Notes under the pieces: model-generated | Databases searched by the model: none | Told to the model about the DNA's origin: nothing | What the model saw: the letters and a program-made list of their open reading frames with translations, nothing else | Position numbers and translations under genes: made by a program | Origin: Methanobacteriota archaeon | Lineage (GTDB): Archaea > Thermoplasmatota > Poseidoniia > Poseidoniales > Poseidoniaceae | NCBI GenBank assembly: GCA_018691345.1 | Contig: JABGTJ010000016.1 | Coordinates: 125-64,124, forward strand | Length of the DNA stretch: 64,000 bases | Direction of reading: 5' to 3' | Shown: positions 1-64,000 of the stretch, piece after piece | Layout: every line of letters starts with the position of its first letter | Numbering within the stretch: position 1 is the stretch's first letter

Positions 1-165
1 TGGTCCTCGGAGAAATGTGTTAAAAATTCCTCTAGCAAATGACTCATAGCATGGCATTTGCATGTTCCCATTTTTGCATTAAAAAATAGCATTTCTAAGC
101 CTCGAAATTCTTGAAATAGTTTGGAATTTAACGGGAAAAAAGAACCTGATTTTCCAGAATCCAAA

Positions 166-1626
166 TCATGAATATGTTAATTTTGAGATGTTTGCGGCGA
201 TTGTCACGTCTTGTTTTACAGATTGGAGAACGTCAAGGGCACGCCCACTTTCACCCATACTGACCAATGTTGCTGCCTCAAGATTCGCACTTTCAGGAGT
301 GTTTTCATTGTGCTTTTGATACATGAAAAGGAGGTTCAATGCCTTTTCAGCCCGGCCACTTACCAGTAAAGCATGCGTAAGATTTAGCAGGATAGTTCCG
401 TTAGCCGGCGAAGATTTTGCTGCTTCTCGGAGAGCCAAGATTGCCGACTCAAATTGAGTTGAAGCAAGTTGTTGAACTTCCAAATCACTGCTTTTTGCCA
501 TGGTCAATGCTCGTTGTAAAAGCGCCAATCCATAGTTGTTGAAAACTGCGGAATCACCCGGCATTTTTGCAGCCATTTTCTGAAACGCAATTGCAGCTTG
601 TGCCCATGATTCTTCACCAATTGCATAAAATCCTTCAGCCAGTGTTTCTTCAAGTTCCGGTATGCCGCTTAGATTAACACCGATGGCCTTTGCAGGGTGA
701 AGTTCAAGTGAGATTACGCCCGAATCGGGATGCAAATCTTCGAAATCTGTTCCGTGCATGTAAGTGTCTTCATCGTCCATTGAGTGGACAACTTCCACGA
801 CCTGATCTTCGCTAGCGTAGAGTTCCTCCATATTCACCGGAGAAGCGTCAATGCGCCACATGTCTGGGACGGCTTCCAGTAACGGGGCGCTGGGCACCTC
901 ACTGATTGCAATTGGCTCTACAGTAGGGATTCTAAGCGCCTGTGGCTCATTAACCTCAGCCAGGGGGGGAAGAGACGAGGGTTCGATACGAACGGGTGCC
1001 GCAGGAGTTTGTGCGGGGGCTGGTGGAAGAGAAGGTGCAATGGGTGGTTGAGCTATAATGTTCGGGTCGAAGGATGGGACTTGGACTGGCTCCACAGGTG
1101 CTTGTACGACCCTTACGGTTTCCGAGAGCATCGTTGTTGGCTGGACGGGTATGTTTGGGGCTGCTACGGGCACTGGACTGAGCGTTTCCAGTGCAACTAA
1201 GGGCGCCTTTGTTGGGACTTCAGGAGAGGTTGTGTCTTTCGGGGGTAAATTTTGTACTTGACTGCTGATCAACGGCAATGGCTCTTCATCGTCTTCAAAC
1301 GGTACACCAGCCGCATAACTACCAACACCAAACGGTAGGCGGGAAACGTTGGTATTGGATTCGCCTGAGAATCCAAAAGGAAGTGAGCCTGAAACCGATG
1401 ACGGTTGAGATTGCGATTCAGCATCGACCACTGGAGGCTCAATACCTTCTAATTCATACCATGAAGTAACTGCATCATCAAGGCCAGGCACTTCAGTAGG
1501 TAATGGGCTTGAGTCGCCGTCCTCGAGGGTTAAATCCACTAGGAGGAGACTTCCACATGCAGGGCATGCACCTCCACCTAAGGAAAGTAAACCACAGACT
1601 TTGCACTCAAACATGGCGTTCCCCAA
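166..1626 (-). CDS. Zn-ribbon / Pro-rich linker / C-terminal TPR-like repeat protein, function unknown
   Basis: 486-aa ORF. The N-terminus has a four-Cys ribbon (CKVCG...CPACG). About 250 aa of Pro/Ser/Val-rich low complexity follows. The C-terminal ~170 aa has TPR-like helical repeats (AEGFYAIGEESWAQAAIAFQKMAA, NNYGLALLQRAL, LLNLTHALLVSGRAEKALNLL). Confidence 0.6.
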   Translation of the reverse strand: MGNAMFECKVCGLLSLGGGACPACGSLLLVDLTLEDGDSSPLPTEVPGLDDAVTSWYELEGIEPPVVDAESQSQPSSVSGSLPFGFSGESNTNVSRLPFGVGSYAAGVPFEDDEEPLPLISSQVQNLPPKDTTSPEVPTKAPLVALETLSPVPVAAPNIPVQPTTMLSETVRVVQAPVEPVQVPSFDPNIIAQPPIAPSLPPAPAQTPAAPVRIEPSSLPPLAEVNEPQALRIPTVEPIAISEVPSAPLLEAVPDMWRIDASPVNMEELYASEDQVVEVVHSMDDEDTYMHGTDFEDLHPDSGVISLELHPAKAIGVNLSGIPELEETLAEGFYAIGEESWAQAAIAFQKMAAKMPGDSAVFNNYGLALLQRALTMAKSSDLEVQQLASTQFESAILALREAAKSSPANGTILLNLTHALLVSGRAEKALNLLFMYQKHNENTPESANLEAATLVSMGESGRALDVLQSVKQDVTIAANISKLTYS

Positions 1627-1672
1627 AACTTACCATGAACCCATGGCACTTCAATTCAACGGAGAAATGTGC

Positions 1673-3424
1673 TCATTCCTCAGAAGACTTGGTTCCTTTG
1701 ATGAGGTCAACAGCCTGTTCAGCCATTTCGATGAATGTGTCGTAGTCATCATCGACGAGTGATTCGGCAAAGTTCTTTCCTTTCGAACGTCCACGAGCTA
1801 ATTGCCATATGATTCCAATGAGAGTCAGACCGATACACACAGTCTTCCAAACCACATGCCCGCCATCGGCGCCGATGACGTAAACCAAAATCATGTAAAG
1901 AGACACGATTGCAGTCGTGAGAATCATAATCGGGAAACCTGCCTTGAAGAACTCATTGAATGAAATCGGATAGCCTGCTTCTTCGGACATACCGGCAGTA
2001 ACAACGTTAGCAGAAGCACCAATGAGGGTACCGTTTCCACCAAGACAAGCACCAAAGGCAAGAGCCCAGATCAATGGACCCAGTTGAATATTGAGTTCAT
2101 AGGATATCTGTAAAACGACTGGAATCATCGTCGCAGTGTACGGAATATTATCAATGAAAGCAGAGGCAACAGCTGAAACCCATAGAATAATCAAAATCGC
2201 TGCAGCGAGGCGAACGACGTCCCCGTCATCGCTGGTACCAAACATTTCAATGCCCTTGGTTACGTAATCACCAATAAACGATATGACCCCCAAGTATTGC
2301 AGTGCGTGGACAAGGACGAACAAACCTGCAAAGAAAAGAAGCGTTGACCATTCAACGTGTTCGAGCGGTTTCTCAAGTTCGTGACGGTCGGTTGCCAAAA
2401 GCATGACTACAGCGCCAACCAATGCAATCCAAGATACGGCAATGTGAGTAATCGGATGGAGGAAAAAGTTGAGTACGACCAAAATAAGGATGGAACCGCC
2501 AACTTTCAGCATGGCTGCATCTTTGATTCCGTACTTTGATTCAAGTTCAGCAATATCGCGAACACGGCTACCAGAGAATTCTTCAGCATAGAACCACTTA
2601 AGGAACATGAAAGCCGGCACAATGCACATAAGAATACCCGGAGCCATTTCAATGATGAAATCGTTGAACGTCACTCCCGAATCCGCAAGTGCGAGGTACC
2701 CTTCTTGGACCAATCCTTCTTTCTTCATTGCTGCATCTTCAATGGCAGACTTTGAAAGTCCGGAACCGATCATGATGTTGGGGGGGTCTCCAATCATGGT
2801 AGCAGCACCTCCGATGTTCGAAAACAGTACTTCGGAAATGAGAAGGGGTATCGGTTTGAGGTCGAGGACCTTCGCTAGTTGAATCGTAACCGGGGTGAGG
2901 AGTAACATCGTAGTGACGTTATCAAGGAATGCGGAGAGAACTGCGGTTACAGAACAGAGAATGACAACCAGTGTCCAAACTGAACCACCACTGCGTTTGT
3001 AAGCTTGAACTGCGAACCATTCAAACAATCCAGTGTGTGAAAGAATACCCACCATGACCATCATTCCAAGCAGAAGACCAATTGTCTCCCAGTCAATGAG
3101 AGTGGTTACTTCTCCAAGAGAGTACGACTTTTCAGAATAGTAACTGAGTGCGATGATGGCGAGAAGGCCACCAACCGCAGCTGCTAGAGTTCGGTGGACC
3201 ACTTCGGTAATGATAAGAGCGTACACACCCAAAAGAATACCCAAACCGACGAGGACAGCCTGCGAATTATCAATATCTGCGAAAGGTGAAGATGAAGAAG
3301 AGCCGCTTCCGGCAGCAATTGAGTGTGATGTGAACATCATCGTCCCTGTAAATGCCAAAAGCCCGAGAGCAATGTATTGAGAAGGATGTCTTCTACGCAT
3401 CCCAGCCAGTTCCCTACCGTTCAT
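1673..3424 (-). CDS. ArsB/NhaD-superfamily (CitMHS/P-protein-like) anion permease
   Basis: 583-aa polytopic membrane ORF. Family-typical motifs are present: GGAATMIGDPPNIMIG and ACLGGNGTLIGASANVV. There is a central hydrophilic loop. Confidence 0.75.
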   Translation of the reverse strand: MNGRELAGMRRRHPSQYIALGLLAFTGTMMFTSHSIAAGSGSSSSSPFADIDNSQAVLVGLGILLGVYALIITEVVHRTLAAAVGGLLAIIALSYYSEKSYSLGEVTTLIDWETIGLLLGMMVMVGILSHTGLFEWFAVQAYKRSGGSVWTLVVILCSVTAVLSAFLDNVTTMLLLTPVTIQLAKVLDLKPIPLLISEVLFSNIGGAATMIGDPPNIMIGSGLSKSAIEDAAMKKEGLVQEGYLALADSGVTFNDFIIEMAPGILMCIVPAFMFLKWFYAEEFSGSRVRDIAELESKYGIKDAAMLKVGGSILILVVLNFFLHPITHIAVSWIALVGAVVMLLATDRHELEKPLEHVEWSTLLFFAGLFVLVHALQYLGVISFIGDYVTKGIEMFGTSDDGDVVRLAAAILIILWVSAVASAFIDNIPYTATMIPVVLQISYELNIQLGPLIWALAFGACLGGNGTLIGASANVVTAGMSEEAGYPISFNEFFKAGFPIMILTTAIVSLYMILVYVIGADGGHVVWKTVCIGLTLIGIIWQLARGRSKGKNFAESLVDDDYDTFIEMAEQAVDLIKGTKSSEE

Positions 3425-3476
3425 GTTGAAAATCCAACTATGGGTAACTATTGAGTATTTCCTATGGAATCATTGG

Positions 3477-3743
3477 TTAACGCCAAAGAACGCCGACATT
3501 GCCGCGTGCCAGTACGACAACCGAATGGGTTGTTTCTGCGAGGTGAGACCAGACATTTGGAATATCTTTTTTCTCGAAAAGTCCACGATTGATTTTAATT
3601 TTCACGAGGCTGCGCGTGTTGAGTTGAGCGTCGATTTCGGTGATCAGTGTCTCGGTAATACCTGATTTTCCAATTCGAATGGTCGCTTGAAAGTCATGCG
3701 ATAAGGCCTCTCGGCGAATGGACTCAGGTATGCGGTCAGCCAT
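3477..3743 (-). CDS. YhbY/CRM-domain RNA-binding protein
   Basis: IRIGKSGITETLITEIDAQLNTRSLVKIKI...VLARGNVGVLWR matches the CRS1/YhbY pattern (IGK.G.T......L......L.K.K ... G....LYR). Start moved to the internal ATG (MADRIPES). The ORF track start is 3776. Confidence 0.7.
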   Translation of the reverse strand: MADRIPESIRREALSHDFQATIRIGKSGITETLITEIDAQLNTRSLVKIKINRGLFEKKDIPNVWSHLAETTHSVVVLARGNVGVLWR

Positions 3744-3797
3744 GATTCTCAAGCAGCCGTGGAACACCTTGTTCAAGAAGTGTACTACAAAATCATC

Positions 3798-4148
3798 TCA
3801 CCGTAGCAATTGCTTACGATGAAATTTGGGCCCGCCGCCGTATCGTCGAATGTTGGTGCAAGACAAGCAGGTGACAATGCGTTGTCCTGCTACAATACGG
3901 GTGCGAACATTTTCACCATGAATGAAAGGAGTCAAGCACTTTTTGCAATAGAGGTGATGCACTGCTTTAGGAACTGGAAGGCGATGCCGACGGGAGATTC
4001 TCACAAGGTGGCGAATGCTTGATCGAACGATAATCGGTTCGTGATCCTTGGCGTGTACGATGATATCAACCAATTGCGATTGGCTGCCCAAGGCTGCCTG
4101 CCGTCGGTCGACTTTGCCTTTACGACGACGTCTGCTCTGTGAACTCAA
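3798..4148 (-). CDS. rnp4: Ribonuclease P protein component 4 (Rpp21/Rpr2 family)
   Basis: 116 aa with a basic N-terminus. A CxxC...CxxC zinc ribbon is present (YCKKC ... CLSC), with the RRHRLP context typical of archaeal Rpp21. Confidence 0.7.
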   Translation of the reverse strand: MSSQSRRRRKGKVDRRQAALGSQSQLVDIIVHAKDHEPIIVRSSIRHLVRISRRHRLPVPKAVHHLYCKKCLTPFIHGENVRTRIVAGQRIVTCLSCTNIRRYGGGPKFHRKQLLR

Positions 4149-4157
4149 AATGCCACC

Positions 4158-4787
4158 TCAAAGTTTCAATGCGTTGAGTATGTCACCGGTTATTTCATCG
4201 ATAGCTCTGTCCCCGTTTACGGCGTGAAAAATTCCTTTAGAGCGGTACCAGTCTGCAAGCGGTGAGGTTTGTTGATGGTAGGCTGCTAAGCGTGAACTTA
4301 CCGTTTCTTCGTTATCGTCAGCCCGTCGCTTCTCTTCCCAATTGCCGCATGCGCATCCATCGTCAGATACAGGATTGAATGTATCATGGTAAACACTTCC
4401 GCAGCCAGCACACGAATAGCGACCGCATATTCGCTCGACAATACGCTCGTCTGGGACTTCAATTGCGATGACGTGCGTGACTCCAGTAATCTGCTCCAAT
4501 GCCTCAGCTTGTGGTACGGTTCGAGGGAATCCATCAAACATGACTCCGTTCTTTGCGTCGGGTTCAAGAATCCGATCCTTGATGAGGTCGATGATGACTG
4601 AATCTGGAACGAGCAAGCCTGCTTCCATGAAACCTTTAGCCTCCAGACCAGTTGGGGTACCGGCTTTAACAGCAGCCCGCAACATGTCTCCGGTAGAAAC
4701 TTGAGGAAGGCCAGTTGCGTCAATCATTCGTTCTGCTTGAGTCCCTTTACCAGCACCAGGAGGTCCAAACAATACAATACTGCTCAT
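4158..4787 (-). CDS. adk: Adenylate kinase, long bacterial-type with Zn-binding lid
   Basis: P-loop GPPGAGKGTQ, then STGDMLR, then DGFPRT. The lid carries four Cys (CAGCG...CACG). Confidence 0.95.
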   Translation of the reverse strand: MSSIVLFGPPGAGKGTQAERMIDATGLPQVSTGDMLRAAVKAGTPTGLEAKGFMEAGLLVPDSVIIDLIKDRILEPDAKNGVMFDGFPRTVPQAEALEQITGVTHVIAIEVPDERIVERICGRYSCAGCGSVYHDTFNPVSDDGCACGNWEEKRRADDNEETVSSRLAAYHQQTSPLADWYRSKGIFHAVNGDRAIDEITGDILNALKL

Positions 4788-4831
4788 GTATCGGGCTAGA
4801 GGTGCCTCGTATTAGACATGCTTATCGACGA

Positions 4832-7800
4832 TTACTGCTGGTCCAACCATTGTTGCCCATAGTGTTGCCATTGTTCCATACTCCAACCAATTGGTAATCC
4901 ACTGGCCGGAAGTGGTGGGCCTGCAACTGGTGCGGGGACCATTGGAGCAGGTACTGGAGCAGGTGTCGGCGTTGGTAATGCTTGAGAAGGTACTGGGAGG
5001 GGTAAGTGCGGCATCACCTTTGGAGGCATTCCTGCTGGTGGCATACCCATTGGCATTGGGAGTGGCATGCCTCTTGGAGGCAATCCTGCTGGCGGCAAGC
5101 CCATTGGTGGTATCCCTTGCTTGGCCTGTGTTGGCATGTCAAGGGATTGGGCGAGTGCGGCTGCGATTTCATCGGATGAAACTTCACCACTGGAGAGTTC
5201 GTCCACCGCAAGGCCGATATCGAGTGCATCGCTACGGCGTGTTCCCAGATGATCTGGATTAACAAATGCATCTGGTGCTACCAACTCCTCACCCGCATCG
5301 GTGAGTTCACCGCCCTTCTTGACCCGTAAGGCGACGACGATAGCAGCAAGCAACGCAACCACGACAAGTGGAGCGCTTACGTAAAGCGGCAATCCACCTA
5401 GAAGCCCTTTGGCTCCAGTCGCTGACTCAACGGTTGTTTCTATCGACAAGGTTCCAATGGTAGTACCGTCTGTTGAAAGTGTGATGGTCGAGAAGAGAAG
5501 GCCTTTTTCAGCATCATCACCAGGTGTAAGTTCAAGCATGACTGTGAGTTCATCCCCAACACCAAGATTTTCGAGCGATGATGGTGAACATGAAAGTGTC
5601 CAGACTGAAGAAATATTTCCTTCTTGGTCGAGGACTTCAGTGATTATATCTCCAGTGATTGGGACGTTGCCATCGTTACGGATAATGATGTTCTGCATCA
5701 CCGTCTCACCTCGTGAAACAGAGGAGAAGGGAGCCACTGTAGTGTCTTCAACGGTAAGATTCGCAAAGGTCGATTCGAGTACGGCTATGTCAACGGTAAC
5801 TGAAGTTTGAACGGACCTGCCGTTGCTAAATCCAGTGACGGTAGCCACCAGTTCAAACGCCTTTTGAGTTGGAAGAGTATTCGATGGAGGTATGAAACCC
5901 AATCGGACGACCCTCTCTTCACGTGGTTCGATGTAGGTACTTGGATTCGCATAGCCTACAATCCAGCCATCGGCTGGCAAGCCTTTGGTCCAATTCAACG
6001 TCAAGGGGGTGTTTCCTGTATTGATAACGGTGAATTCACCAAAGGAGAAATCCGATGAAATAACCGTCTCAATCACACCGGATTCGGGTCCAAAGAGGTC
6101 CATGGAAAGGTCGTCACGGACCTTCAAAACCGTCGCGTTTGAAACAAAGGACTGTGGAGTTCGTTCGGTACGGATGTCAAAGTTATTCGCTTCGCCTTCC
6201 TCAGCAACTGGAGGTACACCGATGATGAAATTGACCGTTGCCACTTCACCACCGAGTAACGTAAGCGAAACTTGGCGGCTGTTCACTTGCGTCATGTAGG
6301 AAACTTCAATCGGCCAGAGAGGGTTACTTGGTTGTATCTTGACATCCAAGTCAATTGCCTTGTTACCGGTGTTTTCAATGGTCAAATTCAGGCTCACTTG
6401 CTGAGCAGTATCAACCATAATGTTTCGGTTCGAGGATGAAGGACCAATCGGTCCTAGATCGTCATACAGATCACTGACAAAGGACTCCTGTGCCAAAACC
6501 AGCACATCGACGGATTGGGTGAAGTTGAGGGTTGGATCGGTTGCCGAATTCAAATGACAGGTCACCGTGTCAGTCGAACCAGCTTCAGGAACTCCATTGG
6601 AGACTGGAGGAACCCAAATTTGGATAAGCATTGGAAGTGATTCCTTAATGTTCAACGGTTCGAATTCTAATGTAGAAGAATTTGAGTTACCGAGTTGTAT
6701 TTGCCATCTGTTTTGAGATTCGCATGATACGGAGTACTGCGCTGGTGTGTTTCCAATGTTCATGACCGAAATCGAGAATCCGGTGGATTCACCCGGTGCG
6801 GCTGATAATCCGGAAATTCCGGCTGCTCCAATATTGACATCGGTGACCTGCGGGACAATGATTGTCACTCTCTGCGTGTGAGATACCGTAGGTTGAGATT
6901 GGTAACGAGCAGTGATGTCCACGACAAATGTTCCTGCACGAGCATAACGAGGGGATTCAGAATTACTTAGGTCAACGAAATTGTTGACAAGAGTGACGTT
7001 GAGAAGTTTGTAGTCATCAATTTCACCCTGACCTTGAACGATGTATGGTCCAATTTCAGAAACCGACTTGGACCAAGAATCTTCAGGAGCCAACAGGAAA
7101 TCTGGTCTGCCTGGTTGAGGTTTCTGAACATTGGTGACCGAAAGGGTTACTGCTTGCTGCCCAGTTCCCTCGTGGAGAATGTGAATTGGAATCTGAATCG
7201 AAGAGGCATTGAGCACATCGAATGTGTGTACAGCGGACAGGGCACGGTCTTCTGGAGAAGTTGGAGCCACACCCGCATCATCCAGTGCTACGACGCGAAC
7301 ACCGAGTGCAGTCACTTCGATGTCTTGTTCCCAGATGTTGTTGTCGACTCCAGATACGGCATCGTTCATTTCGCTCACCTGGTTAAGTGTGTCAATACTC
7401 AGTCGCATTGAATGTGTACCTGTCGTAGTAAACTGATGCTGAAGCAAGAAAGAATCAATCTTGCCCGAATCAAGACCTGGCCTGTCGGCGTCAAACAAAA
7501 CTTGGCCAGTGGTAAGGTCTTCCAGGATTACATGGAATGAGCCTGACGAGAGAGTCCCTTGGTTAATCCAACCCAGCTGGAGGGTAATCAAGTCGTTTTT
7601 GAGAGGTTCTGGAGAAGATGGTACGATGCTACCGTCGAATGTTGCTAAGTCGGATTGTGGATTTGGAGTTGCATCTGCCACGACAACGAGGCTGAATCGC
7701 TGAGCAAGGCCTCCTGAATGAAGAACCTTGATTTGCCATTGACCCGACGTCGTAAGAACGCCCGGTTCGACTTTGATTCTCTCGACATTATTGACTGCGT

Positions 7801-9802
7801 CTGCAGTTCCACCAATCGTAGAAACTCCAGCCAAGAAATCGTTCCCAAGCCGTTCATTTCCAGACGGGTCAACCAAGACAAGGTCAAGGTTGTTGACCAA
7901 ACGTGGAGAGGATTGGGCAGCGTTCGCACTTCCCTCAAGGTCCGTCCAGGCAAGTGTAATGTCAACGCCATGTATCGGGTCGAGGTCAAACGAATACAGT
8001 AAACCAAAACCAGCATTTACCTCTTTATTGTTATCGAAGAAGGTATCCAGTGCTAACGTACCGTCCATTGGTAGAACTGTTCGTTCCAAATCGATTTGCC
8101 CCCAACCTTCCTCTGCATTCGGTATATCAGGCGTGCCTAAGTCCGTCGCACCGTTGATAATTGCGGCTTTGATGAGCGATGCCGAGGGTGTGTTGATGTT
8201 GATTTGCTCGCGCAAGAACTCACGAACAAGGGCGGTTGTTCCTCCAGCAATTGCTGTAGCATGTGAGGACCCTGAAAGAGTCATGTAGAGATTTGTCGTA
8301 CCATCTGCGTGAAGGCCAGTGGCGCAAGAAAAGCCACTGGGAGACTTTGCTTCCTCGGCCAATCCCGAACAAATATCGATTCCTGGGGCGACGAGGTCTG
8401 GTTTTATGCGGCCGTCGAGACTCGGCCCTTGGCTCGAAATGTTGGCAACTGATCCGGACAAGGAGCCTGTTTGTGAAGTTCCAACTGAAAGTACGTTCTT
8501 ACCGGTCGATGGTGCGGCTACTTGAGATGCGCCACTCGAACCACGGTCGCCGGCAGAAAACAATGGAAGGACTGTGTCCTTTTGGTTGACCAGTAGGTCA
8601 ACAGAGCGTGAATCAGCAGTGTAGTGGCCGTAATTACCGTTTGAGCCCCAAGCGTTTACCGAAATACGGGCCGTACGTTGTTCAGCATCGTTGAGCATGT
8701 CATAGATGGAGCCGAGCCGGCCAAAGACTCCTGTTGGGTCGTGTTCCAAAGCGTACATGACGAGATTGGCAGCAGGAGCAATTCCTTCAGCAGATGCGTC
8801 GCCAGTTCCGTCCCCAAGTACCGACAAAGCCACGTGCGTTCCATGGCCTGTGTTCGAATCAATAGGCGATGGGTCAAGACCGAAGTTCGTATACACTCCT
8901 GCAACCCGGCCGACGATATCAGGGTGGTCGCGGTCGATTCCTGTATCGGCGATAGCGATGGTTTCACCAGAGCCATCGAGGGTAAAGGATGCATTTGCAG
9001 AAACATCATCAAGACCGACAATTCCACCAGCAAGTGCGTTGTGGAGCGTCAAACCATAAGTTGGTTCTGTCCAAATGATTCGTCCATCGTGCATGATGTT
9101 GTTGAGAAGAGTCGACTGGAGGCTTGAAGCAAAATGCACTTCACACAACCCCACGCCACACCAAGCTTCATCAGCACCCATTTTCAGTAAGTCAAGGCTC
9201 AAGGCTTCAAGACCGCCAAGTGCTAAATCTGACGATGGAACAAGTGCAAGATGGGTGTGTTCTGTGATCGAAAGAAGTTCGCTATGCATTCTCCAACCGG
9301 GGTGTTGTGCTCCTGCCCAGCGAACGCGTTCATCGGATTGTAGCGATTCAAGCGTATTCATTGGTGGATGAGGTAGTCGAACAAGCCATCCTTCATCAGC
9401 GACGAAATCAAGAGCAGTTAGACCGTAGGTCTTTGAAAGAGAATCAAGGACTGCTCCGTTGTGTTCATGCAATTGGACCAGTGCTAACCCTGTTTGTGCA
9501 GGGTCGTTGAGGTCGATGAAGAATTTGTCAAGAGTCGGTCCTTCGGAAATCAAAGGGTCGAATTCGCCTGATTGAAGGCGAAGAACACCACTTGCATCTT
9601 GGATATCTGTTGAGAAAACACTCGAAGATTCGAGCGGTGACCAAAGTTGACGAGCTACCTCCATTCGTTCTGCTTCGGAAAGCAACTGGTCGTCCGCTTC
9701 AGACAGCGTAACATTCGAGGAAGTGCTCTCCAACAACAATGGACTGAGCGAAGTGAACAGAAGCAACAAGAGCATGAGCAATGGTTGTCGCATGGCCTTC
9801 AT
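4832..9802 (-). CDS. Giant membrane-anchored subtilisin-like (S8) serine protease with CARDB/COG1470-like repeats and a long cytoplasmic tail
   Basis: 1656 aa with a Sec-type signal peptide (MKAMRQPLLMLLLLLFTSLS). The S8 triad contexts are IAIADTGID, GHGTHVA and LSGSSHATAIAGG. There are many [VI]xNxGNxP-type Ig-like repeats (FTVINTGNTPLTL, IIIRNDGNVPITG, LTIENTGNKAIDL, ISVMNIGNTPAQY). A C-terminal TM helix is followed by a 162-aa tail. Confidence 0.85.
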   Translation of the reverse strand: MKAMRQPLLMLLLLLFTSLSPLLLESTSSNVTLSEADDQLLSEAERMEVARQLWSPLESSSVFSTDIQDASGVLRLQSGEFDPLISEGPTLDKFFIDLNDPAQTGLALVQLHEHNGAVLDSLSKTYGLTALDFVADEGWLVRLPHPPMNTLESLQSDERVRWAGAQHPGWRMHSELLSITEHTHLALVPSSDLALGGLEALSLDLLKMGADEAWCGVGLCEVHFASSLQSTLLNNIMHDGRIIWTEPTYGLTLHNALAGGIVGLDDVSANASFTLDGSGETIAIADTGIDRDHPDIVGRVAGVYTNFGLDPSPIDSNTGHGTHVALSVLGDGTGDASAEGIAPAANLVMYALEHDPTGVFGRLGSIYDMLNDAEQRTARISVNAWGSNGNYGHYTADSRSVDLLVNQKDTVLPLFSAGDRGSSGASQVAAPSTGKNVLSVGTSQTGSLSGSVANISSQGPSLDGRIKPDLVAPGIDICSGLAEEAKSPSGFSCATGLHADGTTNLYMTLSGSSHATAIAGGTTALVREFLREQININTPSASLIKAAIINGATDLGTPDIPNAEEGWGQIDLERTVLPMDGTLALDTFFDNNKEVNAGFGLLYSFDLDPIHGVDITLAWTDLEGSANAAQSSPRLVNNLDLVLVDPSGNERLGNDFLAGVSTIGGTADAVNNVERIKVEPGVLTTSGQWQIKVLHSGGLAQRFSLVVVADATPNPQSDLATFDGSIVPSSPEPLKNDLITLQLGWINQGTLSSGSFHVILEDLTTGQVLFDADRPGLDSGKIDSFLLQHQFTTTGTHSMRLSIDTLNQVSEMNDAVSGVDNNIWEQDIEVTALGVRVVALDDAGVAPTSPEDRALSAVHTFDVLNASSIQIPIHILHEGTGQQAVTLSVTNVQKPQPGRPDFLLAPEDSWSKSVSEIGPYIVQGQGEIDDYKLLNVTLVNNFVDLSNSESPRYARAGTFVVDITARYQSQPTVSHTQRVTIIVPQVTDVNIGAAGISGLSAAPGESTGFSISVMNIGNTPAQYSVSCESQNRWQIQLGNSNSSTLEFEPLNIKESLPMLIQIWVPPVSNGVPEAGSTDTVTCHLNSATDPTLNFTQSVDVLVLAQESFVSDLYDDLGPIGPSSSNRNIMVDTAQQVSLNLTIENTGNKAIDLDVKIQPSNPLWPIEVSYMTQVNSRQVSLTLLGGEVATVNFIIGVPPVAEEGEANNFDIRTERTPQSFVSNATVLKVRDDLSMDLFGPESGVIETVISSDFSFGEFTVINTGNTPLTLNWTKGLPADGWIVGYANPSTYIEPREERVVRLGFIPPSNTLPTQKAFELVATVTGFSNGRSVQTSVTVDIAVLESTFANLTVEDTTVAPFSSVSRGETVMQNIIIRNDGNVPITGDIITEVLDQEGNISSVWTLSCSPSSLENLGVGDELTVMLELTPGDDAEKGLLFSTITLSTDGTTIGTLSIETTVESATGAKGLLGGLPLYVSAPLVVVALLAAIVVALRVKKGGELTDAGEELVAPDAFVNPDHLGTRRSDALDIGLAVDELSSGEVSSDEIAAALAQSLDMPTQAKQGIPPMGLPPAGLPPRGMPLPMPMGMPPAGMPPKVMPHLPLPVPSQALPTPTPAPVPAPMVPAPVAGPPLPASGLPIGWSMEQWQHYGQQWLDQQ
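4835..4900 (-). other. C-terminal Trp-rich tail motif GLPIGWSMEQWQHYGQQWLDQQ
   Basis: About 50% identical, and nearly all conservative, to the terminus of the 35442-40856 protein (GLPEGWTLDQWNHFGWQYVESMKK). Confidence 0.7.
5019..5107 (-). repeat. 54-nt-spaced duplication encoding MG[LM]PPAG[LM]PP[RK] within the Pro-rich tail
   Basis: ttggaggcattcctgctggtggcatacccattgg and ttggaggcaatcctgctggcggcaagcccattgg are near-identical copies 54 nt apart. Confidence 0.6.
8183..8980 (-). other. S8 catalytic domain of the giant protease (approximate bounds)
   Basis: By my residue count the triad is Asp ~286, His ~320 and Ser ~513. The oxyanion Asn context is VNAWGS. Confidence 0.7.
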
Positions 9803-9840
9803 GTGCTGTCGAAATCAATTACCCTTTTCAACACGCGCCT

Positions 9841-9865
9841 TGAATGTGCCCCGAAGGGGCATTCA
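9841..9865 (-). terminator. GC-rich hairpin between the gap stop and the protease start (possible terminator or attenuator)
   Basis: tgaatgtgcccc-gaa-ggggcattca forms 5+5 bp with a 2-nt bulge. No clear oligo-T tract follows on the minus strand, so the call is weak. Confidence 0.3.
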
Positions 9866-9867
9866 GT

Positions 9868-10905
9868 TCACAGGTTATTGTACTTAGAAATGGCTGAATC
9901 GGTTTTAGCCACCGATGCCATCCAGTCCTCTTCTACGCCCATCAGTGCACGGATTGCATCGACGTTTTCAGGAATGACATCGGATTCTTGGTGAATCGCT
10001 TGGAAATAATAAAGGGTGTTGCCTTCAAGTTTTACTCCATCTTCCCAAATGAAGATTTCATGCAAATCGCCCCACTTTCTACCTATATCGCGGGCAAATT
10101 CCATGACCTCTGCAGTTGTTGTTATTCCTGTTTCTGAACCGTTCATGATGACCAAACGAGGACGGTTTGACCACATCTCAAGAACCGATTCGGTTGTTAG
10201 TCCGTGGCCTTCAGGAAGGGTTGCTGTGACCACGTGGACGTGCATAATGGTAGTTGGAACTGCAACTGCCATGGAATTAATCTGAATTTCTGGCTTTACC
10301 GTCATGACATCTGGCCCGTGATGTGAGGGCACCTTGAGAACAGGTTTGATGGCGTTAATTGGCCCCTTACTCGAGTCACCAGGGTCGGCTGCACGGCGAA
10401 TCATGGTGCATTCTACTCTCAGTTCCCCACAGTGCTCGTACAAAGGAACTAGAGTTCGAGAAAGACCAGTCGTGTTGCACGAGACTACACGAGTACCTTC
10501 AACGTTCAAGTTTTCCTTGTGGTTTGCAGATGATGTGTACGACATCTCCGTCATCGCATGCTTTTCTCCGCCTTGAAAAATCCATTTGATTCCTGCGTTT
10601 TGGTACGTTTCTTTGTTGGAAGCACCAACTTTGCCAGGCGAACAATCGATCACGATGTCTGCGATTTTGAGGAGATCAGATAGGCCACCATGGCACGAAT
10701 AGCCCGCAGTAGCAAATGCTGCAATACGGTCCTTATCATCGAACGTACAGTAGATTGGGTAACCCTTGCGAACGGCCAAGTCACAGCCAAAAGCCGGACG
10801 GGTCTTCGTCACACCAACAATTTCCATGTCATCTTGGGCGTCGACTGCGTCCGCAACCCGCTTCCCAATAGTTCCGTATCCATTGATTGCCACCTTGATG
10901 GTCAT
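9868..10905 (-). CDS. gap: Type II (archaeal) glyceraldehyde-3-phosphate dehydrogenase
   Basis: MTIKVAINGYGTIGKRVADAV Rossmann N-terminus and catalytic SCNTTGL. Start set at the internal ATG (M30 of the ORF), giving about 345 aa as in archaeal GAPDH. Confidence 0.9.
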   Translation of the reverse strand: MTIKVAINGYGTIGKRVADAVDAQDDMEIVGVTKTRPAFGCDLAVRKGYPIYCTFDDKDRIAAFATAGYSCHGGLSDLLKIADIVIDCSPGKVGASNKETYQNAGIKWIFQGGEKHAMTEMSYTSSANHKENLNVEGTRVVSCNTTGLSRTLVPLYEHCGELRVECTMIRRAADPGDSSKGPINAIKPVLKVPSHHGPDVMTVKPEIQINSMAVAVPTTIMHVHVVTATLPEGHGLTTESVLEMWSNRPRLVIMNGSETGITTTAEVMEFARDIGRKWGDLHEIFIWEDGVKLEGNTLYYFQAIHQESDVIPENVDAIRALMGVEEDWMASVAKTDSAISKYNNL

Positions 10906-11027
10906 TGCACTCAATATACCTGCCTTTGAAGACCCTCTATTAACACATCGTCGAAACGGCTCGAAATGTGAAGCCGAAAAAACAGTGTTCAAACGGAACG
11001 AAATGAAGCCAAGTTACGGGAGGCTAT

Positions 11028-12635
11028 TTGGATATGAAGCAACAGCCGAACAACATGGCCGAACCAAGAGAGGTTGTTGAGCGCTCCTTCAACATCAATA
11101 AGAAACTTGGACCGAGACTCTTGGCAGCAGCAGAACAAAACGCAATACTGCGTATTGGATGGACCAATGCAGGCGAACCGGTGCCAAAGAACGGTGAACT
11201 TGGACTGTGCCCAAACCTTCCAGCAGGCTCACGAATGAGAGCGCTTGGTGTACTCGGCTCATGGATTGCTGCTTTTGGCAGCGGTGGAAACTTCACGATA
11301 CAAGGTGACGCTGGCTCGTTTTTAGGCGCAGGTAACCGTGGCAACACAATCGTTTGTGAACAACTCGCAGGCAATTTTGCAGGGTATGCCATGAGAAGCG
11401 GCCGAATCAGCATCATGGACGGTGTTGGAACCGATGCTGGCGCGATGATGAACGGTGGTTTACTGCTTGTTCGAGGTCCAGCAGGTTCACGTATCGGCGG
11501 AGGAATGAAAGACGGACTTATCGTAATTCATGGTGATGTTGGAAGCGACCCAGGTGCTGGGATGACCGGTGGTCGTATCGTTATCAACGGACGATGTCCT
11601 ACTCCACCAGCAGGTGTTGCTCTGCGACCCCTCACAGCAGCGGAAGTTAAGTCCATCAATAAAGAACTCAATGACCCAGAGATGGACGTTCCGAAGGATG
11701 CAGTGTGCCTGGTACATTCACCGCTCTTACAAGTCGAAGCGCCTGAACCTCCGGTATCGAGTTCTGATTTGTCAAGCATCGGCTTGGTTGCAGGTGACTT
11801 GCACCACACTGTGCCCTACCAAACATGTGACACCGTCACCCTGCTGGCTGAACGCGGCGGAGAAAATGCGCCCATTGCCTTACCACTTCCACTTTTGCCA
11901 ATCGTCACCAATGGTGAATCGCTCAAACTTGGCAAAAACAGTGACCCCTTGGAAGTTCAAATTTTATCTCAGCAACCATTCATCACGCATACAAATCCGA
12001 GACCCATCGATATCGTTCTTCTCGACTCGTCAAATTTAGCAGATGCGCCTGAATCTTTGAAAGATTCGAACGGAGTAATGGTGGATATCGATGATTTACC
12101 AACCATGAACTCAGAAGAAATTGATGGATTCATCGTCGCCGTGAGAACTCTTATTGGCATGGACAAAACCATTGCGTTCCTGAATGCAGTAGGTCGCGTC
12201 GAATCGCTCCACGTTCGCTCAGCACATCACGGATTAGATCTCGCAGTCAGCCGAATGGAGGATGGCTCTGGTGTTGCTGAAGCTGCAGCTCTTCCAATGA
12301 TTGGAAGATCGACTAAAAGCCATCTTGCAGGAACACCCACTCAGACAGGCATGCTGCTCGGGCTTTCAGCGAGCGGAACAGACTTAGCAGTACTGCGTGC
12401 GTCAGGAATTGATGTCATCTGCTGTGAAGTTCCGATGCAAGACGCCCAAGATTTAGCACACTGGCTCCAAAGCCTCACCAATGAACTTACATCCATACTT
12501 AAGCGACTAGGGCTTGATTCGATTGACCAACTCAAGCGTCAGCATTTGAGAGCGCTTGATTACGAAACCGCTGCCATCAGCGGCCTTCGACTGGTTGGAT
12601 ACGACCGCCCACTACCGCACTGGTTTTCACGTTGA
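11028..12635 (+). CDS. GXGXG-motif beta-helix domain protein (GltB domain-3 / FwdC-like) fused to an unrecognised ~290-aa C-terminal region
   Basis: The N-terminal ~200 aa carry repeated G-x-G-x-G turns: GSGGNFTIQGDAGSFLGAGNRGNTIV, GYAMRSGRISIMDGVGTDAG, GGLLLVRGPAGSRIGGGMKDGLIVIHGDVGSDPGAGMTGGRIVING. Confidence 0.65.
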   Translation: MDMKQQPNNMAEPREVVERSFNINKKLGPRLLAAAEQNAILRIGWTNAGEPVPKNGELGLCPNLPAGSRMRALGVLGSWIAAFGSGGNFTIQGDAGSFLGAGNRGNTIVCEQLAGNFAGYAMRSGRISIMDGVGTDAGAMMNGGLLLVRGPAGSRIGGGMKDGLIVIHGDVGSDPGAGMTGGRIVINGRCPTPPAGVALRPLTAAEVKSINKELNDPEMDVPKDAVCLVHSPLLQVEAPEPPVSSSDLSSIGLVAGDLHHTVPYQTCDTVTLLAERGGENAPIALPLPLLPIVTNGESLKLGKNSDPLEVQILSQQPFITHTNPRPIDIVLLDSSNLADAPESLKDSNGVMVDIDDLPTMNSEEIDGFIVAVRTLIGMDKTIAFLNAVGRVESLHVRSAHHGLDLAVSRMEDGSGVAEAAALPMIGRSTKSHLAGTPTQTGMLLGLSASGTDLAVLRASGIDVICCEVPMQDAQDLAHWLQSLTNELTSILKRLGLDSIDQLKRQHLRALDYETAAISGLRLVGYDRPLPHWFSR

Positions 12636-12644
12636 GTTGATACA

Positions 12645-14393
12645 ATGCCAACAATTTCAGTAGAACAAAAACTCTTGCGCTCGCTGCTTGAAAAGCATGG
12701 GTTGGTGCATGACATCCCAAAGATGGATGACCAGTTACCACTTCTTGGCACAGATATAGACACCTGTGACGAGAATGTTCTCGACATTGAAATTTTCCCG
12801 GACCGGCCTGACCTTTTGTCAGGAGAAACGCTCGCTAAAGCCATCCGACCGTTCCTGCACGGTGCGCCGAGTGAGCCAAGCATGGAAGTTTCCAAAGGCT
12901 TGGTAAAAATGACTGTGGAGCCCGAATTGGAGCATGTTCGACCCGTGGTCGTCGGTGCAGTTGTACGTGGCATCAATATTTCAGGTGATGCTGAAGAGAA
13001 AGACGCGTTCATTAAGACGCTCATGGATCATCAAGAAAAGTTACACTTCGCACTAGGGCGTGGTCGCCGTAGAGCGTCCATTGGAGTCCATGATCTATCG
13101 ACGATATCTCCTCCGTTTAAGGTACAAGCCGTTGCTGCAGATACTCGATTCTGCCCTCTTGGCATGGAAGAAGAAATGTCACTCGAAGAGATTTTGAAAT
13201 CTCATCCCAAGGGCGTAGAGTACGCCCACTTGCTTGAAGGAATGAGTTTGTATCCCATTATTACAGATTCAGAACATCAAGTTCTCTCCTTCCCTCCGAT
13301 TATCAACGGTGTTCAAACAACCGTCACCCATTCAACAACCGACTTTTTCATCGAAGTAACGGGGTGGGACCGTAGAGCCTGCGAATCGAGCATGATGCTC
13401 ATCGCCCTACAACTGGCTGAACGAGGAGGAACGATTGAGTCGATTGAAGTGAACGGTTTCAACGGTCGTTCTGAGAGCCTACCTCGTCCTGAACCGATAC
13501 ACCATGAAGTAACTCAACGACTGCTTGATGGTTTACTTGGCCGCAGTTTGACCGATGAAGAGATCGGTACAGCCACAAACAGGATGGGCGGCCAATTTCT
13601 CGGCAGAAAACCTGCCGAGGTTTTCACAGACTACCCGGACAACAGGATGTCGGACGTCATTCCAGGAGATACGATTCTTACCTTCGCCATGCCACGGTGG
13701 AGATTCGACATCCTGCATCCAATCGATTTGGTCGAAGATGTCGCTATCGGTCACGGTTACGAAGACCTCGGACATGATGTACCCAAAGCTCCGATGACCG
13801 CCATACCACGTCCTGATTCACAAATTCGAAGGCGTATACGAGAATCGTTACAAGGACTTGGCCTGATGCAAATACAATCGCTCACACTCTCGAACGATTT
13901 CGACCAGTTTGAGGCTATGCGATGGCCTGCAATGGGTGATGTGACACGAATTACAAACCCGATCACCATTGAACACACTCTGCTTCGGCAATATTTGCTT
14001 CCCGGATTGTTTCGCTTGATGGCTTCAAACAGGCATCACGACCTTCCTCAAGCCGTCTATGAATTGGGCACAGTCGTACGAAACCACACAAACGGTGACC
14101 GATTCGCATTCCTCGTAGCAGAACAAGGTGGCGGATTTGCTGCAGTACGTGGACGTATTCAAGCCCTCATGAGAGACTTAGGTGCTGCGGAATATTCCAT
14201 TGAACCCCTTGGTGGAGATATGGGACCTTGGCTTGCTGGACGATGTGCAAAAGTGATTGTGAACGGCGAACATGTTGGCTGCTTTGGCGAAATGGATCCC
14301 GCCGTCAGCTCACAATACGAACTTAAAGTTCCACTCAACGGAGCAGAATTTGATATTCAAGCACTGCAATCGGTTCTTCCCGACCCGGTTTAA
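12645..14393 (+). CDS. pheT: Phenylalanine--tRNA ligase beta subunit (archaeal type)
   Basis: 582 aa with the MPTISV N-terminus typical of archaeal PheT. B3_4/B5-like middle region (HFALGRGRRRASIGVHD) and a C-terminal catalytic-like fold. Confidence 0.9.
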   Translation: MPTISVEQKLLRSLLEKHGLVHDIPKMDDQLPLLGTDIDTCDENVLDIEIFPDRPDLLSGETLAKAIRPFLHGAPSEPSMEVSKGLVKMTVEPELEHVRPVVVGAVVRGINISGDAEEKDAFIKTLMDHQEKLHFALGRGRRRASIGVHDLSTISPPFKVQAVAADTRFCPLGMEEEMSLEEILKSHPKGVEYAHLLEGMSLYPIITDSEHQVLSFPPIINGVQTTVTHSTTDFFIEVTGWDRRACESSMMLIALQLAERGGTIESIEVNGFNGRSESLPRPEPIHHEVTQRLLDGLLGRSLTDEEIGTATNRMGGQFLGRKPAEVFTDYPDNRMSDVIPGDTILTFAMPRWRFDILHPIDLVEDVAIGHGYEDLGHDVPKAPMTAIPRPDSQIRRRIRESLQGLGLMQIQSLTLSNDFDQFEAMRWPAMGDVTRITNPITIEHTLLRQYLLPGLFRLMASNRHHDLPQAVYELGTVVRNHTNGDRFAFLVAEQGGGFAAVRGRIQALMRDLGAAEYSIEPLGGDMGPWLAGRCAKVIVNGEHVGCFGEMDPAVSSQYELKVPLNGAEFDIQALQSVLPDPV

Positions 14394-14770
14394 GATTGGT
14401 AAGGAACGTAGGTTCCATCGTTGTTCTTTTTGTGAGGGATTGGATCAAATGAACCGTCGCTCTTTTTCTTGTAGTGGTATCCATCCGTGTGATGAACCCA
14501 TGTGAAGTTCTCTTGTGTCGTTGGTTTTCGTGTACTTGAGTCAACGATTCCTTCGTAAAACTGGGATTGCTCTTCAGCGCGTTTGATGGTCGTATCTCCG
14601 TTTCCAAAGAGAGATACTGCAGCCATGTAGTCATCCGACTTTCGATGGGATGAATCCGCAAGAGTTTCCTCGGCAGACCCCGAGTCCTTCCGATATACAA
14701 TCGCTTGAGGTTCTGGCTCGTCCAGTTGCAGAGGTTGCTTCTTTTTACCAAAGGGCCAGAAAGGAGGCAT
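14390..14770 (-). CDS. Small hypothetical protein with a WW-like C-terminal segment
   Basis: Trimmed to the internal ATG (MPPFWPFGKKK) so it does not overlap the divergent gene at 14865. The C-terminus is FTWVHHTDGYHYKKKSDGSFDPIPHKKNNDGTYVPYQS. Confidence 0.4.
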   Translation of the reverse strand: MPPFWPFGKKKQPLQLDEPEPQAIVYRKDSGSAEETLADSSHRKSDDYMAAVSLFGNGDTTIKRAEEQSQFYEGIVDSSTRKPTTQENFTWVHHTDGYHYKKKSDGSFDPIPHKKNNDGTYVPYQS

Positions 14771-14864
14771 ACCACTACGACGGACTCCTGCTTGATGAAG
14801 ACTGCGAAGGACACATGATGCAGGAATTGGGTGAACTTCAAAGGGTGAATGGCTTGGACAGACT

Positions 14865-17285
14865 ATGCGCAGAGTGTTCGTTGGGATGCTCATTCTGATG
14901 CATGTATTGGTTCCATTTGCCGGAGCCGTAAGTGATGCTTCGGTAACTGAGAGTCGCAATGCTGAACTGGACGTCATTGGATTAAATCCAGTTACAGTTC
15001 ATCGAGGCGAATTGGTTGAAGTGCTGTTCACACTACACAATCTTGGAGATGTTGAAGACACATTTAGTTTTGATTTGGTTGAGCAACTTGATGGATTGAC
15101 GGCCACTGGTTTACCGCACTCAAAGACGGTCGAAAGCGGTTACCTGCGTCAAGTCAAATTCAACATCTCTGCTGACAGCGATGCCGATTATGGAGTTTAC
15201 AATCTTTCACTACGTTTCACATCGCTCAATGATGTGAACTGGAACCAGACTGAATCATTCCAAACTCAAATCACACCGTACTCAAATCTAAACTTTGGAT
15301 CAAGTGGTGTTTCATCTTTCATCGTGTCCCCTAATACACGCACTTCGGTTGCCATGAACATAACCAACAACGCTACTTTAGAAGATGAGGTGACCTTCAA
15401 TCTCTATTCAAACTCGGATTGGAATTGGGGTTGGACGATGAACTCAACAGATGGAGCAAACGCCTATGAAACAATTCAACCTGATTCGGTCATTTTCATA
15501 TTTCTGTGGGTTGATGTACCTTCTGTCATTGATGGCTCACCGTTGTTTAACGACGGCCCAAGATTCCAAATCAGTGCTGTATCAAGTATTGACGGTGGTG
15601 TTGTGCAATGGTCTTTTGATATGCTCATGAGTCAATTCAAAAATGCTTCAATCGACCAATCTGGGCCAGATGCTGTGGTTGAACCCGGTGGTGTTGAAAG
15701 AGTTTCAATCGATGTACGTAATACCGGTAATTCAGCGAACTACCTCAACATCACCCTTGAAGCAATTGATGCTCAAGGGATTCCCATTCCCAACATCCCA
15801 AACTTTGACAGGATTGCATTCGATGGTTGGACAGTGGCCTTGTTTGGTGGACTTGAAGAAAACATTCTCCAACCAAATGAATCCAGAACCATCAAGATTG
15901 GTTTTCAAGCACCGTTAGAGTACTCAGGTGAAATCGATGTTCGAGTTCGAGTATTTGCTGGAGGCGCCATGCAAAATTTACGAACAATCGATGTCGGAGG
16001 ATCCATTGATTGGGAACGAAACGGTAGCGTCCATCTTCGTACCGATGGGTGCCGTTCTATTGTACCATCTGAAACATGCAGTGCTGATATCGAAGTGTAC
16101 AACGGCGGAAATGCTGTCGACTCCTTTGCGTATTCGATCACTCAAGTTCCTAACTTTGTTTCCGCTCAACTGATTCAGACCACAACCGAATTACAGCCCG
16201 GCGAATACGTGAACCTCACACTTGTCGAGATCACAGCAAACGCATCGGCATTGGCTTACGAACTTGGTGAGGTGGTCATTGAGACGTATTTCCTTAATTC
16301 GAACACATTAGTTGGGACATCACGCATTTCGGTTAAAATTGCACCAGTGATTCAGTGGAATTTTACAGAGGTTGTGGAGGAGATTGACAGGGATGGGAGG
16401 CTCTCCATTGCCATGACATTGAGAAATGAAGGGAACACTGCAGACGGTTTGCAAGTCCAATTGCAATCGTCACATTCCACGCCAATGTCATTCCTACCTC
16501 CAAGTTTCGCTGTCTATGAACAAGGCATAGAGTATCCACGGTCCTTTGAAGTGAGTGATATCCCAATCGGATCCAACTTTACTGTTCGAGCATGGGTTGA
16601 CCTTCCACAAGACCAAACAACCAACGGCACAGTGTGGGTGAACACTACAGTTCGTTCACAGTTTGAACCGAGTAATTTGTTTGTTCACACCAGCAAAGGA
16701 GATTATATCGGTGTGACTTGGCAAGAAGAAGTTGAAGAAGAGTCATTGGATGTTTTCGGCATGATATCACTCGGCTTTGATATTCTCAAAGCTTGGTCAT
16801 TGATGATCGGTGCTGTATTGATCTCAGGTGTTGTCATCTACAAATCCATCGTTTCACGAAACATGCGTACTGCAGAACAACGTCAACTCGATGCGTTGAG
16901 TCAACCGAAACCGCAGCAGACTGCTGGTGATTGGATGAACAAGTTTAGTGCAAGTGAGCCTGAAGTCGTCAAGGAAACATCTGTACAAGTCAACCCGGAA
17001 CACTTCAAGCAGGCCTTTCAAAAGCGTTCAGGAGAGTATAAGCAAGCCAGTGCTCCGGTCGATGCAGCATTAACACAAGCCGCCACATCGGTGCTTGAAT
17101 TCCACAGTTCGAAGGATTTACTCTCTTCAGCAAATTCGCTCTTAGGAGACAGTCAAGTTGGAAAGACCACCTCACATGTTACCGCAAATGAACTGATTCA
17201 AGAGACGCCACAGGCAATTAGGCAAGCAGTTCCGACCCAACAACCAAATGTTTCCCAACCGGTCGACGACGACTTTGATATCTGA
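14865..17285 (+). CDS. Membrane-anchored surface protein with CARDB/COG1470-like repeats
   Basis: 806 aa with a signal peptide (MRRVFVGMLILMHVLVPFAGAVS). Repeats include LFTLHNLGDVEDTF, IDVRNTGNSANYL and MTLRNEGNTADGL. A TM helix (AWSLMIGAVLISGVVIY) is followed by a ~150-aa tail ending DDDFDI. Confidence 0.7.
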   Translation: MRRVFVGMLILMHVLVPFAGAVSDASVTESRNAELDVIGLNPVTVHRGELVEVLFTLHNLGDVEDTFSFDLVEQLDGLTATGLPHSKTVESGYLRQVKFNISADSDADYGVYNLSLRFTSLNDVNWNQTESFQTQITPYSNLNFGSSGVSSFIVSPNTRTSVAMNITNNATLEDEVTFNLYSNSDWNWGWTMNSTDGANAYETIQPDSVIFIFLWVDVPSVIDGSPLFNDGPRFQISAVSSIDGGVVQWSFDMLMSQFKNASIDQSGPDAVVEPGGVERVSIDVRNTGNSANYLNITLEAIDAQGIPIPNIPNFDRIAFDGWTVALFGGLEENILQPNESRTIKIGFQAPLEYSGEIDVRVRVFAGGAMQNLRTIDVGGSIDWERNGSVHLRTDGCRSIVPSETCSADIEVYNGGNAVDSFAYSITQVPNFVSAQLIQTTTELQPGEYVNLTLVEITANASALAYELGEVVIETYFLNSNTLVGTSRISVKIAPVIQWNFTEVVEEIDRDGRLSIAMTLRNEGNTADGLQVQLQSSHSTPMSFLPPSFAVYEQGIEYPRSFEVSDIPIGSNFTVRAWVDLPQDQTTNGTVWVNTTVRSQFEPSNLFVHTSKGDYIGVTWQEEVEEESLDVFGMISLGFDILKAWSLMIGAVLISGVVIYKSIVSRNMRTAEQRQLDALSQPKPQQTAGDWMNKFSASEPEVVKETSVQVNPEHFKQAFQKRSGEYKQASAPVDAALTQAATSVLEFHSSKDLLSSANSLLGDSQVGKTTSHVTANELIQETPQAIRQAVPTQQPNVSQPVDDDFDI

Positions 17286-17294
17286 AGTGATCGC

Positions 17295-18023
17295 ATGTGG
17301 AATGTTGGTGTTGATGAAGCAGGGCGAGGTCCCGTTTTGGGACCTCTTGTTGTTGGTGCTGTCGCCCTTCCAGCCGACGATGTCCCCATGCTAACTGAAC
17401 GAGGCGTCAAGGATTCGAAAGATTTGACGCATAAGAAAAGACTTGAACTTGCCAAGTGGTTCCATGAACACGCTGAGCAAAGAAATTGGCATTACTCACT
17501 CATCGTGTGCCAGCCTGAGCGAATTGACCATGCTGTTCAATCAACTGGACTCAATTTATTGGAAGTGGAACTTTTTGCTGAGGCTCTTGTGGAGATACGA
17601 GTAAACGTTCATGACTCAATTTCGATTTTGAACGATGCATGTGATGTGAATGAACAACGGTTTAGTGACCGAATAGCAGCTCGACTTCCAGACTGGCCAT
17701 GGGCAAACTCAAGCATCCACTCAGAACATAAGGCGGACACAAACCATGCCATCGTGGGTATGGCAAGCATTTTGGCCAAGGTCGAACGTGATGAGGCGAT
17801 ACAACAACTGGCAGAAGAAATTGGTTCACCCATTGGTTCAGGGTATCCGAGCGACCCCAACACGAAGGCAGCACTCGCAGGTCTCTTGCGTGAAACAATA
17901 CCCCATCCATCACTCCGTTGGTCATGGAAAACCGTCACTCGAGCGTGGAATGAACTCTACGGCATTGACCCGCCAAAACGACCGTTCAGAGATAAGCATC
18001 AATCGACGTTGTTCGAGCGATAA
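17295..18023 (+). CDS. rnhB: Ribonuclease HII
   Basis: VGVDEAGRGPVLGPLVVGAV active-site N-terminus, DSKDLTHKKR, and SILAKVERD. Confidence 0.9.
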   Translation: MWNVGVDEAGRGPVLGPLVVGAVALPADDVPMLTERGVKDSKDLTHKKRLELAKWFHEHAEQRNWHYSLIVCQPERIDHAVQSTGLNLLEVELFAEALVEIRVNVHDSISILNDACDVNEQRFSDRIAARLPDWPWANSSIHSEHKADTNHAIVGMASILAKVERDEAIQQLAEEIGSPIGSGYPSDPNTKAALAGLLRETIPHPSLRWSWKTVTRAWNELYGIDPPKRPFRDKHQSTLFER

Positions 18024-18028
18024 CCAAT

Positions 18029-19792
18029 TTGATGGGCGAGCACTTGATGAAGCAAAGGTTACAGCGAAGGTTGAGCCCCATGACATGGACACCTGATGAA
18101 GAAACACTTGCAGCGTTCAGACACCTTGCTCTGCAAAATGCAATCGAGTACGAAGGTAAGGCTGCTCCAGGTTCCGTCATTGGGAGACTGATGGGCACAC
18201 GAAGTGACCTTCGACCCCATGGAAAAATCATTTCACCTTTAATCGCAAAGGCCGTCGCTGAAGCAAACGCTATGGCGGCTGAGCAAGGCGTTCAAGCTCT
18301 GCAGGCGATTTTAGAACAGGAAGCACCTCATTTGCTCGAAAAAAGAGAGAAAAAGGAACGAAGAGAAGGTTTGCCTGAACTCAAAAACGCTACGAAAGGA
18401 AAGGTTGTGCTTCGATTTGCGCCAAACCCAAATGGACCACTTTCATTCGGGCACGCTCGAGGAATCGTCATCAACGGTAAGTATGCGGAAGAATGGGACG
18501 GAGAGTTAATTCTGCGTTTCGATGATACCGATACGGTCGTCAAACCACCCCTACCGGTAGCGTACGAGCAGATACCGGAAGAGGCCGAATGGCTGCTGGG
18601 ATTCAAACCCCACAGAATTGTTATTGCAAGCGACCAAATACCTCATTATTACGAACATGCCGAATTAATGCTTCAGAGAGATTTCGGATATGTCTGCCAA
18701 TGCAGCGGTGAAGCGTTCAAAGAGTTCAGAGTTTCGAAAACTGAATGCCCTTGTAGAGTGAACTCAGTTGAATTGAACATGCAACTGTGGAACAAAATGC
18801 TGGATGGAACGTTCGTCCCTGGTGATGCAGTCGTACGGATTAAAACGGCAATGGACTTGAAGAATCCTGCACTTCGGGATTGGCCTGCATTACGGATTCA
18901 GAACACCGCTGAGCACCCGCACCCACGTATAGAAATCGGTTCAAAGTACCGTGTCTGGCCACTTCTCGATTTCCAAAGCGCTGTTGAGGATCATCTCCAA
19001 GGCGTAACACACATCATACGTGGCAAAGACCTCATGGATTCAACCCGCAAGCAAACTTTACTTTACGCCCATTTTGGTTGGACCTATCCCGAAACCATGT
19101 ACTGGGGTCGTGTAAAGGTTCACGAATGGGGTGGTTTTTCAACATCACAAATGCGCAGAGATATTGAAGCAGGTCTGTTTACCGGATGGGATGATTTACG
19201 ATTGCCAACGCTGACTGGGCTGAGAAACAGAGGAATTACTGCAGAAGCGTTACGAAACTTCTGGATTGAGTTAGGCGTCACACAAAAAGACATTTCAGTC
19301 CCACTGTCAACGCTCTACTCACATAATACGAAAAGCATCGATGACAATGCACCTCGCCTGTCTTTTGTTCGAAATCCGAAAGAACTGGAACTGGTCGGCG
19401 ATCATCAAGACTTCATTGAAGTCGATGTACATCCAAATCACCCAAAGCTTGGAGCACGAATATTTGATTTGACCAGAAATTCTGTATGGGTAGAACAGGA
19501 AGACACCGAGAAGAAAGAGATTCGGTTGAAGGGTTTTGCAAATGTGGAAGTTTCAGGAGATAAAGCGAAAGTTGGCTCAATTGACCGTATTGATCGGCGT
19601 CCAATTGTTCACTGGCTGAGCGAATCCAATGCGGTCGACGGTACACTTTTACTCGCTGAAGACGGTGAAATTATTCGACTGGAAGGGAAAATCGAAAAGC
19701 ATGACTATCCAATAGGGACGATGCTGCAAATTGAAAGGATAGGATATGCAAAGGTCGTCAACGCAACAACCCTCGTATTCACCCACTCTTGA
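18029..19792 (+). CDS. gltX: Glutamate--tRNA ligase (archaeal/eukaryotic type)
   Basis: LRFAPNPNGPLSFGHARG (HIGH region), THIIRGKD, and N-terminal ALQNAIEYEGKA. The true start may be a downstream ATG (18047 or 18080). Confidence 0.9.
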   Translation: MMGEHLMKQRLQRRLSPMTWTPDEETLAAFRHLALQNAIEYEGKAAPGSVIGRLMGTRSDLRPHGKIISPLIAKAVAEANAMAAEQGVQALQAILEQEAPHLLEKREKKERREGLPELKNATKGKVVLRFAPNPNGPLSFGHARGIVINGKYAEEWDGELILRFDDTDTVVKPPLPVAYEQIPEEAEWLLGFKPHRIVIASDQIPHYYEHAELMLQRDFGYVCQCSGEAFKEFRVSKTECPCRVNSVELNMQLWNKMLDGTFVPGDAVVRIKTAMDLKNPALRDWPALRIQNTAEHPHPRIEIGSKYRVWPLLDFQSAVEDHLQGVTHIIRGKDLMDSTRKQTLLYAHFGWTYPETMYWGRVKVHEWGGFSTSQMRRDIEAGLFTGWDDLRLPTLTGLRNRGITAEALRNFWIELGVTQKDISVPLSTLYSHNTKSIDDNAPRLSFVRNPKELELVGDHQDFIEVDVHPNHPKLGARIFDLTRNSVWVEQEDTEKKEIRLKGFANVEVSGDKAKVGSIDRIDRRPIVHWLSESNAVDGTLLLAEDGEIIRLEGKIEKHDYPIGTMLQIERIGYAKVVNATTLVFTHS

Positions 19793-19834
19793 TAAACAGG
19801 TAAGAATATAATTCTGGGTCGCCACCACTGGTCA

Positions 19835-20254
19835 GTGATGACGATGGCAAAGACAGTGGCAGATTTAGACCTTGATGATGAACACATGACGATTGGCATT
19901 GATGACAGCATTGCTGAAGCATCAGGTCGTTTACTTACCATGACTGGTGGAATATTGGTCGTACTTGATGGAAATTCGAAGACAAAAGGCGTCATTGGTC
20001 ATCGCCAATTCCTCAAAGCACTATCTGAGAATGTTGATGCAAACAGTTCGAAATGCTCTGAGTGGATGGAAATGGATTTTCTTGAAGTTCAACTCAGTGA
20101 CACTCTAAAGTCAGTCCTTTCCGAGGTTCAAAAGCGAGCACCTCAAGCGGTGGTTGCGGTTGACTCAAATGGAGATTTTGCTGGCTATTTCTCACCAAGC
20201 GACTATCAAGAGGCGAACAGCCTTGTCAACTCGTTAAAGAATTTGAGCCTTTAA
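19835..20254 (+). CDS. CBS-domain pair protein
   Basis: 139 aa with two CBS-like units (GGILVVLDGNSKTKGVIGHRQF; QAVVAVDSNGDFAGYFSPSDY). Confidence 0.7.
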   Translation: MMTMAKTVADLDLDDEHMTIGIDDSIAEASGRLLTMTGGILVVLDGNSKTKGVIGHRQFLKALSENVDANSSKCSEWMEMDFLEVQLSDTLKSVLSEVQKRAPQAVVAVDSNGDFAGYFSPSDYQEANSLVNSLKNLSL

Positions 20255-22318
20255 TCAAGCTTCAATACGAATAACACGTTGGCAACCAACGCAAGCAAAT
20301 CGCAATGGACGGACCTGACTTTCGACAGGGTTTGGCGTTGAGCACGCAGGACAATTGATCACAGGAGTCGTAATGGAAATTGCTTCTTCAATCAGGTGAC
20401 CTCGCTTGCGAGGACTTGTCACTGCAGTAACCCACCAAATAACAACCACAATTGCCACGCTAGCTCCAACATAGACTGAGGGATAAGCAAGGAGGTGAAT
20501 AACTCCGACCAAAGGAACAAGAATCAACTCGAGCAAAAGTATACCACGGCGTCGGCTACGTGAAAAGGAAAGGGCAAATATGAAACCAAGACTGAGTCCT
20601 AACAACACGAGAAAAGACAACACAGCAGGTGTCGCAGCAATTGAACCAGTTGGCGTGATTTGGAAGGAAAAGTAGTCATCTGTATCAATGTTTGAACCAT
20701 CAAGACTGAGCGATTCACCCCAAGGCAATCGTAGATGCCGGTATGTGACTTTGTCTGTTGACGAGACCTTTGGGAGGAAGAACGAGGTCATACCAGATGA
20801 TGTACCTTGCAGCGAGAGTGAAACATCAGACCATAGAGGAATAGGTTGAGAAGTTATGAAGCCACCAATGAGTTTGATTCGGTCACCATCGTTTGGTGCA
20901 TCATCGACACCAAACTGCATGATTGTTGTCACAACAATGGTAACTGGATGGTTCACAACTTGAGATTCTCCGTTAAGGTCGATATCGACGTCGTGATTTT
21001 GGAATGAAGTAAGTTCGTGGCCAAGTAAATCCTCCACTTCAAGACCAAGGCCTGTATTAAGATAATAGTTGAGAAGATTCGTACTCAGCAATTGTCGTTC
21101 CATCTCCATAATCTCTGCCTGTTCGATGTTACGACTGACGCGTTCATCATCAGAGACTACACCTGCATCAAAACTTTTCAAGACCAGTGAGAGCGTTGTC
21201 ACCTCGTCGCCAATGTGGTCCATTCCCCACCGCATCCAAAATGCCATTTCTCCTCCGACTTCGATTTGAGTCGTGCGGTCCATTTGGAGTTCTCCCTTCG
21301 AGTTTTTGTTAAGAGTGAAGGTCCCTGTGACCGCAATAGGACTTCCATCCCCATTTGTCTTTAGAGGCTCGTCAGGAGGATAATAAGTACCGGTTCCACC
21401 ACTGGTATCAAATGTTTCAATTTCAAAAGTTGTGGAACCAGAAAGAGACTGACCTCCGGATTCTATGGTGAGGCGAGCCTCTACGCTTACAGTTTCTGTG
21501 CCGCCTTTGGCGCCTTGCCATGTCCAAGTAACTCGAACGGCACCGTCAGAACCGGTCTCGATTGGGTCTCCGGAAAGTTCAGTTCCTGCAACCAAAATAC
21601 GCAATGAATCGGATTTTGAAAGGAGGTCCATGCCCCAGTTTGAATCAATCAAAACAGAAAAATAGACATCCGAACCTTCAATCTCAGGTTCCATCAAAGT
21701 CATATCAAAAAGCGGTATTTCGGCATCGATAAACGAATCTTTGTCTTCAGACCCCCAAAAGAACTCAAGTTGGGCATCACCGGTTGGAATCGTGAATACA
21801 AGTGAACGAGCGGAAAGTGTAAGTTCTATTGCACCCATGTCAGAGATGGAGGTAGCATCAACATCGATATCAAAAGAGAGTGTTCCTGTCCCTTGCCCTA
21901 AAACCGAACTTGCAGGATCGTTTACTGCGATGAATGTTTGGCTACCAATCTTTAGCGATGCTGTGGCGTTGATTTGTGCGCTAGCAGCGTCTCGAAGTTC
22001 GTATTCAATCGAGACCTCCCAGGTGTTTGCCGGAATCGCTCCAGGCCAAACATTGGGCAGTACCCATTTCGCCACTGTCTCTTCGGATGCAACCGAACTT
22101 GCTATGACTGCTGAGGATGCTGAGTCAGAGGAAAGGTCTTGAGAAAAAGGCGACATAGAGCCTGCTGTGGCAGAACCAAGCAAATGCAGTGTCACCGATG
22201 CAGTGTCGCAACAAACCAGCGTATCTTCAGCCGTTGCTTCGCCCAAATAACCGTCTGAAAAGGGGGCAGCCATTGATGCTAGGAAAATCAGCACAATCAA
22301 CAGTGGGCGTGCGGACAT
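20255..22318 (-). CDS. Secreted/membrane protein with C-terminal TM helices and a terminal cytoplasmic Zn-ribbon
   Basis: Start set at the internal ATG (MSARPLLIVLIFLASMAAP, a signal peptide) preceded by GGTGA. There are 2-3 C-terminal TM helices, then CPACS...CVGCQ as the last 30 aa. Confidence 0.6.
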   Translation of the reverse strand: MSARPLLIVLIFLASMAAPFSDGYLGEATAEDTLVCCDTASVTLHLLGSATAGSMSPFSQDLSSDSASSAVIASSVASEETVAKWVLPNVWPGAIPANTWEVSIEYELRDAASAQINATASLKIGSQTFIAVNDPASSVLGQGTGTLSFDIDVDATSISDMGAIELTLSARSLVFTIPTGDAQLEFFWGSEDKDSFIDAEIPLFDMTLMEPEIEGSDVYFSVLIDSNWGMDLLSKSDSLRILVAGTELSGDPIETGSDGAVRVTWTWQGAKGGTETVSVEARLTIESGGQSLSGSTTFEIETFDTSGGTGTYYPPDEPLKTNGDGSPIAVTGTFTLNKNSKGELQMDRTTQIEVGGEMAFWMRWGMDHIGDEVTTLSLVLKSFDAGVVSDDERVSRNIEQAEIMEMERQLLSTNLLNYYLNTGLGLEVEDLLGHELTSFQNHDVDIDLNGESQVVNHPVTIVVTTIMQFGVDDAPNDGDRIKLIGGFITSQPIPLWSDVSLSLQGTSSGMTSFFLPKVSSTDKVTYRHLRLPWGESLSLDGSNIDTDDYFSFQITPTGSIAATPAVLSFLVLLGLSLGFIFALSFSRSRRRGILLLELILVPLVGVIHLLAYPSVYVGASVAIVVVIWWVTAVTSPRKRGHLIEEAISITTPVINCPACSTPNPVESQVRPLRFACVGCQRVIRIEA

Positions 22319-22385
22319 AACTTCACCAATATCAGCCCAGCGCGCATGGCACATAATAGAAGCGCCTTTTAGTGAACAAACCGTA

Positions 22386-22736
22386 TCATAGTGCCTTCTC
22401 AAGAAGCGCACCTAATTCCTTCTCAAAGAGTGAGACAACTGCTTCGCCAACCTCGCCCTGTAAATCATCAGGAAGCAAGCGAAGTCCGAGGCGGGTTGCT
22501 GCTCGAGTTGCCTTTAATTCCGCATATACGGTACGTGCCTTGGTATGGAAATAGTAGGCGACAGCCTCTTTAATTTCTGCTTTCAGCTCGGGGTCTTCCT
22601 CGACCTTACTACGAATGTGGGCTTTGAGTTCATCTTTGACCAGTTCACGGAATGCTTCGATTACGAGGTCTTCGGTTGACATCAAATCTTGAACTTGGTC
22701 TCGTATACTACCGGTAAGCAATCGTTCAATGGCCAT
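22386..22736 (-). CDS. Small all-helical hypothetical protein
   Basis: 116-aa ORF rich in charged and helix-forming residues. I recognise no motif. Confidence 0.5.
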   Translation of the reverse strand: MAIERLLTGSIRDQVQDLMSTEDLVIEAFRELVKDELKAHIRSKVEEDPELKAEIKEAVAYYFHTKARTVYAELKATRAATRLGLRLLPDDLQGEVGEAVVSLFEKELGALLEKAL

Positions 22737-22782
22737 GAACAGTCCAGTTGGTTCTCGGGTTTCAACCCGTCGATGAACAAAA

Positions 22783-23685
22783 TTAGATTAAAAGTCCGGT
22801 TTTCAGGAAAATGTCTGCCAACTTCGAGGCATGGATTTTGGCTTGCGCAGCATCGTTGGGCCACGATTGCTCTGCAAGGTGAACTTGGCTCATCACATCG
22901 ACATCAGAAGTACCAAGCATCAAACGATGCCATACCAGCTCTTCCAAGCGGGGTGTAGAAAGCGATGGATTTTGGAGGGCTGGAAGGAGAAGTTCGCTTA
23001 GCGCTGCTGAACGAGCGTCAGCATCCATTCGAGGCCAACCTTTCCTCAACCGGGTGAGCATTCGCTCCGAAAGGTCAGGAATCATCCCCGAAGCTGGTGC
23101 AGGTACATCCGGTAGCGGAACCATTCTAAAAGCCCCCTCATCCCGCAGATGGTCACGCATCGAAGTGTGAATTGGATCAAAAGTAGTATCGAGCGCCTCA
23201 CGAAGCCAAAGACCGGTTGAGGCAAATGGACGTAGAAGTCGTGTTTTTTGACCGTTAGGAGACAAAGCAGCAGCTAAGGCTGCGCACTGAGCGACGGTAT
23301 CCAGTGCACCTCTGCGTTCCGATTGATTTGAACCTAAGCGCACGGTAACTGAAAGTGGAGTAATATGAATGAAATCAGTCTTAGGCAAGTCTTCAAGTGC
23401 CCATGTATCCTCAAACGGGTCGATGAAAATAAGGAGGCCCTCAAGAGACGATTGCGGTTCTTGACGTTCATCACGGGGAATGTGTTGGTGAGATGGCAAA
23501 AACCGTCGCCTGTACGAAGTCCCAGTATCAAGGAAGGCCGATTCGAGCGTCGTTAAGGCAAGCAAACCTTGCAAGTCAGCCGGAGCATGGATGTGAACCA
23601 TTTCAGCTTCTTGTATTCGTTGAACATGACTCGCAATGTGAGACTGAATGTCCATAAACGGGGCAGTTTGAAGCAAGTCATTCAT
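22783..23685 (-). CDS. Hypothetical protein, possibly a catalytically degenerate DHH (RecJ/Cdc45-like) domain
   Basis: VHIHAPADLQGLLALTTLESAFLDTG parallels DHH motif I (SH.DADG..SAAIL...L...G). GLLIFIDPF parallels motif II. FIHITPL sits where DHH is expected. The acidic and His ligands are replaced. Confidence 0.5.
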   Translation of the reverse strand: MNDLLQTAPFMDIQSHIASHVQRIQEAEMVHIHAPADLQGLLALTTLESAFLDTGTSYRRRFLPSHQHIPRDERQEPQSSLEGLLIFIDPFEDTWALEDLPKTDFIHITPLSVTVRLGSNQSERRGALDTVAQCAALAAALSPNGQKTRLLRPFASTGLWLREALDTTFDPIHTSMRDHLRDEGAFRMVPLPDVPAPASGMIPDLSERMLTRLRKGWPRMDADARSAALSELLLPALQNPSLSTPRLEELVWHRLMLGTSDVDVMSQVHLAEQSWPNDAAQAKIHASKLADIFLKTGLLI

Positions 23686-23755
23686 GGTCTCACCCTTTGA
23701 TTGGAAGAGGTGAACGTAGATGAAGTCTCACATCTGCGAAGAAGAGCGTAAAGAA

Positions 23756-24214
23756 TCACTCGACCATCAGGCGGAGTTCTTCACGCTTGTATCGCCAATC
23801 GGATGGCAAACGACCTTCTGACTTGTAATAGTTGGAGAGTCGGCGTATCTTAGCTTCAGTGATTTCAAGCGAACGCTTGTTGTGTAAATCTTTGTGGTTA
23901 CCGCTTCCAAGATGGTTGATGATACCGACTGCTTGTCGCATCAAGTTCATCAAGTCTTCAGGATAAGTTCCACCAATACTGTTCTCAGCGAGAACTGCAC
24001 CGATTCTCTTACCGAGGACGAGCCGAGCGTTAGGCACTGCATGTTGGTCTCGAAGAATTGTGCCGATAACAGCTGAGGAATGACCATCCTTTCCGAGGTC
24101 GATAACTAGTTGCTTTACCGCCGCAGCATCCGTGTTTGACCACTCTGGTGCTTCGCTAACATAGGGTTTACTGGACCCACTCTTTCCTTTGCGTGATTTG
24201 TACATCCGTGCCAT
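23756..24214 (-). CDS. rps15: 30S ribosomal protein uS15 (archaeal S15P / eukaryotic S13e form)
   Basis: MARMYKSRKGKSGSSKP N-terminus. 152 aa with a C-terminal S15 helical domain (HNKRSLEITEAKIRRLSNYYK). Confidence 0.9.
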   Translation of the reverse strand: MARMYKSRKGKSGSSKPYVSEAPEWSNTDAAAVKQLVIDLGKDGHSSAVIGTILRDQHAVPNARLVLGKRIGAVLAENSIGGTYPEDLMNLMRQAVGIINHLGSGNHKDLHNKRSLEITEAKIRRLSNYYKSEGRLPSDWRYKREELRLMVE

Positions 24215-24327
24215 AAGGACAACTCCAAGGAAAAAGCCGACTTGTCACCCCTTCTTAACCGCTCCGCTTCAACCAAGCGCTTTTCACCACGTCTCAACGC
24301 AGGATTGCGAGGTCAAGAAGGCCTTAA

Positions 24328-26163
24328 TTACAGTCTTTGATGGGATTTTGCAAGACGTCCAGGAGTGTTCGGCCATTCCCATGCCGGAGCATGAGCGCGA
24401 GCCAACCCAATCACCGTATTGTCTTGATACACCAGGACATCACTTCCCGCACGTATTGATTTGTCATACGATTCAACGAGTGGTCCGAAAATGTCCCCTT
24501 TCCAAGCAATACCTGAATGGAGATGGACTTTCGGTAACGCGTTGAGTTCATCCAACGTTGGAATGACGGCTTTGGGTAGCGAAAAGCCGCTTCGATCGAT
24601 GGACCAAAGTGCCATCTGATTTTTATCCCGTTCAAGACGATACCGTGGAGGTTTACCACGAACTTTCATCTCGGCAAGCCATGAATCGGTGTTCATTTGC
24701 TTTCGAGAGATGCTTGCGAAATTGTCAAGCAAAATCTTCTCAGTACGTCGACCACGAGCGCTAAAGGTATCCACTGCGTCACGAACTGCTTCAGAAAGTC
24801 GTTCTAAGGCATCATGTGAGCCCGCAGAATCGCCTTGACGAGTATCGATGACATCAAGTGATTCGTGTTCAAATTCTATACCAGAATGATTGATGATTCG
24901 CTTGTAGTTGTGACGGTCAACCAAAACTTGGAACATGCGTTGAATTCTTGCGAGTTCATCACCGGTCCAATCACCTGTAACGGGGACATCATAGTGACCA
25001 GCGGGCCAAACTTCCTCAAGATCTCTTGGGACCAAGCCAAGCGGTGATGTGACCATGACTTCGTGGCAAGCACTGGTTCCGATAGCACGAATGAAACGGC
25101 CATGGGATTTTGAAAGCCGATACGGTTTCCTTGCAGAGCATGGAAGCAAAACTAAAATGGTATCCAGCCCCTCAGGTGCAGTGTATTTTGTCGAAATATA
25201 AGATTCCCAATCCGCTATTAGTGGGTCTGATTGTACTGATGCAGAATGACAAGGGAATTTGAAATCAGATGCAACATGTGATGAAAGAAGGCCGGGAATG
25301 TGTTGGCACAAAAGGTCATGGCGGCGAAGGTGTTCCACCAACCTCGGACTGGTCAGAGATTGACGGTCTGCAAGAGAACGCATCTGGTCTGTTGCCAATG
25401 CACTGCGGACAGATGCTATCGCATTCACCCAATGCGAAACCTGCTCATCCATACCAGCAGATTCATTCATTGATTTGACAATGTGCCGTGGTCCTTGTTC
25501 GGTCAACAGAACACCAGCTGCAGCCGCCTGCCTCGACCGTGAGAGATCGAATAAATCGACACCGAACCAAACAAGAACTGCCAAATTGTCCGGGCCCCCA
25601 AGTCCAGGTGTCCACAGGAGAGCACCTGGGAATTGCTGCTTCAAAATGGATATAGCTTCGACCAAACGCCCAGGCTGTGCTGCAAGTTGTACCGCATCAA
25701 CAAGAACCACCACATCAGGTTTCAGTTCAGGGTCTGTGAGGCTTGCATCGTGATTCAGCCGCTGCCAAGAGACCGGTAAGACTTGAGCAGTACCTGCAAC
25801 TTCACCTGCATCGGCTTCATCGAGCGACGGTGGCAAGACGTGTCCAATCGACACACTCCACGAAGGTGAGATGGCCGAAAAGTCCGGGGGTGAGAGTGGA
25901 AGTCTCGATTCAAAGTGGAGCGTTGCCGGAATAGCATCATCCGTTGATGAACGGAACGGAGCGAGATGAGGTTCAACCTCAATGTCTCCATCGAGTAAAA
26001 CCAATGCAGGAGTCGACGATACCGGTTTCTTGCGGTCTCCCAATGCCCACTGCCGAGCAAAGCGATAACGTGCAACAACGGTACGGCCCAGACCATCTTC
26101 CATGGTTGGGCCAAAAGCCATTGCTTCTTCAAGCATTGGACACGAAGAAAGGCCTAAGTTCAA
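24328..26163 (-). CDS. arcS: Archaeosine synthase ArcS (TGT-like domain + DUF5591 + PUA)
   Basis: TGT-like LWTPGLGGPDNLAVLVWFGVDLFD. LLPCSARKPY is the DUF5591/ArcS hallmark. The C-terminal PUA-like segment is VLVYQDNTVIGLARA. The true start is probably an internal ATG (about 26136 or 26121) before DGLGR. Confidence 0.8.
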   Translation of the reverse strand: MNLGLSSCPMLEEAMAFGPTMEDGLGRTVVARYRFARQWALGDRKKPVSSTPALVLLDGDIEVEPHLAPFRSSTDDAIPATLHFESRLPLSPPDFSAISPSWSVSIGHVLPPSLDEADAGEVAGTAQVLPVSWQRLNHDASLTDPELKPDVVVLVDAVQLAAQPGRLVEAISILKQQFPGALLWTPGLGGPDNLAVLVWFGVDLFDLSRSRQAAAAGVLLTEQGPRHIVKSMNESAGMDEQVSHWVNAIASVRSALATDQMRSLADRQSLTSPRLVEHLRRHDLLCQHIPGLLSSHVASDFKFPCHSASVQSDPLIADWESYISTKYTAPEGLDTILVLLPCSARKPYRLSKSHGRFIRAIGTSACHEVMVTSPLGLVPRDLEEVWPAGHYDVPVTGDWTGDELARIQRMFQVLVDRHNYKRIINHSGIEFEHESLDVIDTRQGDSAGSHDALERLSEAVRDAVDTFSARGRRTEKILLDNFASISRKQMNTDSWLAEMKVRGKPPRYRLERDKNQMALWSIDRSGFSLPKAVIPTLDELNALPKVHLHSGIAWKGDIFGPLVESYDKSIRAGSDVLVYQDNTVIGLARAHAPAWEWPNTPGRLAKSHQRL

Positions 26164-26187
26164 AGAGCATACTTTACAGGGACATAT

Positions 26188-28425
26188 ATGGACGACAACA
26201 TGTCAATGCGCCGAATGGGTGCTGGTGTACTCATGGCATGTCTTCTTTGCATTCTGTCGTTGGCACCAGTACCGTTTACATCCGCAGAGAATGGAACGGA
26301 TGATTCAGTCTACATCGACGGCAGAGTTGTCGGATACATGTCAAACGGAGTGGACAACCACTCTCGTCAGTGGAGCATCGGAGAAGGTCAATGGACAAGC
26401 CTCGTTCTGGAATGCCAGCAATGTTCTGCTGAAATTGACCTTGCTGGGGTCATCCACCAAGTTACCAGCGAAATCACCGTACAATCGAATTCAAACGGTA
26501 CTGCAACACTTAATTTGTATTCACCACTTACAGAAACAGTACGTTATTCCTTAATTGAAACCATCGATGAATCGTTTCCATCGGTTCGGCCAGCTCCTTC
26601 CGAGAATGTAGAGCAAAGAGATCTCGAATATTGCGTCAACGTAACTGAATGCATCCAGCCAACAAAAGGACACCTTGACGGCATTCCATTTGGAGAATAT
26701 TCCTCACAACATTTTGCAACAGGTGTTCTCGAGGAAGTAGGAACTGAGTACATCGCATTCAGTATGACAAGTGGGGATACTTTGGAACTGCAGGTGATGC
26801 ATGCAACAAACGACATTGCAGTCTCTGTATACTACCAAAATTCATCTTCAGAAGTACATCACGAATTGACTCTTGTTCAGCCGCAAGGGCTCAATGCATC
26901 GGAATCGGGAGAAAATGGCCTATGGCACTTTGATGAAACCGGCAGGGCACTGGTAAAAATCGACGGCAGCATTGCAAACACGGGCTGGGCGATTAAGACG
27001 ATGCGTTATACCGAGAATACATCGCTCCAATTGATTGAGAATCCTCACGAACTGATACTTGTAGGCCACCACTTAACGTTAGCCACGCTTGCAATAAATG
27101 AAACTCAAAAGTTCACGTTCCAACCGTTATACTTAGACGCGACAATCCGAATAGACCAACTTGTTGGAGCATCATGGATATTCGGTGATGAACTCAACAT
27201 CAGTACAGACCCACCTTTCGTGTTTTATCCGTATCCAAACATCAGCGCAGTTCGTGTTCATTTGTTATCGCCTGTGCATTATGTTACAGTTCAAGTGGAT
27301 GACTTTTCTGACCTTGACTCAGGCCTTGAAGCACCTTCGGTACGACCGTTGTCACGTCTCAGTGAAAATACATCATGGCCCATAATGAACCTCGATTCAG
27401 GACCGATTGAAGGTGAAATGACACTGTCCATACACGACACAGCTGATGTTTACAAGTTGGAAGTGAACGGTTGGTTCGAATCCAAACATTTCGTCCAATT
27501 CACGCTGGAGAGTATGGCCATCGAACAATTTGAGTTGGAGGTTTGGAGCATGGACCAAGATTCTTGGGAAGTCATTGACTCACGACGTAGTACGTTTAGC
27601 AACGGTAAAATTCAGGCATCTCTAGAACTTGGACCAGGAACGCATTTTCTGCGAGTAGCGTTGGTTGATGCAACTAACAGCACACCGCATCCATGGGGCG
27701 AGGACGCACCATCACTGACCTACCTTCTTTCATCTTCGTATTCACTTCTTGATGAAGGCGAAGAACCGTACTTCCCTCCAGATGAAAACGCCGAAAAATG
27801 GGGTGTTCGAGCTCGATTCTTCCTTGGCTCCTTATTCCTCTTACCCGTGCTTTATTTGGGTGTGATTCAATACAGGAATACCAAAAGTGCTCGAGAAATG
27901 TCGACAAAATCTGAGCAGTTGGCCTGGTTTAAATCGCAATTGGACTCTGGTGAAGTGACACCGAAACAATCACGAGCAAATCTTACGAAGGCCCTTCAGA
28001 CTGTGACGTTACTCTCTTGGGATGAGGCAAACTCGACTTGGGGTAAGCCTGACCTTGATTACCGTACTGACAACGTCGCCATGGCTGTTTGGAAGTTAGA
28101 TTCACGCATTGCTAAATCCGAGGGAGCCATTCCGCTCATGGTCGGAGTTCACCTCATCGAAGGAAATTGGGACTTGGCGGCATTGCGGTTTGATGCACCT
28201 GTAGGACAACCATGGAATGTAGAACATGTAGAACCAAGATTCCTCAATCGTGGAGAAGAAGTCTTCCTTGACACCATGGTAAAGGGTAACCGAACATTCA
28301 TCATGGCAGAACTTCATGGAACCGCTGCTGCTGTGGACGTTGAACTCAACGGACGTATGGACGGCAAACCAAGCGCCATTCGAATACCTTCGACGCTTCA
28401 AATACTCGATTTAGAAGAAGAATGA
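26188..28425 (+). CDS. Single-pass surface protein with a ~175-aa cytoplasmic C-terminal domain, function unknown
   Basis: 745 aa with a signal peptide (MRRMGAGVLMACLLCILSLAPVPFTSA), a TM helix (FFLGSLFLLPVLYLGVIQY), and a C-terminus ending LDLEEE. Confidence 0.65.
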   Translation: MDDNMSMRRMGAGVLMACLLCILSLAPVPFTSAENGTDDSVYIDGRVVGYMSNGVDNHSRQWSIGEGQWTSLVLECQQCSAEIDLAGVIHQVTSEITVQSNSNGTATLNLYSPLTETVRYSLIETIDESFPSVRPAPSENVEQRDLEYCVNVTECIQPTKGHLDGIPFGEYSSQHFATGVLEEVGTEYIAFSMTSGDTLELQVMHATNDIAVSVYYQNSSSEVHHELTLVQPQGLNASESGENGLWHFDETGRALVKIDGSIANTGWAIKTMRYTENTSLQLIENPHELILVGHHLTLATLAINETQKFTFQPLYLDATIRIDQLVGASWIFGDELNISTDPPFVFYPYPNISAVRVHLLSPVHYVTVQVDDFSDLDSGLEAPSVRPLSRLSENTSWPIMNLDSGPIEGEMTLSIHDTADVYKLEVNGWFESKHFVQFTLESMAIEQFELEVWSMDQDSWEVIDSRRSTFSNGKIQASLELGPGTHFLRVALVDATNSTPHPWGEDAPSLTYLLSSSYSLLDEGEEPYFPPDENAEKWGVRARFFLGSLFLLPVLYLGVIQYRNTKSAREMSTKSEQLAWFKSQLDSGEVTPKQSRANLTKALQTVTLLSWDEANSTWGKPDLDYRTDNVAMAVWKLDSRIAKSEGAIPLMVGVHLIEGNWDLAALRFDAPVGQPWNVEHVEPRFLNRGEEVFLDTMVKGNRTFIMAELHGTAAAVDVELNGRMDGKPSAIRIPSTLQILDLEEE

Positions 28426-28448
28426 CCGAAGCAATTTGCCTCGTCGAA

Positions 28449-28465
28449 ATGCTGTTTTACAGCAT
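28449..28465. terminator. Hairpin between convergent genes (candidate bidirectional terminator)
   Basis: atgctgt-ttt-acagcat is a perfect 7-bp stem with a T-rich loop. It lies between the stops at 28425 (+) and 28482 (-). Confidence 0.35.
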
Positions 28466-28481
28466 GAGATGAGTAGAATAT

Positions 28482-28754
28482 TCAGAACTTCGGACGAACG
28501 GTAACGACCGATGTGTTTTCCAAGTCCACGACCTCATCAGAATCAGAGTCATCAAGGGTTTCGCCTTCATCAACGTCGTCATTTACCTCGACATCAATAT
28601 TCAAACCCTTCTTTGATTCGAGTTTAGAGATCTGGTTTTGGAGCAATTCAAATTCGATTTCCAAATCTTCGACGACGTCGCGAACCGTCTCCATTTTGTC
28701 GTTAATACGAGATGCGAGTTTCTTCATCTTGCGTAGCACACGCTTCTCGGACAT
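28482..28754 (-). CDS. Small acidic coiled-coil protein
   Basis: 90 aa with a heptad-like N-terminal half and a D/E-rich C-terminal half. It lies directly downstream of dnaJ. Confidence 0.5.
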   Translation of the reverse strand: MSEKRVLRKMKKLASRINDKMETVRDVVEDLEIEFELLQNQISKLESKKGLNIDVEVNDDVDEGETLDDSDSDEVVDLENTSVVTVRPKF

Positions 28755-28823
28755 GAATTTGCGAAGTTACGAGAGGTTATGAAGACTTATGCGATATTTA
28801 TCTCGCTAATAATCGGAACCTTG

Positions 28824-29951
28824 TCAGTTTCGTCGGTCACGTGCATCGTCTTTGATACGCTCCACGATGTCGTTCGGAGCGAGAGTAGATTTCAAATCTT
28901 GAAGAGCTTTTTTCGCCTTCTTATCGATTTTCTTTGGCATGTGAAGTTTCAGAAGAACAACTACGTCACCACGGCCACTGCCGCGACTTCGAGGCAGACC
29001 TCGCTTCTTTACTTCAAGCGTATCACCCGAATTTGAATACGCTGGAATCTTAATGTTCAAGTCCTTTCCATCAACGTGTTGAATCGTAACTGTTGTGCCA
29101 AGCACTAAGTCCGAGTAACCCAAAGGCAATGACATGATCAAATCGGCACTTGAGCGTTCAAACCAAGGGTGGGGTTCAATCTCGATTTCGATGAACAAAT
29201 CACCATTCTCACCTTTACCTTGAGGTGCTGGCTCTCCTTTACCTCGCATACGCAAGCGAGTACCTGCTTCAGCCCCGGCCGGGATATTAAATCGAAGTGT
29301 TGTGGATTTGATGTCCTTACCGTTACCTCGACAATGGGAACATGATTCAACAGCCGTACTGCCAGTACCGCCACAAGTTGGGCATTCACGAACGACGTCT
29401 TGAACGAAAGGTCCGACTTGTTGCCGCATTCGAACTCGACCTTGACCGCTGCAATCTCCACATTCAGAGGTTTTACCGTCTTTTGCTCCAGTCCCATCAC
29501 AGTGAGTGCAGGCGACCGGAAGTTCAACTTCGACTTCCTCAGTGCTGCCCGCATAAATTTTGAACATGTCAACGGTGTGAATCATCCGAATATCGGAACC
29601 TCGCCGACGTGAGCGGCGTGAGCCACCTCCACCCCCACCAAAGATATTGGAAAAGAAATCTCCGCCAAGGATATCTTCAAGGTTGATGTTGAAACCACCG
29701 CCTCCGAAGCCACCAAACGGAGAACCTCCAGGTCCATTATGTCCAAATCGGTCGTACTGCGCACGCTTTTCATCATCGGATAAAACGGCATATGCTTCTT
29801 GGATTTCTTTGAACATATCCTCAGCATTTTCTTCCTCACTACGATCAGGATGGTACTTACGGGCAAGGCTACGGAAGGCATTCTTGAGTTCTGCAGAAGT
29901 GGCCTGTTTATCCACACCGAGAACTTCGTAATAGTCACGTTTCTCAGACAT
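28824..29951 (-). CDS. dnaJ: Chaperone DnaJ (type I: J domain, G/F region, four CxxCxGxG)
   Basis: DYYEVLGV...KYHPDR (HPD) and a G/F-rich linker. The zinc-finger repeats are CTHCDGTG, CGDCSGQG, CPTCGGTG and CSHCRGNG. Start at the internal ATG is preceded by GGTGA. Confidence 0.92.
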   Translation of the reverse strand: MSEKRDYYEVLGVDKQATSAELKNAFRSLARKYHPDRSEEENAEDMFKEIQEAYAVLSDDEKRAQYDRFGHNGPGGSPFGGFGGGGFNINLEDILGGDFFSNIFGGGGGGSRRSRRRGSDIRMIHTVDMFKIYAGSTEEVEVELPVACTHCDGTGAKDGKTSECGDCSGQGRVRMRQQVGPFVQDVVRECPTCGGTGSTAVESCSHCRGNGKDIKSTTLRFNIPAGAEAGTRLRMRGKGEPAPQGKGENGDLFIEIEIEPHPWFERSSADLIMSLPLGYSDLVLGTTVTIQHVDGKDLNIKIPAYSNSGDTLEVKKRGLPRSRGSGRGDVVVLLKLHMPKKIDKKAKKALQDLKSTLAPNDIVERIKDDARDRRN

Positions 29952-30017
29952 ATGCTCACCGAACAAGCCTAGGGGTAGTGAAGTCCTCTTTCAACATCAC
30001 GCTCAAAATCCATCGCC

Positions 30018-31010
30018 TCACGCATCTAAACCGCAATGAAGACAGAACGGTTCTCCGAGAGGTATAGGCGAACTGCAGCCTTTGCAGAGGTTACCTGCAG
30101 GAGGCGGTGCGGGAACGCTGGTTTGAGGTGCAGTAGCGAACTGTGCGGTATCCAACATGGCCATGTCTTCGATGCTACCTTGACTAGATACGGGTGGCGG
30201 TGAATCCCGAGCATAAGTGGTATCCATTTGACTTACAGGTACTTTGACATCAGTTATGCTGGTTCCCGAATCAGACAGAACCGAATCAATTCCTCCATCG
30301 TCACTCACGGATGTCATTTTCAGTTCAGAATCATCTTGGTTTGAATTCGTGCGCATTGGAGCAACTGGTCGTTGAGCAGTCACTGGTGCAGCAGAGGATG
30401 CAGCCCTGAGCGCTGATTGCCGACGTTCCTCACGGCGTGTATCTGCATCACCTCGTCCGAAAACCATACCCATAAAATCAAGAAACGAATCCATCGGTGA
30501 AGCCTTACGCTTGGCGCCAATGGTTGAATGAACCTGTTCTTCACCGAACATTTCATTTCCCGATACTCTGCTGTTTGCCCGCCGTACTTGCTTAGATTCC
30601 AAGAGTAAATCCACTTCGACTTTATCGTCTTCATGCAATTCCAATTCTGGAGATTCCATGTCAATATTGGCAACCTGGCTTTGCAAGGCCAATTTCCCTT
30701 CAGGACTGAGGTTACCATCAAGCTGGACATTGGTTTGCCAAACTCCTGCTTCTTCAGCCTGGTACACTTTCTTCATCGACTTCATAGTTTGCGAACGATG
30801 GTATTCAAAATCACGAACGGTCCGAGTTTTACGAAAAAGAACGATACCAAGAACAACTGCAATACCATACCAGACATACATAATCAGTGGTTCAACCTCA
30901 AAAATTTGGCGAAGGGGTGTTACCGCCAAGTGCACCGCACCCATTAACAAAAATGGCAATATCGCAACACCACGGGCCGTTACTGAACGCTCCTTTACCA
31001 TGCTGAACAC
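30018..31010 (-). CDS. Two-TM membrane protein with a disordered region and a C-terminal Zn-ribbon
   Basis: N-terminal TM helices (GVAILPFLLMGAVHLAV; IMYVWYGIAVVLGIVLF). The terminal ribbon is CKGCSSPIPLGEPFCLHCG. Confidence 0.6.
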   Translation of the reverse strand: MFSMVKERSVTARGVAILPFLLMGAVHLAVTPLRQIFEVEPLIMYVWYGIAVVLGIVLFRKTRTVRDFEYHRSQTMKSMKKVYQAEEAGVWQTNVQLDGNLSPEGKLALQSQVANIDMESPELELHEDDKVEVDLLLESKQVRRANSRVSGNEMFGEEQVHSTIGAKRKASPMDSFLDFMGMVFGRGDADTRREERRQSALRAASSAAPVTAQRPVAPMRTNSNQDDSELKMTSVSDDGGIDSVLSDSGTSITDVKVPVSQMDTTYARDSPPPVSSQGSIEDMAMLDTAQFATAPQTSVPAPPPAGNLCKGCSSPIPLGEPFCLHCGLDA

Positions 31011-31062
31011 CGTTCGCTTTCATACAACACTCAAGTAAGTTGGCATAAATTGCTTGAACATA

Positions 31063-32094
31063 TTATCGGTCTTGTGAAGCACGGCCCATTCGAATCAACC
31101 CATCGATAAGACCCACTGAAAAACTTGAGTGAAGCATTACCAAGCAAATAGGGACCCCAAAAACCGAAGAAAAACGTCTTGACTTCAGTGCACTTCGCAG
31201 ACCTTCAAGCAAAAGGACCGTTCCATAACATGCTGGCAAAAAGCCTGCAAGTGGAGTGCCAATTGCAAAAAGTGAAACGGTAACGATTGCGCCAATCCAT
31301 GGTAAAAATTCTCGAAAACTTGCCCGGTTTGGATGCTTACGTAAAATCTTTGAACGCCAAAATCCGTATCTATGACCCATTTTCCACCATTTGCTCAACG
31401 TCGAACGCTTTACCATCCGGACGTGTGTTGCAGGGGTTCGAGCCAGAATAAAACCGGCATTTAGGAGTCGCATTGATAGATCACTGTCCTGGCTGGTGAT
31501 GAAGTTTGTATCCCAGCCATTCACCGACTCAAGAGCCTGGCGTGAATGCATGGCAAACGCTGGAACCTGTGTAACGCCTCGAGATTTGAATCCATCGAAT
31601 TGGCCATTGCCACTGCCCAATGGAGATGTGAGGCAGCCTTCAATCCATGATTCTACCAAACTGTGGTGCCCTTTCCTTGGCAGCACCTTCACGCCAACAC
31701 CGCCTAATGGTTTCGTATGCTCCTCTTCAAGTAAGTTCCATTCGTTGAATCGAACTTCAAGATGATCCCTGTCGACCGTACAGTGGCCAATCATTTCGAC
31801 GGTAAATTGTACGGAAGATGGTAGAATCTTTAGTGCCAAGTTACGGGCCTGAGCAACGTACTTTTCTGGGTTTGAATGCAATTCAATTCGAGGACCGTTG
31901 GTACGCTGGCTCAAAGCAACCATTCGTTCGACTTTTTCCAGAGTTGAATCCGTCGAACCTCCGTCAAGAACCAAAACCATATGTTGCTCAGCGGGCAAAC
32001 TCTGTTGGATAAGTGATTCAAGACACGCTTCGATGTATTTTTCTTCGTTGAGCACAGGGAGAACGGTTGCAACCATCGGCCCTGAACCACTCAT
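31063..32094 (-). CDS. Family 2 glycosyltransferase with C-terminal TM segments
   Basis: VATVLPVLNEEKYIEACLESLIQQ, LDGGSTDST, and QDSDLSMRL (DxD-like / ED motif). Confidence 0.8.
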   Translation of the reverse strand: MSGSGPMVATVLPVLNEEKYIEACLESLIQQSLPAEQHMVLVLDGGSTDSTLEKVERMVALSQRTNGPRIELHSNPEKYVAQARNLALKILPSSVQFTVEMIGHCTVDRDHLEVRFNEWNLLEEEHTKPLGGVGVKVLPRKGHHSLVESWIEGCLTSPLGSGNGQFDGFKSRGVTQVPAFAMHSRQALESVNGWDTNFITSQDSDLSMRLLNAGFILARTPATHVRMVKRSTLSKWWKMGHRYGFWRSKILRKHPNRASFREFLPWIGAIVTVSLFAIGTPLAGFLPACYGTVLLLEGLRSALKSRRFSSVFGVPICLVMLHSSFSVGLIDGLIRMGRASQDR

Positions 32095-32183
32095 ATGCTG
32101 CCGTATGTACGCTCACCTTTCACCTGTTCGCCAAAATAGGAGTTGAAAGGCATGTTCATGTGGAGGTGGTTCTTGGCAGGTCC

Positions 32184-32699
32184 ATGCAAGAACCAATGCT
32201 GCGCCTCAATGGTGTCAATGAAAGCTTGCAGATTCGTATCGAAACGGCATTACGAGGAGCAGATATCCCGCAAAGAGTCGAACTGGCCGTGCTCACTCTA
32301 TTCCCAGAATTCCCCGTACCAAAACACCTTCAAAGTCCGCAACTCGGCCAAGCAAGCGACACGGTTTGGACAGCAGAGAATGTATCCCTTGCCACGTTCC
32401 TCAAACTGATGCATGAACAACGTATTCTCGATACTGCCTTGGATGCAATGACGGTTTCCTTTGAGGGCTCGAAAACGCAGTTTTCATTACTCCGTCAAGC
32501 TGCAATCGTTGGTAAAGTCGCTTTCCCCTTACCAGGGGAGAGTCCGCTTGGCGGTCTAATCAATGTCTATCTCGAAGGGCAAAATTTGGGTGACTGGCTT
32601 GAAGCAGCCACATGGCACAAGGGTCGTGACACTGTTCCGCGCAGTATTCAAGATGACAACACAATGGGTCTCGACGGTGAAGCAGTTACTTGGATTTAG
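32184..32699 (+). CDS. Hypothetical protein
   Basis: Trimmed to the internal ATG (MQEPMLRLNG) to avoid overlap with the divergent GT2 gene. No motif recognised. Confidence 0.4.
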   Translation: MQEPMLRLNGVNESLQIRIETALRGADIPQRVELAVLTLFPEFPVPKHLQSPQLGQASDTVWTAENVSLATFLKLMHEQRILDTALDAMTVSFEGSKTQFSLLRQAAIVGKVAFPLPGESPLGGLINVYLEGQNLGDWLEAATWHKGRDTVPRSIQDDNTMGLDGEAVTWI

Positions 32700-33723
32700 A
32701 GAGATAACCAGAATCTCTCATCCAATGAACGATGTCCTCGTCGCTTCCAAGCCAATCGAGTGGCGAGTCATCATCGATTCCCCTCCAAGCCAAAGCATCA
32801 TGAGCAGTCCAAGAACTTGAATTCATGAGATTAAGTGATTCATCTTTTAATTCAACGGGTAATATATTCAAAGCAATATCAAACGCAGCTAACTCATGGT
32901 GCCAAACCCCAAGGGAAGGCTTTGCAGAGACGTCCCACCCAAGTTCCTCCTTGAATTCCCTCACAACAGCTTGTTGCAATGTTTCCTCAATCTCTACTTT
33001 CCCGCCGGGGAATTCCCACTTGCCAGGATGTTTTTCGTGTGGCGCACGGCGAGCGACAAGATAACGGTCGTCACGTGTCAATAACCCCCCAACTACCGAA
33101 ACAACGGGTCTGAAAAGCATGCGTTGAATTACTTCTTGAATGAGAGTCGAAGCCTGTTCTAACGAGCATGCTTCGAAGCCAGGAAGATGAATGAAGAGGC
33201 AAGGTTTTGAATCGATGTTTGGCATTGAGAGTGTGTGAAGGGTTCGATAAAGAGTTTCATTACAAATGAATGTGCCTGCATCCGTTGATAATTCCCACCC
33301 GTCACCCATTTTTTCTTGCTTCCAAGCTTGGACTGGGGCTGTAACAAGCAAATCTCCATGTTGAGAGAGGGGCTGTTCGAAAACTTGGCGTCCTGAATTG
33401 TCTGGTATTCGCATGGAGAGTATGTTTTGCGCACGGGTTTCAATTCTCGGCAAAGAGCACGATTCACACAGACCTAAATGGACAATTAGATCCCATTCCT
33501 TTCCTGATGAAAGGAGATTTGAGACCGTGGTTGAGCCCTTTTCATCGACCGTGAGAACCATTGTATCGAGAGTGACGTGAATGGGCTCCAATTCCCTCGC
33601 CCTCAACCTCGACCAAGGGTCTGGGCAAATGAAAGACATCGGAAGAGAAGCGAGGACTTCCATGGAGATATTACGTTCATTGTTGCCGAACGGCTCGAAT
33701 CCAGTCACAAGTACATGAGCCAT
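32686..33723 (-). CDS. Fusion protein: pyroglutamyl peptidase I (C15) + MutT-like Nudix hydrolase
   Basis: The N-terminal half has MAHVLVTGFEPFG, catalytic-Cys context DAGTFICNETLY, and His context FIHLP. The C-terminal half has a perfect Nudix box, GKVEIEETLQQAVVREFKEELGW, preceded by KWEFPGGK. Confidence 0.8.
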   Translation of the reverse strand: MAHVLVTGFEPFGNNERNISMEVLASLPMSFICPDPWSRLRARELEPIHVTLDTMVLTVDEKGSTTVSNLLSSGKEWDLIVHLGLCESCSLPRIETRAQNILSMRIPDNSGRQVFEQPLSQHGDLLVTAPVQAWKQEKMGDGWELSTDAGTFICNETLYRTLHTLSMPNIDSKPCLFIHLPGFEACSLEQASTLIQEVIQRMLFRPVVSVVGGLLTRDDRYLVARRAPHEKHPGKWEFPGGKVEIEETLQQAVVREFKEELGWDVSAKPSLGVWHHELAAFDIALNILPVELKDESLNLMNSSSWTAHDALAWRGIDDDSPLDWLGSDEDIVHWMRDSGYLSKSK

Positions 33724-33816
33724 GACGGTTCGTTGGCGTGAGGGTTTTTCATACTCTTGCCTCTCATCTTGCGTCATCTTGACAAACAAGTAGTGCCACG
33801 TCAATCCGTGGGGAGC

Positions 33817-34155
33817 ATGGATTCGGCAGATGAACTATCACTGGACCCCGATGAAAATGACGACGCCATTTCCAATTTGAGGCCTGTACGACTCCTCCGA
33901 GAAATTTGGAAAGAATTTACTTTTGGAGTAGGCGCATGGGGTACATTGCGACCGCTCCTAACCGCACTCCTTGCAGCAGTCCCCTTCTTATTCCTAGGCC
34001 AACATGCGAATCGACAGCATAGAAAGGCGTTTGACTGGTCGCTCTTACAGATCCCTCTGGCATTGACCATCGTGCTATGGATTGGACTGTGGCTCTATTC
34101 CATCTTTGATGCGTGGAGAGCAGCAACTCAATTGAGTGCTGGACGAAATGACTAA
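33817..34155 (+). CDS. Small two-TM membrane protein
   Basis: The internal ATG is preceded by GGGGAG. TM segments are LLTALLAAVPFLFLG and IPLALTIVLWIGLWLYSIF. Confidence 0.45.
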   Translation: MDSADELSLDPDENDDAISNLRPVRLLREIWKEFTFGVGAWGTLRPLLTALLAAVPFLFLGQHANRQHRKAFDWSLLQIPLALTIVLWIGLWLYSIFDAWRAATQLSAGRND

Positions 34156-34943
34156 GGCCGCCATAATTGGTCAGTGCAGGTAATGCTGCCATCAGCAAGA
34201 CCCGACAAGTCGTTGAGGTCGTCGCTGTCAAACTCTGTCGGCAAATCATTGTCAAAGAAGTTTGCAATACTCGTGGATTCGATGGCCCAGTACATGACAG
34301 AATCTTCGTTGTTTGAATGCCCCGGATGTGAACTGTCTTCGTGGTCGACTGGCGAAGTGTACACCGTATTTACCAATCCCAAGAGGTGGCCAACTTCGTG
34401 AACCAGAACACTGTTCTCAATCTTCTCCGCTGATGGGCGGCGGAAAATATTTTCAGCATCATCGATGGAATCTTTGAAAATCGCCACGGTCGAAGCATCG
34501 ACTGCGACGCCAAGAACACTGGTGTCGTCGTATGTTCCGGCTGGGAACAAAACTTGCCAAGTAAGTGTTGAGCCTGTTTGAGGGGAGGAACTTTTGGCCT
34601 CTTCTCCTAACTGGCGCACATCATTTGCGGACCATACATCATCGATTGCAAAATCAGTTTCTGTGAACACCAAACGTATCCCCATCGACTTATCACACAC
34701 AGATTCAAGTCGTTGTTTGAGCATATCCGTCGATGTTGATTCGGGCAAATAGCCAGGTTCGTAATCGATTTCCACAACCATGGAAGTGTATTTTGAACCG
34801 TCCAAACAGGCGAGTGTTAAGCTCCCAGGAATGCCTCGATCATCCGATATCCCGAGTATACTGTCGCCGCTTAAGCAGCCTGATAGAGCGGGTGTAAGAA
34901 GCAAGATCAGCATGCCAATTCCAAGACGATGGAGTCTGCCCAT
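34152..34943 (-). CDS. Secreted zinc metalloprotease (HExxH zincin), probable lipoprotein
   Basis: Signal peptide with lipobox LSGC. VLVHEVGHLLGL is the HExxH motif, with downstream DSVMY as a possible Met-turn. Confidence 0.7.
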   Translation of the reverse strand: MGRLHRLGIGMLILLLTPALSGCLSGDSILGISDDRGIPGSLTLACLDGSKYTSMVVEIDYEPGYLPESTSTDMLKQRLESVCDKSMGIRLVFTETDFAIDDVWSANDVRQLGEEAKSSSPQTGSTLTWQVLFPAGTYDDTSVLGVAVDASTVAIFKDSIDDAENIFRRPSAEKIENSVLVHEVGHLLGLVNTVYTSPVDHEDSSHPGHSNNEDSVMYWAIESTSIANFFDNDLPTEFDSDDLNDLSGLADGSITCTDQLWRP

Positions 34944-34979
34944 AGTTTGCCGTAGTGGTGGTTATTTTCAAACCATTGC

Positions 34980-35432
34980 TTACCATTCTTCAGGTATTTC
35001 AAGCGGTGAAAATAATTGCCCTGGGCTTTTAGCATTGGAAAGTTGAGTGCGCGAAAGCGCCTCCCAAGGCCGTAAAGCGATCAAACCTTCCGCTAATGAT
35101 GCATCGATTTCGACCAGCGTAACTCGAATAAGCGTTGCTAAAATATCCATTCGGTCTTCATCTATGATTTTGAAGACTTTCTCCAAATCAAACTGGAATC
35201 CGGATTCATCTTCATCAGCGGTATGAATCGGCCACGGATGGGTGACGGTTTCTGGGAACTCTTGTTGAGTTGCCGTTATGTGTTCATCAAGCGAACGAGA
35301 CAGTCCCGCAATATGCTTGCTAAGAACAAGACTGACTTCAATGAGGGGCATGTTGAGCTGATTGATTAAATTCACCATCCGTTCTTGCAGGGTCACCATC
35401 CCCGCAACAGCCGAATTGTTTCCATCGGACAT
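34980..35432 (-). CDS. Small cytoplasmic hypothetical protein, 10 nt downstream of the giant gene
   Basis: 150 aa with no TM or signal sequence. Acidic, ending PLEIPEEW. Co-directional with the flanking genes and tightly spaced. Confidence 0.55.
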   Translation of the reverse strand: MSDGNNSAVAGMVTLQERMVNLINQLNMPLIEVSLVLSKHIAGLSRSLDEHITATQQEFPETVTHPWPIHTADEDESGFQFDLEKVFKIIDEDRMDILATLIRVTLVEIDASLAEGLIALRPWEALSRTQLSNAKSPGQLFSPLEIPEEW

Positions 35433-35441
35433 GTCAGCAAC

Positions 35442-38400
35442 TCACTTCTTCATCGATTCGACGTATTGCCAACCAAAATGGTTCCATTGGTCGAGGGTCC
35501 ATCCTTCCGGAAGACCAGTTGGTGGGAGTGGTGGAGGGGCTTTTACCGGCGCGGCAACTGCTGGTGCAGGAGACACCGATGGTTGAGGTAATGTCAAACC
35601 ACTTGGTGGTGGTAAGTCTTGATCAATTGCCGGAAGCATCTTTGAGGTTTGAAGAGATTCAAGGACTTCTTCCGTTTGGTCTTCCACACCTGCATCTAAT
35701 TCTCCTTCCCGGATTCGCCGGTTCATCACTAACAGCCACATCGCCATGCTGAGAGAAAGGAGAGCAACGATGTAGAGTACGATGCTAAAGGTTCCTTCTT
35801 GGGCTTGCTGAACAAGCGCTTTGCCATCACGAATAGTCTGTTCTTTGATGAACAGTGGGTCGAGTGATGTACGGTCCATTTCCACCTCATCCACCAACAC
35901 TACGAGTCTGAATTCAATACTGTCACCAACATCTGCATCGGCAATTGTAGGTAGAGACCCTGTCAACTCACCACCCGCTGTTGCTACAATGTCAACCCGA
36001 GCGATGTTTTCCCAAAAGCCACCCTCAACAGCACGTTGAAGAACGAGGGATACGTCACCTTTACCGCCTAGATTTCGAACCTCGAAATCAAGGTTGACTG
36101 CTTGTTGTGCTATTGGACTTGGGTCGTCCCATGAGAAACTGCTTGTTGCAGCATTAAGGTCAATACTTGGGCCGAGTAAAGCCAAAGACCATGACGCAAT
36201 TGGCTCGTAAATAGAATTGCCAGTGGTATCGAACGGATTACCTGCAGAATCGGAACCTGAAACCCAAACATCAACCATGTAGGATGGCAAAAGTGTTGTT
36301 GCCCCTGCATCGGTCAAATCAAGATTACCGGTCCAGAAAAATTGCTCGCCAAACGGAGTTGTGTCGGGTAAAGGTACACTACCCCTTGAAATTTCAGCCT
36401 CTCCGGCACGTACACGATAGTGAATAACTGCAGGCTCGTCGAGATCAAATCCGTAGTTATCCAATGTCTCAAGCATAACCAACAGGTCACCGCATGCACC
36501 AATGGAAAGCGGGGAGCCTGAATTGACTTCATCCAAAGTGATGGCGGCAATGGTAGGACGGGTACTGTCAACAGCCAAGCGTACACGCTGAGTTATGGAA
36601 GTTTCATCCATCGCAAAGCCGGGTAAATCGCTCAGATCGAGTTGTAAATCAAGATGTCCTGATGGTACAGATGGAATCAACAAGTCGAGACTAAATTCAC
36701 CATCGTCACGAGTTGAGGTCGTCCATGTATTGTCGTAGTCTCCAAAAACAACGTCAAAAGCACCGGGTGGTGCAGGTGTTTCGTCTTCAGAGAAAAGAAC
36801 TCGGCCATTGACGCGAAGTGCTTGACCTGCACCGATGAGAGTTTCATCAAAATCTGAGTTGTAATGATTCGTTCCATCACGGAGCTCGACTGCTCGAATA
36901 TGGCCTTCCATAGTATCAAACCGGAAATCATTATCAAGGCTCCATGCATCGTTTCCTAGCCCTTCTTTGGTTTCAAAGCATGGAGTTACTTCGATGTCAT
37001 TGCAAGGCAAATCGGTCACCATTATTTTTGGAATAATGAGACTGGTACCGTCGGTATCAAATATTTCGGGGAACGTCCAAGTAAGTTGGAAGCGTGCTAA
37101 AATTTTGATGAGGTTATTATCCGTTTCATCCAAACTCACGCTTGAGTACAGATTCGAGACTGCAATGTTTGCTGAGCCGGACTCCATCACTGCGACTGGT
37201 AAACCATCATGACCCTTTGTCAGGGAGATGAACAAAGAACTTTCATCATCATCATAATCTCCACCAAGAGCCAATTGAATGTACTGAATATCTTCCCAGC
37301 CGTTTCGGTCAGAGAGTACGATTTGTGCTGTGTAAGGAATGCCTGGATGCAGAGGAGCCGAATCGTCGTGGCCGAGGATGGTCGAATTGTCCAAATCAAG
37401 CTCTGGTTCAAACTCAACTCGGATACGGTAGGTGCCCAAATCGTTATCCCAATCAGGTTCAGTTTCGCCAGGTACGTAGCCACATGCGGTATTGCTGTCT
37501 GGGCAAACTGGCCCACCACCCATTGCAATAGCGTTATCCTGGGCGTCTTTGCCAGTGATGAAATACGAAACAACTTGACCATGTTGAAGCATTGAGTCAT
37601 CGATGAGTCCTTCGAAAATATTCAAACCTCCGGTTTGTGTATCCGGTGAATTAAGCACTTTCAATTCATATTCGTTTGAATTCGGTAATCCATCGAAATT
37701 GTAGTCGCTGCAACCAATCGCCTCGCTGGTCTTGCACCCAATCCAATAGTTGAGGGTAATCTGACTTGGAGGGTCTACAGAGTCTTGAATCACGACGCTA
37801 AGCCCTTGACCACCGGGTGCAGGCGGACCTGCGTGGCGTTCTGTACCGTCCGCTGGAGTTGAACCTAAGACCAACGGTGAATTACCGTCGAGTACCAGTC
37901 GTATGGTATTGTATCCTGGGTTCGTGAACATCGAGCCGTTTTTCAATTCTATTGCTTCGACGTAAAATACCATTCCACCCGGTGCAGATTCCATTGGTGA
38001 AGTGATGGTGATGTTGTAAGAACCAAAGGCCGGATTTTGCTCACGTGCTAGTTCGATCGGCTCGCCAATCGGGTCACCGTCATAAGTTACGTTTTGACCT
38101 AAGATACGGAGGGCAAATTGGCCACCCAATGGAGTGAGTTGTGAGTCTTGGAAATGTATGATGCCTGTAAACGAAATCAGATAGCCTCCACGTACCCAAT
38201 CTTGGGAATACAGTTCTCGACCGGTTTCTTCGTACACTCGAAGTCCGTCGAGTTGAATATCGTTTTCGACAATCATGTCCAAAGAATCAGTCTCCCAAGC
38301 AGCGACTGCCTGACCCAAGTCATCATGAACTGAAATCAGTGCCTGCAATTTACTTTCGTCATCCCATGTCCAGTTGACGGACATTGGCATACGGATTGTG

Positions 38401-40835
38401 ACCAAGCCGGTTGGGTCCATCACAGAAGTGCAGTTGGCAACATCAAATTGGACAATACCGTCCGCATCGCTGACGACCGAGCATGTGTCACCCCGTTCCC
38501 ATTCAAAGGCGGGGTTTTCACCGTATGAATTGTCGAGGGCAACAAGAGAACTCATCACTCGGTCTACATCATCGCCTGGTGCGATTCGGACATGCAGGTT
38601 CCTAAATACGCCGTCTGGAGAGATGACTCCACCCTCGATTGATGCATCAATCGCTCGGGTTTGCATCTTGTATGCAATATCTATGTTTGAAATTTTAACT
38701 CGGCCAGAGGTTGCTGCTTTGATTGCGATTGGAATGAGAACATCACCATCACCGTTCTGAGGAATGAGGGTGTTAAACGCTTGAACAAGCGTTGGTTGGA
38801 ACTTCACTTCCGAATTGATGAGCGACATATCACTTGCAACTACAGAAGATTCATTCAAGAAAAGAACCGACTCCCAATCCCAAATCAAATCGTTACCAAC
38901 ATCGATTTTCGGTCGGTCAGGATATCCTTCCTCGTATTCCATGGTGAGCGAATCAATAAGCGGCGTCAGCGTAGCATCCGATGTCGTCATACTAACAGCG
39001 TAACGTATGGTATCGCCTGCTTCTGTCGATGGGAAACTCACTTCTTGGTTGTTCAAAGCAGGTAGCCAAGACGAGCCGTTATCGTTCGAGACTTGGACGA
39101 GAATCGAGGTTCCGGCGGGAACATCTGCTTGCCAATTGGGTCGAACTTTGCCGACTTTTGTACCGGTGACTAAGGGGGTTGAAGTCCAACTGCCAGAAGT
39201 GGTGTATTCTGTAGCGTACTCGACATCAACCCACCATGAAACTGCAGTTGAGCCAATGAGTTGGGCTTTCCAAACAAGTTCCTCACCAGGATAATCAAAA
39301 TGAATGGTCGAATTGGAAGTTACTGGCTCCCAATGCGTGCCGTTGTCAGCAGAAATCCAATAGTCGACACGATCTCCGATGGATGCTGCGGACCAATGGG
39401 TCTGAATGTTCGCAGCAATCACCGGTTCACTTGAGTTGATTACCGGGCCAAGCCATGTGGTTGTACCTGGTGCAGGTGTGGTCTTAAATTGCCAACCAGT
39501 ACCGTATTCACGATAGTAAAGTGTCGAAGATGACCCTGTCGAATAACCACAATCTGCTGTGACAAAACGTGACCCGTCATATTGCAGCCCATAACCAAGT
39601 GAAGAAAGGAGACGTGTACCCGCTTGTGGAACAAGAGAAGTTGAAGAGCCAGATATTGTCCACGCTTCGAGTTGGTCCTTGTCTTGGTACGTTGAGCCTT
39701 TTTGACATCGCATGAAGAACGTTGTTTCGTTCACTTCCAATCCGCGAACTTGTTGCCCGGTCTTACCGCATTCCCAAGAACTGCCTGAAGATGATGAATA
39801 CGAGTACATGTTATCTCCCCGAGTATATGTCCCGTCAGGCGTATTGCTGAATGTATAAGGGACAATCCTTCGCTGTGCATTGTGCACAATCCAAACATCT
39901 TCTGTTGTGCGATCGTAGGCGATTGCGGTATACTCAGAATATTGAGGTGAAACATCGTACGAATCGATACAGGTCCAAACGTCGTCCCGAGAAATATCCA
40001 TCTCTAAAACCCGGTGGTACTGTGTAGGTGCGGAAGAGGAAGAGTGGGATTTGTATCCAGACAAGATGGCGAACATTCGCTCATCGTCGGTAATTGTCCA
40101 GTCGCGGAACCCATAGTTCGCATAGTAAGTACTCGAATGCAAATTTGGAAGAGTACATTGAGCTTGGTCTAATGTAATCACGGATTCTTTCGTAGCATTA
40201 TTTGGATAAAGTCGATGGACAATGTTTTGGAAGGTCGAAGAACTCCATGTCGACATGAACAACCAGTCGTGATGCTTCAGTACAGCACCCTGACTCTGCT
40301 TGTTAAAGTTCGACGAAGTTTTGAGAACTTGTTGAGAGAATCGGCTTTCCGTGGAGTTGGATGTATGGGGTTGTCGAACAGCGTATGAGCCGTTATCGAG
40401 CCAAGCATCAGAGGCTGGATTGACGGTTTCGTCGAAACCGTGTGCAAAGAAATTGGAAGAACTGTTCGCCAAATCAAGGCTCAAATCGCCGCTTCGCGAA
40501 TCGGTTGAGGAAGCGCCTCCTGCAAACCATTCATCACGGTCGTCGGTTACGGTTTGGCTCCAACCAGTAGCCGATGCGCCCGATAGCGTCATCGAGACAT
40601 CGGTCACCAATGCACCCTTCGGCAATGAAATTTCAGCACCAACGTCTGGATTTGCTCCCTGGTACAACGCTACATACTCCGTAGAACCATCACTGAATTC
40701 GTAAATGTGCCGTGAAACGCCTGCAGCGTCGGCAGAACCTACGAAAACTTCCGCTAGTGGTCCCATAGGTGAAAGGACCATGATGAAAAAAAGTACGAAC
40801 ATAATGCCGCGCCCATTCGAAAATTCGTTCTGCAT
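35442..40835 (-). CDS. Giant membrane-anchored surface protein (adhesin-like, beta-rich), function unknown
   Basis: About 1797 aa from the ATG at 40835, which is preceded by a G-rich SD-like tract. The ORF track uses a GTG at 40856. There is a signal/anchor (IMFVLFFIMVLSPMGPLA), a long Ser/Thr/Trp/Tyr-rich ectodomain, a C-terminal TM helix (FSIVLYIVALLSLSMAMWLLV), and a 93-aa tail. Confidence 0.8.
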   Translation of the reverse strand: MQNEFSNGRGIMFVLFFIMVLSPMGPLAEVFVGSADAAGVSRHIYEFSDGSTEYVALYQGANPDVGAEISLPKGALVTDVSMTLSGASATGWSQTVTDDRDEWFAGGASSTDSRSGDLSLDLANSSSNFFAHGFDETVNPASDAWLDNGSYAVRQPHTSNSTESRFSQQVLKTSSNFNKQSQGAVLKHHDWLFMSTWSSSTFQNIVHRLYPNNATKESVITLDQAQCTLPNLHSSTYYANYGFRDWTITDDERMFAILSGYKSHSSSSAPTQYHRVLEMDISRDDVWTCIDSYDVSPQYSEYTAIAYDRTTEDVWIVHNAQRRIVPYTFSNTPDGTYTRGDNMYSYSSSSGSSWECGKTGQQVRGLEVNETTFFMRCQKGSTYQDKDQLEAWTISGSSTSLVPQAGTRLLSSLGYGLQYDGSRFVTADCGYSTGSSSTLYYREYGTGWQFKTTPAPGTTTWLGPVINSSEPVIAANIQTHWSAASIGDRVDYWISADNGTHWEPVTSNSTIHFDYPGEELVWKAQLIGSTAVSWWVDVEYATEYTTSGSWTSTPLVTGTKVGKVRPNWQADVPAGTSILVQVSNDNGSSWLPALNNQEVSFPSTEAGDTIRYAVSMTTSDATLTPLIDSLTMEYEEGYPDRPKIDVGNDLIWDWESVLFLNESSVVASDMSLINSEVKFQPTLVQAFNTLIPQNGDGDVLIPIAIKAATSGRVKISNIDIAYKMQTRAIDASIEGGVISPDGVFRNLHVRIAPGDDVDRVMSSLVALDNSYGENPAFEWERGDTCSVVSDADGIVQFDVANCTSVMDPTGLVTIRMPMSVNWTWDDESKLQALISVHDDLGQAVAAWETDSLDMIVENDIQLDGLRVYEETGRELYSQDWVRGGYLISFTGIIHFQDSQLTPLGGQFALRILGQNVTYDGDPIGEPIELAREQNPAFGSYNITITSPMESAPGGMVFYVEAIELKNGSMFTNPGYNTIRLVLDGNSPLVLGSTPADGTERHAGPPAPGGQGLSVVIQDSVDPPSQITLNYWIGCKTSEAIGCSDYNFDGLPNSNEYELKVLNSPDTQTGGLNIFEGLIDDSMLQHGQVVSYFITGKDAQDNAIAMGGGPVCPDSNTACGYVPGETEPDWDNDLGTYRIRVEFEPELDLDNSTILGHDDSAPLHPGIPYTAQIVLSDRNGWEDIQYIQLALGGDYDDDESSLFISLTKGHDGLPVAVMESGSANIAVSNLYSSVSLDETDNNLIKILARFQLTWTFPEIFDTDGTSLIIPKIMVTDLPCNDIEVTPCFETKEGLGNDAWSLDNDFRFDTMEGHIRAVELRDGTNHYNSDFDETLIGAGQALRVNGRVLFSEDETPAPPGAFDVVFGDYDNTWTTSTRDDGEFSLDLLIPSVPSGHLDLQLDLSDLPGFAMDETSITQRVRLAVDSTRPTIAAITLDEVNSGSPLSIGACGDLLVMLETLDNYGFDLDEPAVIHYRVRAGEAEISRGSVPLPDTTPFGEQFFWTGNLDLTDAGATTLLPSYMVDVWVSGSDSAGNPFDTTGNSIYEPIASWSLALLGPSIDLNAATSSFSWDDPSPIAQQAVNLDFEVRNLGGKGDVSLVLQRAVEGGFWENIARVDIVATAGGELTGSLPTIADADVGDSIEFRLVVLVDEVEMDRTSLDPLFIKEQTIRDGKALVQQAQEGTFSIVLYIVALLSLSMAMWLLVMNRRIREGELDAGVEDQTEEVLESLQTSKMLPAIDQDLPPPSGLTLPQPSVSPAPAVAAPVKAPPPLPPTGLPEGWTLDQWNHFGWQYVESMKK
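35445..35516 (-). other. C-terminal Trp-rich tail motif GLPEGWTLDQWNHFGWQYVESMKK
   Basis: Homologous to the terminus of the 4832-9802 protein. The juxtamembrane GELDAGVED also matches GELTDAGEE in that protein. Confidence 0.7.
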
Positions 40836-40901
40836 GTCTGCCCCCCATCCTACCACAGGCGCTATGGCCTTTGAATTATACCCCTACAGGTTCGGTCGAA
40901 A

Positions 40902-43900
40902 TCATCCTGTTTGACGAGAATCATATCGGAGAGGGGAAGAGTCGCCACGCACTCCGTCTTCTTCATCGTCGTGAACTTCAAACCAGTCTACCATCCAATC
41001 GCCGTCAGAATCCCAATTGGTTGGGTCCGTCCCTTCAGCTATGTGGTCGTTATCATAATCAAGGAGGTACCAGCCGAATTCGTGCTCGCCGACTGAACGC
41101 ACAGGGGCGGTATTAGGCGAACCAACGTAGTAGATTTCCCACGCATCGGTACGGTTTCCTGCCAACAGAACTTCATCGTCCCCTGAATCAAGGAGGAGGA
41201 AGTTGGTGTCTTTGTCGTCAACAATATAGGCAAACCGTATATCATTGCCGAACGATTTGTCCATTTTGAGGTAATTTTCATTGCTCGCACCTGATGCGTC
41301 AAGTTTCAACATAGCCGCACGCAATTGCCACCATTCCAGTACAATTTCACCGTCGTAGATAAGTCCACTGAGACGGACTGCATTCGGTGACGAAAGGTCG
41401 GGTGTCGTGATTGCATAGAATTCTTGGAAGTTGGTGTACGGCTCATAGACGCAACCGGCACCTGTGCAATCCCAGTTCCCGTCTTGGTCGGGGTCAAAAT
41501 TTGCATCGAGAGGATCTGCCGGGTTCATGGTGAACCAAGTAAAAGACAAGTCAGGACGCGACAACACCCCGTCAACACCTTGCTGCGAAAGTGGAAGGCA
41601 TGAATTGGTGTCAGTCGTACATGCGCCACCTGTGGCCGCATCAATCCATACCACTCGTATTTGCATGAAAGTGCTGTAATTGTCGTTATCTTCATTCCAT
41701 GCCTTTGCATATTCATACCAATCCGGAAGCATGTCACCGTCTGAATCGTTATCACTCGGATTGATACCGTACTTGAACACCTCGCGGCCGTCAGAAAGAT
41801 TGAAATCTTGTTCGTGCAAAACGACTTGACCGTTGGAGACCACAGTCGTATACGATACACTGTCACCGTCGGAATCGTTCAAGTCTGGTCGTGTTTGGTT
41901 GTCCCACTCCATCCAGTTTGTGAAGGGTAGGTCTCCAAATCCAGATTGTACAATTGCTGAGTTTGGCGTGAAAACACGGCTGGACCAAGTACCCTGTTCT
42001 GCGGGTTGGTCAAACGCAGAGCGATCATACCATCCATCGTGATCTCCATCATAGTTGACATCCCAAGGATTGAGGGGGTTTGAAGCCCAATGATTGATTG
42101 TTGTCGGGTCATCCATTCCGTACAATGCGTAGCAATATTCCCAACCATCTTCGATACCATCCGAATCAGAATCGGTGCTCGTGGGGTCTGCAATACCGAG
42201 TAGAGTTCGATTAAAATTCTCCTCGTTAAATTCATTGATCATCAGCATCCTGTCCGTACTTTCCTGGTTTTTGGAGGCAAAGTCGATGTACAGCGCTTGT
42301 TGTGCCTGTGCGGAAGTAAATCCGAGTTCCTCTGTATACGCTTGAATAGCGTCTTCGCCAAAGTCGATTAGGCCTGCAGAAGGAGGAACTGAGAACCGTT
42401 CACTGTACTTTCCGTACGTCCTCGACTCCCATTCTCGTAAATTTGAAAACCGTTCGTCAACAGAAATGTTACCATCACCATCACAATCGAAACTATCGCC
42501 GTCTGTGTCGAGGTTCACATCGCTATCAATCAGTGGATTCATACTCCAACGGTTTTCTTCCAAATCCCATTCAGTGAACCAATACTCAAATCCGTCGTAC
42601 ATACCATCGTCGTCAGTGTCAGGGTTGGTTGGATCGGACATACCCAAAAGCGTTGATAAAATTGCGTTGGGTGGTACTCCAGCTTGCCAATCATTGAAAT
42701 CAGTGAGGAGGCGTTTTCCACGGGTTTCTTTGGTGATGAGCATGTTGAACACACGTTGTGCCTTTTCAGTCGGTTGTTGAACATCACCATCGAGGTGCAA
42801 TAATGGGGCATCAGAAGGATGTTCCACACCGTTCTCTGGATTTTCAACAGCGATTGCGAACTCTTGACTGTCTGTGAGGCCATCACCGTCGCCGTCGAAT
42901 AGACCGTCACCTGCAACCAATGGATTGAGAGTCCAACGGCCAGCACTGATGTTCCATGAAGTGAATAATTGTTCGATTCCGTCAATCATCCCATCACCGT
43001 CTGTATCGACATTATTCGGGTCCGATGTCCATCCGGAGAGGTTGATTTGGTCAGATTCAATAAACGAGCCAAACGAATACTCAACGCTGTTACCAGGCCA
43101 TTGTTGCAAAGCAAAAGCCGAGCCAACTGTGGTGACGAACCATTGAGGAGATGAACGGTTTTGGTCGGTTTCAGAATATTCAGGTGCAATGGAGTTGTAT
43201 TCTTCCCAGTTCGCCATTCCATCATCATCTGCGTCTTGCCAACGGTCCGAAGAATCCAATGGGTTCAGCGTCCAAGCGTCATCGAGAATATTCCAGCGAG
43301 CAAACCAAATTTCCCATCCATCCGGCATACCGTCAGCGTCTGAGTCGGCATTCAATGGGTTGGATGAGCCGATGCTAGTGATCGATTGAAGAGCGGTTAC
43401 TGAACCAGATGCCCGATCGCCAAACGATGCTTCAGGAGCACCGTTGAGGCTGATGTTGGTGAACAGGTCTGTGGAGAAACCGTTCGGCAAAGCCTCACCG
43501 CCAAAGGTTTGGTTGCCGTTGAACAAGTCAGAGCGAACGTGGAATTCAAGATAGTTTACGAATTCCTCATTTTCTTCGAGTATTCCGTTATGATTGATAT
43601 CGTACCCATCACCATCGGGATTTTGGAACAAATCAGAAGCATTGAGCGGATTTACACCCTGCCGTGACGGGTCCCATGTGCATGAACCCCCGGATTCCCA
43701 ACCATCAGGTAAAGAGTCTCCATCGGAATCGATGTTGTTCGGGTCTGCTTCAAACCATTCAAGGCTGGCGTTAATTGATTCTCCGTGAGATTCATACAAC
43801 AATCCGTCAACTGCCGCACTACGGACCACAGACCATTGATACTCGCAAAGATTGGGCAGCCCATCACGGTCTGCGTCCCAATTTGCATCAGCAGCACGGT

Positions 43901-51522: not shown

Positions 51523-54048
51523 TCAACGGCCCATGACGGCCGCATGAACCTGACCTTGCACATCTCGCATCCTTGATTTGGCACCGAGTTCACGGAACAC
51601 TGCTAGCGCTCTTTGGAGGTATTCCATTCGACGGCGTTTGTCAGGTGCCACACCACCAAGCCGGGAAAGTAATTCTCCAATTTGCATACGCAAATCGTTT
51701 GCCTCGGCTATGACAAGTGCCTCGCGATAGTGTTCCATTGCGTCCTCTGCTCGTCCAGCATCTTGCAAGACTTCTCCGAGAAGAATAGTAATCTCGACCA
51801 GTGAAAGTAAATCGCCAGCTACACTCATTGTCTCAAGAGCGGTCGTATAGTGGTGGGATGCCACATCAGCATCGCCAACCTTGGCATAGTACCGGCCAAG
51901 AACTGCCTGTGCTCGTGCGTGAAGCAACACATCTTCACCGTCATCTGAGACTTCGAACGCTTGAATTGCGTGATCTCGGGCACGGTCAATTTCATCAAGT
52001 TCTAAGAAAGCACGTGCCAGTGTCAACTGAGTTCCAATCAATACGACACCGTCCGATTCATCGAGGATTTTTTCAACTTCTCCATATGCTTCCAGAGCTT
52101 TGGAAATATCATTTTTACGCCGGAGCAGATATCCCATGTTGTTGTATGAACGTGCGGCGCCCTTCGCATCACCGCATTCGATGAACTTCTCTAAAGCTTC
52201 ACGATGCATCCCCAATGCTTTGTCAGCATCACCTTGCTTGAGAGCAAGGTCAGCCAGTGCTGAATGGACTTCTGCCTTCAACCGAATGGCTTTCGAGTTC
52301 GGGTCCAGTTTAGCAATCGACACAAAGACTGCTTCTGCTTCAGAAAATCTACCAAGAAGTACGAGCAGTTCGCCGTGTAATTGTAGAACGCGCATATGAA
52401 TTGGCACATCCAATGAATCATAAGTCAAACCTTCCATCAATCCGAGTAGCTCCATATGGCCTTGCGCAATCAGTGCTCTTCCCTGTTCCGCAATGAGAAC
52501 TGCTGCCTCATCGCCTTTTCCAGAACGGATAAGGTGGAAGATGTGTTCAATCAAAACAGCAGGCGCTGAAGTTTGCTTCTCGTACCAAGTGCAACACTTA
52601 GCGTGAAACTCTTGCTTTGTACTTTCTTCAAGGCTTCGAACCAAAAATTCTCGAATCAAATCGTGTACATCGTAAAAATCCACATCCCCTTGACGGGCAA
52701 GGCCTTGTTCGACAAGGGTATCAAGTTCATCTGTATCAAGCCCTTGTTCAGCAAGGGCAGACAAATTGACTGGTTCACGGTATATGGCTAGAGCAGACAA
52801 GACACGTTTCTGTTCGGCACTCAACTTCGAAAAGATCTCAACCGTAACGTAATTCTCAAGGGTTTCGTGGAAAGCTCCTGCAGAAGCACCACGGTTAATC
52901 AACTCGAGAACCAAAGGGTGACCCCTCGATAACCCGTGAATATGGAGCCATTGTTCATCTCCCAAGTTCTCGAAACTGCTCAAGAGTTGACGTCCAGCAT
53001 CCGAATCAAGTCCATCGAGAGGAAGAACAAGGCTCGCAATTCGCCCTTCTGCGTCCTTGGTTGGAACAACAGGTTTGAATGAACGAGAGAAAATCACAAG
53101 ACCGATTTCCTCTTCACTGCCCAGCAAGGCGAGTGACATCGCTTGGAAGGTCTGATGCAGAGTGGTGTCAGCCACTTTGTGAAAGTCATCGATGACAATC
53201 AGGCTTGGTGTACCTTCCAAAGAGTCTACGAGTAGCCGTGCTGCATCAGCAGGTTGTGGAACGGGCGTAGCAGCCAAGTAGTCAGCAAATGTTGAATCTC
53301 CTATATTTGCCAACCAATCGGCAATCGATTCAAAGAACGAACGGGAACCTTCCCAATCTTGGCAACGATGATACAACAAGTTGCGTCGGTGCATGAAACG
53401 CTCGATCAATTTCGAAGCAATCGTCGTTTTTCCAATCCCGGCAATTCCGGGTATGAGAAGTGTTGTTGCACGAGCATCAATCAAATTCGCCATGTTATCA
53501 AGTTCTTTTTCCCGCCCATAGAAATGCCGTAGCCGTGGCAAATCACCAAGGGAAGTGACCAATTGCTTTTCCACATGCTTCGATAAATCTCGTTCAACTA
53601 AATCTGCAGACAGTGTACGGGTGTCGAGAACACAGTTGTCATCCATGTACCGAATGATGTCCACTGGTCGCATAGAAAATTCCAGATGGTCATTGATTTC
53701 TCCGAGTGTGGAATTTATAATCGCCCCGTCGTCCATAATGCTACGCAATTGGAAGTTACGCAGACGCCCCCAAGTATCTTCAGAGACATTCATTCCAGGG
53801 TCAGTGAGAAAATACGCCTTACGCTTACGAGATACGCCAGTTACGTGCGCTTGGCGTTCAATGAGCAAGCCCTGATCTTTGAGCCCTGCAATCGCCCGGG
53901 GGACATTCGAACGGGCAATCGCTACAGCGTTCGCAATCCCCATCTGCGAAAGAGCAAAAGGAACTTCGACGCTGTTTTTAAAATCTGAATAATCAAGAAG
54001 GTGCAGAAGTATTCGTTCTTGCACTCCTGGTTTAGGTTGAACAGACAT
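51523..54048 (-). CDS. wHTH + STAND/archaeal-ATPase P-loop NTPase + C-terminal TPR array (putative signal-sensing regulator)
   Basis: N-terminal wHTH (FALSQMGIANAVAIARSNVPRAIAGLKDQGLLIER). FYGREKEL...LLIPGIAGIGKTT is Walker A and LIVIDDFHKV is Walker B. The C-terminal ~350 aa carry TPR-like repeats (YNNMGYLLRRKNDISKALEAYGEV and others). The ATG at 54048 is preceded by GAGGTGA. Confidence 0.8.
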   Translation of the reverse strand: MSVQPKPGVQERILLHLLDYSDFKNSVEVPFALSQMGIANAVAIARSNVPRAIAGLKDQGLLIERQAHVTGVSRKRKAYFLTDPGMNVSEDTWGRLRNFQLRSIMDDGAIINSTLGEINDHLEFSMRPVDIIRYMDDNCVLDTRTLSADLVERDLSKHVEKQLVTSLGDLPRLRHFYGREKELDNMANLIDARATTLLIPGIAGIGKTTIASKLIERFMHRRNLLYHRCQDWEGSRSFFESIADWLANIGDSTFADYLAATPVPQPADAARLLVDSLEGTPSLIVIDDFHKVADTTLHQTFQAMSLALLGSEEEIGLVIFSRSFKPVVPTKDAEGRIASLVLPLDGLDSDAGRQLLSSFENLGDEQWLHIHGLSRGHPLVLELINRGASAGAFHETLENYVTVEIFSKLSAEQKRVLSALAIYREPVNLSALAEQGLDTDELDTLVEQGLARQGDVDFYDVHDLIREFLVRSLEESTKQEFHAKCCTWYEKQTSAPAVLIEHIFHLIRSGKGDEAAVLIAEQGRALIAQGHMELLGLMEGLTYDSLDVPIHMRVLQLHGELLVLLGRFSEAEAVFVSIAKLDPNSKAIRLKAEVHSALADLALKQGDADKALGMHREALEKFIECGDAKGAARSYNNMGYLLRRKNDISKALEAYGEVEKILDESDGVVLIGTQLTLARAFLELDEIDRARDHAIQAFEVSDDGEDVLLHARAQAVLGRYYAKVGDADVASHHYTTALETMSVAGDLLSLVEITILLGEVLQDAGRAEDAMEHYREALVIAEANDLRMQIGELLSRLGGVAPDKRRRMEYLQRALAVFRELGAKSRMRDVQGQVHAAVMGR

Positions 54049-54107
54049 ATTCTCACCTCGCCCTTTTCTACTCTTCAACACTTCCGCTCATGTGAGCAGA
54101 AAGTGCA

Positions 54108-57100
54108 TCACTGATCTGGTGTGTAGTTTGGATCTGGAACCCAGCTGTTGGACTCAGAATCCCATAGCCATCCGGGATGTTGCGAAGATTGAGGAGCTGC
54201 AGCAGGTTGAGCCGCAGCAGCGATGGGCTGAGCGGCCACCGGGGTTGTAGCAACAGCAGCAGATGGAATACTAACTGGGTCCTGACGAGCCTTGGCCCAA
54301 GCGTAAGGGTCTGCTGAGGAAGCCTCTTGTTCGGATTGAGCAACTTCATTGAGTTCATCCATGCCTTCATACTCAACCTGGAAAAAGAACATCCCTGCAC
54401 CAAGAAGCGCAATGACTCCAATCACTACAGCAACAATCAGCATGACGTTCGAATTCGATTCTGCGCCATCACTGATGCTGAGTTTGAATACAGCGTTACT
54501 GTTCTCACCAGGGGCGGTATAGACTTGGTCATCCATTTCAAAGATAATATTACTTGTACCTTCCATTCCGGAGAGTTGACTGCTGGAAATTTCCATGGTC
54601 CATGTTGCGTCTGCATTGACACGTGTTTGGTTAATTCGAACCCCTTTGAGGCTGTCAAATCGGGCTTCGACCAAACTATTGGGCAAGCCTTGACCGCTGA
54701 AGTACGCTGGTGAATCTGGTCCCAAAAGTCCAGTGTTATCTCGGACAACACTGAATGTCACTTCGACCACAACGACGTTGACCTTGTAGGAGTAGGCAAC
54801 TGAGTCGTAAGCATCACGAGCCACAAACATCAGGCCAACCAAGGACCATTCCGAGACTTCGTTCGAAAGTCCAGTCACATAGGCGGGGTCATAACTGACG
54901 ACACCCTTGTCAGAAAGTGTGAGATAATCGCCATAGAAGTCATCATCCAAGTTAGTAGGGTCATCGAAAATATCGAAACTCAGACCATTTGTCTTACCAT
55001 CATCGGCACCGTCTGCATCGGAGAAGTGTTCCATGAGGTCAATACTAATTCCACCGTTACAGCGGTCAAGTTTCGTAGGATTTGAGTCGCAGAACAAGGT
55101 GATTGTACTGGCCCACCCTGTCGAGTTGAAATCTGGCACGATGTTATCGGCGTCGGTTGGATTATCAATTTTTATTCGGATTCGCTCCTCGTTCGAAAAG
55201 TCCTTCCCGTCCCATGCCTTGATCACCAATTCATACTGTTGGTCGTGAATAAGGTCGGAGGTGTCCCATGTCGTGTACCAAGCACCGTTCGGTGCGAAGT
55301 TCGTTACCGGGTCTGGACCGTTGTTAATCGGCACGCCGCTGGCTAGATCAAAGATTGAGATTTCGACGCGAGTTACCAATCCATCGTTGTCAAGTGCGAC
55401 GCCTTGAATCAATTGCGTTTCACTGGCCCGGATAATGTCCGAATTCAAAGGCTCACTGAGTTGAACGAATGGAATGGCGTTGTCGGTGTTGATGTTGATG
55501 CTGCGAGTTTCATGTTCGCAATCAGTCCAACTGGATTTCGTATTACAAAAGTCACTGTCAGACGCCCAAATTCGGAAATCATACTGCCCTGTTTGCAACT
55601 CTTGGAAAATCCAATCGTATGCCCATGCAGTTGAACCTGATACATCGAAGTTCGCCGTGTAACCGTTCGGACCGTTGATGTCAAACCAAATCGAGTTGAT
55701 GTCGCTTCCCCATGTCCCGGTGTAAGGGTCGCTTGCTGTACCGGTAAAGGTCACTTTTCCAGTTGTGTGCGATGACCCGTCAGCGGGTGAATTCACCAGT
55801 GTGGTTGGAGCAACTAAGTTCAACTTGTATTTGCGAACTTCGACCGGGGAATAATCCAGACCGTCGTAGGAGCGTACACGGAATGTGACGTCACCTTCGC
55901 CTTCAGGATGAGCGGACAAGTCCCAATCGAACGACCATGTTTTGAACGGATGCACAGATTTGGTAATCATTCCGTTCGCTCCTGAGGTGTCCAGTGCTGA
56001 ATACCAATCCGTCGAGCCAGGTGGTTGGATTTCTACACGCTTGATGAGGCCAAATTGGTTCTCATAGGCGATTTGGTCCAAAGCATATGGGCCAGAGATT
56101 CCATCCCAAGAGCTACCACTAAGGGAAGCAGTTGTCGCAAAAGAGAATCCATCGTTTTGTGATACAGTAACACTCGGCTTCAAGTTCACAAGATTGATGA
56201 CATCATCAATTCCGCCACTGAGGACGAAATTGAAATCTTTTTGCCCCTTGCCGAACTTGTATGCTTCCACGGTGTAGAACGGAAGTTCACGGCCACCGGT
56301 ACAGTCTGCGTCCGCAGAGTCTACCTTGGTGTCGCCATCGTTATCGTATCCATCAGCACATGAGTTCTCATCGATGAAAATTGGATTTCCTTGAGCATCG
56401 GTTTCACCAGGAATTTGAACGTTGGTTTCGCCAACATTGTGGTTCCAGTTTCGGTCAAGCAAAAAGTCGGATGGGAGCGAAACTTCTGGTGTGAAACCAA
56501 AGGCATCGGTTGTGAGGGTGTAAAGTGGCAATCCAGATGCATCTCGGATAATGACTGTAGCGTCCACTACATTGCTGTTCTGTGCCTTCACTTGGTAACG
56601 GACAAGTTCACCTTCTCGAACTTGACTGCCCCATGCGGAGTTTTGGTTCTGCACATGAATCTTTGAGGAATCAAAGTTTTGTAAGTCGGCATAAGAGAAC
56701 ACGGTTGAGTTTTCAACGACCTCAAGAGCCAATGGCATGAACGCTGGTGGCATGATAGCAGTCGGAGGCACCTGCAAACACTCGTCGAGGACGTATGGGC
56801 ATTCAGGGCCAAGCCATTGAAGCGATACTGGGTATGAAAGCGAATCGTCGTTGCCGTCACCATCGTAATCGGTAGGAATCGCGTCGGGGATGTATTCCGA
56901 CTGTACAGTAACTCGTGATTCGGTAATGTTGTAGACCTGCGTTGCGTTGGTGTAAGTGTTCTCGGAGAAGTAAGCGATTGAACCGTACTTGTTACCGTAG
57001 TTATCGTCATACAGCGAGATGTTTGCAGCAAAGCCAGAAACTTCTATTGTGTTTCGTTGAGCGTTAACGATGCTTGCCTTGATTCGCATCCCATCTCCAG

Positions 57101-58529
57101 CGTTGTTCGTGACTGTATTATCGTACAGAGTCGCTGAGGACATGAACATGTGAATGGCAGGACACGCAAAGTCTCCGTCGTACATTTGGGAGTTGCATGT
57201 ACCGGTGTTGTTTGAAATTTGATTGTTCGCCAAATAGAGTCGAGAAGCAGTCGGTGTAGGTACGTTCCATCCTTGGTCAAGATAGTGGTACTCTCCTATG
57301 AGAACCGCTTCCTTTGCAGTGTCTTGGATGGTATTGTTTTCCGCAATGACATCGGATGTGCCGTAGATCCACAGACCGTTCCAACCGCCAATTGGGCCGA
57401 TAACGTTGTTGTTGGCCGTTACGGTGGATGAGCGAATACCAAAACCTGAACCTGCCGATGCACCCGAGATTATATTATCCTCTGCAACGACAATAGCACC
57501 GTCATAGGCAGTGATTCCCGAACCATCTGCAGTCGTAATGGTGTTGCGATTAATAATCAAGGTGTGGTCAATCGTACCGGTAACTTTGTGAGAATTGGTA
57601 TCAATACCACTGCATTTGACGTTAATCGTAGAGTCGGTAATCGAGCCGGAACTTTCTTTCATGAAGAAACCATAGGAATTGTCCTTAATGTCAAGGTATG
57701 AGAAGTCCACATATGAACTCTCAACATAGACCAGACTTCGACCGTCGTTACCACATTCAGCTTCCGTATTTCCGGTGAAAACTGAATTCGACACCTCCAT
57801 AGTTGCTAAAATTCCTGCACCTGCTCCATAAGCACGGACTGCTGCTGCATCGAATCCATTGCCGTCAACACCCAGTGTGAACGTTGAATCAGAAATGGAT
57901 GGCGCTGCGAGGTCTATGGCCATAATATTTGAAGTGTTGATATTAGCAAATGAAAGCCCTTGCGCTGTTGTCGTTGAACCGTCGAAAACAAGAGCACCAT
58001 ATTGCTTCCCACTCACTTGGTTTGTCTCAAATGGGTGACCGTAAGCGTTCTCAAAATGAGCGTACTTGATTGAGGTGATTGCTTGATCGATGGTCGAACG
58101 AATTATCATTCCCGAACCGCATGCAGTATCAGCGTTGTAGTTTGGATTATTGGTGTTGTTCGAATAGCACCGTCCTTGAACAGTGTAGTTCGTTGGTGTG
58201 GACCAGACAAACCGAGCTTGATTACCAGAGGAGCCGGAACTTGCACCACAAGCAGTGTCTCCGATACAGATTGCGCCTTCGACGTCGATGTAATATCCGT
58301 AAGGAATATTGATTACAGTACCAGCATTGACGATGAGTTTAGCACCTTCAGCAACTACAACGTCGCCGTTGAGGTTCATCGTACCTGTCCAGGTTTCAGT
58401 TCCAGAAATGATTCCGGACTTCGTTTCATTTACGGCAGATGCTGTAGGAATGGCGATTAGCCCAGTCAATGTTGAGAGCAAAAGGAGTGCAACCAACGAT
58501 ATGCTTTTGTGAGATGTTGTGTTCTTCAA
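54108..58529 (-). CDS. Giant membrane-anchored surface protein with an N-terminal right-handed parallel beta-helix (PbH1/NosD-like) region and Ig-like domains
   Basis: 1473 aa with a TTG start preceded by GAAAGAGG. Signal peptide (ISLVALLLLSTLTGLIAIPTASA). Repeated short N/G/T-rich turns typical of beta-helices (NNVIGPIGGWNGLWIYGTSDVIAENNTIQD, NTVTNNAGDGMRIKASIVNAQRNTIE). DGYDNDGDTKVDSADADC motif. A TM helix (VMLIVAVVIGVIALLGAGMFFF) is followed by a 90-aa tail. Confidence 0.85.
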   Translation of the reverse strand: MKNTTSHKSISLVALLLLSTLTGLIAIPTASAVNETKSGIISGTETWTGTMNLNGDVVVAEGAKLIVNAGTVINIPYGYYIDVEGAICIGDTACGASSGSSGNQARFVWSTPTNYTVQGRCYSNNTNNPNYNADTACGSGMIIRSTIDQAITSIKYAHFENAYGHPFETNQVSGKQYGALVFDGSTTTAQGLSFANINTSNIMAIDLAAPSISDSTFTLGVDGNGFDAAAVRAYGAGAGILATMEVSNSVFTGNTEAECGNDGRSLVYVESSYVDFSYLDIKDNSYGFFMKESSGSITDSTINVKCSGIDTNSHKVTGTIDHTLIINRNTITTADGSGITAYDGAIVVAEDNIISGASAGSGFGIRSSTVTANNNVIGPIGGWNGLWIYGTSDVIAENNTIQDTAKEAVLIGEYHYLDQGWNVPTPTASRLYLANNQISNNTGTCNSQMYDGDFACPAIHMFMSSATLYDNTVTNNAGDGMRIKASIVNAQRNTIEVSGFAANISLYDDNYGNKYGSIAYFSENTYTNATQVYNITESRVTVQSEYIPDAIPTDYDGDGNDDSLSYPVSLQWLGPECPYVLDECLQVPPTAIMPPAFMPLALEVVENSTVFSYADLQNFDSSKIHVQNQNSAWGSQVREGELVRYQVKAQNSNVVDATVIIRDASGLPLYTLTTDAFGFTPEVSLPSDFLLDRNWNHNVGETNVQIPGETDAQGNPIFIDENSCADGYDNDGDTKVDSADADCTGGRELPFYTVEAYKFGKGQKDFNFVLSGGIDDVINLVNLKPSVTVSQNDGFSFATTASLSGSSWDGISGPYALDQIAYENQFGLIKRVEIQPPGSTDWYSALDTSGANGMITKSVHPFKTWSFDWDLSAHPEGEGDVTFRVRSYDGLDYSPVEVRKYKLNLVAPTTLVNSPADGSSHTTGKVTFTGTASDPYTGTWGSDINSIWFDINGPNGYTANFDVSGSTAWAYDWIFQELQTGQYDFRIWASDSDFCNTKSSWTDCEHETRSININTDNAIPFVQLSEPLNSDIIRASETQLIQGVALDNDGLVTRVEISIFDLASGVPINNGPDPVTNFAPNGAWYTTWDTSDLIHDQQYELVIKAWDGKDFSNEERIRIKIDNPTDADNIVPDFNSTGWASTITLFCDSNPTKLDRCNGGISIDLMEHFSDADGADDGKTNGLSFDIFDDPTNLDDDFYGDYLTLSDKGVVSYDPAYVTGLSNEVSEWSLVGLMFVARDAYDSVAYSYKVNVVVVEVTFSVVRDNTGLLGPDSPAYFSGQGLPNSLVEARFDSLKGVRINQTRVNADATWTMEISSSQLSGMEGTSNIIFEMDDQVYTAPGENSNAVFKLSISDGAESNSNVMLIVAVVIGVIALLGAGMFFFQVEYEGMDELNEVAQSEQEASSADPYAWAKARQDPVSIPSAAVATTPVAAQPIAAAAQPAAAPQSSQHPGWLWDSESNSWVPDPNYTPDQ
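54111..54179 (-). other. C-terminal Trp-rich tail motif HPGWLWDSESNSWVPDPNYTPDQ
   Basis: Shares the GWxx[DE]...W core with the termini of the 4832-9802 and 35442-40856 proteins. An Ala/Pro-rich linker precedes it. Confidence 0.5.
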
Positions 58530-58593
58530 AATAGACGCCTCTTTCCATCCCTATTCTCACTACGAATATAATACTGCGCCTCTGATGACATTT

Positions 58594-58664
58594 TAAGAAT
58601 ATCATCAAGCCATTAAAATATCGCCAATGCGCATGTAAGAATATCAATACTTATTGAAAATATC
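58594..58664 (-). promoter_or_regulatory. Four phased copies of GATATTYT(N)A upstream of a TATA-like element of the beta-helix giant gene
   Basis: Read on the minus strand: GATATTTTCA (5-prime G at 58664), GATATTCTTA (58645), GATATTTTA (58622) and GATATTCTTA (58603). The spacing is 19/23/19 nt, giving a 42-nt imperfect tandem. A TATA-like TTATAT lies at about 58566-58571 and the start codon at 58529. Confidence 0.35.
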
Positions 58665-58723
58665 ACATTTTTATTCGACTTCAAACGCTGGAATGCAACT
58701 GCGTCGTGCATTTGATTCAATAT

Positions 58724-59944
58724 TCAGCAAGGTTGAGATTGAGATTCAAGAGAAGAATACCAAGCCATCGCCTGCAGTTGACCGTAGCCCCAACTGTCAT
58801 CATGTGTTGATGAATCGTCGTATTTTAGGGCGGAATTCATCAGTGCATTCTTGACGGCATCAATACATGAGCCATCTGAAGTCGAAGATGCCTTGTATTC
58901 CGGGAACGCTTCGAGTAGGAGCGAAAGGGCACCCGTTACAAACACGGTCGAATCGGATGTTCCACTGCTCGAGAACCATGTATCACCTACACCAGTGCTG
59001 ATGATGTTCTGACCTGGTGCGATGACTTCTGGCTTCATGTGCGGATGTTGCCGAAAATCGTCGTTCGGAAGAGTTTGCGAACCAGATGATGAATTGGCCC
59101 AAACCTTTTGCGACTCTGTTGATGCTCCCACTGTGATGACACGTGGCACATTGCCTGGCACTGACACCAAACCGTCATCCGCACTGCCACCATCGTTTCC
59201 CGCTGCAGCAACCACGAATATTCCAGAGTCAACAGCTCTCCGAACTGCAGAAACACTACTACCCTCTGTGTGCATTTCGACGTTTTGTTCTCCTCCAAGC
59301 GAGAGCGAGATGATATCGGCTTGGTATTCGTCTTGGCACCAACGAATGGATTGGGCGACGGTATCCTCTGAACCGCTGTTCATGTCATCCTCATCAGCAC
59401 CCAAGGCAGCAACCATCGCCAGATCTACATTCGGCGCAACACCGAGTTGGTGGTCATTTGAGACAAGAATGCCTGCCATCAGGGTCCCGTGAGCTACGTA
59501 TCCGTAGTCCACCGGTGAGGTTGATGCACCAATCATGTCCTTGAATGTGACTTGAAGATTCGAAAAAGCCGGGTTACTGAGGTCAATTCCAGTATCAACC
59601 ATACAGACACGAACGCCTTCGCCGGACAAGCCCATATCGGACAAATCCTCAAATTGAGACTGTTCGATGGCCCATTCCGATTTAGGTGGAGGTATTTCAA
59701 GGAAAAGCAACCCTGAATTCCACACATAGAGCATAACAATAACCAGTACTGAAAAAATGACACCGTTGGTTACGAGCATCTTCCGACTGCGCATGCGAGA
59801 AACGGGTACTGCTTGCATTGGAGCCCAACCAGTAACCTCTGAACGCCAATGGTTTTGATAGCCTACGGCGGATGAATCGATTACCGAAAGGATTCGCGAA
59901 TCATCCGGTTCCGGTAGAAGTTCCACGTTGTCGAGTCCTTCCAT
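58724..59944 (-). CDS. Membrane-anchored subtilisin-like (S8) serine protease
   Basis: N-terminal TM anchor (GVIFSVLVIVMLYVW). The triad contexts are VCMVDTGID, AHGTLMAG and SGTSDSTVFVTG. Confidence 0.85.
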   Translation of the reverse strand: MEGLDNVELLPEPDDSRILSVIDSSAVGYQNHWRSEVTGWAPMQAVPVSRMRSRKMLVTNGVIFSVLVIVMLYVWNSGLLFLEIPPPKSEWAIEQSQFEDLSDMGLSGEGVRVCMVDTGIDLSNPAFSNLQVTFKDMIGASTSPVDYGYVAHGTLMAGILVSNDHQLGVAPNVDLAMVAALGADEDDMNSGSEDTVAQSIRWCQDEYQADIISLSLGGEQNVEMHTEGSSVSAVRRAVDSGIFVVAAAGNDGGSADDGLVSVPGNVPRVITVGASTESQKVWANSSSGSQTLPNDDFRQHPHMKPEVIAPGQNIISTGVGDTWFSSSGTSDSTVFVTGALSLLLEAFPEYKASSTSDGSCIDAVKNALMNSALKYDDSSTHDDSWGYGQLQAMAWYSSLESQSQPC

Positions 59945-60001
59945 TGCTACGCCCCCTATGTGAGTTCATTCAGAACTCTGGATATAATGGGTTGTCTGAA
60001 A

Positions 60002-63000
60002 TCAGAACCGAGAGCCCTTGTTGCTGCGACGGGAGATACGTACTCCGCCGTACAGTACCAATGCACCGAGAATTGCGATTACAATGGTGAACAGGCTCGA
60101 CTCTTCAGACGGGTCATCGATGTAGTATTCGATTTTGAAATCAAACTCATCGACTGGCTTATCGGTGAATTCACTGTCATCGCCAACAATCTCAATGCGG
60201 ACATCGTATCGCACCGTACCAGAAGCATCAGACGCCTCCAAGTCAAAGGTGACGTTTGTCTGTCCCTCTGGACCAACCGAAACGGTTTGAGCACCTAGGC
60301 TTCGACCGCCTTGGACACTAGCAGAAACAACGACATTGTCGCTGCCCAGGAAACCAGAGTTCTTGATTGGAATGATCAACATACCCGCTCGGTCAGCGAT
60401 GTTACCGGACAATGTTTTGATCTCGCCCTGGTCGACAGAGAGGTCAATATTAGCCCTGACGATTTCCACATCGAAGGTTTCCGTGGTTACTCCATCTTCA
60501 CTTGTGACGGTAACAGTGACAACCTTTGAACCGGAATCAAAATCTTCTGGAGCAAATGCAGTAAACATTTGTGAGCGAGTATCGCCCTTAGCGATGGTAA
60601 TCACCGAAGTCATTGGAGTAACTTCCCAACCTTCAGGAATATTATCTGAAAGTTCGATTGTATACGAGTCGTCACCGTTACCGGTGTTCTCGAGAACAAA
60701 TCCAAACATACTGTTTCCGCCTGCACCAATTCCTATTGATTCGTCTTCTTCAGAAGTTTCCAATCCGTAGATTTGTGGCACTTGAACAGTTACTGATATT
60801 TCACTCGAAGGAGTGTTGTCCGTAAGCATACGAACCTTCAACGTATGTGGCTCTTCAAGGTGCCAAGCAGTCGACTGGTTGGCGACGGTGATACGAATAC
60901 CAACGGTTGCAGAGGACTGAACCGATGTATCGTTGGTGCCGTTACCGATTCCGAGCGAAACTTCGTAGGAGTCCACGTAAGTTGAACCGTTCTTGAACTC
61001 AATCTTCCAATCAGCTTCGTCAGGTGAAACGACAATCTGCCCAAGAACATCAAAGACTTGCACAGTTTCAGTACCCTCGTAATTCAGTTCTAAATCGAAC
61101 TCAATGTGTTGATATCCCTCTCCTTCTTCAACAGCGGTAAAGGCCAACTCTTCGTCAACGGTTGCGTTCACAACGCTACCTTCGACCATCGCAATGGATG
61201 TATCGGAATTGATGCTTCGTGTGTAGGATAGGGACACTGGAGAGCGTCCTTCAGCGATGGTTGTTACTGCACCGCCAATGTACTCCATTTCCAGTTCCAA
61301 ATCGTGTTGGATTGTAATGAACGATGAATCCATTTCAATTTCAGAAGCAGGCATGAGGACGCTGATTGTACCATCAGCACCAACTGGCAAGTCCCATTCG
61401 ATTTCATCGCCAATAGCGATTGTTACAACTGCTGTTTCGTTCATGTAGATTGAACCTGCACTTGCCGAACCTGCGTGATACTCATCAATTTTGATGCCAG
61501 TCCACGAGGTTGTAAGGTCAAGCCATCCACCAAGAGACATCTCCAAATCAAGTGTGGCACCATCTGAGATGCTTGCATCAAGAAGACCAATCGCAACGCC
61601 ACCACCGTTTTCGCCGGGGTTTGCTTCGGTAACTACAACGATCCATTCTCCTGGAGCAATAACCGTCGACCAAGTAAGTTGGTCGTTTGCGTATTGAGAG
61701 GTGACCACAATAGCTTCACCTGCCATGCCGGAACTTGGGAACAAAGTCACAATCGAACCATTCAACCGTTCAGCGTCGTTGATATCGGTAACGTTACCTG
61801 AAACAGTAACATTTCCTGCAGTCATCTCGATATCGTGGGATTCTGGTGACGAGTAAACAGGGTAAGCACTGGTGTTGGAAACATTGTAAACTTCTGTGCT
61901 AAATCCTTCTTTCATGACGGAGATTTGGTATTCGTCTTGGATAGGAACAAACAGCGACCAAACACCAAATTCATCAGTTGTCACATTGGTATCAATTTCA
62001 GTGTTGTTGACACCGAGGATTGTGACGGTGGTATTTGAGACGCCTTCTGTGCCGCCAGGTAGGTTGTTATCATCTAGGTCCCAGAAGACCTTTCCACCGA
62101 TTTCTACATTGAGAACGGGTGACACAACACCTAGATTGAGAACACCATCAACAGCATCATCGGTAGAGAATGGAGTATCAAATGTGTCCAGGCTCCACTG
62201 ACGTTGAGGTTCTGTTTGGTTAAGGAACATGCTCCAAGTACCAGGCATGATGGTTTCGCTTACATTACCGTCCACATTGGATTTCGAAAGAGTAACGTTT
62301 CCAAATCCATCGTGACTGACGAGTGTGATTCGAACATCACTCATGTTGGTGTCTGTGTACAATTCCTGAACTTGGAAGTTTATGGTTACAACTTCTATGG
62401 AAGTGAAGCCGAGGTCGGTTCGCATCGAAGCATCTTCACTTACTGTGAACGCTTCACGGTAGGTCTCCATGGTGTCGTTCGAGGCAGAGAACGGAGCAAC
62501 AATTGCAACCCAGTCTCCCGCAGGAACATAGGAGGCAAAACTACCGTTCGCATCGGAAGCAATGTTGTGCCACAAATCATCTGCAGCGTTGCGTAGCAAG
62601 AATTGTTTCTCGACTCCATCGCCTGAGGAGTTCGTGAGGACTCCAGTCACAAGGAATTCATTTCGTAGAGCGAACGAGACTGAGTCTTCGTATGCTTCAA
62701 TTCCAACAATTAGGGTTTCAAAGAACGATTCGCCAATCAAGTAATAGTCGGTTGCATTTTCATCTGTGGCTTCAGTCGCATTGAAATCAATGCTGTAAAG
62801 ACCAGGTTCAAGGACCACTGTAATGTTACCTGCGGACGAATAATCATCTGCAGTGAAGTTGTATTGTTGACCGTGGTTGTTCAATGGAACCAATGAGAAT
62901 GCAGGTGAAACACCCGTTCCATTTGCAAAGACACCATCTGCGCCTGAATCCATGAAGATGTTGAGCTCGATGGAAAGATGCTCAGGGTTTGCGAACAGTT

Positions 63001-64000
63001 CGATTACGGTAGGCAGTGTGCCTGAATCAGTAAGAATTGCGTAATCCATCACACTTGTTGAGTTGAGTAGGTCGTCATTGACGGTGAAGTCCCAGTCCCC
63101 TGCTTGTAGGTCGAAAACGAATCCACCTTGCTCGTCAATGATCGTTCTCCATTCAAGTCCTGTAGAATCAGTAGCAATGACCTCTTGTGCTGCATATCCA
63201 GGCGCCAAAGAATCCCACAGTGAGGAATTGTCGTAAAGGAAGACGAGACCTGTAGCCGATACAGTCGGTTCGAGATACATGAGGCCGAGGTTCATCTCAG
63301 CGTCACCAGCGAGTTCAATCAGTTGGCCTGCCGACATTTGTGAAACGAGACTTTGTGCTGTCATGTGGAAGGTGTTTCCACTCGGTAAGCGCATGCTGAA
63401 GTTTCCATCGGTTTCAACGGTCGTTGAGAAATCGAGATCGTCTGAAGCAAAACTGATTTCCAGTCCCGCAGCAGGTTGACTCTGTTCCAACTTGTAGTTC
63501 TCTTCCTGAGATGCCCAGTCTGCATAGGTGTAATCACCTTGGAACAAACCGCCATCGACAACACGAATGCTTCCATTGACCCATGTTGCAATTGCATAGG
63601 CGCTGCTCATCGTAACGTCTTCTTGGTCCACTATGATGTAGTCAAACAGGATGTAGTCATCACCCGATTCATCTGAAATCGTGTAAGCACCCATCGGCAG
63701 TTCGATGTAAACCATACCGGTTTCATCAGAAGTGGCATTAAGTGGTGCAAGTTGAGGATCATCGTTGGTAAATGTGACTGTGCGTTCTGAAACGTCTGCA
63801 TAAGGCGTCTGAGTTTGCGGGTCAACTGGAGAAGTCAACTGCAACGAAACATCGTACATTTCCGGGACATCCATAACAAGCGAGAAGTTTTCAGACTCTC
63901 CACGTGCATAGATGGTTTCATTCAACTCATACCAGCCGTCGTTATCTACGTCAACACGGTAGAAGTATTCACCAGTCGCGAGAGGACCGTATGAGAAATT
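60002..64000 (-). CDS. Giant surface protein (5-prime end beyond the window) with CarboxypepD_reg/SdrD-B-like and CARDB/COG1470-like Ig domains and a C-terminal TM anchor
   Basis: The reading frame stays open from 63925 to the window edge, so the listed TTG start is not the real start. Domain signatures include IGGKVFWDLDDNNLPGGTEGVSNTTVTILG (SdrD-B-like) and GFVLENTGNGDDSYTIELSDNIPEGWEV (COG1470-like). The C-terminus is a TM helix plus basic stub (LFTIVIAILGALVLYGGVRISRRSNKGSRF). Confidence 0.8.
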   Translation of the reverse strand, partial: NFSYGPLATGEYFYRVDVDNDGWYELNETIYARGESENFSLVMDVPEMYDVSLQLTSPVDPQTQTPYADVSERTVTFTNDDPQLAPLNATSDETGMVYIELPMGAYTISDESGDDYILFDYIIVDQEDVTMSSAYAIATWVNGSIRVVDGGLFQGDYTYADWASQEENYKLEQSQPAAGLEISFASDDLDFSTTVETDGNFSMRLPSGNTFHMTAQSLVSQMSAGQLIELAGDAEMNLGLMYLEPTVSATGLVFLYDNSSLWDSLAPGYAAQEVIATDSTGLEWRTIIDEQGGFVFDLQAGDWDFTVNDDLLNSTSVMDYAILTDSGTLPTVIELFANPEHLSIELNIFMDSGADGVFANGTGVSPAFSLVPLNNHGQQYNFTADDYSSAGNITVVLEPGLYSIDFNATEATDENATDYYLIGESFFETLIVGIEAYEDSVSFALRNEFLVTGVLTNSSGDGVEKQFLLRNAADDLWHNIASDANGSFASYVPAGDWVAIVAPFSASNDTMETYREAFTVSEDASMRTDLGFTSIEVVTINFQVQELYTDTNMSDVRITLVSHDGFGNVTLSKSNVDGNVSETIMPGTWSMFLNQTEPQRQWSLDTFDTPFSTDDAVDGVLNLGVVSPVLNVEIGGKVFWDLDDNNLPGGTEGVSNTTVTILGVNNTEIDTNVTTDEFGVWSLFVPIQDEYQISVMKEGFSTEVYNVSNTSAYPVYSSPESHDIEMTAGNVTVSGNVTDINDAERLNGSIVTLFPSSGMAGEAIVVTSQYANDQLTWSTVIAPGEWIVVVTEANPGENGGGVAIGLLDASISDGATLDLEMSLGGWLDLTTSWTGIKIDEYHAGSASAGSIYMNETAVVTIAIGDEIEWDLPVGADGTISVLMPASEIEMDSSFITIQHDLELEMEYIGGAVTTIAEGRSPVSLSYTRSINSDTSIAMVEGSVVNATVDEELAFTAVEEGEGYQHIEFDLELNYEGTETVQVFDVLGQIVVSPDEADWKIEFKNGSTYVDSYEVSLGIGNGTNDTSVQSSATVGIRITVANQSTAWHLEEPHTLKVRMLTDNTPSSEISVTVQVPQIYGLETSEEDESIGIGAGGNSMFGFVLENTGNGDDSYTIELSDNIPEGWEVTPMTSVITIAKGDTRSQMFTAFAPEDFDSGSKVVTVTVTSEDGVTTETFDVEIVRANIDLSVDQGEIKTLSGNIADRAGMLIIPIKNSGFLGSDNVVVSASVQGGRSLGAQTVSVGPEGQTNVTFDLEASDASGTVRYDVRIEIVGDDSEFTDKPVDEFDFKIEYYIDDPSEESSLFTIVIAILGALVLYGGVRISRRSNKGSRF

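What the first reader, a model, noticed from the sequence alone, without database searches (positions are those of the whole stretch)
4835..5320. Conserved cytoplasmic tail module shared by unrelated giant surface proteins
The giant subtilase (4832-9802) and the adhesin-like giant (35442-40856) have dissimilar ectodomains. After the C-terminal TM helix, however, they share the same layout.
- A basic stop-transfer segment.
- GEL(T)DAG(E/V)E.
- An acidic stretch.
- A Pro-rich linker.
- A nearly superimposable terminus: GLPIGWSMEQWQHYGQQW versus GLPEGWTLDQWNHFGWQY.

The beta-helix giant (54108-58529) has the same overall layout and a terminal GWLWDSESNSWVPDP, which shares the GWxx[DE]...W core.

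A conserved extreme C-terminal peptide on the cytoplasmic side suggests recognition by a common partner for sorting, anchoring, clustering or signalling. This is not a PGF-CTERM/archaeosortase-type signal, which would end right after the TM helix.
Basis: seen in the sequence. Interest (0 to 1): 0.7.

Follow-up and report, generated by a model that had tools for sequence, protein, structure and literature searches.

The report
Shared cytoplasmic tail tag in marine archaea
Many unrelated surface proteins of the abundant ocean archaea Poseidoniales (Marine Group II) end, on the inside of the cell, in the same unannotated 25-residue tryptophan-rich peptide, which most likely docks them all to one still-unknown internal partner.

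Summary
The window comes from a Poseidoniales (Marine Group II) archaeon.

- **Type A module.** The S8 protease (4832-9802) and the unknown giant (35442-40856) both end in PP[LIV]PxxG[LI]PxGW[TS]M[ED]QWxx[YF]Gxx[WY]L, then 4-7 polar residues and stop.
- **Distribution.** This tag sits on at least 8 ectodomain families (about 320-1800 aa), all from Poseidoniales-type contigs. A profile search found 638 clusters.
- **Layout.** It is always signal peptide, ectodomain, one TM helix, K/R cluster, then an acidic Pro-rich linker of 34-140 aa before the module.
- **Selection.** Synonymous sites are saturated, so selection acts on the protein.
- **Annotation.** Pfam, NCBIfam, the PDB and the literature hold nothing matching.
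- **Type B module.** The beta-helix giant (54108-58529) carries a different terminal module, [HYN]PGW[LIM]WDxxxx[EQ]W[VA][PA]DP. It is predicted as a beta-hairpin and shows no detectable homology to type A. Types A and B do replace each other on homologous, even syntenic, ectodomains.
- **GEL(T)DAG box.** It is not conserved beyond close relatives.

Best reading: interchangeable cytoplasmic docking peptides for a shared partner. No partner was identified, so the function is inferred.

The parts
4835..4918 (-). Type A terminal module of the S8 protease: PPLPASGLPIGWSMEQWQHYGQQWLDQQ (residues 1629-1656), directly before the stop codon at 4832-4834.
   Evidence: Coordinates. It matches the family consensus in 106 genome hits and profile A1. 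AlphaFold2 gives coil for residues 1-16 and helix for 17-30, mean pLDDT 81.6.
4919..5116 (-). Pro/Met-rich spacer with GLPP/GMPP repeats.
   Evidence: Its length and sequence vary among orthologues.
5141..5287 (-). Subtilase-family-specific tail box ELVAPDAFVNPDHLGTRR..ALDIG..VDE..SGEVSxDEIAAALAQSL.
   Evidence: Conserved in orthologue fragments. tblastn gives 53-64% identity over 64 aa in L033, L035, L071 and L107.
5285..5326 (-). Basic stop-transfer RVKK (5315-5326) followed by GGELTDAGEE (5285-5314).
   Evidence: Basic residues follow the TM helix in most carriers. The GEL box is not conserved across orthologues.
5327..5392 (-). Single C-proximal transmembrane helix of the S8 protease (LPLYVSAPLVVVALLAAIVVAL).
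   Evidence: The same architecture is seen in 100 carriers.
4832..9802 (-). Gene for a 1656-aa type I membrane S8 serine protease (Peptidase_S8 at residues 277-568, CARDB).
   Evidence: It is syntenic between the GAPDH and adenylate kinase genes in nine genome loci.
35445..35534 (-). Type A terminal module of the 1804-aa giant: PPLPPTGLPEGWTLDQWNHFGWQYVESMKK (residues 1775-1804).
   Evidence: It is nearly invariant in 39 orthologue fragments.
35535..35723 (-). Tail of the 1804-aa giant: NRRIR (35709-35723), EGELDAGVED (35679-35708), an acidic stretch, and a Pro-rich spacer (35535-35615).
   Evidence: Orthologues vary here and some carry insertions (P0004, P0005).
35724..35789 (-). C-proximal TM helix of the 1804-aa giant.
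54111..54179 (-). Type B terminal module of the beta-helix giant: HPGWLWDSESNSWVPDPNYTPDQ (residues 1451-1473).
   Evidence: Conserved in 59 orthologue fragments and in more than 120 metagenome loci. AlphaFold2 predicts a beta-hairpin with strands 12-15 and 20-23, and 10 residues at pLDDT 90 or above.
54285..54311 (-). DPYAWAKAR box in the beta-helix giant's tail.
   Evidence: Conserved as DPYAWAK[AK][KR] in orthologues.
54381..54446 (-). C-proximal TM helix of the beta-helix giant. It is followed by an acidic segment (QVEYEGMDEL...), not a basic one.

Best explanation
**What it is.** Bases 4835-5320 encode the cytoplasmic tail of a Sec-exported, single-pass (type I) S8 protease of a Poseidoniales archaeon. 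Its last 28 residues are a discrete peptide module, here called type A: PP[LIV]PxxG[LI]PxGW[TS]M[ED]QWxx[YF]Gxx[WY]L, then 4-7 polar residues and stop. The lineage attaches this module to the cytoplasmic end of at least eight unrelated families of surface proteins.

**Shown here**
- The module is real, under protein-level purifying selection, lineage-restricted in the data examined, and unannotated.
- It is placed at the free C-terminus, after a TM helix, a basic cluster and a flexible acidic Pro-rich tether.

**Inferred mechanism**
- The invariant Pro/Gly stretch is probably a polyproline-II segment.
- The amphipathic aromatic helix that follows has a conserved face of M3, W6, Y9, G10, W/Y13 and L14.
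- Together they form a small docking element that is bound by one shared cytoplasmic partner, such as an adaptor or scaffold.
- That would let many different ectodomains be organised, retained or coupled to one intracellular machinery.

**Second module.** A different terminal peptide, type B ([HYN]PGW[LIM]WDxxxx[EQ]W[VA][PA]DP, a predicted Trp-rich beta-hairpin), is carried here by the beta-helix giant. It replaces type A on homologous ectodomains, so it probably serves the same or a parallel docking role.
For: **Conservation**
- In 106 genome hits, positions that the search pattern did not fix are close to invariant. P-7, G-4 and P-2 are 100%, L/I-3 is 99%, T/S+2 is 98%, W/Y+13 is 96%, and P-10 and P-9 are 90%.
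- Third codon positions are saturated (1.8-2.0 bits) while first and second positions are invariant.
- Orthologues keep the module while the TM helix and linker diverge.
- Subtilase positional orthologues at 33-52% ectodomain identity all keep it.

**Many carriers, one tag**
- The carriers fall into 8 ectodomain clusters. Pfam content differs between them: S8, CARDB/PKD, TSP_3 or none.
- The profile search found 638 clusters at E <= 1e-3 in 1.84 billion representatives.

**Fixed placement**
- The distance from GW to the stop codon is 19-21 residues in 89 of 105 carriers.

**Cytoplasmic side**
- The K+R asymmetry is 2.94 after the TM helix against 0.45 before it, and 93 of 100 carriers show after > before. 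N-terminal hydrophobic segments are present.

**Structure**
- AlphaFold2 gives coil plus helix at pLDDT 81.6.
- Entropy alternates in pairs with a period of about 4 from position +5 to +16, which fits a helix with one conserved face.

**Interchangeability of A and B**
- Type B carriers cluster with type A carriers in three ectodomain families.
- The roughly 360-aa family keeps its 800-900-aa neighbour gene in 16 of 19 type B loci.

**Mosaic of further tail boxes, typical of docking motifs**
- ANSMYGG..FQQ, QNITYNISDSA and the LLDDLDL end recur across families.

**Lineage restriction**
- All true genome hits come from contigs named Poseidoniales, Thalassarchaeaceae or Poseidoniaceae, from generically named marine Euryarchaeota/Thermoplasmatota MAGs, or from a few apparently misbinned bacterial MAGs.
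Against: - No partner was identified.
- Carrier genes are dispersed, and no neighbouring gene recurs across carrier families.
- The tools could not model complexes.
- The AlphaFold2 models are of 31-residue peptides with shallow alignments, and Foldseek found nothing significant.
- The same data fit homotypic clustering, or a biogenesis or turnover signal.
- About 16% of the listed profile hits carry 10-60 further residues after the module, so a free C-terminus directly after it is not obligatory.
Confidence: 0.5

Rival explanations
1. Homotypic clustering module. The terminal peptides bind each other, as helix-helix or hairpin-hairpin pairs, or the helix binds the Pro-rich linkers of neighbouring tails. 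This would knit different surface proteins into patches without a separate adaptor.
For: - Each tail carries both a Pro-rich stretch and an aromatic face.
- An invariant Gly lies in the middle of the conserved helix face, which would allow close packing.
- The best, though weak, PDB sequence match is the SAV1 WW domains.
- No partner gene was found near the carriers.
Against: - Types A and B show no similarity and have different predicted folds, yet they replace each other on homologous proteins. That is easier to explain with an external reader than with self-recognition.
- The modules are net acidic, mean charge -2.7, which disfavours self-association.
Confidence: 0.17
2. Biogenesis or turnover signal. 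The C-terminal peptide is read by a chaperone, a membrane-bound AAA protease (for example LonB) or another quality-control factor, and governs insertion, maturation or degradation of type I surface proteins rather than their organisation.
For: - The module sits at the extreme C-terminus with a nearly fixed distance to the stop codon.
- It is shared across many Sec substrates.
- Carrier genes are dispersed, as expected for a housekeeping reader.
Against: - About 16% of the listed profile hits extend 10-60 residues beyond the module and end in a different acidic motif.
- Other type I proteins in the same window lack the module, for example 60002-63925, which ends RISRRSNKGSRF*. It is therefore not a general requirement for biogenesis.
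Confidence: 0.15
3. Membrane-interface anchor. The Trp/Tyr-rich amphipathic helix folds back onto the inner leaflet. It would act as a second membrane attachment or a curvature sensor, and no protein partner would be needed.
For: - The module has three to four aromatic residues on one helical face.
- The hydrophobic moment is 0.34 at 100 degrees against 0.18 at 170 degrees.
Against: - Mean hydrophobicity is about 0 and the mean module charge is -2.7, after a linker of mean charge -8.6. That is a poor fit for binding a membrane surface; the assumption that archaeal lipids are anionic is background knowledge.
- Invariant P-7, G-4, P-2 and G+10 imply a specific shape, not a generic interfacial helix.
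- Type B, a hairpin, substitutes for it.
Confidence: 0.1
4. Truncated WW-type reader domain. The LPxGW start and the spacing to G-x2-aromatic reflect descent from a WW domain, and the module binds Pro-rich ligands.
For: - The profile search of PDB sequences puts the SAV1 WW domains first, with a gapless alignment LPxGW-x8-G-x2-[YW][YL] (E = 0.055).
- hhalign gives 75% probability over the GLPxGW segment.
Against: - hhalign aligns only 10 columns.
- There is no second Trp-x-x-Pro and no room for a third strand, because the protein ends 4-7 residues after position +14.
- The Pfam WW model does not match, even on the isolated module at E <= 10.
- AlphaFold2 predicts a helix, and the conservation period is about 4, not 2.
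Confidence: 0.05
5. Chance or low-complexity resemblance between two Pro-rich tails.
For: Both tails are Pro-rich and compositionally biased.
Against: - The pattern has 0.00 expected matches in shuffles of the window.
- There are 106 family hits with non-pattern positions invariant.
- The profile search found 221 clusters at E <= 1e-10.
- Synonymous sites are saturated.
Confidence: 0.01

Closest known systems
Prokaryotic C-terminal sorting signals (PGF-CTERM/archaeosortase A, LPXTG/sortase, PEP-CTERM/exosortase, GlyGly-CTERM/rhombosortase)
   Same: - One short C-terminal tag is shared by many otherwise unrelated surface proteins of a lineage, a many-to-one relation that implies one reader.
- A TM helix and a basic cluster are part of the layout.
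   Different: - The order is inverted. Known signals are motif, TM helix, then a short basic tail at the very end. Here it is TM helix, basic cluster, a 34-140-residue linker, then the motif.
- The motif is therefore on the cytoplasmic side, where those sortases do not act.
- No NCBIfam sorting-signal model matches.
- There is no evidence of cleavage.
Cytoplasmic tails of apicomplexan TRAP/MIC2-family adhesins
   Same: - They are type I surface adhesins with an acidic cytoplasmic tail.
- Tryptophan and negative charges in that tail are required to link the ligand to an intracellular machinery (abstract of PMC3448169, listed).
- The Poseidoniales tails are likewise acidic and end in Trp-rich peptides.
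- Some neighbouring or carrier proteins have thrombospondin-type repeats.
   Different: - TRAP proteins are eukaryotic, and there is no sequence relation.
- The TRAP motif is essentially one sub-terminal Trp in an acidic stretch, not a 25-residue block with invariant Pro and Gly.
- No actomyosin or aldolase link is known or tested in these archaea.
- This is an analogy of layout only.
WW domain (Pfam PF00397)
   Same: - Both have the LPxGW start.
- Both have the spacing W-x8-G-x2-aromatic.
   Different: - The second half of the domain is missing: strand 3 and W-x-x-P.
- The module is predicted helical.
- The Pfam model does not match.
- The profile-profile alignment covers 10 columns only.
Mycoplasma terminal-organelle proteins with acidic proline-rich domains plus EAGR (aromatic- and glycine-rich) boxes
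   Same: - A cell-wall-less prokaryote combines acidic Pro-rich segments with short aromatic/Gly-rich boxes in proteins of an adhesion and gliding apparatus.
- The boxes are thought to mediate protein-protein contacts (PMC9262362).
   Different: - Those are cytoskeletal cytoplasmic proteins, not the tails of type I surface proteins.
- No sequence similarity was found: no Pfam hit and no PDB hit to an EAGR structure.
- The resemblance is compositional.

Membership tests
PGF-CTERM / archaeosortase-type sorting signal | A conserved short motif (PGF or similar) immediately N-terminal to the TM helix, on the outer side. | tested here: not met
   The conserved motif lies 34-140 residues C-terminal to the TM helix. 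No NCBIfam signal model matches the tails.
PGF-CTERM / archaeosortase-type sorting signal | The protein ends a few basic residues after the TM helix. | tested here: not met
   The tails are about 160 aa (subtilase), about 90 aa (giant 35442-40856) and about 90 aa (beta-helix giant). The median TM-to-module distance is 77 aa.
PGF-CTERM / archaeosortase-type sorting signal | A cognate archaeosortase co-occurs in the genome. | not tested
   Only 64 kb of the genome and 8-kb loci were available.
WW domain (PF00397) | A significant match to the family profile. | tested here: not met
   No Pfam hit at E <= 10 on the whole tails or on the isolated modules. hhalign against a 13-sequence WW alignment aligns 10 columns (GLPxGW), probability 75%.
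WW domain (PF00397) | Two signature Trp residues 20-22 apart, the second followed by x-x-Pro, in a three-stranded sheet. | tested here: not met
   The protein ends 4-7 residues after position +14, with no W-x-x-P. AlphaFold2 predicts a helix for residues 17-30.
WW domain (PF00397) | An N-terminal LPxGW hook and a loop-1 Gly followed by aromatic residues. | tested here: met
   L-3, P-2, G0, W1, G+10 and W/Y+13 are (nearly) invariant. The alignment to the SAV1 WW domains is gapless, E = 0.055.
TRAP/MIC2-like adhesin tail (functional class, not a homologous family) | Type I topology with an acidic cytoplasmic tail and essential Trp near the C-terminus. | tested here: met
   - The tails show the positive-inside asymmetry, and an N-terminal signal segment is present.
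- The linker has a mean charge of -8.6.
- Invariant Trp residues lie in the last 20 residues.
TRAP/MIC2-like adhesin tail (functional class, not a homologous family) | The tail binds an adaptor that couples it to a cytoskeletal motor. | not testable with these tools
   No complex prediction or experiment was possible. No partner gene was found by neighbourhood analysis.
Mycoplasma EAGR box | Sequence match to the EAGR box family or structure. | tested here: not met
   No Pfam family matches at E <= 10. No EAGR-containing chain appears among PDB hits at E <= 10.
Poseidoniales type A C-terminal module (defined here) | PP[LIV]PxxG[LI]PxGW[TS]M[ED]QWxx[YF]Gxx[WY]L within about 27 residues of the C-terminus, after a single C-proximal TM helix. 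| tested here: met
   - Both window proteins match this definition.
- 106 genome hits match it.
- 118 of the 140 listed profile hits carry the module at the C-terminus.

The most novel reading that the evidence does not exclude
Poseidoniales may use a eukaryote-like 'zip-code' system on the cytoplasmic tails of surface proteins. The codes would be interchangeable short modules: the type A PPII-helix, the type B Trp hairpin, acidic-hydrophobic tips such as LLDDLDL*, and further boxes. One or a few cytoplasmic adaptors or scaffolds would read them; candidates to test include TPR/STAND proteins such as 51523-54081, flotillin, and cytoskeletal proteins. That would couple adhesins and proteases to an intracellular apparatus for patterning, outside-in signalling or surface-associated movement. 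No such organisation has been described for archaeal surface proteins.
Probability: 0.25. Interest if true: 0.85.

Novelty: new variant of a known kind. Interest (0 to 1): 0.62.

Why it matters
Marine Group II archaea are among the most abundant archaea in surface oceans, and none has been cultured. How their large surface proteins are organised is unknown.

This tag is a concrete handle on that question:
- It is lineage-wide and sits on the cytoplasmic side of at least eight surface-protein families.
- It has a second, interchangeable module.
- It therefore predicts a common intracellular reader.
- It defines two new sequence families for annotation. Today the carriers are named 'hypothetical protein', 'S8 family serine peptidase' or 'PKD repeat protein'.
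- It gives short peptides that can be synthesised and used as bait.

If a reader exists, it would be an example of adaptor-type sorting or coupling of prokaryotic surface proteins through cytoplasmic linear motifs. Known sortase-type signals act on the other side of the membrane.

Tried and rejected
- **Known families.** Pfam and NCBIfam scans of whole tails and of isolated modules found nothing relevant.
- **WW membership.** It was tested by a PDB profile search and by hhalign. Only the GLPxGW hook aligns, so membership was rejected.
- **Homology between type A and type B.** hhalign probability is 0.5%, so this was rejected. Type B against WW gave 1.5%.
- **Foldseek on the two AlphaFold2 peptide models.** Type A had no match. 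Type B had no match at E <= 0.001, and its best hit was at E = 3.4.
- **Partner search by gene neighbourhood.** ORFs around type A carriers were clustered. Every neighbour cluster is specific to one carrier family, so there is no shared neighbour.
- **N-glycosylation sequon density as a topology test.** It was uninformative, with observed/expected of 0.77 in ectodomains and 1.00 in tails.
- **Viral contigs.** The pattern gave 4 chance matches and none of the family.
- **DNA or RNA element instead of a peptide.** Rejected because third codon positions are saturated.
- **GEL(T)DAG(E/V)E as a shared box.** Rejected after reading the orthologues.
- **Literature.** Searches for the motif strings, and for Poseidoniales surface proteins, found no description.
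Full report
**Source and context.** The window encodes archaeal housekeeping genes and a series of very large secreted or membrane proteins. Fragments identical or close to its proteins are named Candidatus Poseidoniaceae, Poseidonia or Thermoplasmatota. The window is therefore from a Marine Group II (Poseidoniales) archaeon.

The S8 protease gene (4832-9802, minus strand) ends with these elements:
- a TM helix (5327-5392);
- RVKK;
- GGELTDAGEE;
- a family-specific box;
- a Pro/Met-rich spacer;
- PPLPASGLPIGWSMEQWQHYGQQWLDQQ* (4835-4918).

The 1804-aa protein (35442-40856) ends with a TM helix (35724-35789), NRRIR, EGELDAGVED, an acidic stretch, a Pro-rich spacer and PPLPPTGLPEGWTLDQWNHFGWQYVESMKK* (35445-35534).

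The ectodomains are unrelated. One has Peptidase_S8 plus CARDB, one has no Pfam hit, and the third giant has Beta_helix plus Big_7. They fall in separate BLAST clusters.

The shared terminus is more than chance:
- BLASTP of the two tails aligns only the terminus, E = 2e-5.
- The back-translated pattern occurs twice in the window against 0.00 expected.

**Conservation in orthologues.** Searches with the two tails returned 39 and 78 proteins, mostly fragments from short or error-prone contigs. In these the TM helix, the juxtamembrane region and the spacer drift or take insertions, while the terminus stays almost unchanged. The GEL(T)DAG(E/V)E similarity does not survive this comparison, so I do not count it as a shared element.

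- 106 pattern instances belong to the family.
- The remaining matches, mainly in genuinely bacterial MAGs, lack the flanking conserved residues and are not C-terminal.
- Positions the pattern did not fix are close to invariant. P-7, G-4 and P-2 are 100%, L/I-3 is 99%, T/S+2 is 98%, W/Y+13 is 96%, P-10 and P-9 are 90%, and L+14 is 81%.
- The module is therefore PP[LIV]PxxG[LI]PxGW[TS]M[ED]QWxx[YF]Gxx[WY]L.
- GW lies 19-21 residues from the stop codon in 89 of 105 cases.
- All family hits are on contigs named Poseidoniales, Poseidoniaceae or Thalassarchaeaceae, on generically named marine Euryarchaeota or Thermoplasmatota MAGs, or on a few 'bacterial' MAG contigs. The latter carry proteins with tails identical to Poseidoniaceae ones, which looks like misbinning.
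- A profile of the module found 638 clusters at E <= 1e-3 and 221 at E <= 1e-10 among 1.84 billion representatives.
- Named members are annotated only as hypothetical protein, S8 family serine peptidase, PKD repeat protein or uncharacterized membrane protein, from Poseidoniales or Thermoplasmatota.
- Four hits in viral contigs are chance matches.

**Architecture and topology.**
- Complete carriers have an N-terminal hydrophobic segment (49 of 62), usually no other hydrophobic segment, and one C-proximal TM helix.
- A basic cluster then follows. K+R is 2.94 in the 15 residues after the helix against 0.45 before it, and after exceeds before in 93 of 100 carriers.
- A P/A/E/S-rich linker of 34-140 residues (median 77; mean net charge -8.6) precedes the module.
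- By the positive-inside rule and the Sec logic of type I proteins, this puts the module in the cytoplasm.
- Carriers range from about 320 to 1800 aa, so the tag is not specific to giants.
- Ectodomains fall into at least eight clusters. Pfam finds S8, CARDB/PKD-type Ig domains or TSP_3 repeats in some and nothing in most.

**Selection acts on the peptide.** Across 107 distinct DNA versions, the third positions of the Pro, Gly, Leu, Thr, Glu, Gln and Tyr codons are saturated (about 1.0 bit for two-codon residues, 1.7-2.0 bits for the others). First and second positions are invariant. A DNA or RNA element is excluded.

**Predicted shape.**
- AlphaFold2 on a 16-sequence alignment gives an extended N-terminal half and a helix over SMEQWQHYGQQWLD, with mean pLDDT 81.6.
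- Independently, entropy alternates in pairs from +5 to +16. It is low at 5, 6, 9, 10, 13 and 14, and high at 7, 8, 11, 12 and 15-17. That is the signature of a helix with one conserved face.
- In the N-terminal half, the invariant P-10, P-7 and G-4 have the three-residue spacing of a polyproline-II helix. This last point is my inference.
- The module is net acidic (mean -2.7) with mean hydrophobicity near zero. That argues against simple membrane-surface binding.

**Comparison with known families.**
- Pfam and NCBIfam have no model for the tails or the isolated modules.
- The best PDB sequence matches are the WW domains of SAV1 (E = 0.055), aligned without gaps as LPxGW-x8-G-x2-aromatic.
- Profile-profile comparison with a WW alignment covers only the ten columns around GLPxGW. 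The second Trp-x-x-Pro and the third strand are absent, and a helix is predicted.
- WW membership is therefore rejected, and only the N-terminal hook is shared.
- The layout is the inverse of sortase, exosortase and archaeosortase signals.
- The nearest functional analogies are the acidic, Trp-dependent cytoplasmic tails of apicomplexan TRAP-family adhesins (PMC3448169) and the acidic Pro-rich plus aromatic/Gly-rich boxes of mycoplasma terminal-organelle proteins (PMC9262362). Neither shows sequence similarity.
- Literature searches found no description of the motif.
- The main genomic survey of the order mentions thrombospondin and flotillin genes for adhesion, and says nothing about C-terminal features.

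**The third giant carries a different module.**
- The beta-helix giant's terminus is conserved in its own right as [HYN]PGW[LIM]WDxxxx[EQ]W[VA][PA]DP[NDE][YFH], with a DPYAWAKAK box upstream.
- A metagenome scan found more than 120 loci, almost always 20-25 residues from the stop codon.
- AlphaFold2 predicts a Trp-rich beta-hairpin with strands WLWD and SWVP, and 10 residues at pLDDT 90 or above.
- hhalign finds no relation to type A (0.5%) or to WW (1.5%).

**Types A and B are interchangeable.** Type B carriers cluster by ectodomain with type A carriers in three families:
- a roughly 360-aa family;
- an S8 protease family, where the type B proteins are non-syntenic paralogues;
- a roughly 1100-aa family.

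In the 360-aa family, both versions keep the same 800-900-aa neighbour gene in 16 of 19 type B loci, at 30-37% identity. These are thus positional counterparts with swapped termini. Both modules occur in the genome of this window.

**Further boxes also recur across families.**
- ANSMYGG..FQQ appears in two ectodomain clusters.
- QNITYNI[ST]DSA appears in the 35442-40856 family and in the beta-helix family.
- Acidic-hydrophobic tips such as LLDDLDL*, GGLDFDL* and DLDLDF* are appended after type A in about 16% of listed profile hits.

The tails therefore behave as mosaics of short conserved elements separated by variable spacers.

**Mechanism.**
- Shown: a conserved, cytoplasmic, C-terminal peptide module is shared by many families and is exchangeable with a second module.
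- Inferred: the modules are docking elements for a shared cytoplasmic reader.
- I put this at about 0.5. It best explains why two unrelated peptides can substitute for one another at the same position on homologous proteins, and why the tether is long, flexible and variable.
- The alternatives are homotypic clustering (0.17), a biogenesis or turnover signal (0.15), membrane-interface binding (0.10) and a degenerate WW reader (0.05).
- No partner was found. Neighbour genes are specific to each carrier family.
- The one strong linkage concerns the beta-helix giant, not type B in general. Its gene is followed by the wHTH-AAA(STAND)-TPR gene (51523-54081) in 76 of 78 loci that hold its 3' end. That makes this TPR protein a candidate binder of that particular tail.

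**Verdict.** The finding is real, unannotated and considerably broader than reported. It consists of two lineage-restricted families of C-terminal cytoplasmic peptide modules on Poseidoniales surface proteins. The function is unproven. The finding does give clear, cheap experiments.

Noticed in passing
window 51523-54081 (-) next to 54108-58529 (-); loci L125-L243: The beta-helix giant is followed by a wHTH + AAA_16 (STAND) + MalT-like TPR gene in 76 of 78 metagenome loci that contain the giant's 3' end. The two exceptions are loci of only 1.3 and 2.6 kb. This holds across 36-90% ectodomain identity. The S8 peptidase gene 58724-59944 upstream is also syntenic (26 loci). The arrangement could be a receptor-regulator pair.
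   Followed up: partly
profile hits P0205, P0207, P0230, P0278, P0308, P0222, P0287 etc.; loci L052, L092, L100, L112, L074; window 17259-17282 (+): A second kind of extreme C-terminus, acidic-hydrophobic ([LF]LDD[LF]D[LF]*, GGLDFDL*, DLDLDF*), is appended 10-60 residues after type A in about 16% of listed hits. The 806-aa type I protein of the window (14865-17285) ends PVDDDFDI*.
   Followed up: partly
P0004, P0005 (family of 35442-40856); P0161, P0174, L157 (beta-helix family); loci of clusters F1 and F2: Further short boxes recur in the tails of different families. QNITYNI[ST]DSA[VI]xG occurs in two families, and ANSMYGGxxxxFQQ in two ectodomain clusters. ESIESIAG, SGEVSxDEIAAAL and DPYAWAKAK are family-specific.
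   Followed up: partly
window 4158-10992; loci L021, L081, L083, L091, L097, L033, L035, L071, L107: The S8 protease gene lies between the GAPDH and adenylate kinase genes in genomes of both Poseidoniales families, and keeps type A throughout.
   Followed up: yes
window 34152-46655 (-); loci L017, L028, L060, L070, L109, L110, L127, L164: Conserved island: a TSP3-repeat giant (40902-46655, with no TM helix at its end), the giant 35442-40856, a 150-aa acidic ORF (34980-35432, no Pfam, ends EIPEEW*) and an M10-like lipoprotein (34152-34943). In L164 the 150-aa ORF follows the TSP3 giant directly, without the 35442-40856 homologue.
   Followed up: partly
L008:4202-6630(+), L053:1174-3678(+), L099, L111: The 800-900-aa neighbour of the roughly 360-aa carriers ends ...APGPSExxG + TM helix + [PQ]RR[DE]*. 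Because the protein ends right after a short basic cluster, this looks like a sortase-type (archaeosortase-like) C-terminal signal. Both kinds of C-terminal signal may therefore coexist in these genomes.
   Followed up: no
L222 (metagenome locus), C-terminal 260 aa: In one 1313-aa protein, type B is internal to the tail. It is followed by an acidic linker and a C-terminal Cys-rich zinc-ribbon-like end (CSSCGG...CPRCEHDF*). Window proteins 20255-22411 and 30018-31010 also end in zinc-ribbon-like CxxC pairs (DZR_2 weak hit).
   Followed up: no
all type A carriers (loci L005-L123): The tails contain no cysteine in 10,390 residues, against 0.91% in the ectodomains.
   Followed up: no
window 14390-14977 (-): An ORF overlapping the start of 14865-17285 on the other strand ends ...FTWVHHTDGYHYKKKSDGSFDPIPHKKNNDGTYVPYQS*, an aromatic/Gly/Asp-rich repeat-like end with no Pfam match. 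Whether it is a real gene was not checked.
   Followed up: no
window 46890-51521 (+): A cluster of archaeal type IV pilin-like proteins (Pilin_N, DUF7289) lies between the two surface-protein islands.
   Followed up: no
L061, L094: A divergent version of type A lacks the PPLP..GLP half (...DDPRRPxGWTDEQWxHYGP...*). It sits on roughly 370-400-aa proteins with a signal segment and one TM helix.
   Followed up: no

What the first reader, a model, noticed from the sequence alone, without database searches (positions are those of the whole stretch)
34152..64000. A 30-kb surface-protein island: giant-protein operons, proteases, a pilin-like trio and a STAND regulator
From about 34 kb to the window edge, nearly every gene encodes a secreted or anchored product.

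One minus-strand run holds the TSP3-repeat giant (1917 aa), an adhesin-like giant (~1800 aa), a 150-aa cytoplasmic protein and a zincin lipoprotein.

A second minus-strand run holds a CARDB/SdrD-like giant (over 1330 aa, truncated by the window edge), an anchored subtilase, a beta-helix giant (1473 aa) and a wHTH-STAND-TPR ATPase.

Between the two runs lie an MBL hydrolase and three translationally coupled pilin-like genes.

The mix of adhesion-type folds, Ca-binding repeats, two proteases, pilin-like subunits and a dedicated NTPase regulator looks like one coordinated cell-surface capture or degradation apparatus, not a random collection. I know of no described system with this composition.
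Basis: partly seen in the sequence, partly recalled or inferred. Interest (0 to 1): 0.75.

Follow-up and report, generated by a model that had tools for sequence, protein, structure and literature searches.

The report
Conserved cell-surface gene neighbourhood of MGII archaea

Summary
The genes are real and mostly as described. There are three corrections.

1. The giant cut by the window edge is not a stand-alone CARDB/SdrD adhesin. It is the C-terminal 1,331 aa of a ~3,190-aa AglB/STT3 oligosaccharyltransferase.
2. The region is not compositionally distinct from the rest of the window.
3. "Adhesin-like" for the 1,804-aa protein has no domain support.

The window is from Ca. Poseidoniaceae (Marine Group II a).

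Gene order and strand are identical in all 80 GTDB species-representative loci fetched and in six further lineages, including Thalassarchaeaceae (MGIIb), at only 27-56% protein identity. The giants are 1:1 full-length orthologues. This is order-wide core genome, not a variable or chimeric island.

The decisive control cuts the other way. MGIIa/MGIIb collinearity continues through the housekeeping flank (C15-NUDIX, GT2, DnaJ, arcTGT). Synteny therefore does not single out the surface genes as one system.

Tight spacing supports three operons:
- AglB-S8-beta-helix-STAND
- MBL-pilin trio
- TSP3 giant-1804-p150(-zincin)

My best reading is a cell-envelope glycoprotein neighbourhood. A single apparatus remains possible but unproven. 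Interest is moderate.

The parts
34152..34943 (-). 263-aa putative zincin lipoprotein (lipobox LSGC, HEVGH). Peripheral member found in MGIIa only.
   Evidence: Peptidase_M10 hit E 6e-4, below cutoff. Sequence read directly. Absent in MGIIb contigs L099, L104, L105, L107 and L109.
34980..35432 (-). 150-aa acidic cytoplasmic protein of unknown function. Conserved next to the giants in both MGIIa and MGIIb.
   Evidence: No TM, no family hit. Orthologue is 42-50% identical in MGIIb. Retained where G1804 is absent.
35442..40856 (-). 1,804-aa surface giant: signal peptide, about 1,650-aa ectodomain with two Asp-boxes, TM at 1687-1705, Pro-rich cytoplasmic tail ending LPEGWTLDQWNHFGWQY.
   Evidence: No Pfam, NCBIfam or PDB match. 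About 42% identical to MGIIb over nearly its full length. Absent in L078, L080, L082, L088 and L090.
40902..46655 (-). 1,917-aa secreted Ca-binding TSP3-repeat giant: signal peptide, no anchor, 19 DxDxDG motifs.
   Evidence: Named TSP3 repeat protein by NCBI. 43% identical over its full length to MGIIb.
46656..46889 (.). 234-bp divergent intergenic region between the TSP3-giant operon and the MBL-pilin operon. Contains the conserved CTTATGAGG at 46711-46719.
   Evidence: Gap table. The k-mer is present in 63 of 71 species.
46890..47708 (+). 272-aa cytoplasmic metallo-beta-lactamase-fold hydrolase. First gene of the plus-strand operon.
   Evidence: Lactamase_B_2 E 5e-15. Only generic MBL matches in NCBIfam and PDB. 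51-56% identical in MGIIb.
47756..48841 (+). 361-aa type-IV-pilin-like protein (RRDQRA|VSEVLGVVMML...).
   Evidence: Pilin_N and DUF7289 hits, both below cutoff. N-terminus conserved across the order.
48838..51048 (+). 736-aa pilin-like protein: 60-residue N-terminal helix plus tandem beta-sandwich domains and a highly conserved C-terminal domain. The family is restricted to Poseidoniales.
   Evidence: DUF7289 28.0 bits against a cutoff of 27. AF2 pLDDT 84.3, pTM 0.83. No specific fold match, TM <= 0.14. 132 hits, about 12 full-length clusters, among 1.84e9 representatives.
51045..51521 (+). 158-aa pilin-like protein (RRDEHA|AATELGYIFTFLLG...).
   Evidence: The orthologue in L103 has a weak DUF7266 hit. 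4-nt overlap with the preceding gene.
51523..54081 (-). MalT-like STAND NTPase (weak wHTH, AAA_16 P-loop, TPR sensor). Likely start is the ATG at 54048 (841 aa). Last gene of the AglB operon.
   Evidence: The most conserved protein of the block: 62-98% within MGIIa, 49-55% to MGIIb and L095. No defence-system match.
54108..58591 (-). Beta-helix/Big_7 surface giant (1,494 aa in other contigs): signal peptide, TM at 1355-1373, cytoplasmic tail with the order-wide motifs DPYAWAK and HPGWLWD-x5-WVPDPNY. In the window a 1-nt deletion puts the ATG at 58591 out of frame, and the ORF reads from the TTG at 58529.
58724..59944 (-). 406-aa type-II membrane-anchored subtilase (D117/H152/S330). Its best named relative is mycosin.
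   Evidence: Peptidase_S8 E 1.5e-36. TIGR03921 118 bits, below cutoff. TM at 54-72.
60002..64000 (-). C-terminal 1,331 aa (sequon-rich Ig-like ectodomain plus a C-terminal TM) of a ~3,190-aa AglB/STT3 oligosaccharyltransferase. The catalytic N-terminal part lies beyond the window edge.
   Evidence: Full gene at L097:362-9943, 100% identical over the window part. STT3 E 3e-15, AglB_core-like, WWDYG at 964. TIGR04154 172 bits. Aligns to A. fulgidus AglB 3WAJ. JGI names it Stt3. Sequons 2.7x expectation.

Best explanation
The region is a vertically inherited, order-wide core chromosomal neighbourhood of Ca. Poseidoniales (Marine Group II). It is made of three adjacent operon-like units that build and service the cell's glycoprotein surface.

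Unit R (minus strand) has four genes. The first is a giant AglB oligosaccharyltransferase: extra N-terminal TMs, the STT3 core, about 2,100 aa of Ig-like ectodomain and a C-terminal anchor. It is followed by a membrane-anchored subtilase, a TM-anchored beta-helix giant and a MalT-type STAND regulator.

Unit M (plus strand) has a cytoplasmic MBL hydrolase and three translationally coupled type-IV-pilin-like proteins.

Unit L (minus strand, divergent from M) has a secreted Ca-binding TSP3 giant, a TM-anchored 1,804-aa giant and a small cytoplasmic protein. In MGIIa it also has a zincin lipoprotein.

Inferred mechanism:
- The giants are exported by Sec and N-glycosylated by AglB. They form the exposed coat that mediates contact with particles and polymers.
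- The two membrane-bound proteases mature these proteins or digest bound protein.
- The pilin-like trio forms a short membrane-rooted fibre or anchor, using a prepilin peptidase and assembly ATPase encoded elsewhere.
- The STAND protein regulates transcription.

What is shown: gene content, domain identities, operon-like spacing and order-wide orthology and synteny. What is inferred: the shared function, the glycosylation of these particular substrates, and the regulation.
For: Taxon and orthology: source names are Poseidoniaceae, Thalassarchaeaceae and Poseidoniales.

Synteny: order and strand are identical in 80 species loci, 58 of which hold all nine core genes. The same holds in L091-L095 and L101-L103.

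The giants align over their full length at 36-43% identity between the two families. That fits conserved structural components, not fast-shuffling adhesins.

AglB identity.

Sequons: N-x-S/T sequons are enriched in the AglB ectodomain (2.7x) and in G1917 (1.55x).

Operon-like spacing: gaps of -4, -4, 9, 26, 36, 45, 47 and 57 nt.

Native DNA: native composition, no tRNA and no defence-family hits.

The pilin-like nature of the trio.

Literature: thrombospondin-type genes in Poseidoniales are already read as adhesion markers (PMC6461757).
Against: No expression, proteomic or interaction data were available.

Collinearity extends into housekeeping genes, so linkage is not specific to this block.

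The beta-helix giant, the subtilase and the small pilin-like proteins are not sequon-enriched.

No glycosyltransferase or flippase lies inside the three units. The nearest is a GT2 about 2 kb outside.

No pilus ATPase, platform protein or prepilin peptidase lies within the window or within 10 kb in any locus.

No 8- or 10-nt word common to many species was found in both of the two promoter regions compared.

G1804 and the zincin are dispensable in some lineages.
Confidence: 0.6

Rival explanations
1. One dedicated apparatus. All 12-13 products assemble into, or serve, a single capture and degradation machine: pilin-like anchors tether the Ca-binding and beta-helix giants, the proteases digest captured protein, and the STAND ATPase acts as its dedicated regulator.
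For: Perfect co-occurrence and order across the whole order.

The pil736 family is found only where the block is found.

The anchored giants have conserved cytoplasmic tail motifs that could be read by a cytoplasmic TPR partner.

The heptapeptide WVPDP(S/N)Y is shared by pil736 and the beta-helix tail.
Against: The same collinearity holds for the adjacent housekeeping genes.

G1804 and the zincin are lost in some lineages without other changes.

The G1804-type tail motif also occurs on a subtilase giant 25 kb away, outside the block.

No 8- or 10-nt word common to many species was found in both of the two intergenic regions compared.

The two WVPDPxY copies sit on opposite sides of the membrane by predicted topology.
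Confidence: 0.2
2. Coincidental neighbourhood. These are unrelated surface, regulatory and hydrolase genes that sit together only because Poseidoniales chromosomes are highly collinear. Each operon has its own separate role.
For: MGIIa/MGIIb collinearity runs for at least 45 kb, from arcTGT to AglB, across unrelated housekeeping genes.

Other secreted giants are scattered among housekeeping genes in the left half of the window.
Against: Nine of 12 consecutive genes, covering about 27 of 30 kb, encode exported or anchored proteins.

The protein-glycosylating enzyme heads one of the operons.

Tight operon spacing is preserved at about 30% identity.
Confidence: 0.17
3. A horizontally acquired or hypervariable 'metagenomic island' of giant surface proteins, or a defence island built around the STAND and MBL genes, as seen in many marine microbes.
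For: Giant surface-protein genes and STAND NTPases are typical contents of such islands. The MBL gene gives a precomputed Anti-Pycsar Apyc1 Pfam hit.
Against: Composition is native.

There are no tRNA or integrase genes.

Orthologues are 1:1 in every lineage examined.

The STAND protein is the most conserved gene of the block.

PADLOC gives only generic TPR, MBL and subtilase hits.

The identical protein is indexed in 42 assembly blocks, and the contigs shown have the same gene order.
Confidence: 0.03

Closest known systems
Archaeal N-glycosylation (agl) loci anchored by aglB, e.g. the Haloferax volcanii aglB cluster (from my own knowledge), and AglB of Archaeoglobus fulgidus (PDB 3WAJ)
   Same: The block contains a bona fide STT3/AglB with the DPWY..R and WWDYG motifs, aligned to 3WAJ. 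It lies next to genes for large exported proteins that carry N-x-S/T sequons.
   Different: The enzyme is about 3,190 aa. Characterised AglBs are roughly 600-1,050 aa (from memory). It has about 8 extra N-terminal TMs, a 2,100-aa Ig-like ectodomain and a second C-terminal anchor. It scores below the TIGR04154 cutoff (172 against 450 bits). No glycosyltransferase or flippase genes lie in the same operon.
Minor-pilin or pseudopilin operons of type IV filament systems (bacterial FimU-PilVWX and GspHIJK, modular pilins such as S. sanguinis PilB in PMC8179133, archaeal Pilin_N/DUF1628 loci)
   Same: Three translationally coupled genes with class-III-type N-termini. One large 'modular' member has a long N-terminal helix followed by beta-sandwich modules.
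   Different: No assembly ATPase, platform protein or prepilin peptidase within 10 kb in any locus. The -2 residue is not basic in two of the three proteins. The 736-aa family is confined to Poseidoniales. Its fold has no specific PDB match.
MalT/AfsR-type STAND transcription regulators
   Same: AAA_16 P-loop NTPase plus a MalT-like TPR sensor region.
   Different: The DNA-binding domain is N-terminal and only weakly detected, as a Crp-like wHTH. Ligand and target are unknown.
Mycosin (MycP), the membrane-anchored subtilase of type VII secretion
   Same: It is the best named match of the 406-aa subtilase (118 bits). Both are single-pass membrane-tethered S8 proteases encoded next to secreted substrates.
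   Different: The match is below the family cutoff (278.75). The anchor here is N-terminal, not C-terminal. There are no T7SS components.
Hypervariable surface-protein 'metagenomic islands' of marine prokaryotes
   Same: Giant exported proteins clustered in one region.
   Different: This block is conserved gene for gene across a whole order and has native composition.

Membership tests
AglB/STT3 oligosaccharyltransferase (edge-truncated giant) | STT3 multi-TM catalytic domain detectable by profile | tested here: met
   PF02516 E 3e-15 at residues 407-677 of the full gene L097:362-9943. The same hit appears in MGIIb orthologues. It aligns to A. fulgidus AglB 3WAJ, E 4e-9.
AglB/STT3 oligosaccharyltransferase (edge-truncated giant) | WWDYG motif and the EL1 acidic motif (DPW/Y..R) | tested here: met
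   WWDYG at 964 and GGSDPWYMKR at about 416-425.
AglB/STT3 oligosaccharyltransferase (edge-truncated giant) | Score above the curated family threshold (TIGR04154 archaeo_STT3) | tested here: not met
   172 bits against a cutoff of 450. It is a divergent AglB, so it is filed as STT3 superfamily and not as that subfamily.
AglB/STT3 oligosaccharyltransferase (edge-truncated giant) | Transfers lipid-linked glycan to Asn in N-x-S/T | not testable with these tools
   Biochemical assay or glycoproteomics is needed.
Archaeal type IV pilin-like proteins (trio) | Class III signal peptide: short charged N-terminus, small residue at -1, then about 20 hydrophobic residues | tested here: met
   All three proteins, conserved in MGIIa and MGIIb. 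The -2 residue is basic only in the 361-aa protein.
Archaeal type IV pilin-like proteins (trio) | Profile match above cutoff (Pilin_N/DUF7289) | tested here: inconclusive
   pil736 scores 28.0 on DUF7289 against a cutoff of 27. pil361 is below cutoff on both models. pil158 has no hit in the window, and its orthologue has a weak DUF7266 hit.
Archaeal type IV pilin-like proteins (trio) | Extended N-terminal alpha-helix followed by a beta-rich globular part | tested here: met
   AF2 model of pil736: helix 9-69, then beta domains, pLDDT 84.3. The other two were not modelled.
Archaeal type IV pilin-like proteins (trio) | Linked assembly ATPase, platform protein and prepilin peptidase | tested here: not met
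   None in the 64-kb window or within 10 kb in any locus. They may be encoded elsewhere, for example in the archaellum operon noted in PMC6461757.
STAND NTPase regulator (MalT-like) | P-loop NTPase of AAA_16/STAND type plus a repeat sensor domain | tested here: met
   AAA_16 E 3e-9, TPR_12 E 2e-21, TPR_MalT E 2e-10, and NCBIfam MalT E 1e-11, far below the equivalog cutoff.
STAND NTPase regulator (MalT-like) | DNA-binding effector domain | tested here: inconclusive
   HTH_Crp_2 E 2.3e-4, 21.5 bits against a cutoff of 27.
Subtilase S8 | S8 domain with the Asp/His/Ser triad | tested here: met
   PF00082 E 1.5e-36. D117 (VDTG), H152 (HGT) and S330 (GTS) read from the sequence.
Metzincin/M10 zincin (263-aa lipoprotein) | HExxHxxGxxH zinc site and Met-turn, with a profile match above cutoff | tested here: inconclusive
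   HEVGHLLGL is present but the third His is not at the canonical position. PF00413 scores 20.2 bits against a cutoff of 24.
Horizontally acquired or variable genomic island | Deviant composition, patchy distribution, tRNA or integrase borders | tested here: not met
Single functional gene cluster (one apparatus) | Gene linkage conserved beyond the background collinearity of the genome | tested here: not met
   The flanking housekeeping genes keep the same order between MGIIa and MGIIb.

The most novel reading that the evidence does not exclude
The block is one order-specific envelope machine with outside-in signalling.

The giant AglB both glycosylates and, through its 2,100-aa ectodomain, scaffolds a coat of TSP3, beta-helix and 1,804-aa giants. 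The three pilin-like proteins tether this coat.

The anchored giants carry conserved Trp-rich cytoplasmic tails (DPYAWAK, PGWxWD..WVPDP, LPxGWxxxQWxxYG). The TPR domain of the STAND ATPase, or the 150-aa protein, reads these tails and couples particle contact to gene expression.
Probability: 0.1. Interest if true: 0.8.

Novelty: new variant of a known kind. Interest (0 to 1): 0.45.

Why it matters
Marine Group II archaea are among the most abundant archaea in surface oceans. They are uncultured, and they are thought to live by attaching to and degrading high-molecular-weight organic matter. Nothing is known about their cell envelope.

This block is about 35 kb and is conserved in every lineage examined. 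It names concrete candidates for the surface coat, its glycosylating enzyme (an unusually large AglB fusion), its proteases and a possible regulator. It also gives a family-specific marker, the 736-aa pilin-like protein.

If the parts prove to act together, this would be a new kind of archaeal surface system. If they do not, it is still the best starting list for metaproteomic and cryo-ET work on MGII envelopes.

The work also shows that, in this lineage, conserved synteny alone is weak evidence for a functional system.

Tried and rejected
1. Mobile, foreign or defence island. Rejected on composition, absence of tRNA, PADLOC results and universal orthology.

2. Assembly chimera. Rejected: the identical protein is indexed in 42 assembly blocks, and the 10 contigs shown have the same gene order.

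3. Assigning a fold or family to G1804, the G1917 central region, the pil736 C-terminal domain and the beta-helix C-terminal half by segment-wise Pfam at E <= 1. Nothing found. PDB sequence searches also found nothing.

4. The first AF2 model of pil736, with 12 sequences, was poor (pLDDT 52). A 38-sequence alignment including MGIIb gave pLDDT 84. Foldseek against PDB then returned only generic jelly-roll and beta-sandwich matches with TM <= 0.14.

5. A search for an 8- or 10-nt word present in many species in both the G1917/MBL intergenic region and the region upstream of the beta-helix gene. None found. The conserved k-mers upstream of the beta-helix gene turned out to be coding sequence of the true N-terminus.

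6. The sigma-70 promoter and terminator scan is uninformative for an archaeon.

7. The hits of G1917 and of the beta-helix tail to Myxococcus gliding proteins CglD and GltJ are judged to be repeat or low-complexity matches. They are not evidence of motility.

8. The third homologue search, with the MGIIb G1804 N-terminus, returned only fragments.

9. Literature searches for this cluster, for AglB in MGII and for DUF7289 found nothing specific.

Full report
**What is in the sequence**

ORF listing and hydropathy and N-terminus inspection give 12 genes between 34152 and 64000.

On the minus strand, in transcription order:
- G1917, 1,917 aa, 40902-46655.
- G1804, 1,804 aa, 35442-40856.
- p150, 150 aa, 34980-35432.
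- A 263-aa lipoprotein, 34152-34943.

On the plus strand:
- An MBL hydrolase, 46890-47708.
- Three genes of 361, 736 and 158 aa, 47756-51521.

On the minus strand again, in transcription order:
- The edge-truncated giant, 60002 to beyond 64000.
- A 406-aa subtilase, 58724-59944.
- A beta-helix giant, 54108-58529.
- A STAND protein, 51523-54081.

Intergenic gaps are short within each run: 45, 9 and 36 nt; 47, -4 and -4 nt; 57, 194 and 26 nt. A 234-nt divergent region lies between G1917 and MBL. The ends of pil158 and STAND converge with a 1-nt gap.

**Domain checks**

Pfam confirms the MBL fold, Peptidase_S8, Beta_helix plus Big_7, and AAA_16 plus TPR_12 and TPR_MalT with a weak N-terminal Crp-like HTH.

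G1917 has only a sub-threshold TSP3_bac hit. It carries 19 DxDxDG calcium-binding motifs, and NCBI names it a thrombospondin type 3 repeat protein.

The lipoprotein has a lipobox and HEVGH, but its M10 hit is sub-threshold.

G1804 has no match in Pfam, NCBIfam or PDB, even when split into segments. It has only two Asp-box motifs, so 'adhesin-like' is unverified.

The three plus-strand proteins have conserved class-III-type N-termini: R/K-rich, then A/G, then VSEVLGV.., VSAAVATV.. or AATELGY... They also give Pilin_N and DUF7289 hits.

An AlphaFold2 model of the 736-aa protein, built on a 38-sequence alignment, reached pLDDT 84.3 and pTM 0.83. It shows a 60-residue N-terminal helix followed by several beta-sandwich domains. 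Foldseek found only generic jelly-roll matches with TM <= 0.14.

**The missed enzyme**

Contigs of the same species that extend past the window edge show that the truncated gene is 3,189-3,195 aa long and carries PF02516 STT3.

The full protein (L097:362-9943) is 100% identical to the window part. Its layout is as follows:
- About 16 predicted TM segments in the first 770 aa.
- STT3 at 407-677, E 3e-15.
- An AglB_core-like domain.
- WWDYG at 964.
- About 2,100 aa of CarboxypepD_reg and other Ig-like domains.
- A C-terminal TM.

It aligns to Archaeoglobus fulgidus AglB (3WAJ), including the GG.DPWY..R motif. It scores 172 bits on TIGR04154, below the 450 cutoff. JGI names it 'asparagine N-glycosylation enzyme membrane subunit Stt3'.

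The 'CARDB/SdrD-like giant' is therefore the ectodomain of a giant oligosaccharyltransferase. That ectodomain has 2.7 times the expected number of N-x-S/T sequons.

**Origin, and whether this is an island**

Homologues of the 736-aa protein are named Ca. Poseidoniaceae and Poseidoniales.

GC content is flat across the window. Tetranucleotide usage of 34-64 kb matches that of 1-34 kb (r = 0.95; 5.8% of random half-splits are at least as different). There are no tRNA or Rfam hits.

The left half of the window encodes housekeeping genes: adk, GAPDH, PheRS-beta, RNase HII, GluRS, S15, arcTGT and DnaJ. It also holds three more exported proteins, among them a 1,656-aa subtilase giant.

The exact 736-aa protein is indexed in 42 blocks of the assembly collection. 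The 10 contigs shown all carry the same gene order. The region is native DNA and not a chimera.

**Synteny**

A scan of one genome per GTDB species, using an alignment of the 736-aa family, returned 80 loci. All are Poseidoniales, and they include the 2012 MG-II genome CM001443.1.

tblastn of the window proteins shows the same order and strands in every locus, with no violations. All nine core genes are present in 58 loci, and the rest are cut by contig ends.

Median identities are 74% for STAND, 77% for MBL, 68% for G1917, 60% for the beta-helix giant, 57% for pil736 and 40% for the AglB ectodomain.

A profile search of 1.84 billion cluster representatives found only 132 hits, about 12 of them full-length clusters. 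The pil736 family is therefore narrow.

The most distant members belong to Thalassarchaeaceae (MGIIb) and other Poseidoniales. Their contigs show the same ten-gene order, including the STT3 giant.

Identities between the two families are 27-56%, and the giants align over their full length. G1804 is missing in one MGIIa clade, where p150 directly follows G1917.

**The control**

Five MGIIb contigs extend to the left of the block (L099, L104, L105, L107, L109). They show G1917, G1804, p150, C15-NUDIX, p210, GT2, p330, DnaJ, p745 and arcTGT in exactly the window's order. Only the zincin lipoprotein is absent.

Collinearity between the two families thus spans at least 45 kb and includes unrelated housekeeping genes. 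It does not discriminate the surface genes from their neighbours.

No 8- or 10-nt word common to many species was found in both the G1917/MBL intergenic region and the region upstream of the beta-helix gene.

**Interpretation**

The evidence supports an ancestral, core-genome neighbourhood of three operon-like units. These encode the N-glycosylating enzyme, several of the largest exported proteins, two membrane-bound proteases, three pilin-like proteins and a MalT-type regulator.

The most economical function is construction and upkeep of the glycoprotein surface used for attachment and extracellular proteolysis. This is consistent with the published view of MGII as particle-associated protein degraders with thrombospondin-type adhesion genes (PMC6461757; PMC6336850).

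The claim that all products form one apparatus is possible but not demonstrated. I put it at about 0.2.

A defence or mobile island is excluded.

No paper in the searchable library describes this block, an AglB of MGII, or DUF7289.

**Leads worth following**

The TM-anchored giants share a tail design: TM, acidic patch, Pro/Ala-rich linker and a terminal Trp-rich motif.

The beta-helix tail motifs DPYAWAK and HPGWLWD-x5-WVPDPNY are conserved in both families.

G1804 ends in LPEGWTLDQWNHFGWQY. The subtilase giant at 4832-9802, outside the finding, ends in LPIGWSMEQWQHYGQQW. If these tails bind a common cytoplasmic partner, for example a TPR protein, the functional unit would be defined by the tail and not by the 34-kb boundary.

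**Verdict**

- Novelty: a new variant of known kinds, namely an agl-type surface-glycoprotein locus and a pilin-like operon, with an unusually large AglB fusion.
- Interest is moderate, 0.45.

Noticed in passing
window 60002-64000 (-) and beyond; full gene at L097:362-9943: The AglB/STT3 oligosaccharyltransferase is about 3,190 aa. It has about 8 extra N-terminal TMs, a 2,100-aa sequon-rich Ig-like ectodomain and a second C-terminal anchor, and it is conserved in MGIIa and MGIIb. This is far larger than characterised AglBs (600-1,050 aa, from memory).
   Followed up: yes
window 4832-9802 (-), 35442-40856 (-), 54108-58529 (-): Three TM-anchored giants share a cytoplasmic tail design: an acidic patch, a Pro/Ala-rich linker and a terminal Trp-rich motif. 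G1804 (LPEGWTLDQWNHFGWQY) and the distant 1,656-aa subtilase giant (LPIGWSMEQWQHYGQQW) have nearly the same ending. The beta-helix tail motifs DPYAWAK and HPGWLWD..WVPDPNY are conserved order-wide.
   Followed up: partly
window 50920-50945 (+) and 54125-54150 (-): The heptapeptide WVPDP(S/N)Y occurs in the invariant C-terminal domain of the 736-aa pilin-like protein (predicted extracellular) and at the end of the beta-helix giant's tail (predicted cytoplasmic). Chance expectation in this window is roughly 1e-4 to 1e-3 (my own rough estimate from typical residue frequencies, not a tool result). The motif was found post hoc and is unexplained.
   Followed up: no
window about 58540-58591 (-): Relative to other contigs of the same species, the window has a 1-nt deletion in the first 21 codons of the beta-helix gene. 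The conserved ATG start (1,494-aa product) is therefore out of frame, and the ORF reads from a TTG (1,473 aa). This is either a sequencing or assembly error or a strain variant. The signal peptide is unaffected.
   Followed up: partly
L051 (NZEQ01000036.1): A contig filed under 'Verrucomicrobiales bacterium isolate ARS100' carries the complete archaeal block (pil736 57% identical, all ten genes in order). The contig is evidently mis-binned.
   Followed up: no
window 46711-46719: CTTATGAGG in the divergent G1917/MBL intergenic region is present in 63 of 71 species. It is a candidate promoter or regulatory element.
   Followed up: no
window 14865-17285 (+) and 26188-28425 (+): Two further exported proteins (806 and 745 aa, each with a signal peptide and a C-terminal TM) lie among the housekeeping genes. 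They have no family match and carry 2-3 times the expected N-x-S/T sequons. p745 is also conserved at the same position in MGIIb.
   Followed up: partly
L078, L080, L082, L088, L090; L099, L104, L105, L107, L109: Lineage-specific losses. The 1,804-aa giant is absent in one MGIIa clade, where p150 follows G1917 directly. The zincin lipoprotein is absent in all MGIIb contigs examined.
   Followed up: yes
window 31063-32094 (-): A GT2 glycosyltransferase with two C-terminal TMs (Dol-P-sugar synthase-like) lies about 2 kb left of the block and keeps this position in MGIIb. It is possibly part of the same N-glycosylation theme.
   Followed up: no
window 46890-47708 (+): The MBL hydrolase carries a precomputed Pfam hit to PF23023 (Anti-Pycsar Apyc1, a cyclic-nucleotide phosphodiesterase fold). 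It is always the first gene of the pilin-like operon, and its substrate is unknown.
   Followed up: no
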